Virus record (IMG/VR): IMGVR_UViG_3300020034_000004 | Span: 33,490 to 97,489 of that record | Strand: one strand, 5' to 3' | Length of the DNA: 64,000 nucleotides | From: a virus | Part shown: positions 1 through 64,000 of the stretch, piece after piece | How the letters are laid out: each line of letters starts with the position of its first letter | Position numbering within the stretch: the stretch's first letter is position 1 | Program-made: the position numbers and the translations under genes | Notes under the pieces: model-generated | What the model was told of the DNA's origin: nothing | Databases searched by the model: none | The model's input: only the letters and a program-made list of their open reading frames with translations

Positions 1-238
1 CCACTTATGATACAACATTCCTGCGAAGAAATCAACACTTACGTTTGAACTAATGGCAAAGAGCGGGTAAGAATTTAAAGCATACACTTCATGCTCTAAA
101 AGATAATCCTGAGCCATCAAATATGAAATTCTATAGATATTGCTTTCTGTCTTGTTATGAATAACGGAATACTTTCCAATACCGTCGCTCCATGCTTTAT
201 CGATGTGCTCTTCAAGCGTCATTACTTACCTTTCTGTG

Positions 239-613
239 TGGAGTCGGGCGGATTCGAACCGCCGTGCTTCATTCTTCTAAATAAATCATTATACAGTCAT
301 TACTATTCATTGAGACTTTACAATTTGAAGGTGTCTGTGGAATAGCTCCCGCTACCTATAGCATTTTCTCCTGTGCCTTCAGGTTCAATTGTTATTAAAT
401 TGTAACTATTTTGGATTCGGACGGTATAGTTACCGTCCTAGCTAGTCTTTTATCAGACAGTTGCTAGGGAAGCAGAGCGTAGAATAGCCTCTGCCTCTGC
501 GACAATGTTATAATTATCTGCATTTATAGTTTGTTAGCTGTTTTAAGACTCTGCCAACTAAGTCTGACTGCGTATCTATTCTTCCAAACAAAGTCGAAAC
601 CAATTACGACCCC
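239..613 (-). ncRNA. ssrA: tmRNA
   Basis: 5' GGGGUCGUAAUUGGUUUCGAC and 3' T-arm GGCGGUUCGAAUCCGCC-CGACUCC-A, with a G3:U70 Ala acceptor. Internal tag ORF 521..453 after AUAAAU reads ADNYNIVAEAEAILRSASLATV*. Confidence 0.95.
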
Positions 614-735
614 TTAAACAAGTTTTCTTTAAATCTATTTATTGCATTAACGGCATCTTCATACCTGTTGAATCTACCAAGATGTTTAGCTTTGCCATCT
701 ATAATTGTTTTCGCTCTCCAACATTGCCCACAAGT
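604..735 (-). pseudogene. AP2 DNA-binding domain remnant (relic of an HNH-AP2 endonuclease)
   Basis: Manual translation gives WRAKTIIDGKAKHLGRFNRYEDAVNA, an AP2-type W.A....GK..HLG.F....A..A pattern. No start codon; the stop lies in the tmRNA 5' end. Confidence 0.6.
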
Positions 736-806
736 GCCCCTGCTGGGATTCGAACCCAGAATGCGAGTTTAGGAAACTCGAAGTTTATCCCTTAGCTTAC
801 AAAGGC
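735..806 (-). tRNA. tRNA-Arg(CCT)
   Basis: Cloverleaf; anticodon arm CGAGT-TT CCT AA-ACTCG; TTCGAAT T-loop. Confidence 0.9.
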
Positions 807-882
807 TTACCGCCAGCATGTTGCTACCTGCACCGATTCGAACGGCCATGCTGACTGGGAGAGCGTATACACTCTCCGTAGC

Positions 883-1179
883 TCAAGAAGGAGTTACTAG
901 ACCAAACACATTGGCTTTGTTAGTCCATCCATTTACATGTCCATGATTATTACTAATCTGAACTCTATCACCATCTACCGCCGAAATCAAGTGCAAATAA
1001 AATCTGCGGCCAATCTTGGCAAAGACAATGTCACCTTTAGATAGTACCCTGTCAACTGGTCTGATATCAACCGGCTGCCGACTATAAATGAGTGGTACCA
1101 TTGAGTTACCGCCCTCTTTGTATTCTTTAATGGTTTCTCCTGCTAGGAGCCTCTGTACCATTAGTTCTTTGACGTTCAC
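883..1179 (-). CDS. Peptidase S24/S26-like domain protein
   Basis: GNSMVPL...GDIV...LHLI pattern typical of the S24/S26 beta fold. Confidence 0.55.
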   Translation of the reverse strand: MNVKELMVQRLLAGETIKEYKEGGNSMVPLIYSRQPVDIRPVDRVLSKGDIVFAKIGRRFYLHLISAVDGDRVQISNNHGHVNGWTNKANVFGLVTPS

Positions 1180-1180
1180 G

Positions 1181-1255
1181 TGCCCTTGAAGGGATTCGAA
1201 CCCTCATCATCCAATTACGGTCAAACTACTTAGGAGGTAGCGCCGGTACTCAGGT
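1181..1255 (-). tRNA. Non-canonical tRNA-Arg(CCT)-like gene: no D-arm in the normal position, degenerate acceptor stem
   Basis: Anticodon arm GCTAC-CT CCT AA-GTAGT; T-arm GAGGG-TTCGAAT-CCCTT; D-loop-like TAATTGGA in the variable region. Confidence 0.55.
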
Positions 1256-1259
1256 AAAT

Positions 1260-1385
1260 TGGTGGACGGATAAGTTGGTAATTACTCCAACTAAGATTCT
1301 AGTTACCTATTACACACGTTACTCCGGAGTGCCGCGTGCACTTACTTCCCCAATATCCTCACCTTTTACAGTTATTGGCCGTCCC
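1260..1385 (-). ncRNA. Candidate ~126 nt structured RNA ending in ACCA
   Basis: Closing helix GGACGG/CCGUCC-ACCA; internal helices CCAAUA/UAUUGG, UGCACG/CGUGUG and AGUUGG/CCAACU. Confidence 0.45.
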
Positions 1386-1386
1386 G

Positions 1387-1453
1387 TGCCCCTAAGCGGA
1401 ATTGCACCGCTAACTGTCGGATTCGGATTCTGACGGTCAATCTTTCTAAGGGC
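1387..1453 (-). tRNA. D-armless tRNA-like gene, anticodon CCG (Arg)
   Basis: 7-bp acceptor GCCCTTA/TAGGGGC-A; T-arm AGCGG-TGCAATT-CCGCT; extended anticodon stem with loop AT CCG AA; no D-stem. Confidence 0.5.
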
Positions 1454-1470
1454 AATTATTCTGTTATATC

Positions 1471-1935
1471 CTAATCTTTACGATGATATTCTTCTATGAT
1501 TTCTTCATCTATTGCATCTTCACGTCTGAATTGACTTAAAGAGAAATACTGCCAAATCCAGAATATTAGATTCGGTACCGCCACCGACAGTAGAACCAGC
1601 CACTCACCAGTAGCAATATAGCACGATGAAGCAAACAACCACAAGCAAGCACCGGCAAGACCAGATGCCTTACCAACGGGCGGTATATTGAACATCAAAA
1701 AAGTCAATCCACATAGAATGGTAATAATTGCTATCGCTCCCCAAATAATTGGAAGAGAATTACCTAAACTACTCATAGCATTGAATAACGAAGAAGTACC
1801 CGCTATTTTAGTGAATGGTAGAATGAAAGCAAATCCAATACCATACGAAAAGGTAGATAACAAAAAGGGCCACATTAATGGATTAAATGTTTCACCTCTG
1901 GAGCTACTGGTTACTCTACTAAAGTACTTGTTCAT
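1471..1935 (-). CDS. Membrane protein (about 4 TM)
   Basis: 154 aa with several hydrophobic segments. Confidence 0.75.
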   Translation of the reverse strand: MNKYFSRVTSSSRGETFNPLMWPFLLSTFSYGIGFAFILPFTKIAGTSSLFNAMSSLGNSLPIIWGAIAIITILCGLTFLMFNIPPVGKASGLAGACLWLFASSCYIATGEWLVLLSVAVPNLIFWIWQYFSLSQFRREDAIDEEIIEEYHRKD

Positions 1936-2086
1936 ACTTAATTATAACATAGCACTTGTTAAGACACGGTGCACCACAGGGTCCTGACGGGTCAATACGT
2001 CTACCGCCCGTTTCCGCCAAGCGTACTTTAGGAGACGTAACATGTAAATTAACCGTATCGGAGTTGGTTACCGAACTTCCGCTTTG

Positions 2087-2159
2087 AGGCCCCTGAGAGA
2101 ATTGAACTCTCGTCTATGGGGTTGCAACCCATCGCCTAGAACCACTCAGCCAAGGGACC
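2087..2159 (-). tRNA. tRNA-Cys(GCA)
   Basis: ATGGG-TT GCA AC-CCCAT; U73 discriminator. Confidence 0.9.
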
Positions 2160-2241
2160 ATAATGCCACATAGACCTTGCTTATATAACATTTTGATTAT
2201 TTTACTCTATAATGTGGAGCATGGCACAATCGAACCATGAG

Positions 2242-2314
2242 TGGAGAATATGGAAATCGAATCCATCGGACAGGTATCTTGCAAAGATTCCTCGCTTATC
2301 CCAGAGCATTCCCC
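2242..2314 (-). tRNA. tRNA-Ala(TGC), atypical D-arm
   Basis: GGGGAAT/ATTCTCC-A acceptor with G3:U70; loop TT TGC AA. Confidence 0.75.
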
Positions 2315-2333
2315 AAGAAATAATATTGTAATA

Positions 2334-2362
2334 ATTATAGCACGAACTTGCATGAATGTCAA
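2334..2362 (-). promoter_or_regulatory. sigma70/HrdB-type promoter
   Basis: TTGACA-17-TATAAT with extended -10 TGn. Confidence 0.8.
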
Positions 2363-2488
2363 GAAGAATACGACGTAAGAAATAATGAGATAGATAATAA
2401 GCTTTGAGGTCTTTTAGTTTTACAAGGAGCATACCAACTTCCTTGGGGCGTTGTCATCACCCGGACTAGTATTTAGTCTAACAGATGC

Positions 2489-2881
2489 TTAGTGGTCTGT
2501 CAAACCTTCTTGTGCACTTTGAACTAGACTTCGTTCTCCGTCTATTAAATCGTTAACGGATAAACTACCAGCCTTATAGAAGTTAATCGGAGCATCTTCT
2601 GCTACTATCTCTTCTGTTACATCTGGCTGTAGACCTTCTTCTAGATTAGAGAGGACTTCTTCGAGGGATTCATTTACAATACCCTCGTTTTCGTTGTACT
2701 GGTCGTAGAAGTCACATAGCATTGCGTCACGCTCAGCAACCGCTTCTTCATGGGCAATTCGTGCTGCTTGCAACGCACCCTCAGCAACAAGTAAATTATC
2801 TTCAGTTACTGTCAATTTATCTAAAGTTGGCGCAAATCGTCTACGCTTCTTCTCAAACTCCAAAAACTCTTCTGCGTTCAT
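2489..2881 (-). CDS. Hypothetical acidic protein
   Basis: 130 aa ORF, tightly packed with the upstream gene. Confidence 0.7.
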   Translation of the reverse strand: MNAEEFLEFEKKRRRFAPTLDKLTVTEDNLLVAEGALQAARIAHEEAVAERDAMLCDFYDQYNENEGIVNESLEEVLSNLEEGLQPDVTEEIVAEDAPINFYKAGSLSVNDLIDGERSLVQSAQEGLTDH

Positions 2882-2886
2882 TTTTC

Positions 2887-3726
2887 CTACTTACATGCTG
2901 TTTTAATAGTGTTGATGTAACCCCAGACATCTCGACCCTTGGTAGCGCCAGGTGGATAGTATAATGCTGGACGACCCTGAGAAATCCAGCGTCTAGCTCC
3001 GCCTACGCCCAAATTGTAGGACGCAATGGCGTCCTCAATGGTGTTGATTTGATTGTCGTTTACAGCCATCTTCAAATAATCAAACACAAACTTGAAGGAT
3101 AATTCTGGAACCAACCGCTGCTCTTCAGTCCATTCAGGATGAGCCTCGCCATTGATTTGAGCTAGACCTACGTCTCTTTCGTCGGCAAAACCGACGGCTC
3201 CTGCATCCCAACCAGACTCTTGAGTTATAACACCACAAACAATAACTGGTGTGATTGCCCCAAGTGCCGGGTATTTAAGTAATTCAGCTTTAACAATTCT
3301 ATCTAAGTCTGGAAATAACAAAGCCTTAGAAGTTTTAGGACCAATAGCTCCATCTGCTGATTCTCCAACCTTTTGCTGAAATGCAACCACTTTACTCTTG
3401 GTTACCGGGCCGAACACACCATCAGCAGCGATGTTGGTTCCTAGTCTTCTGTTCAAGGCCGTTTGATACGCCTTGACTGCGCCAACAACTGCCCTCTCAT
3501 TTGCGTTAGCTGGTGCCTTTTTACCGATGTAATTTGTACCTACAATAGGTAACTTATAATATGGTCCTGGCTTATCGGTTTTATACGCTAATGTACCGCC
3601 GATGCTTGACCATGAGCCTCTACCTGTCATTTTGTTTTTAACTACCTTTCCAGATGTATTTGTATTATCTGGAAATAGTATATCACGAAATATATACAAA
3701 ATGATAACTAAGACTAACGTCAGCAC
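2887..3726 (-). CDS. Membrane-anchored lytic transglycosylase with peptidoglycan-binding domain
   Basis: N-terminal TM; DGVFGPVT and DGAIGPKT PG-binding repeats; SLT motifs QES, GLAQIN, ASYNLG. Confidence 0.85.
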   Translation of the reverse strand: MLTLVLVIILYIFRDILFPDNTNTSGKVVKNKMTGRGSWSSIGGTLAYKTDKPGPYYKLPIVGTNYIGKKAPANANERAVVGAVKAYQTALNRRLGTNIAADGVFGPVTKSKVVAFQQKVGESADGAIGPKTSKALLFPDLDRIVKAELLKYPALGAITPVIVCGVITQESGWDAGAVGFADERDVGLAQINGEAHPEWTEEQRLVPELSFKFVFDYLKMAVNDNQINTIEDAIASYNLGVGGARRWISQGRPALYYPPGATKGRDVWGYINTIKTACK

Positions 3727-3732
3727 AAGATA

Positions 3733-4017
3733 CTACTGTCTTACATATTTGATAGTGATAACTTGATGAGCTTCTACCGGATAAAATTCTACACGCATAT
3801 TAGAAGAATCTAATTCACCATCAAGAGAATCTCGATAGGAAAGCCCAACGAAATGGTTTGGCTGGTCGATATAAACGTTTTCATAAACATTTCCCCAACG
3901 CCACTCTTCAACAATTTCAGATTGAACCTGACTGTAACCGAGACTACGAATAAAATCATTTGGGTCGGCATAAGAGTCTTCTTTGATATACTCTAGCCAT
4001 TGTTCATTTAAATTCAC
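3733..4017 (-). CDS. Hypothetical protein
   Basis: 94 aa; AAGGAG RBS upstream. Confidence 0.7.
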   Translation of the reverse strand: MNLNEQWLEYIKEDSYADPNDFIRSLGYSQVQSEIVEEWRWGNVYENVYIDQPNHFVGLSYRDSLDGELDSSNMRVEFYPVEAHQVITIKYVRQ

Positions 4018-4038
4018 TTTAGCTCCTTAGATTGAAAA

Positions 4039-4065
4039 TAGGCCGGTATATAATATACCGGCCTA
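4039..4065 (-). terminator. Intrinsic terminator-like hairpin after tRNA-Tyr
   Basis: TAGGCCGGTATA/TATACCGGCCTA inverted repeat followed by TTTT on the minus strand. Confidence 0.65.
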
Positions 4066-4068
4066 CCG

Positions 4069-4150
4069 TGCGCCTGGACGGATTCGAACCGCCTCACCCT
4101 AAAGAATGGCTTTACAGGCCACCGCAACTCTCCAACTTTGCCGCAGACGC
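4069..4150 (-). tRNA. tRNA-Tyr(GTA)
   Basis: TGGC-CT GTA AA-GCCA; long variable region. Confidence 0.9.
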
Positions 4151-4240
4151 ATAACCTCTTTGCTAGTTTTCCATATAAACCGCCTGGGTAACTAGCTAAC
4201 CAACCGGATGGTATTGACAGGATGAGGTACCTTGTCAAGT

Positions 4241-4555
4241 TTAGACTCTTTCAAGTCTACGCTTACGTAGTCTACGAGAAATCAATATTGTGGGTCTCTG
4301 ATTACGTAAGTAGTTTTTCTTGTCCTGATGAGTAGTTAAGACTTCACCCTGTTGCACCTCTGTACGAGATGCCTGCCAGGAACTAAAACTACCTAAGAAC
4401 AAAGCTATCATAGAAACTAAAGAAACGAAAATAACGCTTTCCAACCAACCGAGGAAGAAAGATAATACTGTGAACGGTAACCAAAAACATGTTGACCATC
4501 CATGGAACCCCTTTAGTATATATGGGTCACCAATGATTTCCATTAGTTTCTTCAA
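4241..4555 (-). CDS. Small membrane protein
   Basis: Two TM segments and a basic tail. Confidence 0.65.
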   Translation of the reverse strand: MKKLMEIIGDPYILKGFHGWSTCFWLPFTVLSFFLGWLESVIFVSLVSMIALFLGSFSSWQASRTEVQQGEVLTTHQDKKNYLRNQRPTILISRRLRKRRLERV

Positions 4556-4556
4556 G

Positions 4557-4634
4557 TAGCGGGATACTGGAATTGAACCAGCTTATTGCTGAAGCTTATG
4601 AGGCTTGCCGAGATTTACCAACCTCCCACCCGCA
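4557..4634 (-). tRNA. tRNA-Met(CAT), 1:72 mismatch (initiator-like)
   Basis: AAGC-CT CAT AA-GCTT; TTCAATT T-loop. Confidence 0.75.
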
Positions 4635-4654
4635 TGACTTTTTCAAGTAGTTCT

Positions 4655-4683
4655 ACTTTATCATACTACAATGGCTCTGTCAA
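4655..4683 (-). promoter_or_regulatory. sigma70-type promoter
   Basis: TTGACA-17-TAAAGT with TGn. Confidence 0.7.
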
Positions 4684-4744
4684 CTCAATCGCACAGTTAT
4701 GCAAAAATCATCATTGGGAATTCGACAATGGTCATTTATTCTTG

Positions 4745-4813
4745 TAGCGCGTGAGGGTGATGCACCCTCCTATCAGTCCTTATGAGAGACTGCTGTTCAC
4801 TGGAACCCGCGCC
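4745..4813 (-). tRNA. tRNA-Met/Ile2(CAT), short D-arm
   Basis: CAGTCT-CT CAT AA-GGACTG; T-arm GAGGG/CCCTC. Confidence 0.7.
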
Positions 4814-4983
4814 AGGCCAGCCTATTATTTATACTCTTGTACTGGAACAGAGTGAGTTGGTGGGGGCGTCTGTCAGCTTTGGATTATGCAGGAAACACGC
4901 CCCTTCAAACCTGCGTTATCGGTACATAGATATGCATCTCGTCTCCGACCTTCACATACAAGACTTCGAAATCTTGCAGCTTG

Positions 4984-5055
4984 TACTCCCAGAGGGAATC
5001 AAACCCTCTCCTAATGCCTGAGAAACATTTATACTTGTCGTTATACTATGGGAGC
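4984..5055 (-). tRNA. tRNA-Glu(CTC)
   Basis: Acceptor GCTCCCA/TGGGAGT; loop TT CTC AG. Confidence 0.8.
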
Positions 5056-5145
5056 TTATTAAATTATTACATAGTTCTTCAATTAACCATTGCGCTACAT
5101 ACGCCTCTCTATCCAATAGATAATCTAGTTCTATTCGAAAACAAG

Positions 5146-5226
5146 TATCGCAGACGGGAATCGAACCCGCAAGCCGAAGCATCTGATTGAAAGTCAGACC
5201 ACCGTAACCAATACAGTACCTGCGAT
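5146..5226 (-). tRNA. tRNA-Glu(TTC) with an extra variable arm
   Basis: TCTGA-CT TTC AA-TCAGA; variable GC-TTCG-GC hairpin. Confidence 0.8.
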
Positions 5227-5353
5227 ATAATGCCAAGCAGTTACAAAAGGCTGCAACGCTTGGCAGCATTATTTCAAAAACTAGATAATTCCGGAGAACA
5301 TCTAGTAACAATTGTGCAAACAAGCTGCACTGCCTTATCGGCGTAATAAGTCT

Positions 5354-5382
5354 ATCTTACCATACCGACGAATGCCTGTCAA
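5354..5382 (-). promoter_or_regulatory. sigma70-type promoter
   Basis: TTGACA-17-TAAGAT with TGn. Confidence 0.8.
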
Positions 5383-5645
5383 GCTATTTTGGCCGGTGCT
5401 AGTTTATTGTTCTTAACTACAACTAGTACTGTCTTATCCTGATACCATTCATTAATGTCTATACCATTATCTAATGCCAAAGAGAATGGACATTCTCTTA
5501 AGTCTTGATAATCTTCTAAACAATTCTTGCTATGAAGAATGTAGACCGTTTCTTCTTTACTTACCGCCTTCGCAAAATGTGCACGAACGTGCCTTTTTAT
5601 TCCAACAATTTTTTCAATTATTGATGCATCTACAATTTCAGTCAT
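5379..5645 (-). CDS. Hypothetical protein
   Basis: 88 aa; start overlaps the upstream stop codon. Confidence 0.7.
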   Translation of the reverse strand: MTEIVDASIIEKIVGIKRHVRAHFAKAVSKEETVYILHSKNCLEDYQDLRECPFSLALDNGIDINEWYQDKTVLVVVKNNKLAPAKIA

Positions 5646-5845
5646 TATTCGTTATCAAGTCTCTTTAGATTAGGATTTTGACCTTGCATAATTCCAACCT
5701 TACCAAGACGAACCTTGATTTGACCGGGTAATGAATTATGCCACTGAAGCATATGTTCCTTTACTGTTCGATTCACGTCTTCATCTGTAGAATATGAACT
5801 CAGTACATAGTCAACAACAATTCCATCTTCATAAATGAACATTAT
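5645..5845 (-). CDS. Hypothetical protein
   Basis: AAGGAG RBS ahead of MFIYEDG; the longer ORF-track start lies inside a tRNA. Confidence 0.55.
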   Translation of the reverse strand: MMFIYEDGIVVDYVLSSYSTDEDVNRTVKEHMLQWHNSLPGQIKVRLGKVGIMQGQNPNLKRLDNE

Positions 5846-5853
5846 GCTCCTTG

Positions 5854-5937
5854 TACGCCAGGTGAGGTTCGAACTCACGTCGGGCTTTCGCCATCAGTTT
5901 AAAAGACTGTTCCCATCGGCCACTAGGGGACTGGCGC
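5854..5937 (-). tRNA. tRNA with TTT (Lys) anticodon on a class II (long variable arm) body
   Basis: CAGT-CT TTT AA-ACTG; variable arm GGC-GAAA-GCC. Confidence 0.75.
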
Positions 5938-5974
5938 ATATTTTGTTTCAATTCACACTTATTACAAAGTTAAG

Positions 5975-6045
5975 TACCCCCGGTTGGAATCGAACCAACG
6001 TCTGCAAAGTAAGAGTTTGCGGCTAATCCCCTCAGCTACGGAGGC
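5975..6045 (-). tRNA. tRNA-Lys(CTT)
   Basis: GCAAA-CT CTT AC-TTTGC. Confidence 0.9.
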
Positions 6046-6145
6046 AGAGAATGAGCTAAACCATAGATTTAGCTCACCCATCAACCTATTCAGTTTCGGA
6101 GTGCTGTCACGCATTTATTCTCCTAGATGGTAAGTCATCACCGTG

Positions 6146-6218
6146 GGTGCTAGACGGGTACTGCCCCCGCTAAAACTTGAGTCACAGTCAAGCACCTCGC
6201 TTCTTGGCCTCTAGCACC
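6146..6218 (-). tRNA. tRNA-His(GTG)
   Basis: CTTGA-CT GTG AC-TCAAG; encoded G-1:C73. Confidence 0.9.
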
Positions 6219-6326
6219 ATGTTGTCAATAGACAAATTATTGCAAGTGCTGGTCTGACTACCTCATTGGGTCATACAGACCGTACGGATTGGTTACCTTA
6301 GCAACACTTGATACCCTGATATAACT

Positions 6327-6355
6327 ACTTTAACACCATACCGGCCGTTTGTCAA
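6327..6355 (-). promoter_or_regulatory. sigma70-type promoter
   Basis: TTGACA-17-TAAAGT with TGn. Confidence 0.75.
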
Positions 6356-6378
6356 GACCTCACATTATGTGGTTTGAT

Positions 6379-7011
6379 TCAGGCGCAGTTCACAGCGTCG
6401 TATCTACGATGCATTGCTGAATCACAAGCTGTCTTATCGTGATACTGTGCCCACCTCAGGTCCCATCTATTCTGATTGAAGATAGAAACACTAGAGCCAC
6501 CAGACCAAATCTTACCACCCAAATGTTGACCCATCAATCTAGTGATGTATGTGGCAATTGCATTAGTACCGGCATAAATGACATCCGGCTGACAAGAGTA
6601 CCTGTAATAATTGTAAAAGATTGTCGGGCCAGTCTCATGCCTTGAACCATCACTTGTCAAGTTTTGATAACCCTGAGCACACCACGGATAATCGTTGGCT
6701 TGATATGCCTGCACTAGCCAGGTTCGTATAATCTGTCTATCTAGATAACCATAATCACCACAAGTAACACCAGTGGCTGGTACATTTGTATAAATAACAC
6801 TAATTGCTGGTGATTCATTCCAGCTATTAGCTGCGGTATGAAAATATGATGGATAGAACGAACCAGTTGAATGGTCTTCTACACATACATATGGACTATA
6901 GAATCTATGATTGTCAATCGGTACCGCCGCGTTTGCTGCTAGAGCGCCTGCCATCCAAAAAGCCATAACTAAACAGGCAAAAACGGTAAGTCTATTAAAA
7001 ATTTTCTTCAA
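6379..7011 (-). CDS. Secreted cysteine-containing protein, possibly a degenerate zincin
   Basis: Signal peptide ending ANA-A; AANSWN and TRLMGQHLG segments. Confidence 0.6.
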   Translation of the reverse strand: MKKIFNRLTVFACLVMAFWMAGALAANAAVPIDNHRFYSPYVCVEDHSTGSFYPSYFHTAANSWNESPAISVIYTNVPATGVTCGDYGYLDRQIIRTWLVQAYQANDYPWCAQGYQNLTSDGSRHETGPTIFYNYYRYSCQPDVIYAGTNAIATYITRLMGQHLGGKIWSGGSSVSIFNQNRWDLRWAQYHDKTACDSAMHRRYDAVNCA

Positions 7012-7055
7012 TTTTCGCTCTCCATATATGAATGTGGGGCCGAAGACCCACCTTG

Positions 7056-7126
7056 AGGGCTGAACGGGTACTGACCCCGCTTCTTCACGTTGGCAACGTG
7101 AGACATTACCTTTATGCTACCAGCCC
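7056..7126 (-). tRNA. tRNA-Gly(GCC)
   Basis: CACG-TT GCC AA-CGTG; U73. Confidence 0.9.
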
Positions 7127-7214
7127 GGAGTAACGAAATTTCCTTCCACTACCCTTATTTAAAGCCCCATATGTTTCGGTCAATGAATCTAACTGCTTAA
7201 GCTGCCGGTATTAA

Positions 7215-7274
7215 TTATAAAATCCAAATCAATAATGCTATGATAAGAAGAACACCAACAATAGTCCAAATCAT
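7215..7274 (-). CDS. 19-aa transmembrane microprotein MIWTIVGVLLIIALLIWIL
   Basis: G-rich RBS, own promoter at 7318-7346, fully hydrophobic sequence. Confidence 0.55.
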   Translation of the reverse strand: MIWTIVGVLLIIALLIWIL

Positions 7275-7317
7275 ATTATTCCCCCACCCACTTTAATCAC
7301 CACCTAATACTTATAAT

Positions 7318-7346
7318 AGAATAACATATAAGAATCTTAGTGTCAA
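7318..7346 (-). promoter_or_regulatory. sigma70-type promoter
   Basis: TTGACA-17-TATTCT with TGn. Confidence 0.65.
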
Positions 7347-7348
7347 TG

Positions 7349-7421
7349 CGCCCCTGACTGGATTCGAACCAGCATTTTTCAGCTTAGAAGGCTGTTGAGT
7401 TATCCCTTACTCTACAGAGGC
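7349..7421 (-). tRNA. tRNA-Arg(TCT)
   Basis: CAGC-CT TCT AA-GCTG. Confidence 0.9.
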
Positions 7422-7423
7422 AG

Positions 7424-7542
7424 ATGTAGCTGGATGGTCTTCGGATGCACTTAGGTCCTACTGGTCTGAATAACTGTGGTTCTTATGTTTCACAGCACTG
7501 ACATTTCTGGCGAATACGCCTGCTCCTAAGGTCCAGCTACAT
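7424..7542 (-). ncRNA. Candidate ~120 nt structured RNA
   Basis: 11-bp closing helix AUGUAGCUGGA/UCCAGCUACAU; inner CUUAGG/CCUAAG and CUGUG/CACAG. Confidence 0.45.
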
Positions 7543-7618
7543 GGTCCGGTATGTATTTTATCTCTCACTTTCCATACCGGCTCTCTATCGGGGGTTTAAT
7601 ACGAAGAGAGCCCCGATG

Positions 7619-7756
7619 TTAATATCTACTTAGTGCTTTATACAGTCTTTCGAATTGTGACTTGCCGTTACGTTGACAAGACGGTGAACAATAGATTTTA
7701 CCGCCCACAATCCATAAATGAGTCTTAATCTGTGTACCGCATTTTGAACAGTTCAA
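7619..7756 (-). CDS. Small zinc-finger protein (45 aa)
   Basis: Manual translation NCSKCG...YCSPSC; TTG start. Confidence 0.5.
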   Translation of the reverse strand: MNCSKCGTQIKTHLWIVGGKIYCSPSCQRNGKSQFERLYKALSRY

Positions 7757-7827
7757 TGTTTTATCTAGTTTTTATGGTCTAGCGACCCCGAGAGTGACAG
7801 CCTCTTGCTTGTCACGATTATATATCT

Positions 7828-7856
7828 ATAGTATCACGTGACAGTCGTCACGTCAA
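7828..7856 (-). promoter_or_regulatory. sigma70-type promoter
   Basis: TTGACG-17-TACTAT with TGn. Confidence 0.7.
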
Positions 7857-7858
7857 GA

Positions 7859-8092
7859 TTATCGAGCAAGATATCTTACTCTGCGCTCAGCTTGTCTTGA
7901 CTCATATGGAGTAGGCAAGCCTTGTGCGCGATATACATCATTTGCTGCTTTACGCTCAGCAGCGTCAGCAATATTTGCTTTCTTTTCAAGCTGTCGCTTT
8001 GCCCATGAGCGGGCGCGGCGGGCTTTAAGATTAACATTGCTCATACGCTTGTGGGCAGGATTGCCCTTGTTGCTTCGTTGTTGGTCGGCCAT
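7859..8092 (-). CDS. Small basic protein
   Basis: AAGGAGG RBS; R/K-rich, 77 aa. Confidence 0.75.
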   Translation of the reverse strand: MADQQRSNKGNPAHKRMSNVNLKARRARSWAKRQLEKKANIADAAERKAANDVYRAQGLPTPYESRQAERRVRYLAR

Positions 8093-8203
8093 CTATTAGA
8101 CACCTCCTTTTCAGGTAGTTACCTAATCATGACCGTACCTCCAAAAGTTCATTTATATTTACCCTCCGATTTTTATCAGTGATTATGTTCAGTGATGATA
8201 TTA

Positions 8204-8584
8204 TCAGTCCCACAGATGGGAAAAGTATTGTACAAAAAGCTGCAGCGCTTTGTTACGCTTTTCCTCAAGTGCTCGTGACCAAGCGTAATAATTATTATCA
8301 CTAAACTTGTAGGTATCCATGCTTTGCAGTTCAGCGTGAGCTTTGAAGCCGTCAATCATCTCGTCAAGAACAACAATCCACTCATCCATATTGACAAACC
8401 CGCCAGGAAAACCAGCGCCAGTCTTAAAACGTTCAAGACCACCGACAATCACAAAAGCGAGGTAGTCATTGAAATTCCAAAAATCATATTCGGAAAATCC
8501 ATTCTCACCACGCTGTTTTAGATGCTCTTTGCGCTCACTTGGCTCAACAAAATCACTTGGGTCTTTGAGACTCATCAACTTCAC
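8204..8584 (-). CDS. Hypothetical phage protein
   Basis: 126 aa; EW..VLDEMI..F...K.LQLF.QYF.HLWD pattern common in phage hypotheticals. Confidence 0.75.
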   Translation of the reverse strand: MKLMSLKDPSDFVEPSERKEHLKQRGENGFSEYDFWNFNDYLAFVIVGGLERFKTGAGFPGGFVNMDEWIVVLDEMIDGFKAHAELQSMDTYKFSDNNYYAWSRALEEKRNKALQLFVQYFSHLWD

Positions 8585-8753
8585 TCCAATCTAGACCCTG
8601 GGCGCACTCAAGGCACGCCGGTATTTGAGTAGTGTTGTCTCCATCGAAACCTTTAATGGTCAACCGCCCGGTTGCAGGCACGTTGTTACATAATGAACAG
8701 AACTCAACACGCTCAATTGCGTTTTGGTCCAAGGTCTCTATACTCACAATCAA
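8553..8753 (-). CDS. Small CxxC/CxxC zinc-binding protein
   Basis: CSLC...CLEC; AAGGT RBS. Confidence 0.55.
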   Translation of the reverse strand: MIVSIETLDQNAIERVEFCSLCNNVPATGRLTIKGFDGDNTTQIPACLECAQGLDWSEVDESQRPK

Positions 8754-8927
8754 CTACCTTTACTCCGAGGTTATCTCCAACACTAAACGTGTCTTGGACT
8801 GCATCCCATGCGTCACCTTCATCGAAGGCATCGATTTCGAGCTTCATTATTACTTCATAAATAAACTTCTTCATGGAGCTTAGTATAGCACTAAAGGATA
8901 TCTAATGCCATACCGGTTTTTCAATGA

Positions 8928-8974
8928 AAAGACCTAAGAGAACTCAAAGCCTTACCCTATTCTCTTAGGTCTTT
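8928..8974. terminator. 15-bp inverted repeat downstream of the tRNA at 8976
   Basis: AAAGACCTAAGAGAA ... TTCTCTTAGGTCTTT. Confidence 0.6.
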
Positions 8975-8975
8975 G

Positions 8976-9052
8976 CGCGAGTGAAGGGATTCGAACCCCC
9001 ATTTTCATTCCGTTATGCACTAATGGTTCGTAGCCACCGCCATTACACCCGC
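8976..9052 (-). tRNA. Non-canonical tRNA-Arg(ACG) with D-loop displaced to the variable region
   Basis: Intact 7-bp acceptor GCGGGTG/CACTCGC-G; U8A9; only 5 nt before the anticodon arm GGTGG-CT ACG AA-CCATT; then AGTGCATAACGGAATGAAAAT; canonical T-arm. Confidence 0.7.
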
Positions 9053-9083
9053 ATTGTAATCGAAACTGTGATATGATGTAGTC

Positions 9084-9605
9084 ATGAATAATAACAGTTC
9101 GAAACATACATGTTTGCAGTGTTTCAACGAAACAATGAATCCTAAATTCTGTTCACGTTCTTGCTCTGCAACCTATAATAATACTATCATGCCCAAGAGG
9201 CAGCGTCAAGTCTGGGTTTTCAATTGTTCTCGATGCAATAAGCCTCAAAAGAAAAAATCTTTATCTGGATTATGTTCAATTTGTTGGAATGATGAACAAG
9301 ATAAAATTGCTGGAGAAATGACTCTTGGAGAATCCATAAAAGAATTTGCAAATCCCAGAAGTCGATACAATACTGTTAGACATCATGGACGAAAACTTTC
9401 CAAAATTTATAATCAATGCCAAGTTTGTGGATATGATAAAGTTCTTCAAGTTTGCCACATCAGACCAGTCTCTTCATTTCCTCTTGATACCCAAATAAAA
9501 GAAATAAACGCACCTGATAATATTGCAATATTATGTCCCAATCATCATTGTGAACTTGACCGAGGATTACTCGCACCCTCTGAGATACCAAATCGAGCGG
9601 CATGA
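9084..9605 (+). CDS. HNH homing endonuclease, opposite strand
   Basis: KFCSRSC zinc knuckle; CQVCG...CHIRP...NIAILCPNHH. Confidence 0.85.
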   Translation: MNNNSSKHTCLQCFNETMNPKFCSRSCSATYNNTIMPKRQRQVWVFNCSRCNKPQKKKSLSGLCSICWNDEQDKIAGEMTLGESIKEFANPRSRYNTVRHHGRKLSKIYNQCQVCGYDKVLQVCHIRPVSSFPLDTQIKEINAPDNIAILCPNHHCELDRGLLAPSEIPNRAA

Positions 9606-9606
9606 G

Positions 9607-9711
9607 ATTGTCTGGTACTCGCCAGAAGCTCTACCATTGAGACTTACTCTGCACTTACCTAGGATGGAGAGCCCGGATTCGAACCGACAACCTCCGGGTT
9701 TCCCAGACAAT
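9607..9711 (-). ncRNA. Circularly permuted tRNA-like RNA (YrlA-like module without a Ro motif)
   Basis: Order is T-arm (GTCGG-TTCGAAT-CCGG), closed acceptor, D-arm (CTC-AATGGTA-GAG); clamped by 9-bp ATTGTCTGG/CCAGACAAT. Confidence 0.6.
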
Positions 9712-9715
9712 AACG

Positions 9716-9786
9716 AGCGGATAACAGGACTCGAACCTGCTTCTCAAGATTGGAAATCTTGGGCACAACCTATATACCATATCCGC
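9716..9786 (-). tRNA. tRNA-Gly(TCC)
   Basis: CAAGA-TT TCC AA-TCTTG; U73. Confidence 0.9.
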
Positions 9787-9844
9787 ATTTGGTTCCGTTG
9801 TTTTGTTAACAGTATGGCGGCTCAACGGTTTCCATAAATTCCGG

Positions 9845-9916
9845 TGCCAGCACAGAGACTTGAACTCTGTTCCTTGGGACTTCACTCCAAAGCATATCCA
9901 TACATGCTCTGCTGAC
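9845..9916 (-). tRNA. tRNA-Phe(GAA)
   Basis: TTGGA-GT GAA GT-CCCAA; acceptor GTCAGCA/TGCTGGC. Confidence 0.8.
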
Positions 9917-9969
9917 AGGCACCAGCGGGTACCGACGCTTCGGTATACGTTCCCTAACTGGTACTAACT

Positions 9970-9998
9970 ACTATAACATGTTTAAGAAGGCTTGTCAA
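9970..9998 (-). promoter_or_regulatory. sigma70-type promoter
   Basis: TTGACA-17-TATAGT with TGn. Confidence 0.75.
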
Positions 9999-10006
9999 GT
10001 ATCAAT

Positions 10007-10531
10007 TTATGTACCGTCGTACCAAGCAATTCCAAGAGCTAAATTGTATACCTGCTCCGAAGTCATATCATTAGCACTTTGTGTTATAGCCAAAACATCA
10101 TCTTCAACCAAAGTAGGATTGAATCTACCCCATCTTCGAATATCTTGAAAGTTACAAGCTAAACGAAGAGCGTGTCTTTTTCTTTTGAAGTCGTTACCCT
10201 CGGTTAGTGCAAATGATTTAATTGTCCTCAAATACCTTTCCCATACACCTGTACCAAGAACATAATTATTTCTAAATGCAGAAATCTTATCCCTTACCGG
10301 CATTTGACTCATCATAGCTTCACAGGCTTGTGGTACCCCAGACTCTACCTGCATCAGCCAAGTTCCAAAATCTACCACAACGGAATCAACTCCGTCAACA
10401 ATGCTTTGCTTAGCATATTTTGCTCTGGCAGTCTTGACCTTTGAAACGACGGTATAGTAGTCATAATCACTATTGTCATGGTGTAAACCATACAATCTAC
10501 TTCCATGAATTGTTTTGAACAATATTTCCAT
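10007..10531 (-). CDS. Pol-beta superfamily nucleotidyltransferase
   Basis: HGSRLYG...SDYD motif; start placed at MEILFK. Confidence 0.85.
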   Translation of the reverse strand: MEILFKTIHGSRLYGLHHDNSDYDYYTVVSKVKTARAKYAKQSIVDGVDSVVVDFGTWLMQVESGVPQACEAMMSQMPVRDKISAFRNNYVLGTGVWERYLRTIKSFALTEGNDFKRKRHALRLACNFQDIRRWGRFNPTLVEDDVLAITQSANDMTSEQVYNLALGIAWYDGT

Positions 10532-10541
10532 ACCGGCCCCC

Positions 10542-11399
10542 CTATCTCTTAGCCAACTTTCCATACTGTCCGTTAGCAGTTGCACACACACCGGTAGTTG
10601 CATAGAATGGGTTACTGGCCGGTACATTAACTAAACTTGGGTAATAATAATGCATATAATACTGCCAAACATATGCCATACGTAAATGTCCACAAGAACT
10701 AGCATGAATCTTATCAGTATTTAGGTCTTTGACTTCATCACCAATAATATTCATAGGAACATACTTAACATATGAAGGATTCGCATTCGCTACCGCCAAA
10801 ATCTTGCTGTTCAATTCAGCCCACTTAGCGTGAGGAGACTTAATCAGACTTGCCAAAAAGACAATGGTGTCTGGACTAGCCAAATGAATACGAGTAACTA
10901 ATAGCTGGATTCTATTCTGTACGTTAGGAATATCATAGTTCTGGGCCAAATCATTCGTACCGGCGTGAATCAAAACATACTTTGGCTTATAAAGAATGAC
11001 TCGATTAGCAACAACGGTACTCAATTCGTCAATTCGCCAACCAGAATGTCCTTCATGATTGTTGTCACCCATTACCTGGAAAGCAGTCTTATGACACTTA
11101 TATGGGAGCCATGGACTAATTGGACATTGACCAACCATATTTGGCTTCTGCATACCGCCCGCGTTGAGTCCCTGAACCAATGGTCCTCGGTAACCGTCAG
11201 TAGCATCTACATACTGGCCGGTAGAATTGGTATGAGGATTATAACCCCATGTGTTTGAATCGCCCAAGGGCATAATATTTGTGTATTCATCAATAAGAGT
11301 CGTCTTGAGTGTAAATGGTCGAGGAGATACCTTCGCTTCGGCTGGTGCAGTTAACACGAACGACATCAACATCAACATAATCGAGAATAGCGTCTTCAT
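10542..11399 (-). CDS. Secreted SGNH/GDSL esterase
   Basis: Signal peptide; GDSNT, GHSG, HAGTND, DKIH blocks. Confidence 0.85.
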   Translation of the reverse strand: MKTLFSIMLMLMSFVLTAPAEAKVSPRPFTLKTTLIDEYTNIMPLGDSNTWGYNPHTNSTGQYVDATDGYRGPLVQGLNAGGMQKPNMVGQCPISPWLPYKCHKTAFQVMGDNNHEGHSGWRIDELSTVVANRVILYKPKYVLIHAGTNDLAQNYDIPNVQNRIQLLVTRIHLASPDTIVFLASLIKSPHAKWAELNSKILAVANANPSYVKYVPMNIIGDEVKDLNTDKIHASSCGHLRMAYVWQYYMHYYYPSLVNVPASNPFYATTGVCATANGQYGKLAKR

Positions 11400-11552
11400 G
11401 ATTCCCCTATCTAAGTATAACTCATTATTGAATGACGTAGAATTCTCCCGCTTTATACGGAGTACTCCAAATTGCAGTTTCAAAGCGTCCAAGATTTTCA
11501 ATGTTAAATCTCTCCAAGGTGACGCCTTTCTAACGACCTAATACAAGCATAC

Positions 11553-11590
11553 AGGTGGGAGCGGTACCTGTCAAGGCCCTACTCCCACCT
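11553..11590 (-). terminator. Hairpin after the Ro60 C-terminal gene
   Basis: AGGTGGGAG/CTCCCACCT inverted repeat. Confidence 0.5.
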
Positions 11591-11596
11591 ATATTA

Positions 11597-12685
11597 TCAG
11601 ATTCTACCGGCTGAGAAATCCGCTAGGACTCTTGGAGCCGCTGCATCAAATCCAACGAAGTCCATCATGATTCCTGGCATCGTTGGGTCCGCAATTGTGA
11701 ACTCAGTACCAGCAAAAGCAACTACAGCTAGTCTTGAGTCGCGACCAGAAGTCTGACGATACTTAACTAGGGACTGTGCTGGCTTCTCTGGCCCGGCCCA
11801 AGTTTCGTTATCGGTAAATACCATGAATGTATCAATGTTCTTGTTCTTCTCACGTGCGTGACGCATTGGCGCAGAACAATCAGTACCGCCTCCACTAAAG
11901 CGGCTAATTTTTTCCTTCACTGTTTCCAAAGAGTCGCGGTCAGAGACATTGACTGTCTTGACTTTCTCCACGTAAGTGCCAAAAGCATTGATTTCAACAT
12001 ATGGCTCTGTACGCAGAGTAACCATTGCCATTACTGCAGCAGCCCCGGCGTAGTCCATACCAACCAGACCAGCAGGAGCACCCCACGTCATGGACGCGGA
12101 AGTGTCAATGCTAATCATTGTGCGCTTGTTGGCAGGTTCAATTGTCTGGAAGGCGCTATAGAAACCATCTTCCAAGGCACCCAGAACTTTAGCGTTAACT
12201 GCCCATTCGCGATGACGAACTCCATAACCTCCCTGCGCGAGCGGACCTTTACCATAAATACCCAATGCGTTTGCGTAGGCAACTGGATGAACTCGACCAT
12301 TGATAATTCTCTCTTCGTTGGCCAGAGCCTGAGCCACATCGCCAGCGAACTTCAAATCATCAAACGCACCAATCTTAGCGAAACGAGTTACATTTCGTAA
12401 AAGTGCAGTTTGTCCCAATGCTCCATCGTAGAATAGAGTCTTCCAGACCTCTGCTTCTTTTAGGAACTGAGTTGGAACTGCTTCCCATGGAAGGTTCTTA
12501 TGAATCCTCAATGCATTCAGAACTTCTGACACATTCTGCGCAGACTGAACCATCTGAAATCCATGCAAAATCTCAGGAGCATCTTTAGAAATCTCTCCCT
12601 TAAGGATAAAGTCTCCCACCCTTGGGTTTATACCCTTCGGATGAGCTAGTCTAAACAAATCGGCGTGTCGCCATGTGTTACTCAT
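11597..12685 (-). CDS. rsr: Ro60/TROVE protein, C-terminal part (rest of HEAT ring plus vWA domain)
   Basis: WRHADLFRLAHPK, LPWE, ALLRN, RVHP, MIDAS DTSASM, GGGTDCSAPM, FTDNETW, MDFVGFD. Confidence 0.92.
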   Translation of the reverse strand: MSNTWRHADLFRLAHPKGINPRVGDFILKGEISKDAPEILHGFQMVQSAQNVSEVLNALRIHKNLPWEAVPTQFLKEAEVWKTLFYDGALGQTALLRNVTRFAKIGAFDDLKFAGDVAQALANEERIINGRVHPVAYANALGIYGKGPLAQGGYGVRHREWAVNAKVLGALEDGFYSAFQTIEPANKRTMISIDTSASMTWGAPAGLVGMDYAGAAAVMAMVTLRTEPYVEINAFGTYVEKVKTVNVSDRDSLETVKEKISRFSGGGTDCSAPMRHAREKNKNIDTFMVFTDNETWAGPEKPAQSLVKYRQTSGRDSRLAVVAFAGTEFTIADPTMPGIMMDFVGFDAAAPRVLADFSAGRI

Positions 12686-12717
12686 ATTTTTCCTTTCGGC
12701 TCACTATCAGTGAGCAT
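12686..12717 (-). promoter_or_regulatory. Leader hairpin and RBS, Y-RNA-mimic operator candidate (copy 2)
   Basis: ATGCTCA-ctgatag-TGAGC-CGAAAGGAAAAAT-ATG. Confidence 0.65.
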
Positions 12718-12844
12718 AATATAATAAATTCTTCACCAGAAATATGCATGTATCCCCATCGGGTAGAGCCATACTTTGATGATTTTGAACAGCAATGCGT
12801 AGATTGGGTACCTAACAATATCTGAATATTGTGAAATCCAATTG

Positions 12845-13396
12845 TTAGACAGTGCGTGACCTATACTTCACGGCTTGATAAGCCAACTGCTCAGGAGTCT
12901 TTGATTCATACCATCCTGCTACCGCTGCCCTCTTGGAACGACCCCAGCCACCAAATGCCTTGACGTAAGATGCGAACTCGAATAGATGAGTAGAAGTACG
13001 AACTACCTTATTTACCGCCGCGCGAGCGTATGCCTTGTCCTGACCTTCAAAGAAGACCAATGCAAGAGTAAAGATAGTAGGTGACTGCTTCGCTGCGCGG
13101 TTGTTGACTGATACGTCAACAACGGTATCGACAACCTCACGCTCATTGATTTTAATCATTTCCTTAACAAAGTCAACATTCTGCTTCGTTAGGTCTGATT
13201 CACCAACGTAATAGGTGCCTGAATCGGTACCCAGAATAAGAAATCGTTCCAACCTGTCCTTATCTGATACCTTGAACACAAACCCACCGGCACTGTTTAA
13301 GACTTCGTCAGTCCTGCCTGGTGTGCGCTCGCTCTGTGGTGTAGAACCCTTACGGTTACGCTGAGTAGCGGCGGTACGTGTTAATGCGTTTGACAT
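12845..13396 (-). CDS. rsr: Ro60/TROVE protein, N-terminal part
   Basis: NSAGGFVF, RLERFLILGT..GTYY, RTSTHLFEF, GWGRSKR, LAYQAVKYRSR. Confidence 0.92.
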   Translation of the reverse strand: MSNALTRTAATQRNRKGSTPQSERTPGRTDEVLNSAGGFVFKVSDKDRLERFLILGTDSGTYYVGESDLTKQNVDFVKEMIKINEREVVDTVVDVSVNNRAAKQSPTIFTLALVFFEGQDKAYARAAVNKVVRTSTHLFEFASYVKAFGGWGRSKRAAVAGWYESKTPEQLAYQAVKYRSRTV

Positions 13397-13432
13397 AATA
13401 TTTCCCTTTCGGCTCATTCGCTATATGAGCAT
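13397..13432 (-). promoter_or_regulatory. Leader hairpin and RBS, Y-RNA-mimic operator candidate (copy 1)
   Basis: ATGCTCA-tatagcgaa-TGAGC-CGAAAGGGAAATATT-ATG. Confidence 0.65.
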
Positions 13433-13448
13433 TAGATAGGTGAGCTAA

Positions 13449-13592
13449 CTATTCATCCAGACTGGCATGAATTACGTTTCTTATATCTTCCTGAAGTTGA
13501 TTGGTTCTCTCATGAGTCCAATACCCGTCGCCTCTTGCGAACGCCTCGACGAATGCGAATCCCAGGGCAACTTCTAAATTTTCTTTGTTCAC
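13449..13592 (-). CDS. 47-aa hypothetical protein starting immediately after tRNA-Ile
   Basis: Manual translation VNKENLEVALGFAFVEAFARGDGYWTHERTNQLQEDIRNVIHASLDE*. Confidence 0.45.
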   Translation of the reverse strand: MNKENLEVALGFAFVEAFARGDGYWTHERTNQLQEDIRNVIHASLDE

Positions 13593-13593
13593 G

Positions 13594-13666
13594 TGCGCCA
13601 GGTCGGGGTCGAACCGACATCAACCTGTATATAAGACAGGGACACTTACCTTTGTGCTACCGGCGC
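13594..13666 (-). tRNA. tRNA-Ile(TAT)
   Basis: CCTGT-CT TAT AT-ACAGG; acceptor GCGCCGG/CTGGCGC-A. Confidence 0.85.
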
Positions 13667-14060
13667 GCTTGAGATATGCCAATGCTTTCTCAAGACCCTC
13701 GATGTTATCACCAAGCATCCCAATTCCAACATTGCAATTCCCACAAAGACCACCACGAAACAATCCAGTCTTATGGTTATGGTCGATTACAATTGCAGGT
13801 CTAAGTTCACATGAGTAGCATAGACCACTCAACGCTTCTTGAACCTGCTCAAGAGGTATGTTGTACTTCTGGGCCTTGTGCTTACCTGTTGCCTTGTAAG
13901 CACTGACTCTATCACGTTGCTTCTGGCGATTGCTACCCTTTGAGTAGTACTCTCGCTGATAAGCATTGTGACACACTTTGCACTTGCCAGTCAACTTACC
14001 TCGCTTGGTAGCGAATTCAGATTCTGGCTTCTCTTTATTACACTCAATACAAATCTTCAT
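13620..14060 (-). CDS. Endonuclease VII-like homing endonuclease
   Basis: CIEC...CKVC; DHNHKTGLFRGGLCGNCNVGIG; 3' end runs into tRNA-Ile. Confidence 0.85.
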   Translation of the reverse strand: MKICIECNKEKPESEFATKRGKLTGKCKVCHNAYQREYYSKGSNRQKQRDRVSAYKATGKHKAQKYNIPLEQVQEALSGLCYSCELRPAIVIDHNHKTGLFRGGLCGNCNVGIGMLGDNIEGLEKALAYLKRAGSTKVSVPVLYTG

Positions 14061-14171
14061 ATTTGGATTATATCAAGGATTATATCCTAAAACCAAAACT
14101 AAAGACCCGATACCGTAGAGTGAGGTTATCACTTATTCGTATCGAGTCCTGTGCACTTTTTACAGTGCCAG

Positions 14172-14262
14172 CGGAAGCGGGGTGGTTTCGAACCCCCAAG
14201 GGCCATAAGCCTCGCTCGCTTTCAAGGCGAGTGCCGTCGTCCAAAATTCGGCTTGCGCTTCC
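14172..14262 (-). tRNA. tRNA-Ser(TGA)
   Basis: CTCGC-CT TGA AA-GCGAG; long variable arm; G73. Confidence 0.9.
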
Positions 14263-14265
14263 ATG

Positions 14266-14330
14266 ACCAGATATGTTGATTGAGAACGTGTTTATTTGTT
14301 TGAAAGATAAACGTACTCATTCGACCCGGT
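14266..14330 (-). ncRNA. Short Y RNA (Ro-binding stem only)
   Basis: 5' CCGGGUCGAAUG...UUAUC...AACAUAUCUGG 3'; contains the GNCGAAN(0-1)G Ro motif. Confidence 0.75.
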
Positions 14331-14406
14331 TGGTGGGCGTGGGGAATTTCGAAATCCCGACCTCTTCGGTGTAAACGAAGCGCTCTTCCTCTGAGACTAC
14401 ACGCCC
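14331..14406 (-). tRNA. tRNA-Val(TAC), CCA encoded
   Basis: TTCG-TT TAC AC-CGAA. Confidence 0.9.
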
Positions 14407-14437
14407 AAGATATTTAATTGTTATCGAATTGTTATTA

Positions 14438-14562
14438 TTGAGGATATGTTATAGAAATCGAGTTTTTAACGCTCTTCCATTAAGCTACAGACCGAAGTCC
14501 AGTGGGATTCGAACCCACATCTCTCTTTTGACATAAGATAATCGAATTCATTCGACCCTCAA
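14438..14562 (-). ncRNA. yrlA: YrlA-type Y RNA with full tRNA-like domain
   Basis: GAGGGUCGAAUG 5' strand; T-arm GUGGG-UUCGAAU-CCCAC; UUCG-closed acceptor; D-arm UAGCUUAAUGGAAGAGC; 3' AACAUAUCCUC. Confidence 0.88.
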
Positions 14563-14582
14563 ACTTATGGTATCTCTAACGG

Positions 14583-14654
14583 CGGCCCCGACGAGAGTTG
14601 AACTCGCTCTAACACCTTGACAGGGTGACGTGCGCACCGGTACACTACGGAACC
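14583..14654 (-). tRNA. tRNA-Asp(GTC)
   Basis: CACC-CT GTC AA-GGTG; G73. Confidence 0.9.
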
Positions 14655-14660
14655 ATTTCA

Positions 14661-14801
14661 TCATTCAGAACATTTATTACCATAATGGTTAAGCACATCC
14701 ATCTTAACAGACAATCTTCGAACTTTCAAATAGTCTCGTTGCTTTTGCCTATTATTTTGTCTATACTTTGCTTGGGACACTTTACGTTTCTCTTCATCCA
14801 T
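14661..14801 (-). pseudogene. Truncated HNH endonuclease N-terminus
   Basis: MDEEKRK...VLNHYGNKCSE* stops where the second Cys of CxxC is expected. Confidence 0.55.
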
Positions 14802-14927
14802 AGTAATATAGTATCATTATATATAATCTCCATCACAGGCCAAATTTGGTGGGACATTATAAAGGGCTGTCCCGGTTACCCTGTTATATCATACCACGTT
14901 TCGAACCGCAATACAATACCTACGTTA

Positions 14928-15049
14928 TGATGGACATGTTATGGTTTCGGAGATTGTCCCGGCTTCCCGTGGGACTATAAAGGACTCGAACCTTCTGCCG
15001 TTTATATACCATTTATATGTGAGATAACCGAAAATCCTTCGGCCCATCA
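14928..15049 (-). ncRNA. Y RNA with T-arm and degenerate tRNA-like domain
   Basis: GAUGGGCCGAAGG...UUAUC...GAAGG-UUCGAGU-CCUUU...AACAUGUCCAUC. Confidence 0.78.
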
Positions 15050-15072
15050 AGCTTGTTGGTTTTTAGACCAAG

Positions 15073-15147
15073 TGGGAAAGGTCGGATTCGAACCGACGCC
15101 CTTTCGCGTATCAGACGATTGCTCCAACCAGACTGAGCTACTCTCCC
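15073..15147 (-). tRNA. tRNA-Ile(GAT)
   Basis: Loop CT GAT AC; canonical D and T arms. Confidence 0.9.
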
Positions 15148-15182
15148 ATTGGGTTGGTTTGAGAAACCATTTCCTAAAACAG

Positions 15183-15255
15183 TGCGGATGGTGGGATTCG
15201 AACCGACGCGCTCTTGTATCCAAAACAAGCAGGCTGCCCTACACCCACAATTCCA
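15183..15255 (-). tRNA. Degenerate tRNA-Pro(TGG)
   Basis: CTTGT-TT TGG AT-ACAAG and T-loop present; acceptor stem pairs poorly. Confidence 0.5.
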
Positions 15256-15267
15256 TATTACCTCAAG

Positions 15268-15339
15268 TCGGGTACCCCAGGGTCGAACTGGGTTTCTTCT
15301 GTTCCCAAAACAGACGGATTACCGTCTTCCTCGTACCCG
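15268..15339 (-). tRNA. tRNA-Pro(TGG)
   Basis: CGGGTAC/GTACCCG-A; TCTGT-TT TGG GA-ACAGA. Confidence 0.9.
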
Positions 15340-15356
15340 AAACCGTTTATTTTTAT

Positions 15357-15790
15357 AGTGGCTAACGTCTTAACGGCTTTCACCGCTCCATCCACTGTTG
15401 TGAGCAACCTACGCTATTGATAAATTTAGAATAAATCATCTACGTTGGCGATTAATCTGCTCTGAACTCACAAGTCACAAAGTAGAATCTGATTCCAAGG
15501 ATTGGCTACCTCGTCGGCTACACGGTACCGTCAGACTATTAACTTTTCTCATCTACTAAGAATAAAGTGAGAGGAAGGGTGCTACCTTCACGCGGGGGGA
15601 GACCTTAGCATGTAAGATTACCCCACGACCATTCGTTTGCCGCTAAGCACAGATTCAACAAGTCGCTAAACTTGCCTCCTAGTCTCACCGCATTAGCCTA
15701 ACTAGGGTACTTCTGCCGAACGTGCATTACGAGCTACGTCTCCGACACTCGCATTTCTGCCACTCTCAGACGAAGGTGCTACCTTCGTCT
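15357..15790 (-). ncRNA. Candidate large (~430 nt) structured ncRNA
   Basis: No minus-strand ORF of 60 aa or more between tRNA-Trp and tRNA-Pro; two GAAGG-UAGCA-CCUUC hairpins; long-range GAGAG/CUCUC and AGUGG/CCACU helices. Confidence 0.55.
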
Positions 15791-15793
15791 TTG

Positions 15794-15864
15794 CACCCGA
15801 CGAGAGATTCGAACTCTCACGCTAGAGTTTTGGAGGCTCTGCGACTCAACCTACGCTGTCGGAT
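15794..15864 (-). tRNA. tRNA-Trp(CCA)
   Basis: AGAGC-CT CCA AA-ACTCT; G73. Confidence 0.85.
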
Positions 15865-15888
15865 ATAGGTCTTTCGACCACATTTACT

Positions 15889-15918
15889 ACTCTATCACAT
15901 CTTCATGCATCATGTCAA
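15889..15918 (-). promoter_or_regulatory. sigma70-type promoter
   Basis: TTGACA-18-TAGAGT with TGn. Confidence 0.65.
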
Positions 15919-16026
15919 GATTCATATCTTCCATAATCTCTTGGTATTCTTCTGTCCATACCCCGGAAATCAGATTCTCACCAAGAACCATTACTACGTC
16001 TATATTAGCATCTGCTGTTGGCATTG

Positions 16027-16335
16027 TCAAGACCCTTCAAGCAAGTCAATCAAATCTGACGTAGAATAATCGTTACCTAATTGTGATTCTAAATTATTTT
16101 TAATGTCTGTTTCATCCATATCACCGGGTACTTCAATTTCATATTCATACCCAGTTGAATTGGACGGAGGGGTGGAATGTTTTCCATTGTGGTTACACTC
16201 GTGGTTGAAGTATACAACGACACGAGCAAATCCGTCAACAACTTCTGTCACTTCAAATTCAGGACGACTCGTATGAGTCGTAGATTTGGCTATGTCAGCC
16301 TTTCTGACATAAGGTGAAAGCGTACCTTTCCACAT
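16027..16335 (-). CDS. Hypothetical protein
   Basis: 102 aa; ATG directly after tRNA-Gln. Confidence 0.65.
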   Translation of the reverse strand: MWKGTLSPYVRKADIAKSTTHTSRPEFEVTEVVDGFARVVVYFNHECNHNGKHSTPPSNSTGYEYEIEVPGDMDETDIKNNLESQLGNDYSTSDLIDLLEGS

Positions 16336-16336
16336 G

Positions 16337-16410
16337 CTGCTCGCCTAGGATTCGAACCTAGAAAACCTTGGGTCAGAGCCAAGTGGGTCTACCAATTCCC
16401 CCAACAAGCA
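16337..16410 (-). tRNA. tRNA-Gln(CTG)
   Basis: CTTGG-CT CTG AC-CCAAG; U1:A72, G73. Confidence 0.9.
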
Positions 16411-16538
16411 AGGAGGTCTCATAACGGTTTTCATATCGTCACCACCCAGCCAAATGGAAGGATGTGCTAATTACACCGATGAAACCAAAGCACGGTGGCC
16501 TGCTGTCTTCCGACCCTGAACCTTTTCCGTACTTTTAT

Positions 16539-16567
16539 ATCTTAGCACATCACTCAAGCGATGTCAA
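16539..16567 (-). promoter_or_regulatory. sigma70-type promoter
   Basis: TTGACA-17-TAAGAT with TGn. Confidence 0.8.
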
Positions 16568-16577
16568 CTTCAATATT

Positions 16578-16859
16578 CTAGATAAACTCCGTATTTTCAG
16601 CTTCTGCCCAAGCAATACTATCTTGATTGTATTGTCTTGCATAAGTAGATAACATGTTCTTCAATATACCGGCTCGGTGCGAGTTAAATTCAACACACCA
16701 ACATGCGTTTTGAAATTCACTACTTGGCTCACTAAGCCAGCACCCATGTATCTCATCTACACCAGTACGCACTAATTGGTCGATTACCTTCCAAAAATTA
16801 GACCACTTCTTCTGTGATAGCTTATCATCACTATTATCAATACTGATATATACAATCAT
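16578..16859 (-). CDS. Hypothetical protein
   Basis: 93 aa; overlapping start/stop with the upstream gene. Confidence 0.7.
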   Translation of the reverse strand: MIVYISIDNSDDKLSQKKWSNFWKVIDQLVRTGVDEIHGCWLSEPSSEFQNACWCVEFNSHRAGILKNMLSTYARQYNQDSIAWAEAENTEFI

Positions 16860-17245
16860 CCTTGGGCCTTATGTTTAAAAGCTTTGATTGGATATTCTTC
16901 AACAGGTGTAAATACATACCGGTCAATCCAGGATTCCTCATTGACCCAATCTTGGTCAAAATATTCATCACCATTGGACTCAATATAAGAATCACCATTC
17001 TTTGAGATGTCATCCCACCAGGAATATCCAAATAATTTACCGTCACTCTTACGCTTGATGATAGTAATCATATTTAAGCCTTGGTAGAAAGCATCATTTT
17101 CTAGAAAATGACCAACATATTCATATTTTCTACCATCGCGGTCTGTGCGGTCTTCACCTTCATAAACCGCAAGATATGATGTATTTTCTTCTTCTTCATA
17201 AGGTTTAAATTCGAATACCGGCCAATCTGGGTCTAATTTACTCAC
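16856..17245 (-). CDS. Hypothetical acidic protein
   Basis: 129 aa; translationally coupled. Confidence 0.7.
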   Translation of the reverse strand: MSKLDPDWPVFEFKPYEEEENTSYLAVYEGEDRTDRDGRKYEYVGHFLENDAFYQGLNMITIIKRKSDGKLFGYSWWDDISKNGDSYIESNGDEYFDQDWVNEESWIDRYVFTPVEEYPIKAFKHKAQG

Positions 17246-17865
17246 TTGAAATCCCTTCTTTTTATTTTGGTTATAATACGTTCGCCTTTACGATTAAATA
17301 GTTGTACCTCTGAACGAGCTACAATACCTTCAGCCTCAAAGTTACCCCATTCGGACTTTAGGCCGGATTCAACGATATCAATTGCGTCATACAATGTACC
17401 GCGACCAATCTGCGGTACATAATCAATATCTAACTTATTAGCAATGTCTTCAACATTATTACGCTCAAGCCACCATTCATCAATTCTGACATCAAATAGA
17501 ACAAAAGCTTGGTCTTCTCTATAGACACCACCTTTTTGAATACCCGGACCATACCCCTCGCCATAAAGTGTTAGAGCCGGGAGTTCGGCCTCGTAGAAAT
17601 TCTCTGGCTGAAACTTTTCCTGCAAATGCTTTAGAAGTTTAGTTGGTATCAAGGCATTACCCGTGCGCCCACCAAATTCAACACCAAGGCCAAGACCAGC
17701 AAAATCAACACGAATATTAGTACCGTCTACTTTTTCAGTGAACTCCCATTGATTGAGTGCTAAATATTCTAGCTCAGGAGTAGTCCAGTTACCACGAATC
17801 ATTGGCTTATTTGGTGCGTCTAAGTCACGCTTAAAAATACTATTTATCTTATGATACTCTTCCAT
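17242..17865 (-). CDS. RNA ligase (Rnl2-like adenylation domain)
   Basis: Motif I EKVDGTN, YGEGYG, FVLFD, EGIV, TKIK. Confidence 0.9.
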   Translation of the reverse strand: MEEYHKINSIFKRDLDAPNKPMIRGNWTTPELEYLALNQWEFTEKVDGTNIRVDFAGLGLGVEFGGRTGNALIPTKLLKHLQEKFQPENFYEAELPALTLYGEGYGPGIQKGGVYREDQAFVLFDVRIDEWWLERNNVEDIANKLDIDYVPQIGRGTLYDAIDIVESGLKSEWGNFEAEGIVARSEVQLFNRKGERIITKIKRRDFK

Positions 17866-18130
17866 CTGTACCGGCTCCCTTCTCAAATCTCTTATCTCTA
17901 TATGGGTTGCCCATATACCACCAAGTGTATGTTTTACGCTTGGTAATTAACTTTAAATATCCTACATCATTGATATGTCGAGTTGGCTTCGAACAATAGC
18001 GTCCATCATAACCTTCACCGAAGTCTTCATCTCGCCCTCTGCACTTATAGAATGTTGGAAAGTGTCCATACATTCCACTTGTGCGCACCCATGGTCTTTT
18101 GGTTTTATCGTATCTCGAAAACAGTGACAT
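17849..18130 (-). CDS. Hypothetical protein
   Basis: 93 aa in a coupled run. Confidence 0.55.
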   Translation of the reverse strand: MSLFSRYDKTKRPWVRTSGMYGHFPTFYKCRGRDEDFGEGYDGRYCSKPTRHINDVGYLKLITKRKTYTWWYMGNPYRDKRFEKGAGTDGRVS

Positions 18131-18307
18131 TACTTACCCCAGATTCTTGTTTTGGTTGTTATACCCCAAACAGAATAGCTGATACCCGCCTTCTTTTCAA
18201 AATCATCTCTATTGAAATTAAGTGCTCTTGCCATTAATTTCGCAGACCATAACCATTTGGCGGTATAGATAGGAATGTTTTCCTTACCCATCTGTTCCTC
18301 TACTATT

Positions 18308-18577
18308 TCAAACATCGAATAACTCCAATTGTCCAAGCACTTGTGATGGGGTTGAGTCACCTTGTCTATACTTAGTACAAACTATTCCATCATTACCAAC
18401 ATCTTCTAATTCCTCTACCGGCATTTCTGTGACGATAGAACCAGCAATTTCATGAAACATTGGCATCTCCGGGTCATCATTTCTAAATACACAATCAAAG
18501 CATTGACCGGCCTCAATGAATTCAATTACTTCGTGAGCATATTGAAATCTGTGGTTTCTATGTGCAGTATATGTCAT
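18308..18577 (-). CDS. Hypothetical Cys-containing protein
   Basis: CFDC...C; coupled to the upstream gene. Confidence 0.55.
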   Translation of the reverse strand: MTYTAHRNHRFQYAHEVIEFIEAGQCFDCVFRNDDPEMPMFHEIAGSIVTEMPVEELEDVGNDGIVCTKYRQGDSTPSQVLGQLELFDV

Positions 18578-18909
18578 TGAATTACCCACTCACCATCTAT
18601 TAGATACTCTACTCTTAGCTTAGGTGGAATCATTTCTTGTTCTACCGCGACTTGGACCAAAGTGTCTTGATTCGACATTTGATTTACCCATAGCTTAAAC
18701 TTCACAGAAGTAGCCATTTTCTTCCAAGCCTTCTTCTTATTCTGAAGTTGACTTCTTTCTTCACGGCTCTCACCTACTGCACCAGATGGTGGGTGAATGA
18801 TTCTAACTCCAGTGTCGCGTTTATCTTGATTTTGTCCACCTTTACCACCTGAACGAAAGGTCTGAACTTCACAGTCATGAACTGTGACTGTCAGTATTTT
18901 CTTCCTCAT
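18574..18909 (-). CDS. Peptide chain release factor-like GGQ domain protein (ArfB/PrfH-like)
   Basis: FRSGGKGGQNQDKRDTGVRIIH...ERSQLQNK. Confidence 0.9.
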   Translation of the reverse strand: MRKKILTVTVHDCEVQTFRSGGKGGQNQDKRDTGVRIIHPPSGAVGESREERSQLQNKKKAWKKMATSVKFKLWVNQMSNQDTLVQVAVEQEMIPPKLRVEYLIDGEWVIQ

Positions 18910-19283
18910 TTACGCTTCCTCGGTTTTCTGGGTACCGACCGATTCATGACGACCTCTTGCCGGAAACCTGCGGGGGTAGTCGGAATTGGAACTATACGTG
19001 AACAACCGCAAGTATTGTATGAGCCACCTGACTGCAAAAATTGCTTGACCGCGTGCCATCCAGCATCATCTCTTTTCCGTGGTGCCTTGAAATCGAATCC
19101 AACCATGATTAACTTTTCTCTATCAATTGGACAACGTGGCTCAATCCAATCTTGAAATTGAGCCACGTGCCTATGTTCAATACAGATAAACGTTGCTTTA
19201 TAGTTATTCATTAATGAGGAGTTGCGACACATGATTCCTCCTAAATTGACATACCGACCAAGCGTAACAACGTGCATGACCAC
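18906..19283 (-). CDS. Hypothetical zinc-binding protein (true start probably internal)
   Basis: CIEH...CPID...GFDFKAPRKRDD..W. Confidence 0.55.
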   Translation of the reverse strand: MVMHVVTLGRYVNLGGIMCRNSSLMNNYKATFICIEHRHVAQFQDWIEPRCPIDREKLIMVGFDFKAPRKRDDAGWHAVKQFLQSGGSYNTCGCSRIVPIPTTPAGFRQEVVMNRSVPRKPRKRK

Positions 19284-19450
19284 AGAGACTATGCTTTAGA
19301 GATTCTTGAATTCTTTGAAATTTTGGATGTTTTCTAATAACCATCTCATTCTCTCCAGTGTACTATTTTTCTTTTTGTATATTTATATAATAAAGAGCAC
19401 GACGGTACTTATCACATTCTTTATATGTATTTTAATCCGTCGTGTCTACC

Positions 19451-20056
19451 TTAGTCTGTATCTCCACCTTCGCCGCCCAATAGGATTGTCTCGATAGCTG
19501 GCCGCATAGGAACCACACCAGAACCACAAGCCCAGCACCAAAAGGTGCCGTCGTGCAAACAATCCTTGCTTGCAACCTTTGCCCAACGAGGCCATCTTAA
19601 TGGCTGAGGGCCGCTACCACATGCAGCACAAATTTCGTCAGGCCCCAAATCCCTACCAGCAGTACAAGCGGTGCAAATCTCTGGTCGCTGTGCTCTGGTG
19701 TCACGACGGTATCTAAAAGTTCTAACTGACTTAGCTGGAAGCGTACCATCTTCATTTGGAATCAAGTTGCCTTTAGCTGCATTACACTTTTTATGAAAAA
19801 GCCTAAGATTATTCAAATCCCAAACTTGTTCATATGTCCAACCAGCTTCATATGCCTTGGATTGTGGATAGTGATGGTCTTCAGTAACTTCCCATGGACC
19901 CTGCTTAATATCGAAGTCCAATAATTTACCACAGTCAGGATGCATACAATTATCACCATCACGAGCACGCATAACGGCAATACGCTCACCACGGGCTAGC
20001 CTATTACACTCTAGTTGATTAGACTCTAGTTCGCTAAGCTTTCTAGTTAATGTCAT
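19451..20056 (-). CDS. HNH endonuclease, terminase-adjacent
   Basis: RDGDNC...C...DHHYP...NLRLFHKKCN; AAAGGAG RBS before MTLTRK. Confidence 0.8.
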   Translation of the reverse strand: MTLTRKLSELESNQLECNRLARGERIAVMRARDGDNCMHPDCGKLLDFDIKQGPWEVTEDHHYPQSKAYEAGWTYEQVWDLNNLRLFHKKCNAAKGNLIPNEDGTLPAKSVRTFRYRRDTRAQRPEICTACTAGRDLGPDEICAACGSGPQPLRWPRWAKVASKDCLHDGTFWCWACGSGVVPMRPAIETILLGGEGGDTD

Positions 20057-20087
20057 GTACTTCTCCTTTCTGTAATTTACTGACACT

Positions 20088-20116
20088 ATCTTACCATACC
20101 GGCCAGTCTCAGTCAA
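20088..20116 (-). promoter_or_regulatory. sigma70-type promoter
   Basis: TTGACT-17-TAAGAT with TGn. Confidence 0.75.
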
Positions 20117-20119
20117 GAC

Positions 20120-23100
20120 TCAGATAATAGTTGCTCGTTGTAGGTAATCAGCTAATTCAGAAGGCATTTTACGTTTAGGAGGAGTAATTACTTTGCCTGG
20201 TCTTTGCTGCTCAACCTTTTCAGCCTCTTCTTGACGCATCTTACGTCTCAAGTCTGCATACGTCAAAACTTCAACTTCCATGTTCACTGGCTTAGGAGTC
20301 AACGACACAGCGTTGAAGATGGCACCACACACTGCATCGGATAAATCCTTGCTGTTGTGAACAAACACCCCGCCTGAAATGGCAAAGTTCTCATATTCCT
20401 CAACCTCAAGGTCATAAACAGGAACATCAATCGCCAAATGAACCGGAACTACTGTGCGAATTTTGTGATTGTCACCAGCTTGAGAATTGATTGGCATCAA
20501 CCTATCAATTCCCGGTCTCAAATCCTTGGCATCTTTGTACTCTCCATTTCTAAGCATCCATCGGTGGTCAGGCGTACAACGAGTAACAGAACCGTTGTCC
20601 AGAATTACATCAACAAATTCATTAGTGTATTTACTTAGACGCCCTCGCGCCCTGCCTGGAACAATTCTTCCATCAGGGGTTGAGGAGTAAACCCACACCT
20701 CAGAACCGGCTAACTCTGAAATCATTGGCCTTGTTCCATCTAATAGAGGAATTCTAGTCTCTCCTACGAAACATCCTTTTCGAGGGTGGTCAACTTTTTT
20801 CTTAACAAGCTTAAGCTGTCCAAGTTCATCAACAAGTAGCTGGACCTTCGGTCCAGCTAGGCGATGGTCATACATAACAGACAAGAAGTCGTCATAATGC
20901 TTTAATGCTACTGACAAAACATCTGTTTTGATACCGTGCTCATTTTCTAGAATATTCATAGTGTCGTGACTATTATGGGTCACAAATCCGTCAGCAATAA
21001 ACTCTTCGTATTCTGGCACGCTAATGTCGAAAGTTTGTTCGTTTCCAATGGACTGGATATTTTTGATTTTCACCCACATTTGACCATTGTCAAAGACCCA
21101 TCTTTCTTTGTATTCTCGACTCTCCACAAGACTCAATGTGTTCTTTCTATCAATAGAGGGCTTGATAATGGCTAGAACCCTTTCCGCTTTTTTACCTTCG
21201 AAAGTCAATCTGTGAACCTCTCTTTCGGGAGAGTGACGCTTCTGACGCAACCTCGTTGGTTCTAGTTCAAGCGATAGAGAAATCCATACCAACTCCTTGA
21301 CAAGTTCTTCACTTATAGTATCAACAGTCAGGCGGTACCGCGTCTGACCTGACTTATCAATATAAGTCTGGATACCACCATCTCCATCAATATACCCGGC
21401 CATAAAGGCCGCACGGATTGAGGCTGAACCATTCAGTACAGAATGAGGTACTGTTTTATTTGCAGACTTGGCTGGAGTCAGCCCAGCGATTCTCATTCTT
21501 TCAATCATGTCTTTGTCCCAATAAGTGTAAGAGTAAGTGTCAACCTTTGAGCCAACGGTCTTGTCTTGAATCTTTCGTTGTACCGTATTCTTGAATCCCC
21601 ACCCATCAACCATTGCATCATGCATTCTGATTCGGAACTGCTCATCAGCAGTGGTAAAGTTGATTTGCTGATTTTTCCTATCATTAATCCAGCCGTCTGC
21701 AATCAAGCCACCCAAAGCATAAGCTTGGCTCTCGGTAATGGTGTCTACCCCGGACCACTCGTGAGTATTGTCAAGGAGCATTTCGTCTTCAATTGTCAGT
21801 TCTCCCATAGTTACCCAGCCCCTCTTCGTTAACACTCTATGATTTACCGTTGCCTCAAACTCATACCCCAACCTCGTAGTTACCCTGAATACCTCCTGAA
21901 TACCGGAATCTATTTTGGCTTCTACCTTTGCTATTCCATGTCTGGTACTTACTTCATCACCAACCTGAATATCCCTCATTCTTACCGGGCCGGACGGTGT
22001 GGACACAATAGCATTACCCTTTACGCAGTTCCATCGGTCGAAGGTAGTTAATTTAATATCGAAACCTCGCCTACGAAGAGCAATGATGTAGTCTCTAACG
22101 TCAGCAAAGTCAACAGATTTAGATTTAGTAGGTGTCCACCATCTAACTGCGTCTACGACTACGAACGGATGAATTTCTTTATAGAAATCTGAACCGATAC
22201 TAATCTCTACCCACTTTTCCACGTGAGCAATAGCTACAGCACAATGGTCATGCTTTTGTGCAAGGTCAACGTGAATAAAATATCTCACGCCTTCTTTTGG
22301 CTGAAACTTATCCAAGAAGATTCCATCTTCGTCTACACCATTTTGTAAAATGAATGCATCTTCGATTGCTTGCTTGTTCTTAAAGAATCCGTCAGACAAG
22401 TTGGATGGCATACACGCAAAACGACCCAATGCGTCTCCAGGGTCATCTGCGAAGTCTCTTGTATAGTCTTGAATCTTTCTATTTGGATTAACTTCCCAAG
22501 ACGGACGACGCAGGGCAAATGTCTTACGATGACTGTATCTAAGGATATGGTCTTCTTCCCAAGATACATCAACATAATTACCTTCGATTTCTCCAAGGTC
22601 AGGGTCTAGGTAAAGACGCTCTGTCCTAGTAATAACTTCTTTCTCAGCAATTTGTGCGTTGTAACGCTGCTGAATAAAGTCATCCTTGTAACGAGGGAAT
22701 GAAAGCAATACTAGTTTACCAAAATCAGGGAACCTAGATGTAATCGAACCCCTATACATCTTATAAATACCTGGGGCTGTCTTTTTCATTGCTTCTTCGT
22801 CATCGGTCATGCCTTCGCTTGGCATGGCAAATCCAGAAATCTCGTCCAAGATAACAACTAATGTGTTATATCCTTCGAACGCCTCTCGTTCAGAGTGACC
22901 AGAATAAACGGTTACGTTCTTATCGAATTCGATATAATTTGCCTTGGGGTCATATTTACCAGCGAACCATGGACAATTCTCAATCTTAGTCTTAAAGTTC
23001 TTAAAGAAAACTCGGAACGCCTGGTCGGCGTTAATAGCAATATTCAAAATGTCAATAGTGTCTCCGGTCTCATTTCCATAATATCGAGCCGGGTCTTTAA

Positions 23101-24535
23101 GGCAAAGCAATAGATAAACAATATACGCCACAGCGATGGTAGAGGTGAAGTCTTTACCAGAGTTATTTGTAATAATACCACCAGCATTCAGGACACCCTC
23201 AACGGCCACAGTTGTACACACCGTGTTCTCTTCAAAGCCTATATATTCCACACTTTCAATTCTATCAAAACGGTTATTTGGATACATTCCTTTAACATCA
23301 ATATTTAGAAGACGTTCAACTTTATCATTCTTGCCGGGAATATCCTTGATATTCTTTATAAGAAATTTAGCAATGGATGTGTCAGTAATACAAACCCTAT
23401 AGTTTGCATTATGTTTACCATCACTACGTTCTTGTCTATGTTTCTTAAATTTACTAATATATCCAGTTTTAAGCAATGCAAGATGTATGCCTTTAATGCA
23501 TGACTCGGAAGTCATTTCAATACCAATTTGAGCTTGAGTTAATTTTGTTGTGCCATTTCCTATTTTCTTACCCGGAGCAGTGAATGAAATCCAGCCATCA
23601 GTAGCAATAACACCTTTAATTAATTCATGCATATTATCGTTAGTCATAGATAGCCATTGGTCATTCCATTGCTTTTGAATATTATATTCTTGAATTAAAC
23701 CATGCTTTATAAACCATGACATCATGGCATTGATTCTGATTTGCCAGCATCCTTTACCAGAGGTTAGATACGCAACATTACCTCCCAATGATTCTACAAT
23801 TCTGACTATATCAGATTGCACTTCAGGAGTATTATTTGTAAACATTGGATTTTTATACCCTGATTTTCCCCTTTTAGCCCAGCTACCGTCTCCAATCATA
23901 TATCCAATTAATCGTGCCTCATCAGAAGTTATCTCGTATGGAGTTTCTTGCTCACTCCAACCGACCTTAAGTTCAATCAAGTCTCCCTTTTCTAATTGAG
24001 TAGCAGCAACATCTTGTGACTGCTTCTTAAGAGAATATGCCTTAGTGTGTTTTGTATTTTTCCATGTCGGAGTTTTATGATTTGGCCCACAATCAAAAGA
24101 ATATCCATGTTTTGTTGTAACTCGATAAATCTCATCTGCCCCTTCATCAAAAAAGGGATAGGCAGGCTGGACCTCATCACGAGAGTCACACATCCAACCA
24201 TCTTTACCCAAAGCATAAGAATCTACATAACCCTTATCAACTGAGTAGAATTTTTGTTTTGGAGAAAAATTTCCCTTGCCTAACTGCATAACAACTTCGT
24301 TGCATGTTTGCTTAAATCGCTTATGACCTTCCTCTTCACCATACAGAGATACCAAGGTGTCTTCTCTATAGATTTGAGACATAGCCTTTACCAGAGAGTA
24401 CTGATGCTTAGATAGTCTTCTAATATTAAGGAATCTATCAGAGGTTACAAATTCTTCAATATCTACCGGCACCTCATCCCATTCATCCTCTGACAAAGCA
24501 TTAAAAAAGTCTAGAAACTCAGTCATTGTATACAA
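20120..24535 (-). CDS. terL: Terminase large subunit containing three inteins (extein about 609 aa)
   Basis: Walker A GKG|SGK split by an intein; Walker B VILDE; nuclease HVDLA, TFDRWN|S, DHPRKG|SKD..DA. Confidence 0.92.
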   Translation of the reverse strand: MYTMTEFLDFFNALSEDEWDEVPVDIEEFVTSDRFLNIRRLSKHQYSLVKAMSQIYREDTLVSLYGEEEGHKRFKQTCNEVVMQLGKGNFSPKQKFYSVDKGYVDSYALGKDGWMCDSRDEVQPAYPFFDEGADEIYRVTTKHGYSFDCGPNHKTPTWKNTKHTKAYSLKKQSQDVAATQLEKGDLIELKVGWSEQETPYEITSDEARLIGYMIGDGSWAKRGKSGYKNPMFTNNTPEVQSDIVRIVESLGGNVAYLTSGKGCWQIRINAMMSWFIKHGLIQEYNIQKQWNDQWLSMTNDNMHELIKGVIATDGWISFTAPGKKIGNGTTKLTQAQIGIEMTSESCIKGIHLALLKTGYISKFKKHRQERSDGKHNANYRVCITDTSIAKFLIKNIKDIPGKNDKVERLLNIDVKGMYPNNRFDRIESVEYIGFEENTVCTTVAVEGVLNAGGIITNNSGKDFTSTIAVAYIVYLLLCLKDPARYYGNETGDTIDILNIAINADQAFRVFFKNFKTKIENCPWFAGKYDPKANYIEFDKNVTVYSGHSEREAFEGYNTLVVILDEISGFAMPSEGMTDDEEAMKKTAPGIYKMYRGSITSRFPDFGKLVLLSFPRYKDDFIQQRYNAQIAEKEVITRTERLYLDPDLGEIEGNYVDVSWEEDHILRYSHRKTFALRRPSWEVNPNRKIQDYTRDFADDPGDALGRFACMPSNLSDGFFKNKQAIEDAFILQNGVDEDGIFLDKFQPKEGVRYFIHVDLAQKHDHCAVAIAHVEKWVEISIGSDFYKEIHPFVVVDAVRWWTPTKSKSVDFADVRDYIIALRRRGFDIKLTTFDRWNCVKGNAIVSTPSGPVRMRDIQVGDEVSTRHGIAKVEAKIDSGIQEVFRVTTRLGYEFEATVNHRVLTKRGWVTMGELTIEDEMLLDNTHEWSGVDTITESQAYALGGLIADGWINDRKNQQINFTTADEQFRIRMHDAMVDGWGFKNTVQRKIQDKTVGSKVDTYSYTYWDKDMIERMRIAGLTPAKSANKTVPHSVLNGSASIRAAFMAGYIDGDGGIQTYIDKSGQTRYRLTVDTISEELVKELVWISLSLELEPTRLRQKRHSPEREVHRLTFEGKKAERVLAIIKPSIDRKNTLSLVESREYKERWVFDNGQMWVKIKNIQSIGNEQTFDISVPEYEEFIADGFVTHNSHDTMNILENEHGIKTDVLSVALKHYDDFLSVMYDHRLAGPKVQLLVDELGQLKLVKKKVDHPRKGCFVGETRIPLLDGTRPMISELAGSEVWVYSSTPDGRIVPGRARGRLSKYTNEFVDVILDNGSVTRCTPDHRWMLRNGEYKDAKDLRPGIDRLMPINSQAGDNHKIRTVVPVHLAIDVPVYDLEVEEYENFAISGGVFVHNSKDLSDAVCGAIFNAVSLTPKPVNMEVEVLTYADLRRKMRQEEAEKVEQQRPGKVITPPKRKMPSELADYLQRATII
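20354..20773 (-). mobile_element. TerL intein 3, mini-intein (140 aa)
   Basis: CFVGET...TPDHRW...VYDLEV...VHN|S; no endonuclease motifs. Confidence 0.9.
20972..22027 (-). mobile_element. TerL intein 2 with LAGLIDADG endonuclease (352 aa)
   Basis: CVKGN...TVNHRV...LGGLIADG...MAGYIDGDG...TFDISV...THN|S. Confidence 0.92.
23162..24271 (-). mobile_element. TerL intein 1, class 3-like with LAGLIDADG endonuclease (370 aa)
   Basis: Starts with Asn (NFSPK); block B NHKTPTW; block F VCTTV; ends ITNN|S; IGYMIGDG and IKGVIATDG motifs. Confidence 0.85.
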
Positions 24536-25070
24536 CTACCGCTTCAACCGTTTCGGTTACCTTGCTTAACTTATGACCAACGTTTTTCCTGCAATCAGGA
24601 CATAGGTCGTTTCTTAAAATCTCAATCAAAATGTGCTGCTTTTCTTCCATTTCAGCAACCTGGTCACCCATATCGGCGGCGTCTAGAAGACCAGCTTTTT
24701 GCAAAGCATCCAAACGGTTCTTCTCTAACTCAGCAACTAGCTTAATTGCATTAAGCTTTTGTTGTACCTTTTGAGAAGTAGTTCCGTTAGCAGTTAAATC
24801 ATTTTCAATTTGTTCCAATGTCTCATATGACTTTTTAATCAAATCATCATAATGAATGTCCATGTTGTTGAGTGCTTCTAATGCTCTATCAGTACCGACT
24901 TTCGAGACGGTTACTGTTTGATTGAACTCTTCTAGTAATTCAACGACTCTTTTTCTCTGAATACCTGTCGCCTTGGCGATGACAGTTGGTGTATTGCCTT
25001 GCATACGCAGAGTAGCCACACGTTCCATATCCTGGAAGTGTGGCGCGTCTGCTAATACTAAATCGGTCAT
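24519..25070 (-). CDS. Probable terminase small subunit (HTH)
   Basis: N-terminal HTH (IAKATGI), coiled coil, directly upstream of terL. Confidence 0.6.
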   Translation of the reverse strand: MTDLVLADAPHFQDMERVATLRMQGNTPTVIAKATGIQRKRVVELLEEFNQTVTVSKVGTDRALEALNNMDIHYDDLIKKSYETLEQIENDLTANGTTSQKVQQKLNAIKLVAELEKNRLDALQKAGLLDAADMGDQVAEMEEKQHILIEILRNDLCPDCRKNVGHKLSKVTETVEAVVVYND

Positions 25071-25240
25071 AGAGAATGCCCTCCGTTGCGGGTGGGACTC
25101 CAAACAAGACCTCTAAAGTTTAGTTCTCTAGTAAGCTTGTTTCCACATTTTGTGCAGTTCTGATTGTCACGGTCGTCAATTGGGACGTTGTGTTCGAACT
25201 GTACTTCACATTCTCTACAGTCATAATCATAGTTTGGCAT
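25067..25240 (-). CDS. FmdB-like zinc ribbon protein (57 aa)
   Basis: Manual translation MPNYDYDCRECE..F...CTKCG. Confidence 0.8.
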   Translation of the reverse strand: MPNYDYDCRECEVQFEHNVPIDDRDNQNCTKCGNKLTRELNFRGLVWSPTRNGGHSL

Positions 25241-25263
25241 AATTCAGTATACCACGTTTTCAA

Positions 25264-25812
25264 TCATTTAGGCATAGCGAGTACTCTGCGTGAGAATTCG
25301 CCAATGCTTCTTACTCTGCGTTCAACTTTAACGCCTTCATTCCATGGTCTGGTAATCAGAAATGCTTTTGTACCAACTGCGTTTAGTGCTTCATAGTTCT
25401 TAAGGTTATCTTCTACGAAGACATCTGTCTTGACGACAGTCTTATCTTCTGAGAATGTTAGAGAATGATATCTATACCCTCGCGTGTCCAGCCACTTCTC
25501 GGTAAGCTGTTCAGCTAGTCCTGGTCGGTCGGCAAATCCTCTATGCGTGATAATGTGAATTTCGTGACCAGCATCATGTAGATTGTTCAATGCTTCTACC
25601 GCGCCGACGAACGGAGCATTATTGAAAATGACACCTGCCTCGACACCTTCTTTCCAAAACTCCATCCACTTCTCATCTGACCATCCCCAGTCTCGCCAGA
25701 AGTTGTAATTGTAGATGTCGCATTTTAAGTCATGGCCTTTGAGCCTAAGATACATATTAACTCCAACCTGAAACATCAAATTGCAACCATCTAGGTCGAC
25801 ACCTATACGCAT
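25264..25812 (-). CDS. 5'(3')-deoxyribonucleotidase, HAD family
   Basis: DLDG, ITHR, FVEDN, RPWN. Confidence 0.85.
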   Translation of the reverse strand: MRIGVDLDGCNLMFQVGVNMYLRLKGHDLKCDIYNYNFWRDWGWSDEKWMEFWKEGVEAGVIFNNAPFVGAVEALNNLHDAGHEIHIITHRGFADRPGLAEQLTEKWLDTRGYRYHSLTFSEDKTVVKTDVFVEDNLKNYEALNAVGTKAFLITRPWNEGVKVERRVRSIGEFSRRVLAMPK

Positions 25813-26369
25813 TACTTAATCCTTTCTAGACCGAGACCTTCGAACCATGAGATTAAAACTGCGCGAAGATAATCCAAATCTCTGTGATTATCAATATATT
25901 CATCAAATTTCCAGGCATCCAGCGCGGTCTCTGAAATGTGATTATTGATTGGAACAACGCCTGGACGCTCAACTCGATATATCATACCTTCACGTAACTT
26001 AATAGCAAATGCTTCATTTGGGAATCTAACGTCTGTAACTACGACATTCGGACCGGTAAAGTTGAGGGTCGAATCTACCCAAATATTCTCACCTAAGATT
26101 TCTCTACCTACTTCAGTACCCAGATTTTGCAGTAGTCTTCGAATCTCATCCTTGTATATTGTTTCTTTATATCCATCCCATCCAAATGTATCAATAACTT
26201 CTTGAAGATATTGAGTGGTATTATATTTATCTACAATTGGATTCAAGGCATAAAGACATTCACGAAGCTTATCTGCAAATGCCACCTCCTCAAATCCAAA
26301 TTCTTCAATCAAAATCTTAGCTACTTCATTCTTTCCTGCGCGAGCGTAACCACTAAGTCCTATTAGCAT
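25812..26369 (-). CDS. Deoxynucleoside monophosphate kinase
   Basis: GLSGYARAGK, FADKL, RRLLQNLGTE, DVRFPNE, HISE. Confidence 0.9.
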   Translation of the reverse strand: MLIGLSGYARAGKNEVAKILIEEFGFEEVAFADKLRECLYALNPIVDKYNTTQYLQEVIDTFGWDGYKETIYKDEIRRLLQNLGTEVGREILGENIWVDSTLNFTGPNVVVTDVRFPNEAFAIKLREGMIYRVERPGVVPINNHISETALDAWKFDEYIDNHRDLDYLRAVLISWFEGLGLERIK

Positions 26370-27037
26370 TCTAACACCCTCTGTCCTCTTTGATTGGTTC
26401 GATGTAGCCACTCGTGTACGGCTACTGTTTCTTCTGGATATTCCCGGTCAATATTTACTTCCGTACCAGCTTCGACATCAGACCAATGAAGCGGATTGAA
26501 AACATTTCGATGGAATGTCTGTACTGGTCCGTATTCACGAATTGCATGCTCTAACAACTGTACACCAGTTGTTGCGTTCATGAAAGCCCCCGGCATCTCA
26601 AAGTAACGTTTTGGTAACAACTCAATTACTTTCTTGAAAAACGGATGCCCTGGTGGCGAATACATTGTCATATTAACTGGATGGATATCGTCTTCCATTG
26701 CCAAAGCGGGCTGGTCTTTATCAAATTCCAATGTGTCCAAGGACTTCAATGGCTTCATATCTGTATTGAAGTAAAACCCACCATTGTTGTAAAGTAATTC
26801 ATAATCTACTACATCTGCGACATGAGTATAAAATGCAACCATATCTGCATTTGGAAGGCGGGACTGCTTGTACATCTCATCTAATACCGCCTGGTTCTCC
26901 CAGCGAGTGTCATAAATTTCATCTTCCAGCCAATCGTATAGCTCGTAACCAGGATTTAATTCTTCCCACTGCTTACCATATTCAATATACCTCTCAGGCA
27001 TCTTGCTGCCTAACCAAATTCTATGAATTATTGTCAT
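26363..27037 (-). CDS. Glycosyltransferase, GT32-like
   Basis: IHRIWLG; ADVVDYELLYNNGGFYFNTD; TTG. Confidence 0.8.
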   Translation of the reverse strand: MTIIHRIWLGSKMPERYIEYGKQWEELNPGYELYDWLEDEIYDTRWENQAVLDEMYKQSRLPNADMVAFYTHVADVVDYELLYNNGGFYFNTDMKPLKSLDTLEFDKDQPALAMEDDIHPVNMTMYSPPGHPFFKKVIELLPKRYFEMPGAFMNATTGVQLLEHAIREYGPVQTFHRNVFNPLHWSDVEAGTEVNIDREYPEETVAVHEWLHRTNQRGQRVLEC

Positions 27038-27869
27038 TTGCTAACTCCCTGTATTTATCCAATATATTTGTTTCACTTAACAGATAATCCCTCTGATGAT
27101 AAAATGAAAAATGACTGATTAAGCTATTCGGAACAATTATATTTGGCCTTTGCAGTTCGTAGGGCTTATTAATTGTGTGCCAACCTTCTTCTTCTCCACC
27201 CAGTTGCCCCTCGACCTTCTTATACTCGCTACCAAACTGAGCAAAGCAAGACACGCTGAATTGCTGACCAACAGCTAATTGAATGCTATGGTGCATGAAT
27301 AATTTATCAACTTGTTCAGTTTTAATCATCTTTAATAAATGATTATGAATATTCTCAGCAAAATGAGCATCCGCCCAACCTACCGGGTCCATACAATGAT
27401 TACCAACGAAGCCCCACCAAGATGGCATCTGTTGCCCCTGTTGTAGATAATATGAACATACTGCATTATTCCAAATAATTGGAAATACAACAAATGGAAA
27501 AGGATTGTCTATTCTCTGCTCTACTAATCTTTGAATGGCATTCTTTTCAATCCAAACAATATCGTCATCCATTCTTACATAGATAGTGTCTGATTCTTGA
27601 GTATACTGATAAAAACGACCGGTATTCATTTGTTTAGGAAACAATACTTCTCCTACCGGCCTTTCGAACGTTTTAATCCAGTCATGCTTTTTCTCTAGGT
27701 CATATCCATATTGCCTATCTGATTCTTGATTTGAGTCTGTATTTATCCATAGGTGCCATTCATCTATAACACCAGCAATCTTATCGCGAGCCAGATATTT
27801 ATAAAGAATGCTTGCAGTTAATTCTCTGCCCCATGGTGTGAAGACTACTACTTTTTTGTTTCTAATCAC
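27021..27869 (-). CDS. Glycosyltransferase, GT-A fold
   Basis: FTPWGR; YVRMDDDIVWI; HFSF. Confidence 0.75.
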   Translation of the reverse strand: MIRNKKVVVFTPWGRELTASILYKYLARDKIAGVIDEWHLWINTDSNQESDRQYGYDLEKKHDWIKTFERPVGEVLFPKQMNTGRFYQYTQESDTIYVRMDDDIVWIEKNAIQRLVEQRIDNPFPFVVFPIIWNNAVCSYYLQQGQQMPSWWGFVGNHCMDPVGWADAHFAENIHNHLLKMIKTEQVDKLFMHHSIQLAVGQQFSVSCFAQFGSEYKKVEGQLGGEEEGWHTINKPYELQRPNIIVPNSLISHFSFYHQRDYLLSETNILDKYRELANDNNS

Positions 27870-28765
27870 AAGAATTTCCTGTAGTATTCAATGGTCTTTT
27901 TCATTCCATCCTCCAGAGATACGAATGATTCTTTGGAAATACCAAGTGACTTAAGGGCGCTCGGGTCAGCAAGAACCACTCCATGCTCTTCCTCTCCGGG
28001 ACGCATTGGCCAATGCTCCAAAACAGAGCTAGAGTTGGCAACCCTAATTACAGTTTTAGCAACTTCATTGACAGTGATTGGTTCGCCATACCCAACCTCG
28101 AATGCATTTTCATAAACCTTGCCTTGGTCAGCATGTTTCATGGCGGCAACCAACACGCGAGCAACATCCTCAACATAAATCATATCAGAAACCTGCGTTC
28201 CATCACCATAAATTCCAATGGGCAAATTTCTGATTGCAGCATTGACAAACGCTGGCGCAATCTTTTTGACCTTTGATGGACCATATGGTGGATAAGACAC
28301 TTGGCGAGGTCCAAAACAGTTGGTAGGCCGGACCACATTAATCTTGGTGCCTGACTCCTTATTGAACATCTTTACGAACCGCTCCATTGTGGACTTTGTA
28401 ATGGAATATGTATTATTCATCCAATGATTTCCCACAGCAATATTAACGCCAGGAACGTTGTACTGTGCAGCAGCCTTGAATACATTCAGCCCACCAAGAA
28501 TGTTAGTGTGCGCTGCTGGATTGGGATTTTTTATAGTCTCTTGCGTCCCCAATACACCTGCCAAATGAATAAAATTATCGGCGTGAGCGAATGCTTCTGT
28601 AACCCTAACATCATCTACAATATCTCCAAGAAAGAATTCTGCTCCATCAGGACGAACTCCCTTATCATAGGAATCAAAAACAATCGGTGTGTATCCCTGC
28701 TTAATTAATTCCTCAACGACATATTGACCAATGAATCCTTGGCCTCCAGTTACTAAAACCTTCAT
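27866..28765 (-). CDS. NAD-dependent epimerase/dehydratase
   Basis: TGGQGFIG, HLAG, YSITK, NCFGP. Confidence 0.92.
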   Translation of the reverse strand: MKVLVTGGQGFIGQYVVEELIKQGYTPIVFDSYDKGVRPDGAEFFLGDIVDDVRVTEAFAHADNFIHLAGVLGTQETIKNPNPAAHTNILGGLNVFKAAAQYNVPGVNIAVGNHWMNNTYSITKSTMERFVKMFNKESGTKINVVRPTNCFGPRQVSYPPYGPSKVKKIAPAFVNAAIRNLPIGIYGDGTQVSDMIYVEDVARVLVAAMKHADQGKVYENAFEVGYGEPITVNEVAKTVIRVANSSSVLEHWPMRPGEEEHGVVLADPSALKSLGISKESFVSLEDGMKKTIEYYRKFL

Positions 28766-29472
28766 AAACTTATTTTCTCCGTATTGTGTATTTGGGTCTT
28801 CGGCCAGTCGTAGTCTACGAAAACCTTATCTGGCTTAGGAGCATATCCGTTTAATGCTCCCTTATGCGCCTCTTGATAAATAAAACAATCTACTGGATTA
28901 CGTAATCCATGCTTCTTGGCTAATTGGACTAGCTTCGTACCGCCCGCTGGACTATACATCATTGCAACCATGCCATATCCCTGATAAACTTTAGCGAGGT
29001 CATCAATATTACAATCAAAGTAACTCGGAAACCCATCGGGACGAGTGCCGTAAATCTCTGGGTCACCATAACTGTTATAGCTCAGATTATATCTATAGTC
29101 GATACGCTGATTGTCTGGTACCCAAAGAGCTATAAAATCCCAGTCGACTGGAAGCTGCGGTATTATGGTATTCATATGCACACTAAATTGTTCATCAATG
29201 ATTGCGTCATCTTCAAATACTACCAATGGTTCATTCATTTGAGATACTTTTTCCCAATTTAGAAAGTTGGACATCCATACCCCGATTTCTCCCAGTTGTA
29301 ACCGGTCCGGAGATGTGATTGCTAATCCTAACTCGGCAAGTATCTGTCTGATATCTTTGCAGTGTGCACCATCAACAGACACAACAAATTGCTCATCTAG
29401 GCCGACATGATTTCTGATGTTCTGTTTGTATGACATTCTTTTGTCACTAATACTGATAATATTATATTTCAT
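28762..29472 (-). CDS. Glycosyltransferase, GT25-like
   Basis: VDG, GEIGVWMS, VFEDDA, PVD. Confidence 0.8.
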   Translation of the reverse strand: MKYNIISISDKRMSYKQNIRNHVGLDEQFVVSVDGAHCKDIRQILAELGLAITSPDRLQLGEIGVWMSNFLNWEKVSQMNEPLVVFEDDAIIDEQFSVHMNTIIPQLPVDWDFIALWVPDNQRIDYRYNLSYNSYGDPEIYGTRPDGFPSYFDCNIDDLAKVYQGYGMVAMMYSPAGGTKLVQLAKKHGLRNPVDCFIYQEAHKGALNGYAPKPDKVFVDYDWPKTQIHNTEKISL

Positions 29473-29612
29473 CGTTTTAAATTAAACTTTCTCAGCCATT
29501 TATTAATTGTAACCTGTGTTGTACCACAAATTTCAGCGATTTTCGTTTCTGTCAATCTTTCTGTGATGTATTTACGGGTGAGCCATTTCTTAGATTTATA
29601 ATAAGCGGGCAT
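29469..29612 (-). CDS. Small HTH DNA-binding protein (47 aa)
   Basis: Manual translation ...KIAEICGTTQVTINKWLRKF. Confidence 0.7.
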   Translation of the reverse strand: MPAYYKSKKWLTRKYITERLTETKIAEICGTTQVTINKWLRKFNLKR

Positions 29613-29665
29613 GAACATTTCCAATCCATTCCAAGAATTCATCCATTGTTTGGTTTGATTTTGCT

Positions 29666-30247
29666 CTATTCCTTGGTCGTGCCATATTTTTCCAATCCAT
29701 AATAAGCTATAGCAATTGCATCTGAAATATTATTAGATTCAGTATTAATATCATAATTTACTTTAACCCAATTCATAGTTCTTTGCTTTCTTATTTCCCT
29801 GCTTTTGTTAGAGTACCAGGATGCCGACTTGCCTGGGAAGTCTATCTTAATTTGTTCTTTCTCTACTTTTGTGAGGGTTTTATTCGAAATAAAGTTTTGC
29901 CAAGTCACAGGCGGCACTTCTTCAACAGATTTTCCATCTTGCATAATAGACGCGATAAGGGCACCAAAAGAATATGCCAATAAGACCACAGTCTTTTTGT
30001 TTTGAACAAATATAGCAGATTCAAATACAATCAGGTCAAAATCAAATTTTCCTCTTAGGGCAGCAACTTCTGCTTGCCCATGAGCTAATCGCTCCCATAC
30101 AGTCTTCCCAGTGAATTTAATCTCTCCCCATTCGATAGGACCATCCGCACCATACCAACAATACGCAAACGAGTTGGTTGATGCATCAACACCCAACACT
30201 GAATCAACTCTCCGTGCCTTTACTTTAGTCAATGTTCCTATTCCCAT
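29666..30247 (-). CDS. ruvC: RuvC-like Holliday junction resolvase
   Basis: LGVDAS, IVFE, SDAIAIA. Confidence 0.8.
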   Translation of the reverse strand: MGIGTLTKVKARRVDSVLGVDASTNSFAYCWYGADGPIEWGEIKFTGKTVWERLAHGQAEVAALRGKFDFDLIVFESAIFVQNKKTVVLLAYSFGALIASIMQDGKSVEEVPPVTWQNFISNKTLTKVEKEQIKIDFPGKSASWYSNKSREIRKQRTMNWVKVNYDINTESNNISDAIAIAYYGLEKYGTTKE

Positions 30248-30290
30248 ATGTATATGTTATCATAATGTAACATATTATGCACAATAAAGA

Positions 30291-30749
30291 TTATTGCCAA
30301 TTAACGGCTAGCATCATGTTTATAACAGACCTATTGGTTTGAATCTGTTGCTTAGTGGCGCAGCTATTGCAATCAACACCATCGTTGTAACGAGACAATT
30401 TCGTTGTCTGGCATGTTCTGCAATATCTAGTCATTCCATTACGTTGGTCGCGTCTGGCGTAGTACTTTTCCATGATTCTTCGGTTGGTCGCGATTCGACA
30501 GCACTCAGCAGAACAGTATTTCATGTTGTGAGTATTTCGCTGGAATACAATTTCGCAGTCTGTTCTTGCACAAGTTATCGCGGGAGTGTTTTCCATATTC
30601 ACACCCCCTCTAATGGTTTCTTGAGAAACTCCATATTTATTTTTATGATATCCAGATAACTTCTTTCCGTTAGGATTAACAATCATGCCATCATCTGTAA
30701 TGATGTATCCTCTAGAGACAGCTTCTCTTATCCTCTCGGGGTGGTTCAC
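30291..30749 (-). CDS. Hypothetical Cys-rich protein (start uncertain)
   Basis: KYCSAEC, CRTC, CNSC. Confidence 0.6.
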   Translation of the reverse strand: MNHPERIREAVSRGYIITDDGMIVNPNGKKLSGYHKNKYGVSQETIRGGVNMENTPAITCARTDCEIVFQRNTHNMKYCSAECCRIATNRRIMEKYYARRDQRNGMTRYCRTCQTTKLSRYNDGVDCNSCATKQQIQTNRSVINMMLAVNWQ

Positions 30750-33502
30750 TTAGGTATCTCCAAAGGAGGTAAGTTTACCGTACCCGGATTTGGGTCATTC
30801 TTACTATTGCTTCTTGCAAGCCCTTCCCAACATGTATTACGTACCGGGCATCCCTTGCACTGTACACTGGACTTTATAAACGGTCTCGTTGGCAATTTGC
30901 CTTCATCAGCATTCAGCTTTACTGCTCGCATCCATTCCAACGTGTCATCTACAAACTTTTTACGCTCATCAGTCATCTTAATAGGTAGGATGAATATTTC
31001 GTGTGTATTTCCCGTGATGGTTGGCTTTCCATTTTGTTCCATAACCCAATATCCATTATTTGTTGTTGGACACCAAACATCTCCTTCGTAGTCAGAGTCA
31101 ATCACCAACCCAGCATTAAATGCTGTTCTCATTCCTGAATAGCAAGACACTTTGCCTTCGTTAATATTTGTTACAACACCATTCAAATAATGAGCAATCT
31201 GAAAACTTTCCTTTACAGCATTGTCTAGTTGACCAAAAGATTCTTTTCTTCCGGCAATAGCCCACGAACCATCCCCACCTATAAGACCACGAATATAGGC
31301 CAAGCGTGACTGATGATTCATTTTGTAGGGCAGCGTTGCAGAAATCTTCTTGCTTGAATACACCCTACGAAGTTCTTCTACCAACGCAGTCTTCGTTTTC
31401 AACCTATAGCCAATCTTTCTGCCTCCACGAGTAATGATAGTTCTTTCACTTTCATCCAATAAAGATTCCAATGCTTCTTGACCGATTAACTTTTCCTGAT
31501 AAATCTGATAATACTTTCTTCCGTCTTTATCAGTTGTAATGCATCCATCAGATGCAATCCATCCAATAACTTCAGAAACCTTTTCATCAAGAGAATCTTC
31601 AGGTTCATGATACAAGCTGGCTACTCGCGGAATCAAACTTCTTGTCTTCAAATCCTTAGCCTGGTACTCTTTCATAACACCCTTATAATCTTTAGCAATC
31701 CAAGTATGGTCTTCAGTTGAAATAAAAGATTGGTGTTTGTTTCCAATAGATACCATTTTTGTGTCTGGAATCTTAACAACTTTATCTCTATACGTCTCCC
31801 ATTCCAGGAAATTCCCATCTGGATTAAAGGTAAGTATTTTCGTCTTTCCTTCAACCAAATCTTCGTGATTCATCCATCCAGAATCTGTCATTATTCTTGA
31901 ATAGGTGGGTACGCAGTTTTTATTCTCTGTAAGGAAGAAACCCTTGTCCTTACCTGTTACATACATATAAATTAGGAGCTGTAATAATTGATACCCCGGC
32001 ACCGTGTTTTGGGTGGCTCGTATTTCCCATGTTTCTGCTCTGGTTGTCTTAATTTCAACAACCACTTCTTCATTCTTCCAATTGACTATGGCGTCAATAA
32101 ACCCACCAATAGGCGGGTCTTGATGTTGCACTGGAATTTCTGAATCAACCAAAATGCCAGCCTCATCCAATACCTTGGCTAGACGAACTCCTGCATCGGA
32201 ACCAGCATTCATATTGGCCATAGAAGGAGCATCTGTATCATATTCGAATTCGGCACCATTGAATGCATAGTGCCAATATCTTGGACAGTTCATGGTCAGA
32301 ATACCATCGACCAAAGAAAATCTTTCAGTTTCCGGTTGAACAACGCAAAAAACTTCTTCTGTTCTTCCTGTATCTGTAATCGAAACAACTTTCCATTTTC
32401 TCGGAGACCTCGCGGGCTTTTCGCACAAAGAGATGTGGTAATCTCGGTGATGAGACAATAAAAAGAAATCTCCAGGAAGTTCCTGTGATGATAAAGAAAT
32501 ACTCCACTGGTCATAATCTCTACCAAGTTTATTTCTAACTGAATGAAGCATAGAGCCGGTATTAATACCCAGGATTGCACAAACATTTCTAACAGCCATA
32601 ATATCTTGCTTTCGGTGAGAAGTGATTGAAGCACTTCCTTCATCATGAATATTACCATCAGCGGCGAAATATCCAGCCAACCATCCATAAAGATATGAAG
32701 TTGATTCATTCAGCGGAGGCAATGATTTGTAAGAGCGAGGCATGCCATAAACCTTACGACACTCGATATTATTGTTCTTCATGAAATCAGTATCTTCTCC
32801 AGAATGAAGATAAACTTCGCCTACAGAATATCCATCGAAATACTTCAATAATTCAAAATCCTTATTCCCATAGAGAACAACATATGAGTCTGTCTTGCGT
32901 TGACCAAAGCCTTGGTCACAAGAACCATCTCCAAACACAACACCAGCACGAATACCATCGTGACTCATGGTGTTTAAGTCTACTCTGCTTTTTGGATTCG
33001 AGTGCCACAGGAGATTGCCTTCAGATAAATTTTCTGTATTAATAATCACAGGTACTGCTCGTGAAGCAGATGTTGACCAAGAACCAGATTGGACAATCCA
33101 CCTGTGTTCAGGAGTTGCTAAAATCTCTCTTTCGACACCATCTCTTTCAACAACAACAGACATTAACTTTTGTTTTCCAAAAGATTCTACTTTGGCTTGC
33201 TTCCAACCTCCCGTTTGAGCAAAATCATACTTTGTTGACTTCATATTCACTGAACCTGTCCATACGACAACATCTTGGTCAACCACTTCAGATAAAGTTT
33301 TAACACCTTCATCTGTAATGAACTCTGTGTTTCCAGAGAAACATGACCCTGAGTAACCAAGACCTGACGGTGCGAACGAAGTCTTCTTGGTCCGCTTCGA
33401 TGGACGCTTCATAGCCTTTTCCAAGGCGGTACCAAATTCTTCGGTGCCAAAAGCCTTGTTTATTGCATGATGTTCATTTGCTTGAACTAATTTCTTTACC
33501 AT
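30746..33502 (-). CDS. Cas4/RecB-like PD-(D/E)XK exonuclease with two inteins
   Basis: Extein CPRYW, GFIDA, EIKT, QLLIY, and CKGC..C Fe-S ligands. Confidence 0.88.
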   Translation of the reverse strand: MVKKLVQANEHHAINKAFGTEEFGTALEKAMKRPSKRTKKTSFAPSGLGYSGSCFSGNTEFITDEGVKTLSEVVDQDVVVWTGSVNMKSTKYDFAQTGGWKQAKVESFGKQKLMSVVVERDGVEREILATPEHRWIVQSGSWSTSASRAVPVIINTENLSEGNLLWHSNPKSRVDLNTMSHDGIRAGVVFGDGSCDQGFGQRKTDSYVVLYGNKDFELLKYFDGYSVGEVYLHSGEDTDFMKNNNIECRKVYGMPRSYKSLPPLNESTSYLYGWLAGYFAADGNIHDEGSASITSHRKQDIMAVRNVCAILGINTGSMLHSVRNKLGRDYDQWSISLSSQELPGDFFLLSHHRDYHISLCEKPARSPRKWKVVSITDTGRTEEVFCVVQPETERFSLVDGILTMNCPRYWHYAFNGAEFEYDTDAPSMANMNAGSDAGVRLAKVLDEAGILVDSEIPVQHQDPPIGGFIDAIVNWKNEEVVVEIKTTRAETWEIRATQNTVPGYQLLQLLIYMYVTGKDKGFFLTENKNCVPTYSRIMTDSGWMNHEDLVEGKTKILTFNPDGNFLEWETYRDKVVKIPDTKMVSIGNKHQSFISTEDHTWIAKDYKGVMKEYQAKDLKTRSLIPRVASLYHEPEDSLDEKVSEVIGWIASDGCITTDKDGRKYYQIYQEKLIGQEALESLLDESERTIITRGGRKIGYRLKTKTALVEELRRVYSSKKISATLPYKMNHQSRLAYIRGLIGGDGSWAIAGRKESFGQLDNAVKESFQIAHYLNGVVTNINEGKVSCYSGMRTAFNAGLVIDSDYEGDVWCPTTNNGYWVMEQNGKPTITGNTHEIFILPIKMTDERKKFVDDTLEWMRAVKLNADEGKLPTRPFIKSSVQCKGCPVRNTCWEGLARSNSKNDPNPGTVNLPPLEIPK
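31007..31915 (-). mobile_element. Exonuclease intein B with LAGLIDADG (303 aa)
   Basis: CVPTY...TEDHTW...GWIASDG...RGLIGGDG...VWCPT...TGN|T. Confidence 0.88.
32288..33343 (-). mobile_element. Exonuclease intein A with LAGLIDADG (352 aa)
   Basis: CFSGN...TPEHRW...GVVFGDG...LAGYFAADG...VFCVV...TMN|C. Confidence 0.9.
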
Positions 33503-33506
33503 ATCG

Positions 33507-33863
33507 TTACTTAACCAAGTATTTCAGAGCGTCTACAAGTTTGTCAAGACCACTATATAATTCTTTGTAGTGATTCTTCTTCATATTGGCTTCAGTTGTT
33601 CCTTTCAAATATGACATATGTCCAGTAAACATCATTCTGAACTTAACTGCATAAGCCTGAAGTTGTACAAGTAGTACCGCGACTTGTGTCTGCGGTACGT
33701 TAGGCTTAGCGATTATCTTAACAACAAGGTCTAGACATTCGCCAAAATCCTTGTCATCCACAAATTCCTTTGCAAGCTTTTCCCACGTATCTGCAAGACC
33801 ATCTGTTATTACCAATGGATTCTCATCAGTCGTGTGTTCACGCTCTGCATGGTTACTACTCAT
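33507..33863 (-). CDS. Hypothetical protein
   Basis: 118 aa, helical. Confidence 0.7.
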   Translation of the reverse strand: MSSNHAEREHTTDENPLVITDGLADTWEKLAKEFVDDKDFGECLDLVVKIIAKPNVPQTQVAVLLVQLQAYAVKFRMMFTGHMSYLKGTTEANMKKNHYKELYSGLDKLVDALKYLVK

Positions 33864-33870
33864 TAGTATA

Positions 33871-34326
33871 TCACCTTACGTATTGGAAAACAACTCTACC
33901 GCTATACCGCTCGCTTGTGCGCTGATAGCGACATCCACCTGCGACATAGAATTCGGGAATTTCATACTGAATATCAATCAATCTTCCATCAGCCACTCCA
34001 CCGATTAGAATCATATGCCCACCAGTTCTGCGACCTCTAGCAATAACGGCTGGTTCGTACTTAGCTTCAAATACTTGAGAGTCACAAGGGTAAAACTCAC
34101 CTTTCATTCCTTTGATGATGAAGTCACCATGGCTAACTCCAACCCAAGTATCGTGCAAATAGTCATAAACTTCGGCAACAATTTCACCCGCTGCATAATC
34201 ATCTACCCTGAATCCAGGGAAAGAGCCGGTAGCGCGCACAACAACTCCGACAAACCTTTTAATATCTAAAGGATTGTCGTTAAATCTAACTGCTTCAATT
34301 TCTATTGGCTTTGTTCTATATTTCAC
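33871..34326 (-). CDS. Hypothetical phage protein
   Basis: KP.EIEAV...GDFIIKG.KGEFYPC...FE.KYE pattern. Confidence 0.75.
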   Translation of the reverse strand: MKYRTKPIEIEAVRFNDNPLDIKRFVGVVVRATGSFPGFRVDDYAAGEIVAEVYDYLHDTWVGVSHGDFIIKGMKGEFYPCDSQVFEAKYEPAVIARGRRTGGHMILIGGVADGRLIDIQYEIPEFYVAGGCRYQRTSERYSGRVVFQYVR

Positions 34327-34633
34327 TGTACTTTTCTTCCCAAGCCTCATACATTTCATGAAACATATCGTCATTAATAACCCAAAGACGAATCTTTGAA
34401 TCAGACCCTTTACTTCCGAGTACTAATTTAAGTGCTGGAATCTTTCTTCCAGATTTAAATGCATCGGTTGCAATCTTAGCCCAATTTTTTCTGGACACCG
34501 AAAAGGATTCGTTATATTCCTTAATGTCATAACAAATTTCACCGAGAATAGCGTCCCCTTTTTCCAATATACCCCGGCCGCTGTTGCGTTGTGCACGAGC
34601 ACCATCACGTTTTACTTCAGACGCTTCGCTCAC
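34316..34633 (-). CDS. Small PD-(D/E)XK nuclease, Hjc-like resolvase
   Basis: NSGRG..KGD...DIKE. Confidence 0.65.
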   Translation of the reverse strand: MSEASEVKRDGARAQRNSGRGILEKGDAILGEICYDIKEYNESFSVSRKNWAKIATDAFKSGRKIPALKLVLGSKGSDSKIRLWVINDDMFHEMYEAWEEKYSEI

Positions 34634-34848
34634 TTGGTTCTTCCTTCATAATTTTCAATCTTAGATTGATGTCCTTGAGAGCATTCCCAAATCAATAAAT
34701 CTAAATTTGTGTAATATTTACCTTCAATAGCCACTTCAAAGCATCCGGTTGTTTGACAAGACATCGCCCCTTCACATTCTTCAAAAGGCTCTTTGTTTAC
34801 CTTATTCTTATCAATTAAATCTTTAAACGGATTTGGCAAAAATCTCAC
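34630..34848 (-). CDS. Small zinc-binding hypothetical protein
   Basis: CQTTGC...WECSQGH. Confidence 0.6.
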   Translation of the reverse strand: MRFLPNPFKDLIDKNKVNKEPFEECEGAMSCQTTGCFEVAIEGKYYTNLDLLIWECSQGHQSKIENYEGRTK

Positions 34849-35824
34849 CTTCCAACTTCTCTGCTATTTCTGGATTGTCTCGAACATACGCGACAGATTT
34901 TGGACGCCCTTGTAAACGTTCGTTATAAATCGTAATCCAAGCGCCGCCCTTCTGGACGATTCCATATTTAATCCCGTAATCCAATAGTTCACCATACTTA
35001 TCAACACCAACAAAATCACCACGGAAATACAAATCATAATTTCCAGTTCCGTAATGCCCGTTGACTTTGTTTTTGTCGATTGTCCAGGTAACTGCTCTAC
35101 CAATTTGTTCCTCCAATAAAATATCACCTACGGCAATCTCACCCATGATAGCCTTATTCTCAGACTTAGAAGAAAACATTCTAACTGTTAATGAATTAGC
35201 ATGTTCTGCTTCTTTACCGCCCGACGGCTTCATACCTGGCATAAAGGAATTACCCAGGTCCATACGAACCTGTGAAATATGCACCATAGCTGCTGAATAA
35301 TTCTCGCCTTGAATCATACGGCAGGACTGTCCTAATTCACGAGCAAATTGACCAATCTGACCAGTCTTTTCGAAAGGCTTCATTTCTCCTTCTTCAAAAA
35401 AGGATTTAGGCATTAGAGCAGAAGTGGAGTCAACGACAATTAATTCTACCCCGGCTTTGATGAAATCACTGCTAATGTCAGTCATATCACCAATAGATGA
35501 AACCTGAGAAACAAGCAATTCATCAACATCTACACCTAATCGAGTGGCCCATTCAAGGTCGAATGTTCTTTCTGCATCGATGTAGGCACAACCGCGACCT
35601 TGAGACTGATTCAATGCAATCGATTGCAACCAGAGTGCTGATTTACCTGCTGATTGATTTCCCCAGAAAGTACTTTGCTTTCCGATTCCAATACCGCCGC
35701 CGAGCAGAATATTCATACCAATAGATGCGGTAGGTATTTGAGACTTGCTGATGTCTTTAGCTAGTCTAAACTTCTCTACCGTTACCGGACTTAGCTTCGC
35801 TAGAATATCATCAATATGTGTCAA
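34823..35824 (-). CDS. recA: RecA/UvsX-like recombinase
   Basis: GNQSAGKS, YIDAE, IVVDS, SQVR, SGG, KGGAW. Confidence 0.93.
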   Translation of the reverse strand: MTHIDDILAKLSPVTVEKFRLAKDISKSQIPTASIGMNILLGGGIGIGKQSTFWGNQSAGKSALWLQSIALNQSQGRGCAYIDAERTFDLEWATRLGVDVDELLVSQVSSIGDMTDISSDFIKAGVELIVVDSTSALMPKSFFEEGEMKPFEKTGQIGQFARELGQSCRMIQGENYSAAMVHISQVRMDLGNSFMPGMKPSGGKEAEHANSLTVRMFSSKSENKAIMGEIAVGDILLEEQIGRAVTWTIDKNKVNGHYGTGNYDLYFRGDFVGVDKYGELLDYGIKYGIVQKGGAWITIYNERLQGRPKSVAYVRDNPEIAEKLEGEIFAKSV

Positions 35825-35859
35825 TTTTTCTCCTATTTTAACACCATTATAGCACGAAT

Positions 35860-35883
35860 AGCCGGTCTCAGCAAGACCGGCTT
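35860..35883 (-). terminator. Hairpin after mazG
   Basis: AGCCGGTCT/AGACCGGCT. Confidence 0.55.
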
Positions 35884-35889
35884 CCGTGA

Positions 35890-36279
35890 CTATCTATTGT
35901 CGCCAGAGCCCTGAATTACTCCACGCTCAAGTCTTGAGCGTAACTTTGCGACATTTTCCTGTGCAATTTGCTCAAGAGATAATCCTAACTCATCTGCAAC
36001 GCGGGTAAGATACCAAAGCACATCACCCAATTCTTTACCAACTTCTGTACGCTTCTCATCAGTGACGATACCACCGTCATCTCGAAGAACCTTTTTTAAC
36101 TTACCTTGAACTTCTCCAGTCTCACCCAAACCAAGACCAACGTACAACAGTGCTATTGTTGAACCGGTACCAACTTCAGGGTACTGAGCAAAGTCATCAA
36201 TGTCTAATTGATAGTCCGTGAAAGAATAGCCACAGGGGCTAGACTCTTCAAACTTCAGGTCATTCTCCGTTGTCATCAT
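35890..36279 (-). CDS. mazG: MazG-like NTP pyrophosphohydrolase
   Basis: GLGETGEV, KELGDVLWY, GSGDNR. Confidence 0.9.
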   Translation of the reverse strand: MMTTENDLKFEESSPCGYSFTDYQLDIDDFAQYPEVGTGSTIALLYVGLGLGETGEVQGKLKKVLRDDGGIVTDEKRTEVGKELGDVLWYLTRVADELGLSLEQIAQENVAKLRSRLERGVIQGSGDNR

Positions 36280-36445
36280 TTAAATCCTCAATACTAAATA
36301 TGAACGAATCTCGTTCCGAATTATGCACGATAGCAATCTGCTTACCATCCAATTGTGGTATGTTCTTTCTAAATATTTCTACTCTACCGCCCGCAGCAAG
36401 AACAATCAAAGCGAGTAGTTCCGGGCTTACTTCATTCAAACTCAT
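36260..36445 (-). CDS. Hypothetical protein
   Basis: 61 aa; AGGAG RBS. Confidence 0.65.
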   Translation of the reverse strand: MSLNEVSPELLALIVLAAGGRVEIFRKNIPQLDGKQIAIVHNSERDSFIFSIEDLNDDNGE

Positions 36446-36452
36446 GTTACTC

Positions 36453-39400
36453 CTATAATATGTTCTGGACGAATACTGCTCCGTCGTCCGTTTTGTCTAG
36501 CTTAACGTCTACGACGTCACCTTCATTCAAACTAGATATTGCCTTGAAAAACATGCTTGGAAACACCAGGGCTGATTGTAAATTCTTCTCACTATCTGAA
36601 AAAACAACATCTGCCATCTTCTTACCGGCTTTTGTCGTTCTTCCAACAAATGATACCACACGAAGCATTCCTTCTGGAACATCAGGAAATTCTGTAGTCT
36701 CCAAGAATTCCTTGAAGTCGAAACCACTGCCTTCAATCAAATCATTGACGCTGATGTACCGGGCGATTCTATTGTTAGAAACTAGCATGACATACATCTG
36801 TCCAGCCTCAATAGGTGTGTGTTCGTGATGGAACATACCAGCCGAGCCGGTCTCGTCCACGACTTCTATCAGAGACCATCCTTCACCCGTTTTAATCTTG
36901 CGAACCATTCCTGCGATAACAAAAGCTTCTCCCTCGGTGAACTCATCCAAGGTTCTGAATTGCGCAGTCATTTTTGGAGATAGCTTCTTTGTTTCAAACG
37001 CAGGAATATTCAAGTACTCGTAGAAATTCTCTCTTTCTTTACCGGTTCTTGGATTATCATCGAAGGCTGCGCCTCCGATAGCATTCAAAGAATGGAGCAT
37101 TCGAACATTCATACCGCTATTTTTAGTCGTAACTACCGTATGCAAGTCTTCATATGTATTGAACGGTCGGGTATCCATCAATCTTGTTGCTAGCTTACCA
37201 GAGATGAACTTAATATTGCTAAGACCAAATCTGATGTATTCGCCTCTATCGTCTGACTGAATCTCAAAATTCACATCACTCATATTTACATGAGGTAGCA
37301 TAACTCTAATACCCATCCTCTTAACCTCGATTAGATAATCAAGAAGAGAATCCTTATCTTGTTCATTCCTAAGAACCGCCGTCATGAATTCAATTGGATA
37401 CTGTTCCTTCAACCAAGCGGTCCAATATGAAATCATAGAATAAGCAACAGCATGAGATTTATTGAAGGAGTACCCGGCGTGAGCTTCGAAGTCGTGCCAC
37501 AATCTTTCAGCTACCTTTTTCGATACCTTCTTAGAAGCGCCATTAATAAACTCCGTTTTGTAAGCCTCAAATTCCTTCACGTCACGTTTCTTACCAATAA
37601 TCTTACGAACTTTGTCGGCGGTACTCATCTTTATACCGGCCAATTCAGTCATTGTAAGCATGACCTGCTCCTGATAAATGATTGCACCATATGTCTCATC
37701 AGTAAACCATTCCATATCCTGGTGAGGATACGATACGTGAGCCTTACCCTGCTTACGATTGATGAAGTCAGCACCAGCGGTTGAATTCATGGCACCCGGG
37801 CGAACCAATGCATTGGAAGCCACCAGTTCATCAAAGTTCTTAACTCCACCCATTTTGATAATCAAGTTGGTATATGGCACGGCTTCTACCTGGAAAACTC
37901 CCTTTGTCCAACCACTAGACAAAGTGGAGTATACACTGTTGTCGTCCAGAGGTAGCATATCTAGGTCAATAATCTCGCCTGTACGCTCCTTCACTGTCTG
38001 TAGCGTATCAGAGATAATCGTCAACGCCTTAAGCCCCAGGAAGTCATACTTGATTAATCCTATGTCTGCTACGGTTTCCATATCATAAGCTACGATTGGA
38101 ATCCTCGTACCGGCCTCATCCGAGTTATCCTTAGCTGACTGAATTGGAGCATATCTATTGATTGGCTCCTTTGAGAAGACTAGTCCACCAGCATGCATAC
38201 CTTGGGTGCGCAAACGACCATACATAAACTTAGCCAGTTTGATAACTTCAGGATACTTTTTGACAAAATCTCTTCCCTTTTCAGTCTTCTCCCAGTGTTC
38301 GAACCAATCGCTTGGCCAATCCGCACCCTTCAATGCACGATTCACATCACCGAGCGGTACTAGGAATACTCGGGCAGCGTCACGTACGGAATTCTTTCCT
38401 TGGAACGTACCAAACGTAGCAATTGATGCTACATGCTTATATGTACGTGTTGCGTAACCCTTAATCTCGGACCTTCTGCGGTCCTCAACGTCCGTGTCAA
38501 TATCCGGGAAGTCATTACGCTCCGGATTGATGAATCGAAAGAACAACAGATTATGCTTAACTGGGTCAACATTTGTAATGCGCAATGCATAGTTGACTAA
38601 GGACCCAGCACCAGAACCTCGGCCGGGGCCGAATAGAATGCCTTGCTCTCTACCCCACTTGACAATATCTGCTTCAATCAAGAAATAGGAACTGAAATTC
38701 TTACTAATGATGATTTCAAGCTCTTCTATCAATCGAGCGCGGTACTCAGGGTCATCCCCAAACCCACGCTCACGCAATCCATCCCAAGCCATATCTGTCA
38801 ATAATTCATCTGGGTCTACATTCTTAGGCTTAGGAAGTAAGTCTAGATTCTCATAGAATGGATAATCGCCAATCATACTGGCAACTATCATTGTATTACC
38901 TACCGCCTGATTCCAGTAATCCTGGTCCCAAGTGCTATCTAATGGTAACTCTTGGTGATTGATTTGCTCTTGGTAGGAATGCAAGAATAATCCGAAATGT
39001 TCAAAACTCATCTGACGGTCTGGATAAGCATAATTGAATCTTTCCAGCATTTCCATCTTCTGAGACTTTGAGAAATCGAATTCCTTGTTGTGCTTCGGGT
39101 TGGTTGCCAAGATAAGCATGGCTTCTTCCAGCCATAGGTCTTCTTCGCGCGCATAGTGACAATCACTGGTCACAACTGACAAAATCTTATGGTTTTGCGC
39201 AACTTCAATCAATCCATCATTAATTTCACGAGGATTGTGTCCCTGCAATTCAATGAAGAATCTGTCACCAAGAATACGCTTGAACTCACGTGCAAGTTGA
39301 TTAGCCTGTACGTCTAGCTTATTAGCAATCGCCTTTGCAATTAATCCATTCAAGCATCCAGAGGTTACAATTAATCCTTCATTGTATTCCTCTAACACAT

Positions 39401-39779
39401 CCATATCAATACGAGGCTTAGAATAGAATCCTTCAGTCCATGCAATCTCAGATAGCTTATTTAGATTCTTTAAACCTATCTCATTTTGAGCCAATACGGT
39501 TAAATGATTGTATGCCTGTGTGTTATCGAAACGTTTCTTAATTGCCCTTCGGTCAAACCGGTCGGTAGGAGAAATATACATTTCACAACCAAGAATGGGC
39601 GTAACACCATGCTTTTTAGCTGCAGCCTGAAACTCTCGATGCCCCGATAGATTACCGTGGTCAGTAATAGCCATATGGGACATTCCCAATTCAGAGGCTC
39701 TTGCCAGATATTCATCCGGCGTATTCAGACCGTCTAAGAGACTAAAATGAGTATGAAGATGCAATTCAATATATCTCAT
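36453..39779 (-). CDS. dnaE: DNA polymerase III alpha subunit
   Basis: PHP HLHTHFSLLDG, TDHG, GRGSGAGS, PDIDTD, KYDFLGL, FNKSHA. Confidence 0.97.
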   Translation of the reverse strand: MRYIELHLHTHFSLLDGLNTPDEYLARASELGMSHMAITDHGNLSGHREFQAAAKKHGVTPILGCEMYISPTDRFDRRAIKKRFDNTQAYNHLTVLAQNEIGLKNLNKLSEIAWTEGFYSKPRIDMDVLEEYNEGLIVTSGCLNGLIAKAIANKLDVQANQLAREFKRILGDRFFIELQGHNPREINDGLIEVAQNHKILSVVTSDCHYAREEDLWLEEAMLILATNPKHNKEFDFSKSQKMEMLERFNYAYPDRQMSFEHFGLFLHSYQEQINHQELPLDSTWDQDYWNQAVGNTMIVASMIGDYPFYENLDLLPKPKNVDPDELLTDMAWDGLRERGFGDDPEYRARLIEELEIIISKNFSSYFLIEADIVKWGREQGILFGPGRGSGAGSLVNYALRITNVDPVKHNLLFFRFINPERNDFPDIDTDVEDRRRSEIKGYATRTYKHVASIATFGTFQGKNSVRDAARVFLVPLGDVNRALKGADWPSDWFEHWEKTEKGRDFVKKYPEVIKLAKFMYGRLRTQGMHAGGLVFSKEPINRYAPIQSAKDNSDEAGTRIPIVAYDMETVADIGLIKYDFLGLKALTIISDTLQTVKERTGEIIDLDMLPLDDNSVYSTLSSGWTKGVFQVEAVPYTNLIIKMGGVKNFDELVASNALVRPGAMNSTAGADFINRKQGKAHVSYPHQDMEWFTDETYGAIIYQEQVMLTMTELAGIKMSTADKVRKIIGKKRDVKEFEAYKTEFINGASKKVSKKVAERLWHDFEAHAGYSFNKSHAVAYSMISYWTAWLKEQYPIEFMTAVLRNEQDKDSLLDYLIEVKRMGIRVMLPHVNMSDVNFEIQSDDRGEYIRFGLSNIKFISGKLATRLMDTRPFNTYEDLHTVVTTKNSGMNVRMLHSLNAIGGAAFDDNPRTGKERENFYEYLNIPAFETKKLSPKMTAQFRTLDEFTEGEAFVIAGMVRKIKTGEGWSLIEVVDETGSAGMFHHEHTPIEAGQMYVMLVSNNRIARYISVNDLIEGSGFDFKEFLETTEFPDVPEGMLRVVSFVGRTTKAGKKMADVVFSDSEKNLQSALVFPSMFFKAISSLNEGDVVDVKLDKTDDGAVFVQNIL

Positions 39780-40056
39780 GATAAATCCTCATACATCCGT
39801 GCCTGCTCAAATACATCCTCTAAGTCATCGTAAATTGCCTTAGCCACACCATTACAATCTTCCCATGTAATAAAGATTCCTTTATCGTCCAATACCCTAC
39901 GAATTATATTTGAAATACGCATCTGGTTGTCTGTCATTCGCTCTCCCTTTTAAAGACTCTATGGTCTAATCTTCATCATTTTCATAACATGGTCGGACAT
40001 CTGGCCAATAAACTGTAATATCAGCATCCAGTGCAAACATTGGTCTGTCTGCCCAT

Positions 40057-40368
40057 TTATCGTTTTCTGATTTGTTCTCGTCTTGATGCTCTCTTGGCAT
40101 TGACATACTCCATTGTAACACGACGCAACCCCCGACGGCGATTGCGTCGGTAGATGTGAGTCACTTCTCTGTGGCATTTAATGCACAGAGGCAGAAGGTC
40201 TAATAGAGACTCTCGTCCCAATCTTGCATAGTCCAGATGATGCACATGAATTGGTCCTTGTTTGGAACCACACGCAAAACATCTTTTTCCGTACTTTGCA
40301 AAGACAGCCTGTCGCTTCCGCTTCCAGGCATCAGACTTCAAATAATTGACGTAGGCTTTTGATATCAT
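40057..40368 (-). CDS. HNH endonuclease
   Basis: YLKSDAW, CFAC, VHH, LCIKCH. Confidence 0.8.
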   Translation of the reverse strand: MISKAYVNYLKSDAWKRKRQAVFAKYGKRCFACGSKQGPIHVHHLDYARLGRESLLDLLPLCIKCHREVTHIYRRNRRRGLRRVTMEYVNAKRASRREQIRKR

Positions 40369-40375
40369 ATAATGA

Positions 40376-40403
40376 GGCGACCGGCCCCGAAAGGCCGGTC
40401 GTC
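40376..40403 (-). terminator. GC-rich hairpin after the SSB gene
   Basis: GACGACCGGCC-TTTCGG-GGCCGGTCGCC. Confidence 0.6.
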
Positions 40404-40406
40404 AAA

Positions 40407-41108
40407 TCACCACTCGTTATTTACGGATTCAGATGAAACTTCTGCCTTCTTCTTAGCAAATTCTTCCAGACCCGATGGCTTGTCATCTAGGCGCGTATAG
40501 AATTCTTCCTGCTCTGAATAAGGAATCTCAGGCGCTACATAGTTCTTCAAATCATATAGTTCATATGCCTCGACATCTAGTCCATGCTCCTTCAATGCAG
40601 TAAGTGTATAAGATGTGTCGTTGAACTTCGCACCACTTCTCTTAATTTTGAACCACTTATCTGTAATGGTTTCAAACGCACGTGCATGCTCCATAAGAGC
40701 ATCAGTAATGTGGTTTGAAGACTTGCTCTGGGATAGAATTGCTACATATGGCTCATCTACACCATTATCAACCAAAACGTTTACGTAAAGTCTTAGCTTA
40801 CGCTTCCATTTCTGGTCTTCACCGTAACAGACACCTTCATCAGCCATGCTGCATTGTGCCTTAATCTTCCATTTATCCTGGTCAGGATGGACGTGTTCAA
40901 TGGCTAAAGCAAGCTGGCCATTCTTCTGCGAAAAGTTATCACTATCAGTGTTAAACTCTTGCAGGAAAGCGACAAGTACTGATTCCTTATCATTGATACC
41001 GAACCACTTCGCTTTAGGCCGTTCTGCCGCTGCCTTACGCTCTTGGAATTCAGCTTCGTCTTTATCAAAGACGTCTTGAATATCTGTTAATCCTTTTACT
41101 AATCCCAT
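40407..41108 (-). CDS. Single-stranded DNA-binding protein, gp32-like
   Basis: Position beside primase; RLYVNV, KIKRSG...DTSY, acidic tail. Confidence 0.7.
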   Translation of the reverse strand: MGLVKGLTDIQDVFDKDEAEFQERKAAAERPKAKWFGINDKESVLVAFLQEFNTDSDNFSQKNGQLALAIEHVHPDQDKWKIKAQCSMADEGVCYGEDQKWKRKLRLYVNVLVDNGVDEPYVAILSQSKSSNHITDALMEHARAFETITDKWFKIKRSGAKFNDTSYTLTALKEHGLDVEAYELYDLKNYVAPEIPYSEQEEFYTRLDDKPSGLEEFAKKKAEVSSESVNNEW

Positions 41109-41150
41109 TTTCTTGTATAATCTCCTTGTTGTTTGCTCCCTAATGTGGAG

Positions 41151-42290
41151 CTATGCATCTATTGTATCACGAGATTGCTCCCATGGCAATAGTCTATCGG
41201 AAATTCCCCATGATTCAAACTGGAAATTAGACACTGCGTTCATCAAGCATTGACGAATCTCATCATCAGACATATCACCAACATCTTTAGCATGACCTTC
41301 ACGATAACCATCTAATGGTTTGTTGGGGAATACACATTCATCATCATATACAGCCCATAGTATCTTCTTATTTGGTATAGACTGAGCTATTGACTTTCCT
41401 AGTTTTACTCCCGGCCTACATCCGTTATGCTTTTTGTTACATAACTTGCATCTACCATCTGATAGAAACTTCGGAGTATCGAAATCAGTCATTAAGATTA
41501 TGGTGCTGAATGTCCTATTTAATTGTTCTAAATGGTTAGGAGATAAGTAGCCACCAAGCAGGGCTACGACATTTGGATACCCGGCTTGGTGCACTCGCAT
41601 TGCATCAAACGATGCTTCTACGATAACTACCGATTCCCCTTCTTTTTTAGCCCTATGGAAGTTCCATGCGGTCTTGGACTTCGGAAGATTCTCCGTATTC
41701 TTAAACCTCTTGTCATCAAACGAAGCGGTACGTCCAATAAATCCTACCGGCATTCCCCTAGGGTCATGCATCGGAACAATAACCATGTTCTGTTTAGCTG
41801 AGTACCCAATCCTGAAATACCTCAGCGTCTCTTCATCGAAGTGACGGCGACCCATATATTCCTGTGGAGTGTCGTTCTCCCAGAATTCGTCATACATACG
41901 GTCTAGCGGTTCCTGAGGGAAGCTGTTGAATTCAGGTTCTGTCGTCAACACTTCCTTGAGTCTTTCTTCAAACGGAACTTGATTAATATTACGATGCTTG
42001 ATTATAAGCCTGGCGGCTTCGAAAGTGTTCAACTTCGTTAATCTACGAATGAGAAATTCTAAGGTACCAGAGCTAGTACATGATGGATTGAAGCAGGTCC
42101 ATAAGCCTTTTTCTTTGTCTACCGCGAATGCCGGAGTGTAGGAGTTTCCATGAAACGGACAATACGCTAAGAAATGGGTATTAGTTTCTGAAGCTACTTC
42201 CACACCCAAGAACTCTAGGATGGATTCAACTTGATTGGCTGAATAGATTTCAAAATCTTCTTCCCAGCTAAAATCCCTCCCGTTTCCCAT
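41151..42290 (-). CDS. dnaG: DNA primase
   Basis: CPFH..CFN..C zinc finger; GFIGR; TOPRIM VEASFDA and DFD. Confidence 0.92.
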   Translation of the reverse strand: MGNGRDFSWEEDFEIYSANQVESILEFLGVEVASETNTHFLAYCPFHGNSYTPAFAVDKEKGLWTCFNPSCTSSGTLEFLIRRLTKLNTFEAARLIIKHRNINQVPFEERLKEVLTTEPEFNSFPQEPLDRMYDEFWENDTPQEYMGRRHFDEETLRYFRIGYSAKQNMVIVPMHDPRGMPVGFIGRTASFDDKRFKNTENLPKSKTAWNFHRAKKEGESVVIVEASFDAMRVHQAGYPNVVALLGGYLSPNHLEQLNRTFSTIILMTDFDTPKFLSDGRCKLCNKKHNGCRPGVKLGKSIAQSIPNKKILWAVYDDECVFPNKPLDGYREGHAKDVGDMSDDEIRQCLMNAVSNFQFESWGISDRLLPWEQSRDTIDA

Positions 42291-42301
42291 GCCTTATCCT
42301 T

Positions 42302-42856
42302 TCATCTATTCATTGCGTTTTCTATAGATTGTCCAGAAAAAATCCTCTTTTTCAAAGTATTTCTGGACACGCTACATCTATCGTCTGCAATCCATTCAGT
42401 CAAACATTTGGTCTCTCCAAATGCTGTAATAACGAAAGAATCTCTTCGATTTGAAGCATTTCTTTTTCTAGTTACCCATCGACAATTATCTGAGGAGTAT
42501 CCATTATTATTAATACGGTCTAATTCTAAATCTAGGCTAAATCCGTTGGCAAGAGACCATCTAATAAAATTACCTCGCTCTTGCCATTCATCACTTACCA
42601 AGATTCCTCGTCCACCATAGTCTGAATATGTCTTAAAACTTGAATTATAACATCTCTCCATCATGTGATGCCATCTTGCGGTGATTGGACGTGATATCGA
42701 CATGCAAGCTCTGCATTGTCGGTCGATATCTTCCATTCTAACTATTTTGATATCTTTGCAATCTTGACAGATAGCTAGAAATGATTTTCTTGATTTATCA
42801 TCACGAGTTTGGCCCAATACTCTTCTTTGCCCCATTCTTCCAGATAATCTTACCAC
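42302..42856 (-). CDS. HNH-type homing endonuclease
   Basis: M.ERCYN, YGGRGI, LDRINN, NCRWVT. Confidence 0.85.
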   Translation of the reverse strand: MVRLSGRMGQRRVLGQTRDDKSRKSFLAICQDCKDIKIVRMEDIDRQCRACMSISRPITARWHHMMERCYNSSFKTYSDYGGRGILVSDEWQERGNFIRWSLANGFSLDLELDRINNNGYSSDNCRWVTRKRNASNRRDSFVITAFGETKCLTEWIADDRCSVSRNTLKKRIFSGQSIENAMNR

Positions 42857-43100
42857 TCATCACCCCCGCAACATTCCAAGCATCCTGACAATATATTCCA
42901 TATATCGTAAGACAGAAGTTGTAGCTTCCATCTTCAGACCTATAGTCTAACGTAAACTGAGGGTCTATATCCAGTACCGGCGCATAGCCTTCATCACGCA
43001 TCTGAGACTCCAATGAGCGAATCAAAGTCTCCTTCGCAGATACAATGTTGTTATCTGCGACTATTCCATCGAGGGAGTATTTCTCGATATTGTCGTGCAT
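42801..43100 (-). CDS. Hypothetical protein
   Basis: 99 aa, downstream of the helicase. Confidence 0.7.
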   Translation of the reverse strand: MHDNIEKYSLDGIVADNNIVSAKETLIRSLESQMRDEGYAPVLDIDPQFTLDYRSEDGSYNFCLTIYGIYCQDAWNVAGVMSGKIIWKNGAKKSIGPNS

Positions 43101-43111
43101 ATGATATCTCT

Positions 43112-44332
43112 CTAAGATAAATCAAATCTTTCCTTAACGATACCGTTATTGATATCCCAATCTAAATAGCCATCAAACAGTGGACCGTTTCGGTTCTTTC
43201 GGCAGACAATCTCGACAATGTTACTTTCGTCGTGCTTATGAACAGCGAAAGCCAAATCTGCATCGAACGCTAACTGCTTAGACCATGCAACCTGTTCCAC
43301 CGTTGGTGGTTCATTCGCTGAGGATGATGAGTCGGCTGTCGCCGAAGAAATCAGAACAACTGGAATGTCTTCAGCTTGCGCCAAGTTCTTGTACTGCTGA
43401 GACATATTTCTCATTCTTGCAGTCATATCGCCAGAATTCTCATTATCCGTAGCTAGCTGTGCGTAATCAAAGATTAACATGCTTGGCTTGTGCTGATGCA
43501 CTTTTGCCTGCACGATATTCGGAGTCATATTGCCAACACCATCATTGGTGATGACCATAAAGTCCGGGGCCTTCTCATACTTTGACTTGAAAGACCTAAA
43601 ATCGTCTGTGCCGATATCACCGAGAGTTAGACTTGAATTAGAGAAAATACCACTTCCTTTAATGGTGTAAATGCGGTCTCTAAGTTTGTCTCCTGACATT
43701 TCCAGTGAAACAATCATAGGCTTGTGTCCCATTTCGTGTGCATTACATGCCACCAATGTGGTGAACAGGGACTTCGCTCTTCCCGTCCAGCCTAGAACAA
43801 CAATTAAATCCCCTCCTGCCCATCCGGAGGTATATGCAGAATCAATGAAGGAGATACCGGTAGGAATTCCTGGTGTCCCACCGCCAGCTTCTGCTCTTCG
43901 TCTTACTTCTTTATAGTGCGCTTCTGCTTCATCAAAGTCCATAATATTCAAATCACGAGAAGAATTGCTAAATCTGTTTAACTTAGACAATTCTTCTTGT
44001 AATTTCTGTAAAACTCTTGGACTCGTATCTTTTTTCATCGCCACGGAAGCCTTAAGCATCAAGGATTCCATGCGAGCTTCAATGTGTTCTTCCTTCAAAC
44101 TGTCAAGATAGTACCCAGTCTCTCCCTTAACAGGAACCTCTTCCAACCCCGGAAATCTTTCTTGTAAAACCTCAATATCAGGAATTGAACGGTGTCGTGC
44201 GTGGTATGCTTTCATCGATTCCCATACATCGCGGTATGCGACAAACAGGTCGTCTACAGCATGACCGAACAAAACCCCAATGTCTTTGTTCTTTAAAACG
44301 GAATTAATTACTTGTAACTCCCTTGTTGCCAC
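43112..44332 (-). CDS. dnaB: Replicative DNA helicase
   Basis: GWTGRAKS, SLEMS, FDYAQL, DAD, KNRNG; GTG start at VATREL. Confidence 0.93.
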   Translation of the reverse strand: MATRELQVINSVLKNKDIGVLFGHAVDDLFVAYRDVWESMKAYHARHRSIPDIEVLQERFPGLEEVPVKGETGYYLDSLKEEHIEARMESLMLKASVAMKKDTSPRVLQKLQEELSKLNRFSNSSRDLNIMDFDEAEAHYKEVRRRAEAGGGTPGIPTGISFIDSAYTSGWAGGDLIVVLGWTGRAKSLFTTLVACNAHEMGHKPMIVSLEMSGDKLRDRIYTIKGSGIFSNSSLTLGDIGTDDFRSFKSKYEKAPDFMVITNDGVGNMTPNIVQAKVHQHKPSMLIFDYAQLATDNENSGDMTARMRNMSQQYKNLAQAEDIPVVLISSATADSSSSANEPPTVEQVAWSKQLAFDADLAFAVHKHDESNIVEIVCRKNRNGPLFDGYLDWDINNGIVKERFDLS

Positions 44333-44654
44333 GTTCGCGCCACTCCTTCGCTCTTTTTTCTGACTCTTCACGTAAACGTGCCCTTTTCGCCGCGTCGTCA
44401 TCCGTTCTTCTCTTGGACTCTAATAATTTATCATAGTTATAGAAGAACCAATCTAGAGAATGCTTGTTTGTAGAGGCTACGGTGAAATAAAAGTCTACTA
44501 TTTCTTTAGCCTCTACCGGCGAGAGCCCTGTGAGCACCGAGTCAAATCCCCATCGAGCAGTATGTCTATTTACGATAGGGTCTCTCCCGTAGTGTTCTTT
44601 GTACTTCTTAACAAAATAAGATGTCATTGCGTGACTCTGTTGTGCTGTTGCCAT
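44304..44654 (-). CDS. Hypothetical protein
   Basis: 116 aa, coupled to dnaB. Confidence 0.7.
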   Translation of the reverse strand: MATAQQSHAMTSYFVKKYKEHYGRDPIVNRHTARWGFDSVLTGLSPVEAKEIVDFYFTVASTNKHSLDWFFYNYDKLLESKRRTDDDAAKRARLREESEKRAKEWRERGNKGVTSN

Positions 44655-44657
44655 GAC

Positions 44658-44882
44658 TTACCTCTGAACTTTAGTTACAGAAACTAATCCAGCCTCTTCG
44701 TTTATTTCTAGAATCTTTTCTTCTACCAATTTTTCAACTTTTTCGTAAAGCGCCGACGCCGCCTCGTAAGGATTCTTATCTTCTGGAACGTCACGCTCGA
44801 CGCCCAATTCAATCCTGACGGATTCAAAGTTTCCAATATTACGAACAAAAGTGATGCTGGCGCGAACTCTATCTGCTGCCAT
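44658..44882 (-). CDS. Hypothetical protein
   Basis: NIGNFESVRIE pattern; AGGAG RBS. Confidence 0.7.
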   Translation of the reverse strand: MAADRVRASITFVRNIGNFESVRIELGVERDVPEDKNPYEAASALYEKVEKLVEEKILEINEEAGLVSVTKVQR

Positions 44883-44891
44883 TATTTCTCC

Positions 44892-45461
44892 TTAGAATTG
44901 CTCTGCCTGCCACGTAGGCACAAACTGCCCATCGTTGGTTTTAACATACAAAATCGCATCATGACGAATCATGGCTTTAAGTTCACGGGCTGATGGCAGA
45001 CTCCTCGGATTAATTAATCCGTCCTTACGCGGCGAACCTACGTGCCTACTACTCAACACTTCGTGCAATGCCAGGATGTCTCTCTCATGCCACAGATATT
45101 GGTATTTCTGTCTGATTTCTGATAAACCATAACTAAACTGCGGCGCTTCAATGTCTCCATTTAGAATGCAATTCTCTACCGTTACTTTGGTACGATTAAC
45201 CATCTTACACACCTGTGTGGTGGTGAATGCTTTTTCCATACGGGCTTTAACATCTGAATATGTGTATCCTACCCGTTTTGATTCCGGGTAGGACCACATC
45301 GTGATTATATCTGATGGACGGTTGATATGCAATACTCTATGTAAATTACCATTCAGATACAGATATCTTAATTTCCGGCTTTTCTTCTTAGGCTGAGAAT
45401 TTATCAAAGTTAATTTCTCGCCGCCGCGTTTTCTCTGGCCTTCTCGTGCTTGTGTAGCCAC
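44892..45461 (-). CDS. Putative HTH DNA-binding protein
   Basis: FTTTQVCKMVNRT MerR-like HTH. Confidence 0.6.
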   Translation of the reverse strand: MATQAREGQRKRGGEKLTLINSQPKKKSRKLRYLYLNGNLHRVLHINRPSDIITMWSYPESKRVGYTYSDVKARMEKAFTTTQVCKMVNRTKVTVENCILNGDIEAPQFSYGLSEIRQKYQYLWHERDILALHEVLSSRHVGSPRKDGLINPRSLPSARELKAMIRHDAILYVKTNDGQFVPTWQAEQF

Positions 45462-45589
45462 TGACCAAACCTCGAATCTTTATTGATAAACTCTCTATCA
45501 CCACATAGGATACAGAACGTCTCATAGTTCTTATTGTCTGAAAAGACTCTATCTAGAAACGTCCTACCAGAACATCTACGACACTTCAT
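45410..45589 (-). CDS. Small zinc-ribbon protein (59 aa)
   Basis: Manual translation MKCRRCSG...FCILCG; AAGGAG RBS. Confidence 0.7.
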   Translation of the reverse strand: MKCRRCSGRTFLDRVFSDNKNYETFCILCGDREFINKDSRFGQWLHKHEKARENAAARN

Positions 45590-45687
45590 AACCGTACTCC
45601 TTTAAAAAATCTTTGCACCACTGAATCTTATCTTCAATAGATTGTCCGGCTGGTTGTGAAGTTGACCATAATTCCATACATATTTCC

Positions 45688-46026
45688 TTACGCTACTGGT
45701 GGAGTGCCGTTCGTGTTCGGAACCGCGTAAACTCCTACCGCACCTGCTGCTGCCAAGATAATCTGAATCCACTCAACGGAGTCAATTCCGCCAATGATAG
45801 CAGATACCAAAACTGTAAGACCTGCTGCCAATACTGCCAGAATAGCCTTAGTGTAGGCAGCGCCTGGGACGTTTGGTCCAGCGAATACAGCAAGTGCTCC
45901 CACTCCCATAATCGCGACATTGACCCATTCTACGGAAGAAATAACCCCGTCACCGGTCAACGCTCCTGCAACAGCAGCCAAAACGGTTACAACTGCTGCG
46001 GCGAAAAACTTTAGATACATAGTCAT
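45688..46026 (-). CDS. Holin-like membrane protein with internal duplication
   Basis: 4 TM; duplicated GxIxSVEW...VxAxPN halves; AAGGAGG RBS. Confidence 0.7.
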   Translation of the reverse strand: MTMYLKFFAAAVVTVLAAVAGALTGDGVISSVEWVNVAIMGVGALAVFAGPNVPGAAYTKAILAVLAAGLTVLVSAIIGGIDSVEWIQIILAAAGAVGVYAVPNTNGTPPVA

Positions 46027-46079
46027 TTATATACCTCCTTTGCTCATGAGCTAAATCTATTATAGCATAGGAGATGTTA

Positions 46080-46472
46080 TTAAAGCCAAACCACTGAAAA
46101 AGTGTTAATGATTAAATGCAAGGTATTATCTGAAATAATCATCAACCATACCGCCAACCACGCGGGAGGATTGACTTCCCAATATCCTATTGTTTTACAT
46201 TCTTTCCAAGGATGCCTTACACTTTTTGGTCCAATTTGATTCTTTATCCAAATCAAATACCTTACTAAACGAAATCTATCAATTACAATATGTGTTATAC
46301 AAATTACACTCAATGCAAGAATACTCTGAGTTATCAATATATACGGTAATGTATATAATACCCCATGCAAAATAGCCGGTAACCACATTTGAGTCTTTAG
46401 CTCTGCCATCCAGTGTGGTTGTAGTAAATAATCACCAACTAGATGAGCTAGTATTATATAAAGACCAGTCAT
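46080..46472 (-). CDS. DUF3307-like membrane protein
   Basis: AHLVGDYLLQ, H, HIVID, DNTLH. Confidence 0.75.
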   Translation of the reverse strand: MTGLYIILAHLVGDYLLQPHWMAELKTQMWLPAILHGVLYTLPYILITQSILALSVICITHIVIDRFRLVRYLIWIKNQIGPKSVRHPWKECKTIGYWEVNPPAWLAVWLMIISDNTLHLIINTFSVVWL

Positions 46473-47221
46473 CCTTCAAACTTCTTCCCATCAACCACGC
46501 ATGTATTATCCTTGATTCCAACAAGACTAATATGAGGATAATCATCTACAATATGAGCAGTCGCAAATCCTGCTTGCCAATCATGCTTCATATCGTATGA
46601 CATTCCGGATGAATAAATATCTGTCATGTGACCTAATTCATATCCTCGTAACTCAATGTTAGCTAATGGATATGATTTAGCAACGAAGGACTGTCTATGA
46701 GAATGCCCCACTATCGCACTTACGTTAAACTCATCCAATACCTTACGCACCGACTCTCCGCCTTTACTTAGAGCATAGGGTCCGTGGTGCACAAAAATAT
46801 CTCCAAATCTATGTACTGGCGGATTGCTATAATAGCTAAGTTCAATACCAAATAAATCCGTTCCCCATAGCAATTCAGGAGTAATAAGTCCTTTTAGTGC
46901 TGGTGCCTTTTTATCGATATAATCATCGTACCGCTTTTCATGATTGCCGGTAGCGAAATGAATTTGAGAATTCGGAAGAATCGCACGGAGGTCTTCAAAA
47001 AACTTCTTAACCAATGGTGCATATGTGATTACAGCACCTTCAATCTCCATTGATGTTCCTTCTGAAAATCTACTCACCGGACAAGCGTCATCCAAGTCTC
47101 CCAAAATATCGACAATCTCAGGCTTTTGCCATCTCAATATATTAAACCACATATCCATCCATCTCTTATTATGAAATGGAATATGAAAATCGGACGCAAT
47201 CATCCATTTAAAGTCGCTCAT
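46469..47221 (-). CDS. Calcineurin-like metallophosphoesterase
   Basis: SDFH, GDLDD, GNHE, HG, GHSHR. Confidence 0.9.
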   Translation of the reverse strand: MSDFKWMIASDFHIPFHNKRWMDMWFNILRWQKPEIVDILGDLDDACPVSRFSEGTSMEIEGAVITYAPLVKKFFEDLRAILPNSQIHFATGNHEKRYDDYIDKKAPALKGLITPELLWGTDLFGIELSYYSNPPVHRFGDIFVHHGPYALSKGGESVRKVLDEFNVSAIVGHSHRQSFVAKSYPLANIELRGYELGHMTDIYSSGMSYDMKHDWQAGFATAHIVDDYPHISLVGIKDNTCVVDGKKFEG

Positions 47222-48140
47222 AATTGTTCCGAGCCCTTTCTTCTTTTCTTGCAAGATACACAGTTGCATCTTTATATAAATACTCCATGCCCGCAACCGC
47301 CTCTTTTCCGTTCAGCCGGATTCTCCAAATAGATTTATGCGGTATCGGTAGAGGCGTACCTAGCTCATCCGCTATCCATGACAGCAGACCATATGCACCA
47401 ACTATTTCTAGTGATGGATATCCCAGTCCGCTGATATATCCATCACCATCAACAACACCTCGGACAAAGTGTTTATTGAGTTTGTCTGGAAGATTGAGAG
47501 GTTTGTCCAAATCAATTGATTTGTTTGGAATACATCCCTTATCAATAAGGTCTAAAGCCATTTTGGCTGACCTAAGGCATACCTTTGAATACTCAAAATT
47601 TTTACCATCTCTGTTAGAATTCACAGTCATAACAATGCCAGGTCCGGAATAATTAATGTTTTCGCCAAACTTTTCTAAATGCTCTTTATCCGACTGCTTA
47701 AGAGTTATTGCAACATCTAACATTCTGGCAGACACATTCCCATCAGCAAACAGAAAACCAAGCCAATATGCCTTGGACTCTGAATCAATTACTTCAAAAA
47801 AGTCATCATTAAAAAAATGTATTCTTTGATATTCAGACTGTGTTCTTAATTCAATATCCGCAGCAATTAATCTTAACTTAATCGTTGCATGTGATACATC
47901 AAGGTCTAAAGAGATAGATTCAATAGTTTCTCCATCATTATATCTCTTGATAATTTCCTTAATGGGTAAAACCTTCCGGCCATCCCAATCTGGGAATTGG
48001 CTCTTAATAACCTTGGTAATAGAATTGGGAGATACATTAAGTGCTTTTGCAATTCTAAGAATACTCAGCCCCTGTCCAAACATATCCAAAACTAGGATAT
48101 TGTTGTCTTTACTATATCTACGATAAACCATGGCAACCAT
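47208..48140 (-). CDS. Free-standing LAGLIDADG homing endonuclease with N-terminal HTHs
   Basis: YWLGFLFADG and FVRGVVDGDG. Confidence 0.9.
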   Translation of the reverse strand: MVAMVYRRYSKDNNILVLDMFGQGLSILRIAKALNVSPNSITKVIKSQFPDWDGRKVLPIKEIIKRYNDGETIESISLDLDVSHATIKLRLIAADIELRTQSEYQRIHFFNDDFFEVIDSESKAYWLGFLFADGNVSARMLDVAITLKQSDKEHLEKFGENINYSGPGIVMTVNSNRDGKNFEYSKVCLRSAKMALDLIDKGCIPNKSIDLDKPLNLPDKLNKHFVRGVVDGDGYISGLGYPSLEIVGAYGLLSWIADELGTPLPIPHKSIWRIRLNGKEAVAGMEYLYKDATVYLARKEERARNNYERL

Positions 48141-48161
48141 CTACAACATTCAACTTATATC

Positions 48162-48935
48162 CTACCTGTGTTTACCGCGAACTCCCATGGAGTCGCGTAA
48201 TACCCTAAGGAAGTTAGTGTTCTCCCTGTCTGCATTCTTGTATCCTAGAGCGTACCCGCCCCAAAGAGCAAAAAGCATTAAGGCTATTAGAAGCAATAGA
48301 CTTATTAATCCTATACCGGCGGCCTGGAAGGTTGTTACTCCTGGCAGTTGAATCCTGCGTTCCGTTGGAACTGCAGTCGATATTGTCGTTGGCACTACTG
48401 TACCACGAGTAACCGTTTCCTGTCCAATAGATACAGATTGTGACGGAGATAATGTTATCACGTTGGTCACCGGAGGCCCTGTTCCTGTTGATGTCACAAT
48501 TTGTCTAATGGTGATTGTTTGTGTTGATTTCGGTACCATAGCAGTCTGCCCTGGCACCGTCAACGTTGCTCCTGGCAACCTGACTGTTTCTGCTGGTAAT
48601 GTAACAGTTCTTCGGGGTTGAATCAAAGTACGCACAATTGGCGGTAATGTAACAATCTCAGTTACTCTAGGTAGCAGTCGAGTTACAGTTATTCTGGGCA
48701 AGGATACTGTTTCTCTTGGAAGAGTAATTGTAATACCAGGGAGAGTAACGGTTGCATTAATCCCTACACATGGAGGATTGATAATTGGCGGTAGACAAAT
48801 TTCAAGGTTTTCACTTTGCGGTGTAGCCATAGCCTTTTCTCTACCGGCGGCTTCAGTACTTATAACCGCGAACATGGCAGTAAGCAAGATAACTAATGAG
48901 GTCACAGCTATAATTCTGCATTTCATATGTGTCAT
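48162..48935 (-). CDS. Membrane protein with Thr/Val/Pro-rich repeats
   Basis: Signal/TM, repeated TVTLP units, C-terminal TM. Confidence 0.7.
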   Translation of the reverse strand: MTHMKCRIIAVTSLVILLTAMFAVISTEAAGREKAMATPQSENLEICLPPIINPPCVGINATVTLPGITITLPRETVSLPRITVTRLLPRVTEIVTLPPIVRTLIQPRRTVTLPAETVRLPGATLTVPGQTAMVPKSTQTITIRQIVTSTGTGPPVTNVITLSPSQSVSIGQETVTRGTVVPTTISTAVPTERRIQLPGVTTFQAAGIGLISLLLLIALMLFALWGGYALGYKNADRENTNFLRVLRDSMGVRGKHR

Positions 48936-48952
48936 TGTATATTAGATTCTAC

Positions 48953-49234
48953 CTAGTTGCAACCCTTGTTCCAATTACAGATTGCATGTGCTGGAGCAAC
49001 ATTGTCCCATGTATGGGTCCCTCCTTTAGCAAGGGGGATTATATGCTCTACCGTCGCCGCCCAGTAATTAGGCTTCCTCACATACTTATCAATCTTATTG
49101 TGGCAGATGTGACACATCCAGCCATATAATTCAAATAATGTTAGGTGGTCAATGTCATCACCTTGTGCATATACAGCACGTCTTCTAGGAGAGTAGTATT
49201 TTACTCTACCAGCCCTTTCGCCCACATACAACAA
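48953..49234 (-). CDS. HNH endonuclease
   Basis: CHIC, EHIIPLAKGG, HAICN. Confidence 0.8.
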   Translation of the reverse strand: MLYVGERAGRVKYYSPRRRAVYAQGDDIDHLTLFELYGWMCHICHNKIDKYVRKPNYWAATVEHIIPLAKGGTHTWDNVAPAHAICNWNKGCN

Positions 49235-49278
49235 CTCTTTCTACATGGTATTACCCAGGAGAAGTCTTGAATCGTTGG

Positions 49279-49830
49279 TTACTTCTTCTTTCTACCGCCT
49301 TGATGATGATGTCTATCTCCGGTTTGATACAGCTTACTTGTTACGGCTCCCGACAAATGACTCCATGTTTTTCCAGTTATTGCTCTACTAATTGTCGACT
49401 GATTGAGTTGTAATTCTTCAGATAAGCTTCGTACAGTTCTGCCTTGACGGAATTCGTTTCGACAATATTTAACTAATTCTTCTGTTAATTTTGATGATGT
49501 ATTTAGCTCTCCCAATTCGCCGAGGACTTTACCAAGACCTTTATTCTTTCGGTCATTCATATTATCTTTGTTTGTTCCTAGGAACAAATGGTCTGGCCTA
49601 ACACATTTTCTATTGTCACAATGATGACAAACAAAAATTTTCTTAGATTCTATTTCGCCGTATGTAATCTGATATATAAATCTATGTGCAGAAACTGGGC
49701 CTGTGGAGCTAGTCCAAAATTGACCATATCCAGTATTGAATAATCCAGCAATCCATTCCCAACAATCTTCTGTTTTATTTACACTAGCCCAAAATCTAGC
49801 CAGTTCTCTGTTTGTAATGTTCATATTCAA
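49279..49830 (-). CDS. HNH homing endonuclease
   Basis: CWEW, AHR, CHHCDNRKCVRPDHL.GT..N. Confidence 0.9.
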   Translation of the reverse strand: MNMNITNRELARFWASVNKTEDCWEWIAGLFNTGYGQFWTSSTGPVSAHRFIYQITYGEIESKKIFVCHHCDNRKCVRPDHLFLGTNKDNMNDRKNKGLGKVLGELGELNTSSKLTEELVKYCRNEFRQGRTVRSLSEELQLNQSTISRAITGKTWSHLSGAVTSKLYQTGDRHHHQGGRKKK

Positions 49831-49864
49831 ACCATATCATAACAACATTACAAAGTCAAATACT

Positions 49865-50296
49865 TTAAAATCCCCCGGCGTACCAGTTCACGTAGAAATT
49901 ACGTTCGATTTGTAACTTATTCATATATGTATAGCAAGCAACCTGACACTGGAAACCTCTGTGGTCAGGATGCAAAACACCAATGCCATTTACAACGGCA
50001 AATGTTCTAAGTTGGAAAGTAACAGGAGTTAGGACAACAATGGGATGACAAGCCGAAGAAAAATAATTACCAAAATATGCAGTACGTTCTTGTGTACCCA
50101 GTTTTGATGCAGTGAACAACATCATACCAAAAGCAATCTTAAGACCGACAACACGTCGCACACCATGCGCATTGTATGTTGCACTGGTCTTGTTTTCAAA
50201 TAGCCATTGAGCGTTGTTAGCTACCTGGTCCATCTTGGCATCAGATACTATCTCATTGGGTTGCCAAGATACGGCTCTAAAGGGCGTCGCAGCCAT
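49865..50296 (-). CDS. Putative minor tail/virion protein
   Basis: End of the tail module; VNWYAGG C-terminus. Confidence 0.6.
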   Translation of the reverse strand: MAATPFRAVSWQPNEIVSDAKMDQVANNAQWLFENKTSATYNAHGVRRVVGLKIAFGMMLFTASKLGTQERTAYFGNYFSSACHPIVVLTPVTFQLRTFAVVNGIGVLHPDHRGFQCQVACYTYMNKLQIERNFYVNWYAGGF

Positions 50297-50697
50297 TAGT
50301 TAAGTGGTTCTCCTAAGGTATGTAGTTTGATATCTTCATTAGAGACAGTTAAGGCTTCATCCTTACTGGCATTGATTCTTTCCAACGCATCTGGACTGGT
50401 AATCCATCTTCTCTTATTATCTTCTATCAAGTACATTTTACCATCGGCAATATTATAAATCAAGCTGCCTTGACGGAACCCCAACTTATTCATGATTCTA
50501 TAATTAGATACCGCTTTTTCGCTGGTTTCAACAATTCTATGAAATTTCCATGAATCTAAAACTTGCTTAGAGGAGATGCGAAGTCGAAAGGAATTAGACT
50601 TAAGATAAAAGTACCCCCTCTCGGTGGATACAACCGTTCCGAGAGGGTACACTGTTGGCTTATTCGGTAGATTTCTTTGAACTGTTTTCTTGAACAT
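50296..50697 (-). CDS. Hypothetical protein
   Basis: 133 aa with two internal repeats. Confidence 0.65.
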   Translation of the reverse strand: MFKKTVQRNLPNKPTVYPLGTVVSTERGYFYLKSNSFRLRISSKQVLDSWKFHRIVETSEKAVSNYRIMNKLGFRQGSLIYNIADGKMYLIEDNKRRWITSPDALERINASKDEALTVSNEDIKLHTLGEPLN

Positions 50698-50971
50698 CCT
50701 TGGCTTCCTTGAATTCTACTAAACTCTGTTTTAAGTCTTCATTCTCTACATGCATTTTATTTAATAGTTCATTATAAGTCTCATGTTCAACTGTGAAGTC
50801 AGCACGTAAATCGGCTATGCGTTCTTCATAATCAGAGGTTAGCTGCCCTATTCTTTGCTTAAGTGCTACCACCTTTAATTGGTCTTTTGTTAGTTTTTCT
50901 TGTTCTTCAGACACTCTTAACCTTTCTTCTTCTCTTAATTTCATTGTAAAGACCGACACTTTTCTTGTCAA
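50660..50971 (-). CDS. Coiled-coil hypothetical protein (true start probably internal)
   Basis: Heptad pattern; a TTGACA-17-TACAAT promoter overlaps the ORF-track start. Confidence 0.6.
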   Translation of the reverse strand: MTRKVSVFTMKLREEERLRVSEEQEKLTKDQLKVVALKQRIGQLTSDYEERIADLRADFTVEHETYNELLNKMHVENEDLKQSLVEFKEAKDVQENSSKKSTE

Positions 50972-50998
50972 GTCCTGTTATAAGACTGTTACCATTCC

Positions 50999-53900
50999 TT
51001 AACCTCTGTGATAAATAGTTAAGTTCCCAGTATTTGCATGCTCACCTTTACCGGTCAGCGGTGCGTAGTCTCCTGATGCATCGTAGATAGCCATTCCCTT
51101 ATAGGTTCCATCTGCGAATAGTGAATACCAAGCTGCTGGTACTGTAACAATTATACCCTCAGATGGATTCAAATTCACAATATTAGACCCTTCAGGTCTT
51201 CCTGTTACAACAATAGAAGGAATACCTGCTGGCTTGGTAGTATGCAGATGAGGGAATAGGTTGATGCTTGCACCTCCACCAAGACCACCCGTTGGGCGAC
51301 GCAACATTGCCATCTGAATCTTCGTTGGGATTCGGGCGGTACCCAAACCGCCAGCCAATAGATAATCTCTAATCAGTGTACCATAGAACCATAGTCCACG
51401 GTGAACATCATTATTACCACTCCATTCACCTTGGATAGGTGCGTCTCCATCGGTTCTCCAAACACCACCGGAACCTGAATGCCATGAACCAGTAGAGTTT
51501 GCACGAATATTTAATGGAGATGCTAGTAAATATCTGCTTGCTGTGCTGGAACCAGATGCAGCAACTATGCCTGCTTTGTTTAGGGAATAAGCCTTGATGT
51601 ATATTGTTCTGTTTACCGGCAAATTTCCAAGCAAGAAGGTCTGTGCTGCGTTGTTAACTGTCTGAACAACAGTTGTCCAGCCATCAGTTGATGATGTTGG
51701 GGCGCGGTCAATTCTCCAAACAATTCTCAACTTGTCATTGTCGGTGTCGTTTGGATTCGTCCAGCTAAGCTTGTATGTTCCATTGGCCGTTCCTGACGCA
51801 TAAGCTGTAATTGTAATTGTTGATGGTGATGTCGCTGCACCAATTACAACTGGGTTAGAGCCGTCAGCATTTGGAACGGTAGCAGTTGGACCAATTGTGA
51901 AGTTTAATCCATTTAGAGGAATAAAATCAGCGCTCGTTAACATCGGAGGACCAGCACCTAAACGGGCTCTTGATAACACGACCGTGCCATCAGTATTGAC
52001 AATCAAAATTGCGTTGTATTGGGCCGCCACACTGGCATCAAACAATCCAGCGGTTAGATATTGCTGTGTCAATGGCCTATGTCCCACCGGCAAGGTGAGA
52101 AGTGTAGCACCTTGATTGATGTTGCCAGCAACATCAATCAAGCCTCTTAGGGTAACAATTCCATTATTAACCTGTGATGCAATTGATTGTGTAGATGCGA
52201 AGCTGGTAACGTTAGTTCCAACTGAAACTGGGGTAACCCAGTTAGGTTTCCCATCAACTCGTAAGGAACCATAAACATGCAAATCCTTAGCTGTCTTGGT
52301 TACTTCAGGATTGGTTGGGTCGACATTTGAACCAATACGCATAGTTAATTGCTGGCTAGTATTATAAATTAGAATTGTATTGGGGAATGTCGTATCTGCT
52401 CCATCTAACATGTAAATAATTGGACCAGAATTAGCACCTGCTGCATCAGTGATTCTGAAGCCCATATATGAATTACTATCTGTAGCAACTTTTTCAATGA
52501 TACCGGTCGAACCCTGGTTTTCAATGAAAATAGAAGTATGCCTTGGAACAAAATCAATACCCGGTTTCCAAGTGTTGGTTGGAAGTTGAGGAAGTGTCGT
52601 GATAGTATTACCAACTACTAGACTTCCTCCAACCACCGTACCGGCTCCAGGCATTCTGAAGGTTGTTGGCATCTGTGGTTTAAATGGTCCAATGAGGCCC
52701 ACTTCCAATTGAGCATCATCGAAATAAACTACTTGACCAGCGCCGGTTGCATAGAATCCAAGCTGAAGTTCAATTATAACAATATCTTCATCAATAGATG
52801 AAGTTAATGCTGCTTCCTGAACATATCTGTACCAAACATCACTATCGGGGTATAGATTTTCAACACCGAATCCACTAGTCCAAATCTCTGTATTGTCTGC
52901 GTCCTTCGTTAATATAGAACTACCAACATCTACGTCATATGTGGTGCGAGCAAACACCGATGATGTCAAATCAAATGTTCCCAACATGTCAGGGTAATCA
53001 GCAACTTTAATTCGCATTATTGCGAAACAATATCCTAATGCAGTTGATGTTAGTTTTAGTGACCTGTTTCCAAACCCCTCATGAAATACTGCATCATCTT
53101 GAGTCATTGTGCCGTTAATTACTTTAACAGCGTAACGTTCGGTATCGAAATGGACATCGGTTGTTGCGGTAAAGACAGTCTGCTCAAATGAAGAGTTGTA
53201 AAGCATGTTAGCATTCTTACCACGAATCTTGAATGCATCCCTGATTGGATTATATGAATTGAAGAAGGTTTGCGGTGGGGAAATCATAATGGTATGAGTC
53301 AGGTTGTTTGTTGCATCCTCATACTCAGTCATCAGTGCAGGATAAATTTCATCATCTCCACCAGAGTACCAGCGAATCATGTGACCGAAATCATCATCTG
53401 GAACGTCTTCAATTGTAATAGCCCTGATTCCACTACTAAAGTCACCAGATGCGGTAGAAATCTTCTTGGGTGTTAGGGTGTTGGACGCTTCAATGGTGAA
53501 TGCGTCTAATTCAGCTACCAAGCCAATGTCAGATGCGCCGACATCATCAATATTGACTTGAATAAACGGAACAATCTTGGTTACATTGAAATGGATTGGT
53601 GCTGGGTCATATGGGTCTAGATGTTGACTTGGTGGTAGGAATTCTTCTACATCCTTACCGCCCAAATATCCAGAAACCTCTACCCATCCACCAACTTCAT
53701 CTGGACTACCTTCAAATAGCGCTAAATTGCTTTCTGCATCGGCAGCAACCATATAATGGTCGGCTGGGTCATCGCTAGTCGTACCGTCGGCAGCACACAA
53801 GTCTCCATCGATATCGATACCCAAAACACCAACGCGATACTTGTATTCGTTATTCTGCTGAGAAGGTGAAGCGTTTGCAGCACCATTCCAGGTAGAACCA

Positions 53901-55798
53901 GAAGTCGCACCGTCGAAATAAGAAACAACAGATGGCGTCTCGGTCACCATTGCTTCATCCATGAATACCTCAACAGTCTGCGCGCCTGTGTGTGTGTTAA
54001 CCGCTAGCATCATCATTTGAATCTTAGCAGCATTGGACTCTGCGGTATAAGTACTGGTTACTCGTGTCCACTGACCAGCTACAAGCGTTATCTGTGGTCC
54101 ACCGAAGAATGGATTAATCGAGCTACCAGCCGCGTCGTACGTTGCCAACACGATAGTACCCTTGACGTTGGAACCAGTCTGTAGATACATATAAACGGAT
54201 GCGGTGTATGTCTTGCCACCAGTAACAACAATTGGATGTGATGAATCGGATGGCTCTACTCCTGTGTGACCATTGTTAGCTGTCCACTTAGGCAGGGACG
54301 TATGAGATACCTTTTGAGAGGTAGTACCCGACCTAACAGGAGTTGATGCTACTGAAACTGTCAGGACCCCACCGCCTGACCAGAATGCCTGTGACGCCCA
54401 GAAATCCGCAAGACCAGCGCCCGTGGTTGCGCGATAGGCATTCGGGTTGGACAAGAAGTTAATATTTGGTCCCGTTAGCTGACGCAAACGGGCTGTAATC
54501 TTATAAACTAGACTTGGGTCATAAGGAATACCAGCATTAAGACCATTGGATTTACGCCTAATAGATGTCTTACCAGTCATTTGGATTAGAGACTTAGCTG
54601 TGTATGCACCTTCAGAATCACTTACTCCGGCAAATACACCGGTCTCATATGGCGTACCGCCCTCTTCTTCTTCTTCACCATCAGTAGTGTGGCGTCCCCA
54701 TAATGCGGAATCCTCCATAAAATCAGAGAATCTGGTTGCTAACATGGTCTGCGTAGCATAGTCAAATTTACCGATATTCAATGAGTTAACAGCTAGGTTT
54801 CTAAACTCTGCGTAACCGTCACCACGAATAATCCAACCAGTCGTTCCAATCTCATAATTGGCAGAACGAACAACAGTTTCGGTAATCGGAATAGCATTGC
54901 CATCTTCATCAGTAGGGGCACTACCATCACGAGATGCACCCAGAATCAAGGATGACTTGACTACGATATTATCAATAATTCCAGAGCCAGCCACCAATTT
55001 GTTAGCTTCTAGATAGTCAATAAATGCAACGTTAATAACCGCATAATCTGCGAACAAACCAGGTGTTGCTGAAGTAACGGCCACTGCATCAGAAGCTGGG
55101 GAAACGTTTCCACCGATGTCTTCTGCAACGACAACAATGCTTTCAGATACATATGCGGCATATGTGAAAGTTCCAGATACCGCAAACACATCCGATGGAC
55201 GCACAGCTATTGTGGCAATTGGAGTCACTAGGTCTGAAGCTACATAGACTCGCAATTTATCAACGTCAGTGTCTAGTCGAGCACCAGTATCGTCCTTAAG
55301 GTCATGACGAACAAAGAAGATGTCACCTTGCTTCAATAAAATAGGGTCACTAGGCTTCTCTGGGTCGGTATCAATACCAAACACACGGGTCGTCCAACCA
55401 GACTCATTACCACTCTGGTCTACAATGCGTACCCTGAACCCGACATTGCTCTTATACAAACCAAATACAGTTACGTTGTATTCATATGTGAAAGTTAAAT
55501 TCTCTACCCCGGTTTGGTAGAATGCAGTCACACCATCCGAATATGCTTCTACTTCGAAATATGCGAAGTCCTTCATCACAGAGCTATCAGTGTTTGCACC
55601 AGAATGGTCCCATGTGACTACACTGGACGTGCCATTTTGAATAACTACTAAGTTGAATGGGTCTGTTGGCGCGATATCGTCAATGATTGTCTCAACTTCG
55701 TATAGGCGAGTCCATTCGGACACCGCCTGGCCGTCATTTGAGCGCACCTGGATTTTATAATCCTGCCCAGGCTGCAAATCGTTTACAAATAATCTCAT
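50999..55798 (-). CDS. Large tail fibre/minor tail protein with FN3 and carbohydrate-binding-like domains
   Basis: FN3-like N-terminus; CBM-like YTASVY...WTRV; YFDG motif; position in the tail module. Confidence 0.8.
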   Translation of the reverse strand: MRLFVNDLQPGQDYKIQVRSNDGQAVSEWTRLYEVETIIDDIAPTDPFNLVVIQNGTSSVVTWDHSGANTDSSVMKDFAYFEVEAYSDGVTAFYQTGVENLTFTYEYNVTVFGLYKSNVGFRVRIVDQSGNESGWTTRVFGIDTDPEKPSDPILLKQGDIFFVRHDLKDDTGARLDTDVDKLRVYVASDLVTPIATIAVRPSDVFAVSGTFTYAAYVSESIVVVAEDIGGNVSPASDAVAVTSATPGLFADYAVINVAFIDYLEANKLVAGSGIIDNIVVKSSLILGASRDGSAPTDEDGNAIPITETVVRSANYEIGTTGWIIRGDGYAEFRNLAVNSLNIGKFDYATQTMLATRFSDFMEDSALWGRHTTDGEEEEEGGTPYETGVFAGVSDSEGAYTAKSLIQMTGKTSIRRKSNGLNAGIPYDPSLVYKITARLRQLTGPNINFLSNPNAYRATTGAGLADFWASQAFWSGGGVLTVSVASTPVRSGTTSQKVSHTSLPKWTANNGHTGVEPSDSSHPIVVTGGKTYTASVYMYLQTGSNVKGTIVLATYDAAGSSINPFFGGPQITLVAGQWTRVTSTYTAESNAAKIQMMMLAVNTHTGAQTVEVFMDEAMVTETPSVVSYFDGATSGSTWNGAANASPSQQNNEYKYRVGVLGIDIDGDLCAADGTTSDDPADHYMVAADAESNLALFEGSPDEVGGWVEVSGYLGGKDVEEFLPPSQHLDPYDPAPIHFNVTKIVPFIQVNIDDVGASDIGLVAELDAFTIEASNTLTPKKISTASGDFSSGIRAITIEDVPDDDFGHMIRWYSGGDDEIYPALMTEYEDATNNLTHTIMISPPQTFFNSYNPIRDAFKIRGKNANMLYNSSFEQTVFTATTDVHFDTERYAVKVINGTMTQDDAVFHEGFGNRSLKLTSTALGYCFAIMRIKVADYPDMLGTFDLTSSVFARTTYDVDVGSSILTKDADNTEIWTSGFGVENLYPDSDVWYRYVQEAALTSSIDEDIVIIELQLGFYATGAGQVVYFDDAQLEVGLIGPFKPQMPTTFRMPGAGTVVGGSLVVGNTITTLPQLPTNTWKPGIDFVPRHTSIFIENQGSTGIIEKVATDSNSYMGFRITDAAGANSGPIIYMLDGADTTFPNTILIYNTSQQLTMRIGSNVDPTNPEVTKTAKDLHVYGSLRVDGKPNWVTPVSVGTNVTSFASTQSIASQVNNGIVTLRGLIDVAGNINQGATLLTLPVGHRPLTQQYLTAGLFDASVAAQYNAILIVNTDGTVVLSRARLGAGPPMLTSADFIPLNGLNFTIGPTATVPNADGSNPVVIGAATSPSTITITAYASGTANGTYKLSWTNPNDTDNDKLRIVWRIDRAPTSSTDGWTTVVQTVNNAAQTFLLGNLPVNRTIYIKAYSLNKAGIVAASGSSTASRYLLASPLNIRANSTGSWHSGSGGVWRTDGDAPIQGEWSGNNDVHRGLWFYGTLIRDYLLAGGLGTARIPTKIQMAMLRRPTGGLGGGASINLFPHLHTTKPAGIPSIVVTGRPEGSNIVNLNPSEGIIVTVPAAWYSLFADGTYKGMAIYDASGDYAPLTGKGEHANTGNLTIYHRG

Positions 55799-56631
55799 AT
55801 GGTTATTGGTAGTGAGAACTCAACGTCCTGCACTCTTCCTTCTACTTTTGTTAGTGGTGATGGCAGCAATTCTCTTGCCACCATCACATACTCTGGATTG
55901 ATAGTATCTAAGTCTTCGATTCTAATACCGTCGAAATCTACCTGTGCTGCGCCACCTCCAGTAGCCACAACCTCCACTTCAAATGCTGTAATATTGGTCC
56001 AGCTAGGCGTTCCCGTGGCCACGGCGGTACTCTTTGCAATCGATACGATTCGATAGCCCGTAGTGGTTGGAGAAGAAAGCGTGAAGGTAAAGTAATTAGC
56101 GCCATCGGTTTTAAATCTAACTCTAATTGCTGATACATTAGCATTATTATTGTAAAAAGCAACCACAAACGAATCGGCTCCTGAATTCCCGGCGAAATCA
56201 GAGAACATGTCTGTCAATGTAGATGTGACTGTAGCTGATGTTGCTGGTGCAATTCTTAGGCTGTCTTCACCGATTCTTGTATTGGTGCTAGCAAATGTAC
56301 CCGCGCTCCAGGTTTCTGAATTGGAGTCGAATGAAGTCAATAGTCTAGATGTATATTCACCTGCTGCACTATTAGTTGTTTGAGACCATAAACCTACTTC
56401 ATAGATGTTCCCGGCGAATTCCTGTGGAATAGATGCCTTAAAAATAAGCTTGTTATTAACAAAGTCATAAGATTTAAGAATGATATCTGCTCTACCCACT
56501 TCAAATTGCAATGAAGTATCATTGGTATCTTCTGCTTTACCGCCCAAACCAATAGCGATGCTCTTGGCAATGTCAGACACCTGCCCTGCCATGAATCGCT
56601 TGATGTGAGTTTTTCCTTGTACTGTCAGCAT
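55795..56631 (-). CDS. Minor tail protein
   Basis: Tail module; EVGLW motif. Confidence 0.7.
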   Translation of the reverse strand: MLTVQGKTHIKRFMAGQVSDIAKSIAIGLGGKAEDTNDTSLQFEVGRADIILKSYDFVNNKLIFKASIPQEFAGNIYEVGLWSQTTNSAAGEYTSRLLTSFDSNSETWSAGTFASTNTRIGEDSLRIAPATSATVTSTLTDMFSDFAGNSGADSFVVAFYNNNANVSAIRVRFKTDGANYFTFTLSSPTTTGYRIVSIAKSTAVATGTPSWTNITAFEVEVVATGGGAAQVDFDGIRIEDLDTINPEYVMVARELLPSPLTKVEGRVQDVEFSLPITI

Positions 56632-56981
56632 TATGTCTTTGTCACCCTTACATCAAAACCAATAACACCGTCGACATCATCAACAGATAACACTAAGTCA
56701 ACAACCTGTCTGCCGTCCGGGCTGGTTCGAATTCTTTGGTCAACAATTATCACATTCTGAGGAATGGCTGGAGCGTCGTGAGAGATTTCTCCTGACTCGG
56801 AATCTTCATCAGCCGCAGCGTCGTTGTAAATCTCTACAACATCAGAATCGGGAGCTAACGTTGAAGGTAGCGGTCCTGGATTGTCAGCATCCTCATAGAT
56901 AAAACTGTCCAATCCCTCTGGAATATAGAAGTTTGGGTCAATTACTGTTTTTTCTGGTGTAGTGCTGGTATTTGTTGACAT
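56631..56981 (-). CDS. Minor tail/hypothetical protein
   Basis: 116 aa, coupled. Confidence 0.6.
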   Translation of the reverse strand: MSTNTSTTPEKTVIDPNFYIPEGLDSFIYEDADNPGPLPSTLAPDSDVVEIYNDAAADEDSESGEISHDAPAIPQNVIIVDQRIRTSPDGRQVVDLVLSVDDVDGVIGFDVRVTKT

Positions 56982-57012
56982 ATACTAATTATATTATTAC
57001 ACCAAACATAAG

Positions 57013-60000
57013 TCAAACACCAAGTACTCGGCGTAACACAAGTGTTGTTGCCAAGCCTTGGTCGAACGACGTACTGACTGCTGTAATGAAGTATTTGTGT
57101 GTGGCGATAACCATACTCTTTTCAGGGTAACTGACAGTGACCACATCACCAATTTCTAGTAATGGATTACCAAAAATCTCTACTGTTTGTTCATCGGCGG
57201 TCTCTCCCCAGTGATGTAACATCCAGTCAGCAATATCTTGTGCTGCCGCCTTGGACTGAACCCATGGAGATGAAAGCTCTGTTTCACTCTTACCTCTTCG
57301 TAATATTTGGTTATAGTTCTGAGAGATAACTTTTTCAGCTTCTGATTGTGTTACCGCCCGGCCGTACACTGCGAATACTTGATTTATTGTGTTATTCGCA
57401 TACGTCAAATTATCTTCACCGTGAATAATTGCATTCTCACGGCTGGTATTTGCTAGATAGAATTTAGCGCCAAAGGCATTGGATGTATATTCGGGGCAGA
57501 TGACTTGCCAGTCATTCGTCATATATAGTTGACTATGAAGTACTGGCTTTGGGTCGAACTTAATATCGAATTCCCGTACCTCGTGAACAATAGGTCCGAA
57601 TTCATCCATGAATCTCTGCTGAGCCTGAACCTTGTAAGCGGTTACACCCTTTTTGGTGCGACGGTACTTGGTCTTCCATCCGTACACCCATTCGCGGTCC
57701 CATTGATTACCCTGGTATCCGCCCTCGACTCTGTCATAAAAACCGGTATTGTCAATAGGATTAACATCTGGCTGACCAATAGCGTATAGATATTCGTAAG
57801 AGACTTTTGTCTGTCCCCGAAAATGCATTCCGAATCGACCGTTCCAAATGTTGTACCAATCATCTACCATCGCAACAGTTAGCATCAAATTACCATTTAT
57901 CCAAACACTAACGGTGTGACCACCGGTAGCTGGACCAACAAATACATCCATTTCATACCAAACACCTTCAACAATGTTAATTGGTACACCTGTATTAGCT
58001 GTACCTCCATGAATCTTGATTTGGTCACTCTTACGAGAATATACAATTAATTCATTGGTTAACTTTCTACCAGTAGCAGTTAATTTGTTAGTGGGCGTTA
58101 GTTCAATATAGTATCCATTCTCTGAAGCATTAGAATGAATTACCATACCGGCGCGCTGCACTCGTTTACCGGCCTTCTCGAATCTAAGCTTTGTACCATA
58201 GTAATAGTATCCATCAGATAGATAGGAACCGCGCGTGACCGCGCAGAGGTCATACCAATTTTTGAATCTGGCACCGGCGTCTAATGTAACCATAGAATTT
58301 TGAGCATCATGTCTAAATGAAGATGCTGCACTGTCTGTGATTCCGCTATAACGTGCACGAGCCTCATAATTGGAGGCGTTCATTTCGTGACGCATCCTAA
58401 CAGAGTTCCATAATCCTCTACCCGGAACCTCACCCGGACCACTTTCAACACTAGCCTGGTCATCAATAATCAAACCGCCAGAGAATCCATTCAGATGTTT
58501 CTGGCTAGCGAATGTCTTATTATCACACTTGGCCTTCTCGGCGACATTCTTGATGTTAGCACCAGTTCTTACACCATTATCATAATAGACGTAGTTTTTA
58601 GATTTGTATCGAATCAACTCACCTTCAATTTGAACAATACCCTGGTATGGCCAATACACGGCTTCTTTTGCATTGATATAGAATACATATGATTCATCAG
58701 TGTTAATCGGGCGCGTTAGTTGGCTTGACCTCAATACCGTCGTTCCTTCAGCTTCCCAAACCTTTTCAAGCTTTGGGATACCATTGTTGAAATCAGAGAT
58801 TGTCGTGTTTTGATAATTAATTGTAATATGGTTTGACTCTAGCTCATCAGTCTGGTCTAGAGTGACAATGTCGGCCAATTCTCCAGCCTGTGGACCGGTT
58901 GTCACGGTATCTGCACGCAAGACCCAATCAACAGATTTCGCTTCGTCAAACATTGCCTCTCGGGTTTTAATCTGTAGCAATCCAGACCCATCGAAATAGA
59001 TAGCCGTTTGAGTTGCTTTTGACAACTCATCGAATAGTTCCCATACGGTCTTTTCTCCATCTGCCCAGAAGTAAGGAATAACGTGATTCGAGACCAAGTC
59101 ATTGCTTTGAATAGCATAATCTACAAATCCAACAGAATCACACAATCTCCAAATAATCTGTGTTACCGGTAAACCTTCATAAAAACACGGATTAGGTCTA
59201 GCTTCTTTAAGATACTTTGAGAAATCTGTTAATTCAATGTTCACCGTGTCATCACGTTGACCAGACCAAGGACCACCATACATCTTAAATTGCTGTACTG
59301 GATATTTAGTTCCTTCAACGTTGTAAACATATTCTAGATTGAAAATAGCTCCTGGTTCAATCAACCAACGGAAATAATCATCATCGGAATCCTTGGACAA
59401 TATGCCGTCAAGGTTGCTTAGAGTAATGGAGCCGGTATTTGAAGTTAGTGTCCCCATCGGATACAAGTTAGACTTGTCAGCCATATCAAACGTATCACCA
59501 TTAGAAATCAATCTATCGGTTAGGTCTTCTTCTCTACGGGCGCTGATTTCAATGACATTACAGAATGAACTAGCTCCTGTGCCCGGGTATACACCCAGAC
59601 CAGGACCCAGAGTTTCAACTCTGGCCTGAACACCAGCCAAAGTTCTTAAATTAGTAACTAATCTTCCGTCACCATCAACTGGCCTGGCCTGTAACCAAAC
59701 ATCGCTTCCGTGGTGATACAAAATAGTCTGCCCCTTGGAGTTAACTACCCAACTACCTCCAGCTAGTTGCTCCCATGCACCGCCGACAGTTTCTTGAATC
59801 CAAATAGTGTAAACCTCAGGTGTCGCCCATGAGTTTTCCCAATTGATAACAATCTTGTTAGATGACACCAACGCTGTGTATTTGATGTGTGGACGGCATT
59901 TAGTTGCTCCATCAGTATGATTAGGGAAGTTTCGTGTTCCATCTGTCTCTACCGGCGAACTCCAGTATTTGTAAACGTCATCAACACCGCCTAGATAGTA

Positions 60001-60270
60001 TCTTGTATCTAATGGGTTGGCATCATGATTTGAGATTCGACCTTCATTGATACGTAGCTTCGCCACCCCTCGTGTTGGCCTATTACCAGCATAAATAGAT
60101 TCAATTGGGAACACTTCAACATCGTATCCCTCTGAATCTTCAGTTGGAGTGTTGTCTGCGGACACAACAGCATAACGGTTGAAATTCCATTCAACCGTTA
60201 ATCTAGGTAATGCAAAAACTGCATGGCTTTCACGAATTGCATCTCGTACCGCCGCGTTTACTGATTTCAT
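57013..60270 (-). CDS. Minor tail (hub/Tal-like) protein
   Basis: Second gene after the tape measure; GNPLLEIGDVV motif. Confidence 0.8.
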   Translation of the reverse strand: MKSVNAAVRDAIRESHAVFALPRLTVEWNFNRYAVVSADNTPTEDSEGYDVEVFPIESIYAGNRPTRGVAKLRINEGRISNHDANPLDTRYYLGGVDDVYKYWSSPVETDGTRNFPNHTDGATKCRPHIKYTALVSSNKIVINWENSWATPEVYTIWIQETVGGAWEQLAGGSWVVNSKGQTILYHHGSDVWLQARPVDGDGRLVTNLRTLAGVQARVETLGPGLGVYPGTGASSFCNVIEISARREEDLTDRLISNGDTFDMADKSNLYPMGTLTSNTGSITLSNLDGILSKDSDDDYFRWLIEPGAIFNLEYVYNVEGTKYPVQQFKMYGGPWSGQRDDTVNIELTDFSKYLKEARPNPCFYEGLPVTQIIWRLCDSVGFVDYAIQSNDLVSNHVIPYFWADGEKTVWELFDELSKATQTAIYFDGSGLLQIKTREAMFDEAKSVDWVLRADTVTTGPQAGELADIVTLDQTDELESNHITINYQNTTISDFNNGIPKLEKVWEAEGTTVLRSSQLTRPINTDESYVFYINAKEAVYWPYQGIVQIEGELIRYKSKNYVYYDNGVRTGANIKNVAEKAKCDNKTFASQKHLNGFSGGLIIDDQASVESGPGEVPGRGLWNSVRMRHEMNASNYEARARYSGITDSAASSFRHDAQNSMVTLDAGARFKNWYDLCAVTRGSYLSDGYYYYGTKLRFEKAGKRVQRAGMVIHSNASENGYYIELTPTNKLTATGRKLTNELIVYSRKSDQIKIHGGTANTGVPINIVEGVWYEMDVFVGPATGGHTVSVWINGNLMLTVAMVDDWYNIWNGRFGMHFRGQTKVSYEYLYAIGQPDVNPIDNTGFYDRVEGGYQGNQWDREWVYGWKTKYRRTKKGVTAYKVQAQQRFMDEFGPIVHEVREFDIKFDPKPVLHSQLYMTNDWQVICPEYTSNAFGAKFYLANTSRENAIIHGEDNLTYANNTINQVFAVYGRAVTQSEAEKVISQNYNQILRRGKSETELSSPWVQSKAAAQDIADWMLHHWGETADEQTVEIFGNPLLEIGDVVTVSYPEKSMVIATHKYFITAVSTSFDQGLATTLVLRRVLGV

Positions 60271-60713
60271 TAGCACTCTTCCAAAGTTATAGAGATATCC
60301 CAGAAATCAATCCCCTGGCCTCTTTTTTTAATATCTTTAGAAAATGAAGTAATCATAACATCAACTTGCTCTACATTATTAGCGCCATCTCGGAATTGAA
60401 CTGGGAATGCATCATCGTGCAACCCATGAAAAATCTCCATTTCTGTCGCAGCTAGACCATTATCTACCGTCGTCATCATACCGCTGACATTTCTCTTATC
60501 TGGTAAATCTTCCCATGAGCAAGACCAGCTACGTTTCTTTGCAACAACATATCTACGTAATGTACCATCGGCCATGCGCTGCTTCTTTTCGATGCGCTCA
60601 ACTTGAATTGAAATCGGTGACCTATTGTGGTCAGAGACCTTCAAATAAGCGTCAGCGTCTTCCTCATCCAGTCTTCCCCACCAATACATGGCGACGGTAT
60701 CTTTCCAAGTCAT
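60270..60713 (-). CDS. Distal tail-like protein
   Basis: Directly after the tape measure; RMADGTLR motif. Confidence 0.7.
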   Translation of the reverse strand: MTWKDTVAMYWWGRLDEEDADAYLKVSDHNRSPISIQVERIEKKQRMADGTLRRYVVAKKRSWSCSWEDLPDKRNVSGMMTTVDNGLAATEMEIFHGLHDDAFPVQFRDGANNVEQVDVMITSFSKDIKKRGQGIDFWDISITLEEC

Positions 60714-63700
60714 TAGTTCTTCCTACTCTGAGGTTTACGAGCCTCAATCTTTTTAATTTCTGCTATTGTCTTCTTGACAATCATATCTACTGTGTCTGGT
60801 CTTGCATTTGCTGCGTCCACGTTAATAGTATAACTGTTACCGCCTCCATCTGCAAAGTTTCTAACACCTTCTTTTAGGTCCTTAGTTAGGGGGGCAGTCA
60901 ATACAGCTTCCGGCGCATTTCGAGTACCGTGTAGATTTGCTAAACCATCTGACATTGCAAATCCACCAGTCTTCATACCCGGCAAACCAAAGATTCTCTT
61001 GCCGTTAATATCTTCAGTCCAACCAAGAAGTGGTTTATTCCAATCACGACTTAAGCTTGTAATTGTTCCTTGACCAATTCTACCCATGTTTGGATAGTCA
61101 GTACCGATAATCCTACCGCCACCCGTGGATAGAGCAACGTGACCATATCTACCGCCGCCCCAGTAAACTGGAACACCGGCCGGTACAGATGCTGGGTTTG
61201 CAATTCCGTGCTTATGCTTAGCCCCACCCCATGCTGAGATAGCACTTGGGAATCCCCCGCCAGCGCCCAATGCCATACGAACGAACTTCTGGCAAAGACC
61301 AATCCAGCCTTCGTCACCGAGATGAGCCTGCGCCCAGCTAATAGCACTTCTACCAATCTTGTTGGCTGGGCCAGTTGGACCTGTTCCTAAACCACCGCCA
61401 GCACCTGGGTCCTGAGAGAATGCTGAGAAAATAGCCATTGCTTCGTTCCAGTACTGATGGTAGTTAGAGCCATCAGAGAATGCTGACCTCTGTACCGCCT
61501 GCGCGGCTGCCCATGGGTCCATTCCTCCTCTTGCACCAATACCCTTCAGACTTGAATAGAATTTTGTAGCTGCATAGGTTGGGTCCATGATTTGTGCCAC
61601 GGAGCCCCAGCCTTGGCTTGGACGCTGCTGGAATAGACCAACGGAATCTCGGTCGCCACCGCCAAGGTTGCGAAGACCAGATTCGGTGATTGCTGTCATA
61701 ATTGCAATCTGGATGTCTCGTGGAGACATTCCCATATTGGCACCAACAGTTGCAATAATAGCTGCGTTGTTTAGCTGTTCTGCACCGAAGCTCTGGTCAC
61801 CATAAACACCAGCCTTTCCAGCTAGATATCGACCACCCATTGCGGCTGCGGTATCACGCTGAATTGCTCTCTGAGCACCAGTTGCCACCGCCTGACCAAT
61901 TGCGCGGGTAGCCAATGAAGCAATTCCAGCAGTCAACAAACCTGCGAATCCTAATGGACCCGGGCCAGCACCCTTACCTTCACTGTAAGAGCCACTGTTA
62001 ATCGCCTTCAAGGTACCAAGATGTTTTTGAGCTTTGTCTTTGTTAACCATAAATTCACCACGCTGAGCAATAATAGGCATTTCAGAGCGATGTAATCCAC
62101 TTCCAGAAATACCGGCGCGGCCTCCTGCATCTACACCAATTTGTCCACCAACGTGGAATGTTGGTAGATTTCTGTTAGGCTGCTTTTGATTACGGCTCTG
62201 CTGAATCTGTTCGGCAGTCGGTCCCTTGGGTGCCTTATACGGAGCCCAACCCTTTGGTGTCTGTCCCGTTGTTACCCACTTGATGAATTCAGTCATGTTC
62301 ATGTTGAATGAACCCTTGACCATCTGAGAAGCAATGCTTTGACCAATCGCCGCCCATTTCTGATTAGCAACCAAGTCCTGCATAGCATAGTGAATGTTTC
62401 TAGTTAGAACAGACCTTACATCGGCAGCAGTTCCATTGAATTTACCGCGCGTATTGACTCGGAATTGGTCATACTTACGAGAAATACTATTGATGTGAGT
62501 TTGTAATTCCTGAGCATTTCTAGGAGCGAATGCCTGGAAATCCTTGATTGCACGGTCAAGTTGTAGTTTACGAGAATCCCAGATTCTTTGTTCAGCAGCT
62601 ATGTTCTTCTGGATACGGTTTGAAAGTACATTCTCTTCCGCACGTTGACGCGCAGCTAGATTATCCTTCTCAGCCTTTAGTCTTACAGCTAAATGTAGAC
62701 GAGCTTGCTCTTGAGATGCAGCAAGAGCGGCTTTCTCTTGGGCTAGCTTTGTAGTCAGAGCAGCTTTATCGCGTTCCTGACGGACCTGAAGTGACTTTTT
62801 TTCAGCCTCTTCTGTTAATCGAAGGGCTTCAAGACGAGCATCTTTTTCCTTATTGATACGGTCGATGGCGCCCTGCAGAGCAGTCACACGTGTTTCGGAT
62901 GCTGTTTGGCCTTCTCCAGCCGCATCGGACAATGCCCAGTTCTGCTCAACGGCAGAGGCATCATTCATAATCTTAGCAGCTTCGTCCATGTCGCCAGAAA
63001 CCAACGCAGCATTGAAGTCAATGTTGCGATTCATCATCTCGGCTAGACGATTAATGCGTGTTTGTTCTGCCTCGAATAGGCGTTGACGAAGCTCTTCTGC
63101 TTTCTGTTCTGCATCGATAGATTTCTCAATTTTCTCAATGCGAGAATCATATGAAGCTTCAATTATCTTACGGCGATTTTCTTGACGCTTCTCTAGCTGG
63201 TCATCTTGTGCTTCTTGACGATTATCAAGAAGCTTCATTTGTGCATCCTGGCGCTTCTCCAAGCGGTCCATAGATGAATCCTGTGACTTCTCTAGACGAC
63301 GATTCGCAGCATCTTGTTGTGCATCAAGCTGGTCATTAGCTTTTTCATGCACAGACTTCAATGCATCCATTCGTGCTTCCTGGTTGTTGCGATAAGCATC
63401 CATTGCAGCATTCATACGACGGTCGAAGTTCTGTGTTGCTTGGTCTGCGTATTCAGACATGGCGCCCTTAATTCCAGTAACTGTCGCATCACCGAATGCT
63501 TGACTAGCAGCCTTAGTATCAGTAAACGTACCGGCCAATCTCTCCATAAACCCACGGGTATCTTTGGCAGCAGCGCCGGTCTTTTTGATTCCCTTGGACG
63601 CTTCCTCCAAAGCCTTACCGACACCACGAGCCTCCATCGCAGACAGCTCCTGAGCCTCAGCTAGAGATAATGTTTCACCCTTTAGATTCTTAGCATTTAG

Positions 63701-64000
63701 ATACTGATAACGCTCTTTTTCGGTGATATTAATGGTTGCCTTAGCAAGCAACTCAGAAACAGACAACCGAGCTAGCTCGGAATCTTTTACATCCTTGATG
63801 ACTTCTTCACCAGCCAATTCGGTGATAATCTTACGTTTCATGGCGGCGTCTAGCTTCTGCAAACGGACAAATTCAACATCCAAATCGTGAGAACCTTCAC
63901 CCTTTGAGCGACGCTCCGAACGCTCACGCTCAAGCTCAGCCATACGTTCTTCTAGTGGCCTGAACAAAGAATCCATAGCTTCCATGTTTTCAGACTGACT
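60713..64000 (-). CDS. Tape measure protein, 3' part, with lysozyme-like and CHAP/NlpC-like domains
   Basis: Long coiled coil; TESGLRN..DRDSVGLFQQRPSQGWG; GLCQKFV...YGHVA; ORF continues past the window edge. Confidence 0.9.
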   Translation of the reverse strand, partial: SQSENMEAMDSLFRPLEERMAELERERSERRSKGEGSHDLDVEFVRLQKLDAAMKRKIITELAGEEVIKDVKDSELARLSVSELLAKATINITEKERYQYLNAKNLKGETLSLAEAQELSAMEARGVGKALEEASKGIKKTGAAAKDTRGFMERLAGTFTDTKAASQAFGDATVTGIKGAMSEYADQATQNFDRRMNAAMDAYRNNQEARMDALKSVHEKANDQLDAQQDAANRRLEKSQDSSMDRLEKRQDAQMKLLDNRQEAQDDQLEKRQENRRKIIEASYDSRIEKIEKSIDAEQKAEELRQRLFEAEQTRINRLAEMMNRNIDFNAALVSGDMDEAAKIMNDASAVEQNWALSDAAGEGQTASETRVTALQGAIDRINKEKDARLEALRLTEEAEKKSLQVRQERDKAALTTKLAQEKAALAASQEQARLHLAVRLKAEKDNLAARQRAEENVLSNRIQKNIAAEQRIWDSRKLQLDRAIKDFQAFAPRNAQELQTHINSISRKYDQFRVNTRGKFNGTAADVRSVLTRNIHYAMQDLVANQKWAAIGQSIASQMVKGSFNMNMTEFIKWVTTGQTPKGWAPYKAPKGPTAEQIQQSRNQKQPNRNLPTFHVGGQIGVDAGGRAGISGSGLHRSEMPIIAQRGEFMVNKDKAQKHLGTLKAINSGSYSEGKGAGPGPLGFAGLLTAGIASLATRAIGQAVATGAQRAIQRDTAAAMGGRYLAGKAGVYGDQSFGAEQLNNAAIIATVGANMGMSPRDIQIAIMTAITESGLRNLGGGDRDSVGLFQQRPSQGWGSVAQIMDPTYAATKFYSSLKGIGARGGMDPWAAAQAVQRSAFSDGSNYHQYWNEAMAIFSAFSQDPGAGGGLGTGPTGPANKIGRSAISWAQAHLGDEGWIGLCQKFVRMALGAGGGFPSAISAWGGAKHKHGIANPASVPAGVPVYWGGGRYGHVALSTGGGRIIGTDYPNMGRIGQGTITSLSRDWNKPLLGWTEDINGKRIFGLPGMKTGGFAMSDGLANLHGTRNAPEAVLTAPLTKDLKEGVRNFADGGGNSYTINVDAANARPDTVDMIVKKTIAEIKKIEARKPQSRKN

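What the first reader, a model, noticed from the sequence alone, without database searches (positions are those of the whole stretch)
239..18909. Co-located RNA repair and ribosome rescue toolkit
Seen within 19 kb: tmRNA, a stand-alone GGQ hydrolase, an Rnl2-like ligase, a nucleotidyltransferase, Ro with Y RNAs, about 24 tRNAs and several tRNA mimics. Established: in bacteria Ro/Y loci associate with RtcB ligases, and PrfH works with RtcB2 on damaged ribosomes. Inference: a phage counter-defence against host tRNA/rRNA-cleaving immunity, with an ATP-dependent ligase in place of RtcB.
Basis: inference. Interest (0 to 1): 0.7.

Follow-up and report, generated by a model that had tools for sequence, protein, structure and literature searches.

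The report
Phage tRNA island with RNA-care genes
An uncultured soil phage carries, beside its roughly 30 tRNA genes, real genes for RNA quality control, RNA sealing and ribosome release, but this mix is already known from large phages of actinobacteria and its parts are inherited separately, not as one machine.

Summary
Every listed part is real. On the minus strand lie a full tmRNA, 20 tRNAs plus a missed tRNA-Ser(UGA), a 111-aa GGQ-only release-factor domain, a minimal Rnl2/Rnl5-type RNA ligase, an RlaP nucleotidyltransferase, Ro60 and three Y RNAs.

The stretch is two-thirds of a ~26-kb tRNA island just after the terminase gene of a Stanwilliamsviridae-like soil actinophage.

The parts are not one co-inherited system:
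- Among 11 other Ro-bearing phage records, GGQ occurs in 2, this ligase family in 2-3, RlaP in 2-3, and three complete genomes have none.
- None of 80 GGQ loci has Ro within 10 kb.
- The hub is the tRNA array. 48 of 80 GGQ loci have tRNAs within 10 kb, peaking 0-4 kb upstream.
- One relative keeps ligase, orf129 and RlaP adjacent inside a tRNA array, without Ro or GGQ.

No RtcB or polynucleotide kinase was found. The GGQ protein is neither PrfH nor ArfB.

The counter-defence idea is plausible but already published for large phages (PMC7824862) and is untested here. This scan noted the same kind of kit on at least five other genomes, with similar follow-up verdicts.

Side findings:
- Ro60 is split by 159 nt carrying a copy of its own leader, and an independent sample confirms the split.
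- An SRP-RNA-like gene lies in the island.

The parts
236..613 (-). One-piece tmRNA with tag ORF (tag ends ...SLATV)
   Evidence: Rfam RF00023 96.5 bits, model 1-374; ARAGORN
734..16410 (-). Span holding 20 tRNA genes: Arg CCU, Cys, Tyr, Met, Glu CUC, Glu UUC, Lys UUU, Lys CUU, Gly GCC, Arg UCU, Gly UCC, Phe, Ile UAU, Val UAC, Asp, Ile GAU, Pro UGG x2, Trp, Gln CUG
   Evidence: ARAGORN; 17 of them reach or pass the Rfam tRNA gathering score (29 bits) in the E-value scan, 14 in the gathering scan
14173..14262 (-). tRNA-Ser(UGA) with long variable arm, missed by ARAGORN
   Evidence: RF01852-type hit 34.4 bits, anticodon loop CUUGAAA. Syntenic tRNA-Ser(tga) in Blueeyedbeauty
18574..18909 (-). 111-aa GGQ-only release-factor domain protein
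   Evidence: PF00472 2.7e-17; phrog_3122 9.5e-45; GGKGGQ motif; AF2 model and Foldseek match RF1/RF2 domain 3
16578..19283 (-). Tightly packed string of 8 small ORFs (orf125, GGQ, three unknowns, ligase, orf129, orf93) with overlapping stops and starts. Likely one transcription unit
   Evidence: ORF coordinates; only weak promoter-like sites inside
17242..17886 (-). Minimal ATP-dependent RNA ligase, nucleotidyltransferase domain only. The likely start is the ATG 21 nt inside, giving 207 aa
   Evidence: PF09414 2e-16; motifs EKVDGT, EGIVAR, KIKRR. Gene called as 207 aa elsewhere. Model pLDDT 88.5; best folds are the T4 Rnl2 NTase domain (2e-10) and Naegleria Rnl5
16856..17245 (-). orf129, start overlaps the ligase stop; function unknown
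   Evidence: Homologue (51%) again directly after the ligase in L103; no family hit
16458..16551 (-). SRP (4.5S) RNA-like hairpin, 48 nt upstream of tRNA-Gln
   Evidence: RF00169 36.4 bits (GA 40), E 1.7e-7 for the genome; conserved UCAGG..GGAA..AGCAG core; fold z -2.3
14928..15049 (-). Y RNA 3. Closing helix GGGCCGAAGGA / ACAUGUCC; resembles the Y RNA upstream of Catera Ro
14438..14562 (-). Y RNA 2 (YrlA-like): Ro-binding-type closing helix plus permuted T-arm / hairpin / D-arm module
   Evidence: RF02553 28.9 bits (below GA 69), E 1.3e-4 locally; motif pair
14266..14330 (-). Y RNA 1, a minimal bulged hairpin with the same closing helix
   Evidence: fold z -2.4
12845..13417 (-). Ro60 N-terminal part (190 aa, Rsr profile 15-176)
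   Evidence: PF05731 3.2e-12; NF041674 3.3e-43; 69% identical to Blueeyedbeauty Ro
12686..12844 (-). Spacer interrupting Ro60. Its last ~45 nt repeat the native Ro leader (hairpin, CGAAAGG, AUGAGYAAC)
   Evidence: Absent from 9 related Ro loci. No other copy in the genome. Bridged without gaps by a contig from an independent sample
11597..12685 (-). Ro60 C-terminal part (362 aa: rest of TROVE plus the Ro60 vWA domain) with its own ribosome-binding site and AUG
   Evidence: PF25045 1.5e-48; NF041674 2.4e-78 (profile 177-530)
10007..10627 (-). RlaP-family Pol-beta nucleotidyltransferase
   Evidence: PF10127 29.9 bits (cut-off 23); HGS...DYD motif. 51% homologue next to the ligase in L103; 39-44% homologues in Streptomyces BE phages about 7 kb from Ro
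13620..14060 (-). Endonuclease VII-type (homing-type) gene inside the island; context, not part of the kit
   Evidence: PF02945 1.3e-16. The variant strain carries other sequence across 13416-14092
19451..24535 (-). Context: terminase large subunit with two inteins (20120-24535) followed by an HNH endonuclease (19451-20116). This marks the conserved position of the island
   Evidence: the same order terminase, HNH, tRNAs in Karimac and Blueeyedbeauty

Best explanation
The stretch is the larger part of a ~26-kb tRNA/tmRNA island. It sits directly downstream of the terminase gene of an uncultured soil actinophage related to Streptomyces clusters BE/BK (Stanwilliamsviridae). The island is a mosaic of small, separately promoted units gathered around the tRNA array. 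It is not one co-evolved machine.

Shown:
- The identity of the parts.
- Their arrangement.
- Their separate inheritance in other phages.

Inferred: three loosely coupled modules keep translation running during infection.
1. Supply and rescue. Phage tRNAs replace depleted or cleaved host tRNAs. tmRNA (with host SmpB) and the bare GGQ hydrolase free ribosomes stalled on broken mRNA or tRNA. The GGQ gene family travels with tRNA arrays.
2. Sealing. The minimal Rnl2/Rnl5-type ligase, its coupled orf129 and the RlaP nucleotidyltransferase refill and reseal nicked structured RNAs that carry 3'-OH and 5'-phosphate ends. These ends are left by metal-dependent nucleases. No kinase for 5'-OH ends was found.
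3. Quality control. Split but selected Ro60 binds three Y RNAs. As shown for other Ro60 proteins, it probably recruits host PNPase to misfolded or damaged RNA.

Whether the pressure behind this is host RNA-targeting immunity or simply high translational demand and host shut-off is not decided by the sequence.
For: Identity of the parts.

Position and synteny with Stanwilliamsviridae: terminase, HNH, tRNAs Gln/Trp/Pro/Ile, Y RNA, Ro, tRNAs, tmRNA.

Many sigma-70-like promoters on the minus strand: 71 against 45.7 +/- 7.6 in shuffles.

Separate inheritance:
- INPHARED distributions: Ro in 355 records, GGQ in 259 (205 mycobacteriophage, none Streptomyces), this ligase in 127, RlaP-like in 99.
- Presence/absence matrix over 12 records.
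- In Catera, GGQ lies between DNA polymerase and UvsX, 12 kb from Ro and 19 kb from the tmRNA.

tRNA array as hub:
- 48 of 80 GGQ loci have tRNAs within 10 kb and 29 have five or more.
- The median nearest tRNA is 811 nt away, and 83% of tRNAs are co-oriented with GGQ.
- tRNA density peaks 0-4 kb upstream of GGQ.
- 5 of 9 Ro loci have 14-29 tRNA genes within 10 kb.

Ligase-orf129-RlaP adjacency inside a tRNA array with a tmRNA, but without Ro or GGQ, in G014.

Y RNAs next to Ro across phages (PMC4201824, PMC12135203).

Ro halves under purifying selection between two natural strains: 7 synonymous against 5 non-synonymous changes, p = 0.014, no stops or frameshifts.
Against: - The co-occurrence sample is small, phylogenetically clumped and includes incomplete contigs. 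tblastn and Pfam can miss divergent homologues.
- Genome-level association of these rare genes with large tRNA-rich actinophages is clearly above background. 'Mosaic' versus 'system' is therefore a matter of degree.
- All parts are co-oriented in one 19-kb block, and GGQ and the ligase share one tight ORF string. This would also fit coordinated use.
- No expression, biochemical or host data exist. The host is unknown.
- The record is about 74% complete, so a kinase or RtcB could lie in the missing part.
Confidence: 0.6

Rival explanations
1. The block is one integrated counter-defence system against host tRNA- or rRNA-cleaving immunity. Ro/Y RNA, an ATP-dependent ligase (standing in for RtcB), RlaP, GGQ factor and tmRNA act in sequence on the same damaged substrates.
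For: - All parts sit co-oriented in 19 kb.
- RtcB is absent.
- RlaP restores damaged tRNA ends before ligation in vitro (PMC12776372).
- The concept is published for jumbo phages (PMC7824862).
- Ligase and RlaP are adjacent in a relative.
Against: - Components assort independently: 0 of 80 GGQ loci have Ro; three complete Ro phages have none of the others; G014 has ligase and RlaP without Ro or GGQ.
- No polynucleotide kinase was found. Breaks with a 2',3'-cyclic phosphate and 5'-OH from PrrC, RloC, colicin or MazF-type nucleases therefore could not be sealed by this ligase alone.
- The GGQ protein lacks the PrfH recognition domain.
- The island consists of many separately promoted units.
Confidence: 0.15
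2. The island serves translational capacity and host take-over, not defence evasion. The tRNAs fit phage codon demand or replace host tRNAs and mRNAs lost through phage-induced shut-off. tmRNA and GGQ clear the resulting non-stop ribosomes. Ro/Y RNA redirects host PNPase.
For: - A near-complete tRNA set (29 in the genome) cannot be assigned to particular nuclease targets.
- Thermus phage Ro60 with Y RNA binds and attenuates host PNPase (PMC12135203).
- GGQ genes follow tRNA arrays in very different phages.
Against: - Repair enzymes (ligase, RlaP, and further left a CCA-adding-type enzyme, a Macro domain and metallophosphoesterases) make more sense if RNA is being broken.
- Phage tRNAs have been argued to evade anticodon nucleases (PMC10264068; listed in the search, not read).
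Confidence: 0.2
3. The co-location is incidental. The region after the terminase is an insertion hot spot where homing endonucleases and accessory genes accumulate. The ligase and GGQ genes serve other processes, such as nick sealing in replication.
For: - HNH (two copies), Endo VII and two inteins lie in or next to the block.
- A strain from another sample carries other sequence in place of 13416-14092.
- The closest annotated phage homologue of the ligase (55% identity) is in a replication module of a 65-kb podophage, and 6 of 7 ligase loci have no tRNA.
- The Catera GGQ gene lies between DNA polymerase and UvsX.
Against: - The strong, local and oriented GGQ-tRNA association.
- Ligase-orf129-RlaP inside a tRNA array in G014.
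- The RlaP-like gene lies inside the tRNA island of BE phages.
- Y RNAs are conserved beside Ro.
Confidence: 0.1

Closest known systems
tRNA/tmRNA/Ro islands of Streptomyces phages, clusters BE and BK (Stanwilliamsviridae; e.g. Blueeyedbeauty, Karimac)
   Same: - Same gene order: terminase, HNH, tRNA array, Y RNA, Ro-like protein, more tRNAs, tmRNA.
- Ro is 61% identical.
- An RlaP-like nucleotidyltransferase lies inside the island in BE phages.
- A short PF09414 ligase occurs in BK phages (PMC5764925, PMC13191466).
   Different: - G+C here is about 42%, against about 49% reported for two BE2 phages.
- Those phages lack the GGQ protein.
- BK phages keep the ligase about 30 kb from Ro and add a second ligase with a polynucleotide kinase.
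- Their Ro is one polypeptide.
- No SRP-like RNA was found in them.
Cluster C1 mycobacteriophages (Bxz1, Catera, ET08)
   Same: - Ro60 with an adjacent Y RNA.
- About 30 tRNAs and a tmRNA.
- The same 111-aa RF-1 domain protein (57% identity).
- A strong RlaP (PMC4201824, PMC4131195).
   Different: - Myoviruses with the parts spread over more than 30 kb among replication genes.
- No PF09414 ligase.
- Ro is not split.
RNA repair and ribosome rescue complement described for jumbo phages (Iyer et al. 2021, PMC7824862; Burroughs and Aravind 2016, cited there)
   Same: The same idea and largely the same families: tRNAs, Rnl2-family ligases, RlaP, TROVE protein with a tRNA-like partner, a CCA-adding enzyme, phosphoesterases, Macro domains and a peptidyl-tRNA hydrolase step.
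   Different: - This is not a jumbo phage. The record is 97 kb at about 74% completeness, and its GGQ protein is on record on a 132.6-kb contig.
- The hydrolase is a GGQ domain and not Pth2.
- No polynucleotide kinase or RtcB was found.
Bacterial rsr-yrlBA-rtcBA operon (Salmonella) and Ro60/Y RNA/PNPase complexes
   Same: Ro60 orthologue encoded next to Y RNAs, one of which has the YrlA-type tRNA-like module.
   Different: No RtcB, RtcA or RtcR. Three Y RNAs are interleaved with tRNA genes. Ro is in two pieces.
PrfH-RtcB2 and ArfB ribosome rescue factors
   Same: A GGQ catalytic domain without stop-codon recognition.
   Different: - No PrfH decoding-site domain and no RtcB2 neighbour.
- No ArfB-type tail by profile: 24.7 bits against a cut-off of 100.
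- A conserved C-terminal module of three helices and a beta-hairpin of its own.
T4 Pnkp with Rnl1/Rnl2 healing and sealing of PrrC-cut tRNA
   Same: A phage ATP-dependent ligase of the Rnl2 fold.
   Different: No kinase-phosphatase partner was found. The ligase lacks the Rnl2 C-terminal domain.

Membership tests
Ro60 / Rsr (TROVE) | TROVE HEAT-repeat ring plus Ro60-type vWA domain | tested here: met
   PF05731 and PF25045 (1.5e-48). The NF041674 profile is covered 15-176 and 177-530 by the two ORFs
Ro60 / Rsr (TROVE) | One continuous polypeptide | tested here: not met
   A stop after ...KYRSRTV and a new AUG 159 nt later. All 9 related loci are continuous. The break is confirmed in an independent sample
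Ro60 / Rsr (TROVE) | Y RNA partner encoded nearby, with a bulged-C closing helix | tested here: met
   Three RNAs within 1.7 kb upstream. The motif is shared with Blueeyedbeauty, L005, L008 and Catera. Counts: 8 in 0.69 Mb of Ro loci against 1 element (two near-identical contigs) in 2.66 Mb of control loci
YrlA (RF02553) | Rfam gathering score | tested here: not met
   28.9 bits against 69. Sub-threshold hits also ring in 9 of 14 control genomes
YrlA (RF02553) | Permuted tRNA-like module (T-arm, hairpin, D-arm) inside a Ro-binding stem | tested here: met
   Alignment of 14452-14548 to the model
tmRNA (RF00023) | Full-length match with tRNA-like domain and tag reading frame | tested here: met
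   96.5 bits, model 1-374; ARAGORN tag peptide
Rnl2-type RNA ligase | Covalent nucleotidyltransferase motifs and fold | tested here: met
   KxDG, EG(I)V and KxK motifs. Foldseek: 1s68 at 2e-10, Naegleria Rnl5 at 3e-9
Rnl2-type RNA ligase | Rnl2 C-terminal domain; NCBIfam equivalog score | tested here: not met
   The protein ends right after motif V. TIGR02307 scores 29.3 bits against a cut-off of 197
Rnl2-type RNA ligase | RNA (not DNA) nick sealing | not testable with these tools
   Needs an enzyme assay
RlaP (PF10127) | Profile match above cut-off and the Pol-beta GS...DxD motif | tested here: met
   29.9 bits against 23; HGS...SDYD
RlaP (PF10127) | Gene next to an RNA ligase | tested here: inconclusive
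   The two genes are 6.6 kb apart here. They lie within 3.6 kb in relative L103
PrfH | GGQ domain plus a domain recognising the damaged decoding centre; RtcB2 neighbour | tested here: not met
   111 aa with only the GGQ domain. TIGR03072 scores 47.7 bits against 166.65. No RtcB
ArfB | GGQ domain plus a C-terminal tail for the empty mRNA channel; equivalog score | tested here: not met
   NF006718 scores 24.7 bits against 100, matching residues 6-38 only. ArfB is not among the top fold matches
Rsr-RtcB RNA repair operon | RtcB ligase present | tested here: not met
   No PF01139 match in the 97-kb record. The record is about 74% complete
T4-type healing and sealing pathway | Polynucleotide 5'-kinase / 3'-phosphatase partner | tested here: not met
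   No AAA_33 match. No homologue of the Blueeyedbeauty kinase. Two metallophosphoesterases lie 30-40 kb away
Bacterial small SRP RNA (RF00169) | Gathering score | tested here: inconclusive
   36.4 bits against 40, with an intact domain IV core

The most novel reading that the evidence does not exclude
The 111-aa GGQ-only protein represents a distinct, phage-borne class of codon-independent ribosome-rescue hydrolase. Its gene travels with tRNA arrays, not with Ro or ligases. Its conserved C-terminal helices and beta-hairpin, unlike the ArfB tail or the PrfH decoding-site domain, would recognise ribosomes jammed by cut tRNA or mRNA. It would work alongside phage tmRNA and replacement tRNAs.
Probability: 0.25. 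Interest if true: 0.7.

Novelty: new member of a known kind. Interest (0 to 1): 0.35.

Why it matters
If the parts do cooperate, this phage would be the most complete small example of a virus carrying its own maintenance crew for the translation apparatus. That would help explain why large actinophages hoard tRNAs.

As it stands, the value is more modest:
- The co-location shown here does not reflect a co-inherited system.
- The tRNA array, not Ro, is the element that the GGQ factor, and in one relative the ligase-RlaP pair, follow.
- Three concrete objects are isolated for bench work: a bare GGQ factor of unknown recruitment mode, a minimal ligase with a coupled partner ORF and RlaP, and a naturally split Ro60 that is still under selection.

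Tried and rejected
- Near-identical phage in INPHARED: none; only one tRNA matched.
- Group I or II intron in the Ro spacer: no Rfam hit at E<=1, fold no better than shuffles (z +0.5), and only 159 nt. Not excluded without RNA data.
- Spacer as a repeated mobile element: no other copy in the genome or in related loci.
- orf129 as the missing ligase C-terminal domain: the alignment to a full-length phage ligase is not convincing. No Pfam, PHROG or NCBIfam hit. The Atlas gave nothing usable for orf129 or orf125.
- PDB sequence search for the RlaP-like protein: no hit.
- Related loci for the RlaP protein in IMG/VR by peptide patterns: none.
The 132.6-kb contig carrying the identical GGQ protein, and the 25-kb contig of a 97% relative, could therefore not be read.
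- Expression: no RNA holder listed among public runs.
- Burroughs and Aravind 2016 (PMC5062991) is not held. It is cited only through PMC7824862.
- Ro in five GGQ-plus-tRNA phages, including L046/L050 with a Y-like element: none.

Full report
WHAT IS THERE

The window is the right-hand 64 kb of a 97,489-bp IMG/VR virus record estimated about 74% complete. All relevant features lie on the minus strand.
- ARAGORN and Rfam find a full-length tmRNA at 236-613 (96.5 bits) and 20 tRNAs between 734 and 16410.
- A permissive Rfam scan adds a tRNA-Ser(UGA) at 14173-14262, two weak tRNA-like hits, a YrlA-like hit, a manA-like hit and an SRP-RNA-like hit.
  - a 111-aa RF-1 domain protein with GGKGGQ (18574-18909);
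  - a PF09414 RNA ligase (17242-17886);
  - a PF10127 RlaP nucleotidyltransferase (10007-10627);
  - Ro60.
- Ro60 is in two reading frames, 12845-13417 and 11597-12685. Together they cover the Rsr profile end to end.
- In the whole record, ARAGORN finds 29 tRNAs plus the tmRNA from genome position 24215 to 49899. The finding therefore covers about two-thirds of a ~26-kb island.

WHOSE GENOME

- The 1471-aa ORF upstream (20120-24535) is a terminase large subunit carrying two inteins.
- The order terminase, HNH, tRNA-Gln/Trp/Pro/Pro/Ile, Y RNA, Ser/Asp, Ro, more tRNAs, tmRNA mirrors Streptomyces phages of clusters BK (Blueeyedbeauty, Ro 61% identical) and BE (Karimac).
- These Stanwilliamsviridae are known to carry more than 40 tRNAs, a tmRNA and a Ro-like protein (PMC5764925, PMC13191466).
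- G+C is about 42%, and no near-identical isolate exists.
- Public soil metagenomes from two studies hold the sequence.

Y RNAS

- Three RNAs upstream of Ro (14928-15049, 14438-14562, 14266-14330) close with the same helix: GGG(U/C)CGAA on the 5' side and ACAU(A/G)UC on the 3' side. The helix has a bulged C, a compensatory U-A to C-G change and variable outer pairs.
- This motif pair occurs exactly three times on the transcribed strand of the 97-kb genome.
- With a structural filter it occurs 8 times in 0.69 Mb of Ro-bearing loci, always on the Ro strand. It occurs once (two near-identical contigs) in 2.66 Mb of Ro-less control loci.
- The middle RNA contains the YrlA hallmark, a T-arm followed by a hairpin and a D-arm.
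- Sub-threshold YrlA hits occur in 11 of 12 Ro phage records; in 7 of the 10 other than the window the best hit lies within about 6 kb upstream of Ro. Such hits also ring in control genomes, so position and the helix motif carry the weight.
- Phage Y RNAs beside Ro are established (PMC4201824; PMC12135203, which also uses a conserved CGAA motif).

THE PROTEINS

GGQ protein:
- It belongs to a large family of proteins mostly 104-146 aa long: at least 1775 homologues, with a conserved C-terminal part.
- The AlphaFold model (pLDDT 81) is a release-factor domain 3 followed by three helices and a beta-hairpin.
- The best structural matches are RF2 and RF1. PrfH is rank 34, and ArfB does not appear.
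- By NCBIfam it is far below the PrfH and ArfB cut-offs.

Ligase:
- It belongs to a very large family of proteins about 190-245 aa long, with more than 7900 hits.
- Its model (pLDDT 88.5) matches the T4 Rnl2 adenylyltransferase domain, Naegleria Rnl5 and archaeal Rnl3.
- It stops right after motif V, so it has neither the Rnl2 C-terminal domain nor the Rnl5 N-terminal domain.
- Its stop overlaps the start of orf129.

Missing partners:
- RtcB is absent from the record, and no polynucleotide kinase was found.
- Left of the window lie a PolyA_pol-type (CCA-adding-like) enzyme, a Macro domain, two metallophosphoesterases and a ClpP.

DO THE PARTS BELONG TOGETHER?

In INPHARED:
- Ro occurs in 355 records: 209 Mycobacterium, 115 Streptomyces.
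- The GGQ protein occurs in 259: 205 Mycobacterium, no Streptomyces.
- This ligase type occurs in 127: 40 Streptomyces BK phages, also Lak and T4-like phages.
- The RlaP-like protein occurs in 99: 89 Streptomyces BE phages.

Over 11 other Ro-bearing records:
- GGQ is present in 2, PF09414 in 2-3, RlaP in 2-3, and a tmRNA above threshold in 3.
- Three complete Ro phages have none of them.
- In Catera the GGQ gene sits between DNA polymerase and UvsX.

In 80 GGQ-centred IMG/VR loci:
- None has Ro within 10 kb. Five whole records with GGQ and many tRNAs lack Ro altogether.
- 48 have a tRNA within 10 kb, 29 have five or more, and 12 of 39 full-length loci have twenty or more.
- The nearest tRNA is a median 811 nt away, and 83% of tRNAs are co-oriented with GGQ.
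- tRNA density peaks in the 4 kb upstream.

For the ligase:
- The closest annotated phage homologue (55% identity) lies in a 65-kb podophage replication module.
- Six of seven IMG/VR ligase loci have no tRNA.
- In the 120.8-kb record G014, ligase, orf129 and RlaP lie within 3.6 kb inside an array of 19 tRNAs with a tmRNA nearby. That record has no Ro and no GGQ.

The picture is a hub, the tRNA array, to which separate modules attach in different lineages: Ro plus Y RNAs; ligase, orf129 and RlaP; and GGQ. The window happens to unite all of them.

HOW IT MOST LIKELY WORKS

What follows is inference.
- Many sigma-70-like promoters on the coding strand (71 against 45.7 +/- 7.6) suggest many short units. 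GGQ and the ligase share one tight ORF string.
- The tRNAs would replace host tRNAs.
- The tmRNA and the GGQ hydrolase would release stalled ribosomes.
- The ligase with RlaP would refill and reseal nicked structured RNA. RlaP adds one or two nucleotides to damaged 3' ends and restores aminoacylation of over-trimmed tRNA (PMC12776372).
- Without a kinase, the ligase would be limited to 3'-OH/5'-phosphate breaks.
- Ro/Y RNA would channel damaged RNA to host PNPase, as shown for other Ro60 proteins (PMC4201824, PMC12135203).
- The counter-defence framing is the published view for large phages (PMC7824862). It is plausible here but not shown. Capacity or shut-off compensation explains the same anatomy.

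THE SPLIT RO60

- The N-part ends ...KYRSRTV-stop, and the C-part starts MSNTWRH... Against Blueeyedbeauty (KYRQRNGWTH) no residue is missing.
- The last ~45 nt of the 159-nt spacer repeat the native Ro leader: a hairpin GCUCA-loop-UGAGC, then CGAAAGG, then AUGAGYAAC. The break therefore looks like a gene fission that reused the gene's own translation start.
- All nine related loci are continuous.
- A contig from a different sample and study bridges 12174-12851 without gaps, at about 99% identity.
- The 12 differences within the two halves are 7 synonymous and 5 non-synonymous (p = 0.014 against neutral expectation), with no stops. The split gene is real and still selected.
- An intron is not excluded, for lack of RNA data.

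COMPARISON AND VERDICT

- Each family is already annotated in actinophages, and the concept is published.
- This scan has flagged the same kind of kit on at least five other genomes.
- Three of its follow-up reports reached the same verdict: real genes, not one co-inherited or single system (e1-5986181, e1-5665801, e1-5867413).
- The finding is therefore a new and unusually complete member of a known kind.
- The more original points are side products: the local GGQ-tRNA-array linkage, the ligase-orf129-RlaP module, the split Ro60 with a duplicated leader, and an SRP-RNA-like gene inside the island.

Noticed in passing
window 12686-12844 and 13418-13445: Ro60 is split. The 3' end of the spacer is a copy of the native Ro leader (hairpin, CGAAAGG, AUGAGYAAC), so both halves start M-S-N behind the same element. 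An independent soil sample holds the same split. The halves show 7 synonymous against 5 non-synonymous differences.
   Followed up: yes
L008 just before the Ro AUG (about 9500); L006 about 9150; L002 about 13420: In related phages the Ro mRNA leader carries ACAUAUCCC-UUUGAAA-GGGGUCGAA directly before the AUG. This is the two strands of the Y RNA Ro-binding helix joined as a hairpin. The window and Blueeyedbeauty have a GCUCA/UGAGC (or GCCCA/UGGGC) plus CGAAA version. Possible translational autoregulation by Ro. The S2 variant strain, however, has a different leader.
   Followed up: partly
window 16458-16551; L106 8566-8658, L109 520-612, L112 1923-2018: An SRP (4.5S) RNA-like hairpin with an intact domain IV core lies 48 nt upstream of tRNA-Gln. 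SRP RNAs above the Rfam threshold also sit between tRNA genes in viral contigs of 290-497 kb. None was found in the 11 other Ro phage records. A predicted promoter overlaps its 5' stem.
   Followed up: partly
window 15564-15789: manA RNA-like structured element (42.1 bits, gathering score 55.2, E 9.5e-9) between tRNA-Trp and tRNA-Pro.
   Followed up: no
window 13416-14092: In the ~99% identical strain from another soil sample, this segment (Ro leader, tRNA-Ile(UAU), Endo VII gene) is replaced by unrelated sequence. Contigs break at 13415 and 14093. This is a presence/absence polymorphism around a homing-type endonuclease.
   Followed up: partly
window 20120-24535: The terminase large subunit is interrupted by two inteins, one with a LAGLIDADG endonuclease. 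The exteins are 48-60% identical to the Blueeyedbeauty terminase.
   Followed up: partly
L017 7846-8628, 9033-9602, 10778-11413; L016 4253-5047, 5674-6228: Left of the window the same phage encodes a PolyA_pol-type (CCA-adding-like) nucleotidyltransferase, a Macro domain protein, two metallophosphoesterases and a ClpP protease. These are further RNA-end and tag-proteolysis functions, 15-45 kb from the block.
   Followed up: partly
L046 and L050, 10592-10731: A Y RNA-like closing helix (GGGCCGAAGG ... ACAUGUC) lies 260 nt downstream of a GGQ gene in two near-identical phage contigs that have no Ro gene.
   Followed up: partly
window 5145-5226, 5853-5937; genome 30006-30091: The U34 tRNAs for Glu, Lys and Gln are 82-86 nt long, while their C34 partners are 72-75 nt (ARAGORN lengths).
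   Followed up: no
window 236-613: The tmRNA tag ends ...SLATV instead of the usual ...LAA-type ending. The same phage encodes a ClpP.
   Followed up: no
window 9607-9711: An element directly 3' of tRNA-Gly(UCC) has a T-arm-like and a D-arm-like piece in YrlA order but no Ro-type closing helix. It gets no Rfam hit, and its fold z is -1.6.
   Followed up: partly

What the first reader, a model, noticed from the sequence alone, without database searches (positions are those of the whole stretch)
8976..9052. tRNA-Arg(ACG) with a rewired core: D-loop moved 3' of the anticodon arm
Seen: acceptor, anticodon and T arms are intact, but only AUGGC lies between A9 and the anticodon stem. The variable region reads AG-UGCAU-AACGGAAUG-AAAAU, so AUG can pair with CAU, followed by a D-loop-like AACGGAA. 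The gene at 1181-1255 has the same layout (CCGGC...ACCG-UAAUUGGAUG) with a compensatory U-A/C-G pair. No normal ACG tRNA exists in this window. Established: D-loop G18G19 docks on the T-loop and A20 is the ArgRS identity element; both copies keep GGA. Inference: an alternative topology rebuilding the L-shape, possibly evading host tRNases.
Basis: partly seen in the sequence, partly recalled or inferred. Interest (0 to 1): 0.82.

Follow-up and report, generated by a model that had tools for sequence, protein, structure and literature searches.

The report
Rewired, non-cloverleaf phage arginine tRNA
This soil phage's only reader of the CGU/CGC/CGA arginine codons is a conserved tRNA gene with no D hairpin: half of the D stem and the whole D loop lie after the anticodon arm, a layout that gene finders miss and that I found in no paper.

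Summary
Window 8976-9052 (minus strand) has intact acceptor, anticodon (ACG) and T arms. Only 5 nt lie between A9 and the anticodon stem, and a 21-nt region follows it. ARAGORN misses the gene, and Rfam tRNA scores 27.0 bits against a threshold of 29.

It is not a one-off. At least 85 viral contigs share the layout, as do cultured Rhizobium, Rhodococcus, Microbacterium and Streptomyces phages, where it is unannotated.

- **Short helix.** A helix closing around the anticodon arm covaries. Its two inner pairs form in 99 of 100 distinct sequences, with several pair types.
- **Conserved core.** U8, A9, a D-loop-like AAYUGG, an A/U pair before the T stem and the T loop are kept.
- **Identity nucleotide.** The base after GG is A in all 94 arginine members (ACG, CCU, UCU) and U in all 6 Ile/Met members. 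This tracks the known ArgRS identity nucleotide A20.
- **Gap filling.** These genes fill isoacceptor gaps. Rhizobium phage RHph_I1_18 has no other arginine tRNA.

Most likely this is a working tRNA with a strand-swapped, permuted core. Charging and use in translation are inferred, not shown, and nuclease evasion is untested. The second copy (1181-1255, CCU) has the same core but a broken acceptor stem. This scan found the family before on other DNA.

The parts
8976..9052 (-). Whole rewired tRNA-Arg(ACG) gene, 77 nt including discriminator G; CCA is not encoded
   Evidence: Sequence; Rfam tRNA 27.0 bits; family model R1 72.3 bits (the model contains this sequence); BLAST match to Rhodococcus phage NiceHouse
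9046..9052 (-). Acceptor stem 5' strand GCGGGUG; pairs with 8977-8983
   Evidence: 7 pairs. In the family alignment A1 the acceptor is 99.6% paired, and all 7 pairs show compensatory changes
9044..9045 (-). U8 A9
   Evidence: UA in 91 of 91 distinct family members
9040..9043 (-). 5' strand of the short helix (A-U-G-G). It takes the place of D-stem positions 22-25 and runs straight on into the anticodon stem after one C (9039)
   Evidence: A-U, U-A and G-C pair with 9015-9017; G9040 faces G9018. The two inner pairs form in 99 of 100 members. Covariation score 0.336 against 0.071 in shuffles
9022..9038 (-). Anticodon arm GGUGG-CUACGAA-CCAUU; anticodon ACG at 9029-9031
   Evidence: Sequence. The anticodon stem is 95-99% paired in the family, and all 5 pairs covary
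9019..9021 (-). 3' linker AGU (3-5 nt and A-rich in the family); takes the place of variable-loop positions 44-47
   Evidence: Linker lengths and A-richness; the assigned role is inferred
9015..9018 (-). 3' strand of the short helix (G-C-A-U); takes the place of D-stem positions 10-13 and always ends in U right before the D-loop-like segment
9002..9014 (-). D-loop-like segment AACGGAAUGAAAA: A14/A15-like AA, G18G19-like GG at 9010-9011, A20-like A at 9009, invariant A at 9002
   Evidence: AAYUGG-type motif in all members. The base after GG is A in 94 of 94 Arg members and U in 6 of 6 Ile/Met members. The A before the last nucleotide is present in 91 of 91
9001..9001 (-). U48-like nucleotide just before the T stem
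   Evidence: Paired states with the A15-like base: A/U 84, G/U 4, G/C 2, A/C 1. G/C occurs in L061 and L064:6090
8984..9000 (-). T arm GGGGG-UUCGAAU-CCCUU
   Evidence: Sequence. T stem 98.8% paired in A1. The T loop was fixed by the search pattern in the ACG set
8976..8983 (-). Acceptor 3' strand CACUCGC plus discriminator G
8928..8974 (-). Strong hairpin starting 2 nt after the tRNA end, followed by UUUU; a terminator-like 3' boundary
   Evidence: Fold -23.7 kcal/mol, z = -3.76, 0 of 200 shuffles as stable. The simple terminator scan did not list it because the loop is too long for its rule
9181..9209 (-). Promoter-like site (TTGACG-17-TAGTAT with TG) about 130 nt upstream; a consensus match only
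1181..1255 (-). Second element with the same core (CGG/CCG helix, UAAUUGGA, anticodon CCU) but a defective acceptor stem (4 of 7 pairs); probably a decayed paralogue
   Evidence: An intact rewired Arg(CCU) exists in the related record G001 at 106150-106226

Best explanation
The gene encodes a working elongator tRNA-Arg(ACG) whose core is wired in a different strand order from the cloverleaf.

**Proposed order of segments.** In the ordinary order, segment 10-21 (D-stem 5' strand plus D loop) comes before segment 22-47 (D-stem 3' strand, anticodon arm, variable loop). Here the two segments are swapped:
1. After U8-A9 comes a strand that pairs like 22-25 and runs straight into the anticodon stem.
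2. After the anticodon arm comes a short A-rich linker.
3. Next comes the partner strand, which pairs like 10-13.
4. Next comes a single-stranded D-loop-like segment (A14 A15 Y G18 G19 A20 ... A21).
5. Last comes a U48-like base and the T arm.

**Predicted shape.** The secondary structure is a three-way junction: the acceptor stem, a long arm made of the short helix stacked on the anticodon stem, and the T arm. It is nested, not a pseudoknot. The GG segment would dock on the T loop, so the usual L-shape is rebuilt.

**Predicted function.** I infer that the host ArgRS charges it through A20 and C35. I also infer that A34 is deaminated to inosine, so that it reads CGU, CGC and CGA. These make up 50% of this phage's arginine codons.

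**Shown versus inferred.**
- Shown: the conserved layout, covariation of all four helices, the conserved core nucleotides, the link between anticodon and the A20-like base, and the gap-filling distribution.
- Inferred: the 3D fold, processing, charging, inosine formation and use on the ribosome.
For: **1. Family size and spread.**
- 85 of these have a perfect 7-bp acceptor with only 7-8 nt before the anticodon stem.
- Members also occur, unannotated, in Rhizobium phage RHph_I1_18, Rhodococcus phage NiceHouse (under a 'hypothetical protein'), Microbacterium phage Zooman and Streptomyces phage Stigma.

**2. Covariation.**
- On the MAFFT alignment A1, the acceptor is 99.6% paired, the anticodon stem 95.1% and the T stem 98.8%, with many compensatory changes.
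- On the gapless alignment A3, the two inner pairs of the short helix form in 46/46 and 45/46 rows, with three pair types each.
- The helix-only covariation score is 0.336, against 0.071 +/- 0.020 in shuffles (0 of 500) and at most 0.066 when the partner is slid.
- A grep that places no condition on this helix finds both inner pairs in 99 of 100 distinct sequences.
- There are 38 distinct helix types; 112 of 152 cells pair, against 66.8 +/- 5.1 in shuffles.

**3. Core nucleotides.**
- U8 A9 occurs in 91/91 and the A before the last variable nucleotide in 91/91.
- The 15:48-like states are A/U 84, G/U 4 and G/C 2.

**4. Identity element.** The base after GG is A in 94/94 Arg members (ACG, CCU, UCU) and U in 6/6 Ile/Met(CAU) members. 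One search gives the same result for UCG members. A20 as an ArgRS determinant is established knowledge, recalled from memory.

**5. Gap filling.**
- This record has no other CGN reader.
- NiceHouse has no canonical ACG.
- Stigma has canonical GCG, TCG and CCT, and its only UCU is rewired.
- RHph_I1_18 has 24 canonical tRNAs but no Arg; the rewired ACG and UCU are its only Arg tRNAs.

**6. Genomic context.** The genes lie in dense arrays of high-scoring ordinary tRNAs. Many encode CCA. This one is followed by a strong hairpin.

**7. De-permutation in silico.** Moving the block [3' strand + D-loop-like segment] in front of the 5' strand turns 65 of 91 members, including this one, into cloverleaves that ARAGORN calls with the right anticodon. 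ARAGORN calls only 4 of 91 as found in nature.
Against: - No RNA data exist. No RNA run holds the stretch, so expression, end maturation, CCA addition, charging and I34 are all unobserved.
- The short helix has only two always-formed pairs. The outer layers pair in 37% and 48% of members, so by itself it is marginally stable.
- Single-sequence folding of this copy is uninformative (z = -0.86) and prefers another fold.
- RNAalifold on the MAFFT alignment does not predict the short helix.
- Zooman carries an ordinary tRNA-Arg(ACG) next to the rewired one, so gap filling is not universal.
- The de-permutation test is weakly specific. With the D-loop segment shuffled, ARAGORN still of 91.
- The invariance of CUACGAA and GGUUCGAAUCC in the ACG set was imposed by my search pattern.
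- An earlier check in this scan of a related claim on other DNA reported that 'part of it fell'. I could not see which part.
Confidence: 0.75

Rival explanations
1. A tRNA look-alike that is made but not used for decoding. It could be a decoy that soaks up a host tRNA-targeting nuclease or modification enzyme, or a regulator or primer that needs only the anticodon arm and the acceptor/T domain.
For: - Standard detectors reject it.
- Zooman carries it next to an ordinary tRNA-Arg(ACG).
- The window is rich in other tRNA-like oddities and RNA-repair or rescue genes, including tmRNA and Ro60 with a Y-RNA-like hit.
- No charging data exist.
Against: - A decoy has no need to keep the ArgRS identity base, nor to switch it to U when the anticodon is Ile or Met.
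- It has no need to keep a 7-bp acceptor with encoded CCA.
- It has no need to fill exactly the missing isoacceptors, as in RHph_I1_18, Stigma, NiceHouse and this phage.
Confidence: 0.15
2. A decaying tRNA gene: a former tRNA-Arg that lost its D arm and picked up junk in the variable region.
For: The second element at 1181-1255 does look decayed, with a 4/7 acceptor. The Rfam score of the main gene is below threshold.
Against: About 100 distinct sequences from phages of unrelated hosts keep the same layout. They show compensatory changes in four helices and invariant core bases. That pattern is purifying selection, not decay.
Confidence: 0.04
3. In this particular copy the true fold is different: a perfect 6-bp hairpin UAAUGG/CCAUUA with a 13-nt loop, so that 'ACG' is not an anticodon.
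For: The two hexamers are exact reverse complements in this sequence. The minimum-energy fold of the single sequence is also not the proposed one.
Against: The alternative pairing is lost in the closest relatives (L109 and L119 have GCUGG/CCAGU; NiceHouse has CCUGG/CCAGC). In those relatives the 5-bp anticodon stem covaries perfectly.
Confidence: 0.02

Closest known systems
Ordinary bacterial and phage tRNA-Arg(ACG) (class I cloverleaf, Rfam RF00005), for example the gene at 89043-89115 of Microbacterium phage Zooman
   Same: 7-bp acceptor, 5-bp anticodon stem with loop CUACGAA, 5-bp T stem with a UUCGAAU loop, U8, A9, an AAYUGGA motif with the ArgRS identity base A20, C35, and about the same total length.
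   Different: There is no D hairpin; only 5 nt lie between A9 and the anticodon stem. The D-stem strands sit on either side of the anticodon arm. The D-loop motif is a single strand between the anticodon arm and the T arm. It falls below the Rfam threshold and ARAGORN misses it.
D-armless mitochondrial tRNA-Ser(AGY/UCU) of animals and nematodes (reviewed in PMC7609411)
   Same: No D hairpin between the acceptor and anticodon stems; the secondary structure is a three-way junction; still a decoding tRNA.
   Different: The mitochondrial forms have a short connector, reduced or altered T arms and a flexible, less rigid shape (PMC7609411). The phage family keeps GG, the full TPsiC-type loop, U8/A14-like bases and a relocated D-stem strand. 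It would also work with bacterial, not mitochondrial, machinery. The review does not mention phages (0 occurrences).
Allo-tRNAs and other non-canonical cloverleaves from metagenomes and phages (PMC5389517)
   Same: Natural tRNAs from bacteria and their phages that depart from the 7/5 cloverleaf and were found by sequence mining.
   Different: Allo-tRNAs change the lengths of the acceptor and T stems (8/4, 9/3) but keep a D arm in the normal place. Here the stem lengths are normal and the order of the core strands differs.
Circularly permuted tRNA genes of the red alga Cyanidioschyzon merolae (recalled from memory, not checked here)
   Same: The order of tRNA segments in the gene differs from the standard order.
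   Different: In the alga the permutation is removed by processing through a circular intermediate, and the mature tRNA is an ordinary cloverleaf. Here no cut-and-rejoin can be inferred, and the mature RNA itself would be permuted within its core.
Candidate structured RNA DNAVirus_2961 of PMC10690425
   Same: A conserved IMG/VR motif that only sometimes overlaps ARAGORN tRNA-Arg calls. Its authors described it as possibly a tRNA with a non-canonical structure.
   Different: I could not see its sequence or structure because no supplements are held, so identity with this family is untested. The paper gives no architecture.

Membership tests
Canonical tRNA (cloverleaf, Rfam RF00005) | 7-bp acceptor stem closing the molecule | tested here: met
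   GCGGGUG/CACUCGC, 7 pairs; 99.6% paired in the family
Canonical tRNA (cloverleaf, Rfam RF00005) | 5-bp anticodon stem with a 7-nt loop, U33 and a purine at 37 | tested here: met
   GGUGG-CUACGAA-CCAUU; covaries
Canonical tRNA (cloverleaf, Rfam RF00005) | 5-bp T stem with a UUCRAnn loop | tested here: met
   GGGGG-UUCGAAU-CCCUU
Canonical tRNA (cloverleaf, Rfam RF00005) | D hairpin between position 9 and the anticodon stem | tested here: not met
   Only 5 nt (AUGGC) lie there. Rfam aligns the D arm as deleted
Canonical tRNA (cloverleaf, Rfam RF00005) | Score at or above the Rfam gathering threshold (29 bits), or a call by ARAGORN | tested here: not met
   27.0 bits. Not among ARAGORN's 21 genes. 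ARAGORN of 91 family members
tRNA-Arg identity set (A20, C35, G36/U36; established for E. coli, recalled from memory) | A at the position after G18G19 | tested here: met
   GGA in this gene. A in 94/94 Arg-anticodon members and U in 6/6 Ile/Met members
tRNA-Arg identity set (A20, C35, G36/U36; established for E. coli, recalled from memory) | C35 and G36 | tested here: met
   Anticodon ACG
tRNA-Arg identity set (A20, C35, G36/U36; established for E. coli, recalled from memory) | Arginylation by ArgRS | not testable with these tools
   Needs an enzyme assay or a charged-tRNA assay
Rewired phage tRNA family (as delimited here and in earlier reports of this scan) | acceptor - UA - 4-nt strand - 1 nt - anticodon arm - 3-5 nt linker - 4-nt partner strand ending in U - AAYUGG(A/U) - N - A - Y - T arm | tested here: met
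   This gene fits segment by segment. R1 scores it 72.3 bits (with the model containing it). Independent support: 82% identity to the NiceHouse member, and 29 more members of the same (A/U/G)UGGC...GCAU-AACGGA subfamily
Rewired phage tRNA family (as delimited here and in earlier reports of this scan) | The two inner pairs of the short helix are formed | tested here: met
   U-A and G-C here; 99 of 100 in the family
D-armless mitochondrial tRNA | No D hairpin | tested here: met
D-armless mitochondrial tRNA | Loss or reduction of the D-loop/T-loop elbow contacts, and an organellar setting | tested here: not met
   GG and a full UUCGAAU loop are kept. The carrier is a tailed-phage contig from soil

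The most novel reading that the evidence does not exclude
Bacterial ArgRS, EF-Tu and ribosomes routinely use a natural tRNA whose core is circularly permuted, with the D-stem strands swapped and the D loop moved behind the anticodon arm. Phages keep this design because it is invisible to a host defence or enzyme that reads the ordinary D arm, while it still decodes CGN, AGR and AUH codons.
Probability: 0.2. Interest if true: 0.92.

Novelty: new variant of a known kind. Interest (0 to 1): 0.8.

Why it matters
Apart from truncated mitochondrial tRNAs, the cloverleaf is treated as universal for decoding tRNAs. A 2020 review of non-canonical tRNAs lists nothing like this and does not mention phages.

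- **Structural question.** If these RNAs are charged and used, the L-shape can be built from a different strand order. RNase P, CCA-adding enzyme, TadA, ArgRS or IleRS, EF-Tu and the ribosome would all tolerate that order. This makes directly testable which tRNA core contacts are really required.
- **Annotation.** Phage tRNA counts are incomplete. RHph_I1_18 appears to lack arginine tRNAs only because both of its copies are of this type. In NiceHouse the gene is annotated as a protein.
- **Engineering.** The scaffold is a natural candidate for orthogonal tRNA design.
- **Tractability.** Four cultured phage-host pairs carry the gene, so the experiments are straightforward.

Tried and rejected
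- **Expression data.** No RNA holder was listed for window 8600-9950; only four soil DNA runs from two studies hold it. I therefore did not lay reads.
- **Single-sequence folding.** For this copy it gave z = -0.86 and a non-tRNA minimum, which is uninformative.
- **RNAalifold on A1.** It returns only the three classical helices. MAFFT puts the UACCC subgroup one column out of register, which also lowered the short helix to 66% paired. I therefore re-counted on a gapless alignment and with register-free scripts.
- **Model-fitted alignment A2.** I used it only to cut segments, not for pair counts, because it is fitted to the structure.
- **Alternative hairpin UAAUGG/CCAUUA.** Rejected because it is not conserved.
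- **Two further pairs in this subfamily.** C14-G and G13-Y, with a bulged G, are compatible with a U/C alternation opposite G. They have no double compensation, and two A13 variants are uncompensated. I leave this open.
- **Pseudoknot reading.** Earlier notes used this description. It is not needed here, because the helix is nested around the anticodon arm.
- **Terminator scan.** It listed nothing. The downstream hairpin was found by folding instead.
- **De-permutation control.** With the D-loop segment shuffled, ARAGORN still called 51 of 91. The test therefore speaks to stem complementarity and spacing, not to the D-loop sequence.
- **Literature.** Eight searches and two papers read found no description. 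Subscription journals are not covered. Supplements for PMC10690425 are not held.
- **Cellular genomes.** Only about 6 of 120 pattern hits are family members, all in dense tRNA arrays on MAG contigs. I found no evidence for a chromosomal housekeeping copy.

Full report
**What is in the sequence**

The window is the right-hand 64 kb of a 97.5-kb IMG/VR phage record from soil. It has 42% G+C and is estimated 74% complete. Its DnaB helicase is about 50% identical to those of the Streptomyces phages BillNye and Stigma (family Stanwilliamsviridae).

The minus strand carries a long tRNA array. ARAGORN finds 20 tRNAs plus a tmRNA in the window, and 29 tRNAs in the whole record.

The minus strand of 8976-9052 reads GCGGGUG-UA-AUGGC-GGUGG-CUACGAA-CCAUU-AGUGCAUAACGGAAUGAAAAU-GGGGG-UUCGAAU-CCCUU-CACUCGC-G. 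The acceptor, anticodon (ACG) and T arms are intact. Only five nucleotides separate A9 from the anticodon stem, and 21 nucleotides follow the anticodon arm. ARAGORN does not call it. Rfam's tRNA model gives 27.0 bits, below the 29-bit threshold, with the D arm deleted and a 17-nt insertion.

**It is a member of a large family**

I scanned IMG/VR for CUACGAA, 20-34 nt, then GGUUCGAAUCC. This spacing is too long for an ordinary class I tRNA-Arg.
- 85 of the matches have a perfect 7-bp acceptor stem that starts only 19-20 nt before the anticodon loop. That leaves no room for a D arm.
- They collapse to 64 distinct sequences with one common layout: acceptor, UA, 5 (rarely 6) nt, anticodon arm, 3-5 nt that are mostly A-rich, 3 nt plus U, AAYUGGA, 4-12 nt ending in A then U (rarely C), T arm, acceptor. 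CCA is often encoded.
- The rest of the 119 are ordinary tRNAs with D arms and long variable arms, or are unrelated.

BLAST against cultured phages found members in Rhizobium phage RHph_I1_18, Microbacterium phage Zooman and Rhodococcus phage NiceHouse. A covariance model (R1) found more members in Zooman, RHph_I1_18, NiceHouse and Streptomyces phage Stigma. In the records I inspected none is annotated as a tRNA. In NiceHouse a 'hypothetical protein' is drawn over it.

The same pattern in 185,579 prokaryote genomes gave only about 6 family members among 120 hits. All six lie in dense tRNA arrays on MAG contigs. The family is therefore essentially phage-borne or borne on mobile tRNA arrays.

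**The helices covary, including the new one**

On the MAFFT alignment of 65 sequences (A1), the acceptor is 99.6% paired, the anticodon stem 95.1% and the T stem 98.8%. Compensatory changes occur in 14 of 17 pairs.

It forms between the four nucleotides after A9 and the four nucleotides just before the AAYUGG motif; the last of these four is always U.
- On a gapless 34-column alignment (A3, 46 distinct rows), the two inner pairs form in 46/46 and 45/46 rows. The pair types are C-G, U-A and G-C for one, and C-G, G-C and A-U for the other.
- The outer pairs form in about a third of rows.
- For this helix alone the covariation score is 0.336. Shuffles give 0.071 +/- 0.020 (0 of 500 reach the observed value), and slid partners give at most 0.066.
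- Across 91 distinct members there are 38 different helix sequences, such as ACC/GGU, GCC/GGC, CAC/GUG, CGC/GCG, UCC/GGA, ACU/AGU, CGG/CCG and AUG/CAU.
- A grep that sets no condition on this helix finds both inner pairs in 99 of 100 distinct sequences.

The helix is short and its outer layers are often U-U, C-A or G-G. Ordinary D stems also tolerate a non-standard 13:22 pair.

In this gene the layers are A-U, U-A, G-C and G-G. Two further pairs with a bulged G are possible in its subfamily but are not proven.

The perfect alternative hairpin UAAUGG/CCAUUA in this copy is not conserved in its nearest relatives and is rejected.

**The single strand behind the anticodon arm behaves like a D loop**
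- U8 and A9 are invariant (91/91).
- The segment after the helix begins with AA or AG and then GG, like A14 R15 Y16 Y17 G18 G19.
- The last two nucleotides before the T stem are A (91/91) and U or C.
- The R15-like and Y48-like bases are A/U in 84 members, G/U in 4 and G/C in 2. This is the pattern of the Levitt pair.
- The model also found members with other anticodons: Arg UCG, CCU and UCU, Ile GAU and UAU, and CAU.
- The base after GG is A in all 94 arginine members and U in all 6 Ile/Met members (one search shows the same for UCG members).

A20 is the classical ArgRS identity nucleotide; that is established knowledge, recalled from memory. The relocated segment is therefore under the selection expected of a real D loop in a tRNA that is charged by its cognate synthetase.

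**Strand-order reading**

In a cloverleaf the order is 9, [10-13, 14-21], [22-25, 26, 27-43, 44-47], 48. Here the two bracketed blocks are swapped. The strand after A9 continues 5' to 3' into the anticodon stem, as 22-25 does. The strand after the linker continues 5' to 3' into the A14-like base, as 10-13 does. The last A-U before the T stem fits A21 followed by U48.

As a check, I moved the block [3' strand + D-loop-like segment] in front of the 5' strand in silico. ARAGORN then of 91 members as ordinary tRNAs with the correct anticodon, including this gene as tRNA-Arg(acg). It calls only 4 of 91 in their natural order. Most failures have D-loop-like segments that are too long for ARAGORN. 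With the D-loop segment shuffled it still. The test therefore supports stem complementarity and spacing only.

The 3D fold is an inference; I had no RNA modelling tool.

**Evidence that it is used**

The genes fill gaps in otherwise near-complete phage tRNA sets.

| Phage | Ordinary Arg tRNAs (ARAGORN) | Rewired Arg tRNAs |
|---|---|---|
| This record | CCT, TCT | ACG (the only CGN reader) |
| NiceHouse | CCT | ACG, plus a long-linker UCU |
| Stigma | GCG, TCG, CCT | UCU (its only UCU) |
| RHph_I1_18 | none, among 24 tRNAs covering 18 amino acids | ACG, UCU |
| Zooman | ACG, CCG, CCT | ACG, UCU |

For NiceHouse, ARAGORN also reports a 101-nt 'tct' call that overlaps the long-linker rewired gene. 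Zooman is the exception to strict gap filling, because it has an ordinary ACG beside the rewired one.

CGU, CGC and CGA make up 50% of the arginine codons in this phage's long ORFs. The gene is followed 2 nt downstream by a strong hairpin plus UUUU (-23.7 kcal/mol, z = -3.76). No RNA data are available.

**The second element**

Window 1181-1255 has the same core (C-CGG-C ... CCG-U-AAUUGGA, anticodon CCU, A after GG) and scores 44.4 bits with R1. Its acceptor stem has only 4 of 7 pairs, and no better 5' strand lies upstream. An ordinary tRNA-Arg(CCU) lies about 400 nt away at 734-806. The related record G001 has an intact rewired Arg(CCU). I read the second element as a decayed paralogue.

**Comparison with what is known**

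The RNA works like a class I tRNA-Arg but fails the defining D-hairpin feature and the Rfam and ARAGORN thresholds. The nearest described relatives in architecture are the D-armless mitochondrial tRNA-Ser species. These have lost the elbow contacts and are flexible (PMC7609411), whereas the phage family keeps them. Allo-tRNAs (PMC5389517) alter stem lengths, not strand order.

Eight full-text searches found no description. A 2023 survey of viral structured RNAs mentions a motif that sometimes overlaps tRNA-Arg calls. I could not compare it with this family.

This scan has reported the same family several times before on other DNA. One related claim was later marked 'part of it fell', without details that I could see. 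I therefore rest only on the tests above and do not call the fold a pseudoknot.

**Verdict**

The topology reading is supported by covariation, core conservation, the identity-base correlation and gap filling. Function as a charged decoding tRNA is likely (about 0.75) but not shown. Nuclease evasion is untested.

Noticed in passing
window 1387-1453 (-): A 67-nt tRNA-like gene (Rfam tRNA 26.9 bits, below threshold; missed by ARAGORN). It has a good 7-bp acceptor and the loop AUCCGAA, giving anticodon CCG (Arg). Only about 12 nt without GG stand in place of the D arm, and the T loop is UGCAAUU. It may be a second kind of non-canonical arginine tRNA, one that would read CGG.
   Followed up: partly
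window 14173-14262 (-): A 90-nt class II-like tRNA missed by ARAGORN (Rfam tRNA-Sec model 34.4 bits, below threshold). It has acceptor GGAAGCG/CGCUUCC and the loop CUUGAAA, giving anticodon UGA (Ser), with an unusual D region.
   Followed up: no
window 11597-12685 (-) and 14452-14548 (-): A Ro60 orthologue (TROVE plus Ro60 vWA domains, E = 1.5e-48) lies near a weak Y-RNA-like (YrlA) hit of 28.9 bits. This suggests a phage-borne Ro/Y RNA module inside the tRNA array.
   Followed up: no
window 236-613 (-): A phage-encoded tmRNA (Rfam 96.5 bits) with tag ADNYNIVAEAEAILRSASLATV lies at the end of the tRNA array.
   Followed up: no
window 15564-15789 (-) and 16458-16551 (-): Sub-threshold Rfam hits to manA RNA (42.1 bits against a threshold of 55.2) and to bacterial small SRP RNA (36.4 against 40) lie between tRNA genes. 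manA RNA scores above threshold in tRNA arrays of related contigs (L019, L009).
   Followed up: no
window 5145-5226, 5853-5937, 15182-15248 (-): Several ARAGORN tRNAs have odd lengths: Glu(ttc) 82 nt, Lys(ttt) 85 nt and Pro(tgg) 67 nt. This suggests further non-standard arms in the array.
   Followed up: no
window 20120-24535 (-) and 30746-33502 (-): Large ORFs carry intein and LAGLIDADG homing-endonuclease domains, so mobile elements sit inside phage genes.
   Followed up: no
G003:C1:111879-111961 and NiceHouse 94900-94982: A long-linker variant of the rewired Arg(UCU) has a conserved 12-nt linker, CCAKUAUAAUCA, between the anticodon arm and the 3' strand. ARAGORN reports the NiceHouse copy as a 101-nt tRNA-Arg(tct).
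   Followed up: partly
L012:1177-1643: A GOLLD RNA (Rfam 187.5 bits) sits inside the tRNA array of another viral contig that carries a rewired tRNA-Arg.
   Followed up: no
L022, L032, L035, L112, L120 (viral contigs): These contigs carry tRNA-Arg(ACG) genes with a normal D arm plus a long hairpin variable arm. This is a class II-like arginine tRNA and a different oddity from the one studied here.
   Followed up: no

What the first reader, a model, noticed from the sequence alone, without database searches (positions are those of the whole stretch)
11597..13432. Naturally split Ro60 whose halves each carry a Y-RNA-mimic hairpin over the RBS
Seen: the TROVE gene is broken inside its most conserved motif, ...YQAVKYRSR-TV* then MS-NTWRHADLFRLAHPK, with no residues lost. 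The 159-nt spacer has several in-frame stops. Both ORFs begin M-S-N and share the leader ATGCTCA-(7-9 nt loop)-TGAGC-CGAAAGGRAAA-ATG. That leader contains GCCGAAAG opposite AUG, the same strand pair as the nearby Y RNA at 14928-15049 (GGGC-CGAA opposite CAU-GUCC), but joined as a permuted hairpin. Established: bacterial Ro (Rsr) binds Y RNA through a GNCGAAN(0-1)G helix, and the KYxxRxxWxHxD region belongs to the RNA-binding HEAT ring. Inference: a two-subunit Ro60 that represses translation of both its mRNAs, keeping them stoichiometric and titrated by free Y RNA. A split ring could also open to load RNA.
Basis: partly seen in the sequence, partly recalled or inferred. Interest (0 to 1): 0.92.

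Follow-up and report, generated by a model that had tools for sequence, protein, structure and literature searches.

The report
Phage Ro60 split by homing endonuclease
A soil phage's Ro60 RNA-binding protein gene was cut into two working genes by a selfish endonuclease gene that has since decayed. Each half, like many intact phage Ro60 genes, is preceded by a conserved RNA hairpin that copies the Ro-binding site of Y RNA, so Ro60 probably controls its own translation.

Summary
Ro60 is split exactly between R and N of KYRxR|NGW. Half 1 is 12845-13396(-) and half 2 is 11597-12685(-). No residue is lost, and a 159-nt spacer carries in-frame stops. Both halves have the leader AUGCUCA-loop-UGAGCCGAAAGG.

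The spacer is the deletion remnant of an HNH/EndoVII-type homing endonuclease gene. A related split locus (L188) still holds the full 183-aa gene at the same site.

The split is not a one-off. At least 53 diverged half-1 proteins in public metagenomes all end in KYRSR[ST][VIAF]. They interleave with intact alleles on a tree, and one is 100% identical over 172 aa to an intact gene. This fits a mobile insertion.

The leader hairpin is a conserved motif that matches no Rfam 15 family. It lies 3-22 nt upstream of the start codon in about a third of the phage Ro60 loci sampled and shows strong covariation. Its invariant U...G-N-C-G matches the GNCGAA Ro-recognition motif of Y RNAs. Its flanks match the local Y RNAs.

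Self-repression by Ro60 is well supported by comparison but unproven. A split made so the ring can open is not supported. An earlier scan note (e1-5799829) reports a Ro60-like gene in another genome cut by an endonuclease at a different site.

The parts
12845..13396 (-). Ro60 half 1 (183 aa; N-terminal TROVE/HEAT part; ends KYRSR-TV-stop)
   Evidence: Pfam TROVE 2.9e-12. Aligns to Rsr 2nvo 16-179. At least 53 diverged homologues have the same end.
13404..13436 (-). Leader 1 hairpin: 5' arm GCUCA 13430-13426, loop 13425-13417, 3' arm UGAGC 13416-13412, then CGAAAGG 13411-13405. The start codon is at 13396.
   Evidence: Covariance model R1 scores 25.3 bits. MFE fold. In L172 the closing pair is changed on both sides, although everything upstream differs.
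12686..12844 (-). 159-nt spacer, the deletion remnant of an HNH/EndoVII-type homing endonuclease gene. The whole insertion relative to intact genes is 12680-12853 (174 nt).
   Evidence: The out-of-frame 46-aa reading 12681-12818 matches the L188 endonuclease at residues 62-85 (E 2e-8) and 166-183 (E 1e-4). The L188 ORF hits phrog_3322, phrog_1035 and phrog_3118 endonucleases. In-frame stops.
12691..12721 (-). Leader 2 hairpin: 5' arm GCUCA 12715-12711, loop 12710-12704, 3' arm UGAGC 12703-12699, then CGAAAGG 12698-12692. The start codon is at 12685. It lies inside the former 3' coding end of the endonuclease gene.
   Evidence: R1 scores 28.9 bits, the best hit in the window. The same element precedes half 2 in L188 (28.4 bits) and L172 (28.9 bits). 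Endonuclease homologues that are not inside Ro60 lack it.
11597..12685 (-). Ro60 half 2 (362 aa; rest of the TROVE ring plus the vWA domain; starts MS-NTWRHAD)
   Evidence: Pfam vWA_Ro60 1.5e-48 and TROVE 7e-16. Aligns to 2nvo 181-533. Stand-alone homologues of 359-368 aa.
14925..15052 (-). Y-like RNA 1, with terminal stem UGAUGGGC/GUCCAUCA, a 5' CGAAG motif and a T-arm-like GGUUCGAGUCC
   Evidence: Conserved upstream of Ro60 in 5 other phage loci, with 11 compensatory pairs. No Rfam hit at E<=1.
14436..14572 (-). Y-like RNA 2 (5' GAGGGUCGAAUG, 3' AACAUAUCCUC, T-arm-like)
   Evidence: Rfam YrlA 28.9 bits, E 0.003, below the gathering score. Homologues lie near Ro60 in many loci.

Best explanation
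This is a Ro60 'gene in pieces' made by a homing endonuclease, carrying two copies of a Ro60-specific leader operator.

Shown:
1. An HNH/EndoVII-type free-standing homing endonuclease gene was inserted precisely between the R and N codons of the KYRxR|NGW motif. It supplied a stop two codons after R. At its own 3' end it supplied a ribosome-binding region and an ATG two codons before N.
2. In this phage the endonuclease gene later lost its N-terminal part and its catalytic core. A 159-nt spacer remains, and it still carries the translation start region of half 2.
3. Both halves are intact here and in many diverged relatives.

Inferred:
4. The two polypeptides reassemble into a normal Ro60 ring with its vWA domain and bind the neighbouring Y-like RNAs.
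5. The hairpin in front of each half is a member of a leader motif conserved before many intact phage Ro60 genes. The motif is xAU, a 5-7 bp helix, a loop, the return strand ending G-N, then CG(A/G)A. It reproduces, as a closed hairpin, the Ro-binding helix and flanking internal-loop bases of Y RNA.
6. Free Ro60 binds this hairpin 3-22 nt upstream of the AUG and blocks ribosome entry. Y RNA competes for Ro60. Ro60 output is thereby matched to Y RNA.
7. The endonuclease cassette carries its own copy of the operator, so half 2 is under the same control as half 1.
For: Split point and completeness.

Endonuclease origin:
- L188 has half 1 ending KYRSRTI-stop, then a 183-aa endonuclease ORF (phrog_3322 at 1.7e-24, phrog_1035 EndoVII at 8.9e-21, phrog_3118 HNH at 6.8e-17), then half 2.
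- The window spacer matches two segments of that ORF.
- It is the best tblastn hit for that ORF in the 97-kb record.
- Homologues of this endonuclease sit directly downstream of intact Ro60 in L105, L017/L100/L178 and L151.

Mobility:
- 53 split half-1 proteins interleave with intact genes on a tree. Well-supported branches force at least 10 gains or losses.
- P0029 (split) is 100% identical over 172 aa to intact L109.
- The window's half 1 is closer to an intact protein (80%) than to the other split ones in the search list (at most 73%).

Function kept:
- Half-1 proteins that are 48-73% identical all keep an open frame and the same end.
- Eight stand-alone half-2 proteins were found.
- The window keeps 89 of 98 columns that are at least 90% conserved among 63 intact phage Ro60s. 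The range for intact genes is 84-98.
- Complex prediction supports binding, with score 0.91 against a best control of 0.00. That mark was reached by 58 of 80 solved complexes and 2 of 110 mismatched pairs. The runs agree in at least 92% of contacts and the partner's pLDDT is at least 86. Ro60 monomers are solved, so this pass may simply reflect likeness to those structures.

Leader motif:
- The strict pattern occurs in the 130-nt zone before the Ro60 N-terminus in 52 of 157 distinct loci, against 2.5 expected. The binomial p is 2e-52, but the pattern was defined post hoc.
- The MAFFT alignment of 60 leaders has invariant U6, G26, G28, C30 and G31.
- RNAalifold predicts the same 5 pairs independently.
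- Pair types: GC43/AU13/UA4, CG42/UA18, GC19/AU18/UA13/CG9. The covariation score is 0.576 against 0.228 for shuffles, with 0 of 500 shuffles as high.
- Model R1 hits only the two leaders in the 64-kb window; the next best hit is 12.6 bits.
- In 0.92 Mb of other loci, nearly all hits with E<0.01 lie on the Ro60 strand just before its start, including loci not in the seed.
- CGAA stays next to the helix even where a separate Shine-Dalgarno sequence follows further down, as in L003, L016, L195 and L216.

Mimicry:
- The local Y RNAs have UGGGC-CGAA and AACAU-GUCCA. One homologue has UGAGC-CGAA, identical to the window's leader arm.

Specificity of leader 2: endonuclease homologues outside Ro60 end in F.xLC... 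and lack the hairpin.
Against: - No experiment or RNA data exist. No RNA run holds the stretch.
- GAAAGGA is also a good Shine-Dalgarno match for actinobacterial 16S rRNA, so part of the CGAAAGG conservation may reflect only the ribosome-binding site.
- The hairpin set used for the covariation count was chosen by a pairing filter, so the percentage of cells paired is circular. The pair-type diversity and the model's positional specificity are not circular.
- DNA was available for only three split loci, from two lineages. Conservation of leader 2 rests on these.
- About two thirds of phage Ro60 loci, and nearly all of the 80 cellular loci (2 weak hits), lack a recognisable motif. If this is an operator, it is clade-specific.
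- In leader 2 the arms also encode Cys-Ser and Ser-Arg-Lys-Glu of the endonuclease, so some conservation between the window and L188 could be constraint on that protein.
- The window and L172 differ at too few sites for a dN/dS test.
Confidence: 0.6

Rival explanations
1. The hairpin is a Ro60-gene-specific mRNA element that Ro60 does not bind. It could be a 5' stabiliser or a processing signal that frees the mRNA from the surrounding tRNA/Y RNA transcripts. It could also be the site of another phage protein. On this reading the resemblance to Y RNA comes from common descent or chance.
For: The gene sits inside a dense tRNA array, and in L172 a tRNA ends 10 nt before the hairpin. GAAAGG can be explained as a Shine-Dalgarno sequence. 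No binding data exist.
Against: A stabiliser needs only a helix. Here U6, G26, G28, C30 and G31 are invariant while the other helix positions covary. That invariance pattern is the GNCG of the Y RNA motif. The flanks xAU and CGAA match the internal-loop bases of the local Y RNAs. The motif occurs nowhere else in the window.
Confidence: 0.27
2. The split gene is a dead or dying pseudogene. The insertion destroyed Ro60, and the open frames are only recent leftovers.
For: All 240 related viral and metagenome loci fetched, except L172 and L188, are intact. The window keeps 89 of 98 conserved columns, towards the low end of the intact range.
Against: At least 53 half-1 clusters, diverged to 48-73% identity, all keep the frame and the same end. 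Stand-alone half-2 proteins of full length exist. The endonuclease has decayed while both halves and the half-2 start region survived. The complex model passes.
Confidence: 0.05
3. The spacer is removed or bypassed by a self-splicing intron, translational bypass or readthrough, so that one full-length Ro60 is made.
For: The spacer is in frame, because the 174-nt insertion is a multiple of 3. The insertion lies in the most conserved motif, as phage introns often do.
Against: Four stops lie in the spacer. No intron family or any other Rfam family matches at E<=1. The boundaries lack the exon-terminal U and intron-terminal G of group I introns and the GUGYG...AY of group II introns (sequence). 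At 159-174 nt it is shorter than known self-splicing introns (my own knowledge). In L188 the insert is a protein-coding endonuclease gene with no intron around it, and its spacer length is not in frame. Every half 2 has its own SD and ATG.
Confidence: 0.03
4. The ring was split because a two-piece ring can open to load RNA, and the split was selected for that reason.
For: The split is stably inherited in many lineages.
Against: The break coincides with an endonuclease gene insertion. Identical N-terminal halves occur both split and unsplit. Other Ro60 genes tolerate 4- or 11-aa inserts at the same site, so it is simply a permissive loop. No data bear on ring opening.
Confidence: 0.05

Closest known systems
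Aeromonas phage Aeh1 nrdA split by the HNH homing endonuclease gene mobE. Also T4 gene 39/60 split by mobA, and gene 43 of phages 25 and 44RR split by a seg gene or by an untranslated intercistronic sequence (review PMC2988022).
   Same: A free-standing homing endonuclease gene is inserted in a functionally critical, conserved part of a phage gene that is contiguous in relatives. The result is two separately translated polypeptides that must reassemble. In phage 44RR, as in this window, an endonuclease-less spacer separates the pieces.
   Different: The host gene is an RNA-binding Ro60, not a DNA-metabolism enzyme. The endonuclease is caught here in a decayed state, with a full copy in a relative. 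The cassette's 3' end carries a copy of the host gene's own conserved leader hairpin. Reassembly and activity are untested.
Bacterial and phage Ro60 (Rsr) with YrlA/YrlB Y RNAs (Chen et al. 2014, PMC4201824)
   Same: TROVE plus vWA protein. Y-like RNAs with a tRNA-like arm lie within 2 kb on the same strand. A GNCGAAN0-1G motif is present.
   Different: The protein is in two pieces. A third kind of RNA carrying the motif exists: a 30-nt hairpin in the mRNA leader, with the two strands joined in the opposite order and no tRNA-like domain. It was not described in that paper, and no Rfam 15 family matched it in the searched span.
Autogenous translational operators that mimic the protein's main RNA ligand. 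Examples are ribosomal protein operons, the threonyl-tRNA synthetase operator and the phage MS2 coat protein/replicase hairpin (my own knowledge, not checked here).
   Same: A small hairpin that copies the recognition features of the primary RNA ligand sits on or next to the ribosome-binding site of the protein's own mRNA.
   Different: Binding and repression are not shown here. The operator is duplicated on a mobile cassette so that it serves two halves of one protein.

Membership tests
Ro60 / Rsr (TROVE + vWA) | TROVE HEAT-repeat domain and Ro60-type vWA domain, collinear with solved Ro60 | tested here: met
   Pfam TROVE on both halves and vWA_Ro60 at 1.5e-48. Contiguous alignment to 2nvo 16-179 and 181-533.
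Ro60 / Rsr (TROVE + vWA) | Single polypeptide | tested here: not met
   Two ORFs separated by 159 nt with stops.
Ro60 / Rsr (TROVE + vWA) | Binds Y RNA | not testable with these tools
   Two Y-like RNAs lie 1.0-1.7 kb upstream on the same strand. No binding data exist.
Gene in pieces made by a free-standing homing endonuclease (Aeh1 nrdA/mobE type) | The insertion splits a gene that is contiguous in relatives | tested here: met
   Nearly all related loci are intact. One has an identical N-terminal half but is unsplit.
Gene in pieces made by a free-standing homing endonuclease (Aeh1 nrdA/mobE type) | Endonuclease ORF between the pieces | tested here: met
   Full ORF in L188. The window holds only a remnant lacking the catalytic core.
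Gene in pieces made by a free-standing homing endonuclease (Aeh1 nrdA/mobE type) | Both pieces keep open frames and their own start signals | tested here: met
Gene in pieces made by a free-standing homing endonuclease (Aeh1 nrdA/mobE type) | The pieces reassemble into an active protein; the endonuclease cleaves the empty allele | not testable with these tools
   Only a structure-model pass is available (0.91 against control 0.00), together with a patchy phylogenetic distribution.
Self-splicing intron (group I or II) | Ribozyme core and canonical boundaries | tested here: not met
   No Rfam intron hit at E<=1 over 11400-16500. The boundaries are non-canonical.
Y RNA (YrlA/YrlB) | GNCGAAN0-1G motif next to a helix | tested here: met
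   Both leaders read GCCGAAAG. G-N-C-G is invariant in 60 leaders.
Y RNA (YrlA/YrlB) | Long stem formed by the 5' and 3' ends, large internal loop or tRNA-like domain, 80-130 nt | tested here: not met
   The leader element is a hairpin of about 30 nt with the strands in reversed order and no tRNA-like part. It imitates one module and is not a Y RNA.
Autogenous translational operator | Resembles the protein's RNA ligand and lies within the ribosome-binding region | tested here: met
   The helix ends 3-22 nt before the start codon in 57 leaders. Likeness to Y RNA stems.
Autogenous translational operator | Bound by its own protein, with repression | not testable with these tools
   No experiment and no RNA data.

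The most novel reading that the evidence does not exclude
Phage Ro60 sets its own level by binding a mini Y RNA mimic in its mRNA leader, in competition with real Y RNAs. A homing endonuclease that invades the Ro60 gene carries a copy of this operator at its 3' end. The severed downstream half therefore stays under the same control, which lowers the cost of the invasion enough for the split to persist after the endonuclease decays.
Probability: 0.5. Interest if true: 0.8.

Novelty: new variant of a known kind. Interest (0 to 1): 0.72.

Why it matters
**Ro60 regulation.** Ro60 and Y RNAs are studied from bacteria to human autoimmunity, but how Ro60 levels are matched to Y RNA is not known. A short, covarying leader hairpin with the Y RNA recognition bases gives a directly testable autoregulation model. 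It also offers a minimal 30-nt ligand for structural work on bacterial-type Ro60.

**Split Ro60.** The split shows that the Ro60 ring tolerates a break, and also 4- to 11-residue inserts, at the KYRxR|NGW loop. This is useful for engineering and for asking how the ring assembles.

**Homing endonucleases.** The locus captures two stages in the life of one element in one gene family: a full endonuclease gene in L188 and a decayed remnant here. It also suggests that a selfish element can carry its host gene's own operator.

Tried and rejected
The DNA around the roughly 50 Logan/ENA split half-1 proteins could therefore not be fetched, and leader 2 and the spacers could be compared in only three loci.
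- Megablast of the region against GenBank phages gave no match.
- The viral-contig scans returned only intact genes.
- No RNA holder is listed among the sequencing runs, so nothing can be said about expression, transcript ends or splicing.
- Pfam found nothing for the L188 endonuclease. PHROGs gave only E 0.057, to a family of unknown function, for the 46-aa remnant. The remnant claim rests on the pairwise and multiple alignments.
- The Rfam YrlA model does not extend to the GNCGAA end of the RNAs, so it could not be used to compare consensus stems.
- A loose hairpin pattern (at least 4 bp plus GNCG) has too high a background, with 0.79 hits expected per 130 nt, and was dropped.
- The sigma-70 promoter scan found nothing in the spacer. 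This scan may not cover the promoter types of these phages and their likely actinobacterial hosts.
- The careful tree search did not finish, so the quick IQ-TREE tree was used.
- The window and L172 differ at only about 15 coding sites by my reading. That is too few for dN/dS.
- The shared M-S-N start was rejected as meaningful.
- The weak R1 hit at 21934-21998(+) (12.6 bits) was not followed up.
Full report
**What is in the window.**
The window is part of a 97.5-kb IMG/VR virus record. Its closest isolated relatives are the roughly 130-kb Streptomyces phages of the Blueeyedbeauty/Gilson/Comrade type, which are 64-70% identical in the Ro60 N-terminal half. All of these carry an intact 'Ro-like RNA binding protein'.

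Two ORFs on the minus strand together make one Ro60.
- Half 1 (12845-13396) hits Pfam TROVE. It aligns to D. radiodurans Rsr (2nvo) residues 16-179 and to frog Ro60 up to residue 174.
- Half 2 (11597-12685) hits TROVE and vWA_Ro60. It aligns to 2nvo 181-533 and to human/frog Ro60 from residue 175.

The break falls between R and N of KYRxR|NGW, and only TV and MS are added. The 159-nt spacer is in frame but holds four further stops. The same junction is seen in a 99%-identical JGI contig (L172) and in contigs from two soil-metagenome studies.

**What the spacer is.**
A second, diverged split locus (L188) has the following layout:
- Half 1 ends in KYRSRTI-stop.
- A 183-aa ORF follows. It matches phage endonuclease families phrog_3322 (1.7e-24), phrog_1035 endonuclease VII (8.9e-21) and phrog_3118 HNH (6.8e-17).
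- Three bases after that ORF's stop codon, half 2 begins with MKATWTHRD.

An out-of-frame 46-aa reading of the window's spacer matches this endonuclease in two blocks. These are residues 62-85 (E 2e-8) and the last 18 residues (E 1e-4). The N-terminal 60 residues and the roughly 80-residue catalytic core are gone. The spacer is therefore a deletion remnant of a homing endonuclease gene.

The 97-kb record holds no intact paralogue. Homologues of the endonuclease (34-37% identity) lie immediately downstream of intact Ro60 genes in several other phages. The family is thus habitually associated with Ro60.

**How widespread and how mobile the split is.**
A search restricted to proteins of 100-321 aa found about 60 half-1-like proteins, 48-73% identical to the window's. 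They are 174-186 aa long and lie on contigs of up to 138 kb. Fifty-three of them end in KYRSR followed by [ST][VIAF] and a stop. Stand-alone half-2 proteins of 359-368 aa also exist, some on contigs of the same length as half-1 hits. Their heads vary: MTNTTW, MSSNVW, MGTW, MTVTKRKNTW.

On a tree of the N-terminal 180 residues, split and intact genes interleave, and well-supported branches force at least 10 changes of state. P0029 (split) is 100% identical over 172 residues to the intact gene of L109. The window's half 1 is closer to an intact protein (80%) than to the other split ones in the search list (at most 73%). This pattern is what a homing element produces. It could also come from repeated precise loss.

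The site itself is permissive. Streptomyces BK-type phages carry a 4-residue insert (KYRSR-[KT]FGG-NTW) and L151 an 11-residue insert at exactly this point.

**Are the halves functional?**
- Long-term preservation of both frames in many lineages argues for function.
- The window keeps 89 of 98 columns that are at least 90% conserved among 63 intact phage Ro60s (intact range 84-98). Two of its nine differences are at the junction.
- A complex prediction of the two halves supports binding, with score 0.91 against a best control of 0.00. That mark was reached by 58 of 80 solved complexes and 2 of 110 mismatched pairs. The runs agree in at least 92% of contacts and the partner's pLDDT is at least 86. 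Ro60 monomer structures are solved, so the pass may only reflect that likeness.

**The leader hairpin.**
The 12-mer UGAGCCGAAAGG occurs only in front of the two halves in the whole record. The comparison with other loci is the important part.
- Intact Ro60 genes in many phages have the same architecture directly before their start codon. It reads xAU, a 5-7 bp helix, a 3-11 nt loop, the return strand ending G-N, then CG(A/G)A.
- A strict form of the pattern is present in the 130-nt zone upstream of the N-terminus in 52 of 157 distinct loci, against 2.5 expected from the density in the rest of the loci. The binomial p is 2e-52, but the pattern was defined after seeing some of the cases.
- In a plain MAFFT alignment of 60 leaders, the invariant columns are the U before the helix, two G's in the return strand and the CG after it.
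- RNAalifold finds the same five pairs unaided.
- Three pairs switch between GC, AU, UA and CG (43/13/4; 42/18; 19/18/13/9). The covariation score is 0.576 against 0.228 in shuffles and at most 0.155 when partners are slid.
- A covariance model of the motif finds only the two leaders in the 64-kb window, at 28.9 and 25.3 bits, with the next hit at 12.6.
- In 0.92 Mb of other phage and metagenome loci, almost all hits with E<0.01 lie on the Ro60 strand just before its start. This includes loci outside the seed. L172 and L188 each have two hits, one per half.
- Eighty cellular Ro60 loci give only two weak hits, so the motif belongs to a phage clade.
- Between the window and L172, homology begins abruptly inside leader 1. 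Everything upstream differs, yet L172 has its own hairpin with a compensated closing pair.
- The helix ends 3-22 nt before the AUG in all cases.

**Likeness to Y RNA.**
Chen et al. (PMC4201824) defined GNCGAAN0-1G near the 5' end of YrlA/YrlB RNAs. It overlaps the sequences needed for Rsr binding. They also noted that Ro60 mainly contacts this strand.

The invariance pattern in the leaders (G, variable N that covaries with its partner, C, G, then mostly AA) is that same motif.

The window's Y-like RNA 1 (14925-15052) has no Rfam hit. It is nevertheless conserved upstream of Ro60 in five other phages, with 11 compensated pairs. Its terminal stem reads UGGGC/GUCCA, flanked by CGA[AC] on the 5' strand and AACAU on the 3' strand. 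One homologue has UGAGC-CGAA, identical to the window's leader arm. Other Y candidates read GGGUCGGA / AACAUAUCC.

The leader is thus the Y RNA's Ro-binding helix with both flanking internal-loop segments. It is closed by a loop where the Y RNA has its termini and is open towards the mRNA.

Part of the CGAAAGG conservation could be Shine-Dalgarno. However, in several loci CGAA stays at the helix while a separate SD lies further down.

**Leader 2 is not a by-product of coding.**
In the window and in L188 the hairpin lies in the last codons of the endonuclease gene (…LCSLIV(K)SRKE). Homologous endonucleases that are not inside Ro60 keep the protein-level F.xLC but end differently and have no hairpin. 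The intragenic cassette has therefore acquired, or been shaped into, a Ro60-type leader. Its GCUC/GAGC helix is of the type found in leader 1 of the window's nearest relatives (L172, L201, L236).

**Most likely mechanism.**
- Shown: an endonuclease insertion split the gene; the endonuclease gene then decayed; both halves are retained; a conserved, structured, Ro60-specific leader with the Y RNA motif precedes each half.
- Inferred: the halves reassemble. Free Ro60 binds the leader and occludes the ribosome-binding site, and Y RNA competes for Ro60. Because both halves carry the operator, they are co-regulated.

The rival that the hairpin is only a stabiliser or processing signal cannot be excluded without binding data. 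It does not explain the Y-like invariant bases. The pseudogene, intron/bypass and 'ring made to open' readings are each poorly supported (see rivals).

**Comparison and novelty.**
The split belongs to the known class of phage genes in pieces made by free-standing homing endonucleases. Examples are Aeh1 nrdA/mobE, T4 39/60 with mobA, and gene 43 of phages 25 and 44RR, the last of which has an endonuclease-less spacer (PMC2988022).

Three things are new here. Ro60 is the host gene. The family of split alleles is large. The cassette carries a copy of the host gene's leader.

The leader motif matched no Rfam 15 family at E<=1 in the searched span. A full-text search found no report of Ro60 autoregulation through its own mRNA. 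That search is limited to open-access papers.

Earlier scan notes:
- e1-5799829 describes a Ro60-like DUF2828 gene cut by an endonuclease at another site in another genome.
- e1-6055986 is a second reading of this same stretch.

**Limits.**
There are no expression or binding data. The motif statistics were partly defined post hoc. The loci are phylogenetically related. The complex model may echo solved Ro60 structures.

Noticed in passing
window 13620-14060 (-) and 13593-13666 (-): A 146-aa endonuclease VII/HNH-type ORF (Pfam Endonuclease_7 at 1.3e-16) lies about 220 nt upstream of Ro60 half 1. Its last codons overlap the tRNA-Ile(UAU) gene. It looks like a free-standing homing endonuclease in the tRNA array. 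It shares phrog_1035 with the endonuclease that split Ro60.
   Followed up: partly
L105-L138 (Streptomyces BK-type phages) and L151, at the Ro60 motif: Intact Ro60 genes carry a 4-residue (KYRSR-[KT]FGG-NTW) or 11-residue insert exactly at the split point. L105 and L151 also have the endonuclease homologue just downstream. These inserts may be scars of re-fusion, or alleles immune to cleavage.
   Followed up: partly
window 13412-13436 versus L172 2964-2993: The window and L172 are about 99% identical from the 3' arm of the leader 1 hairpin onward and unrelated upstream of it. A mosaic (recombination) boundary therefore lies inside the hairpin, yet both versions keep a hairpin.
   Followed up: partly
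window 15564-15789 (-); L172 557-777: Match to the manA RNA motif (RF01745): 42 bits, E 1.5e-8, below the gathering score of 55.2. It lies inside the tRNA array and is conserved in L172.
   Followed up: no
window 236-613 (-): Phage-encoded tmRNA (96.5 bits) at the start of an array of about 21 minus-strand tRNA genes (734-16410).
   Followed up: no
window 14173-14262 (-): tRNA-like element that hits the tRNA-Sec model at 34 bits and was missed by ARAGORN. By eye it looks like a long-variable-arm tRNA with a UGA (Ser) anticodon loop.
   Followed up: no
window 9084-9605 (+), 10007-10627 (-), 10542-11501 (-): An HNH_2 endonuclease ORF, an RlaP-like (RNA repair pathway) nucleotidyltransferase and a GDSL lipase-like ORF flank the Ro60 locus.
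   Followed up: no
window 21934-21998 (+): Weak hit of the leader model (12.6 bits, E 0.54), with AUGUCUG and CGGGCCGGA separated by 41 nt. It could be chance or another Ro-site-like element.
   Followed up: no
L013, L085, L089, L049 upstream regions: Weak leader-model hits with long inserts lie 0.2-1.9 kb upstream of Ro60 on the same strand. They may be the 3' strand of one Y-like RNA followed by the 5' strand of the next.
   Followed up: no
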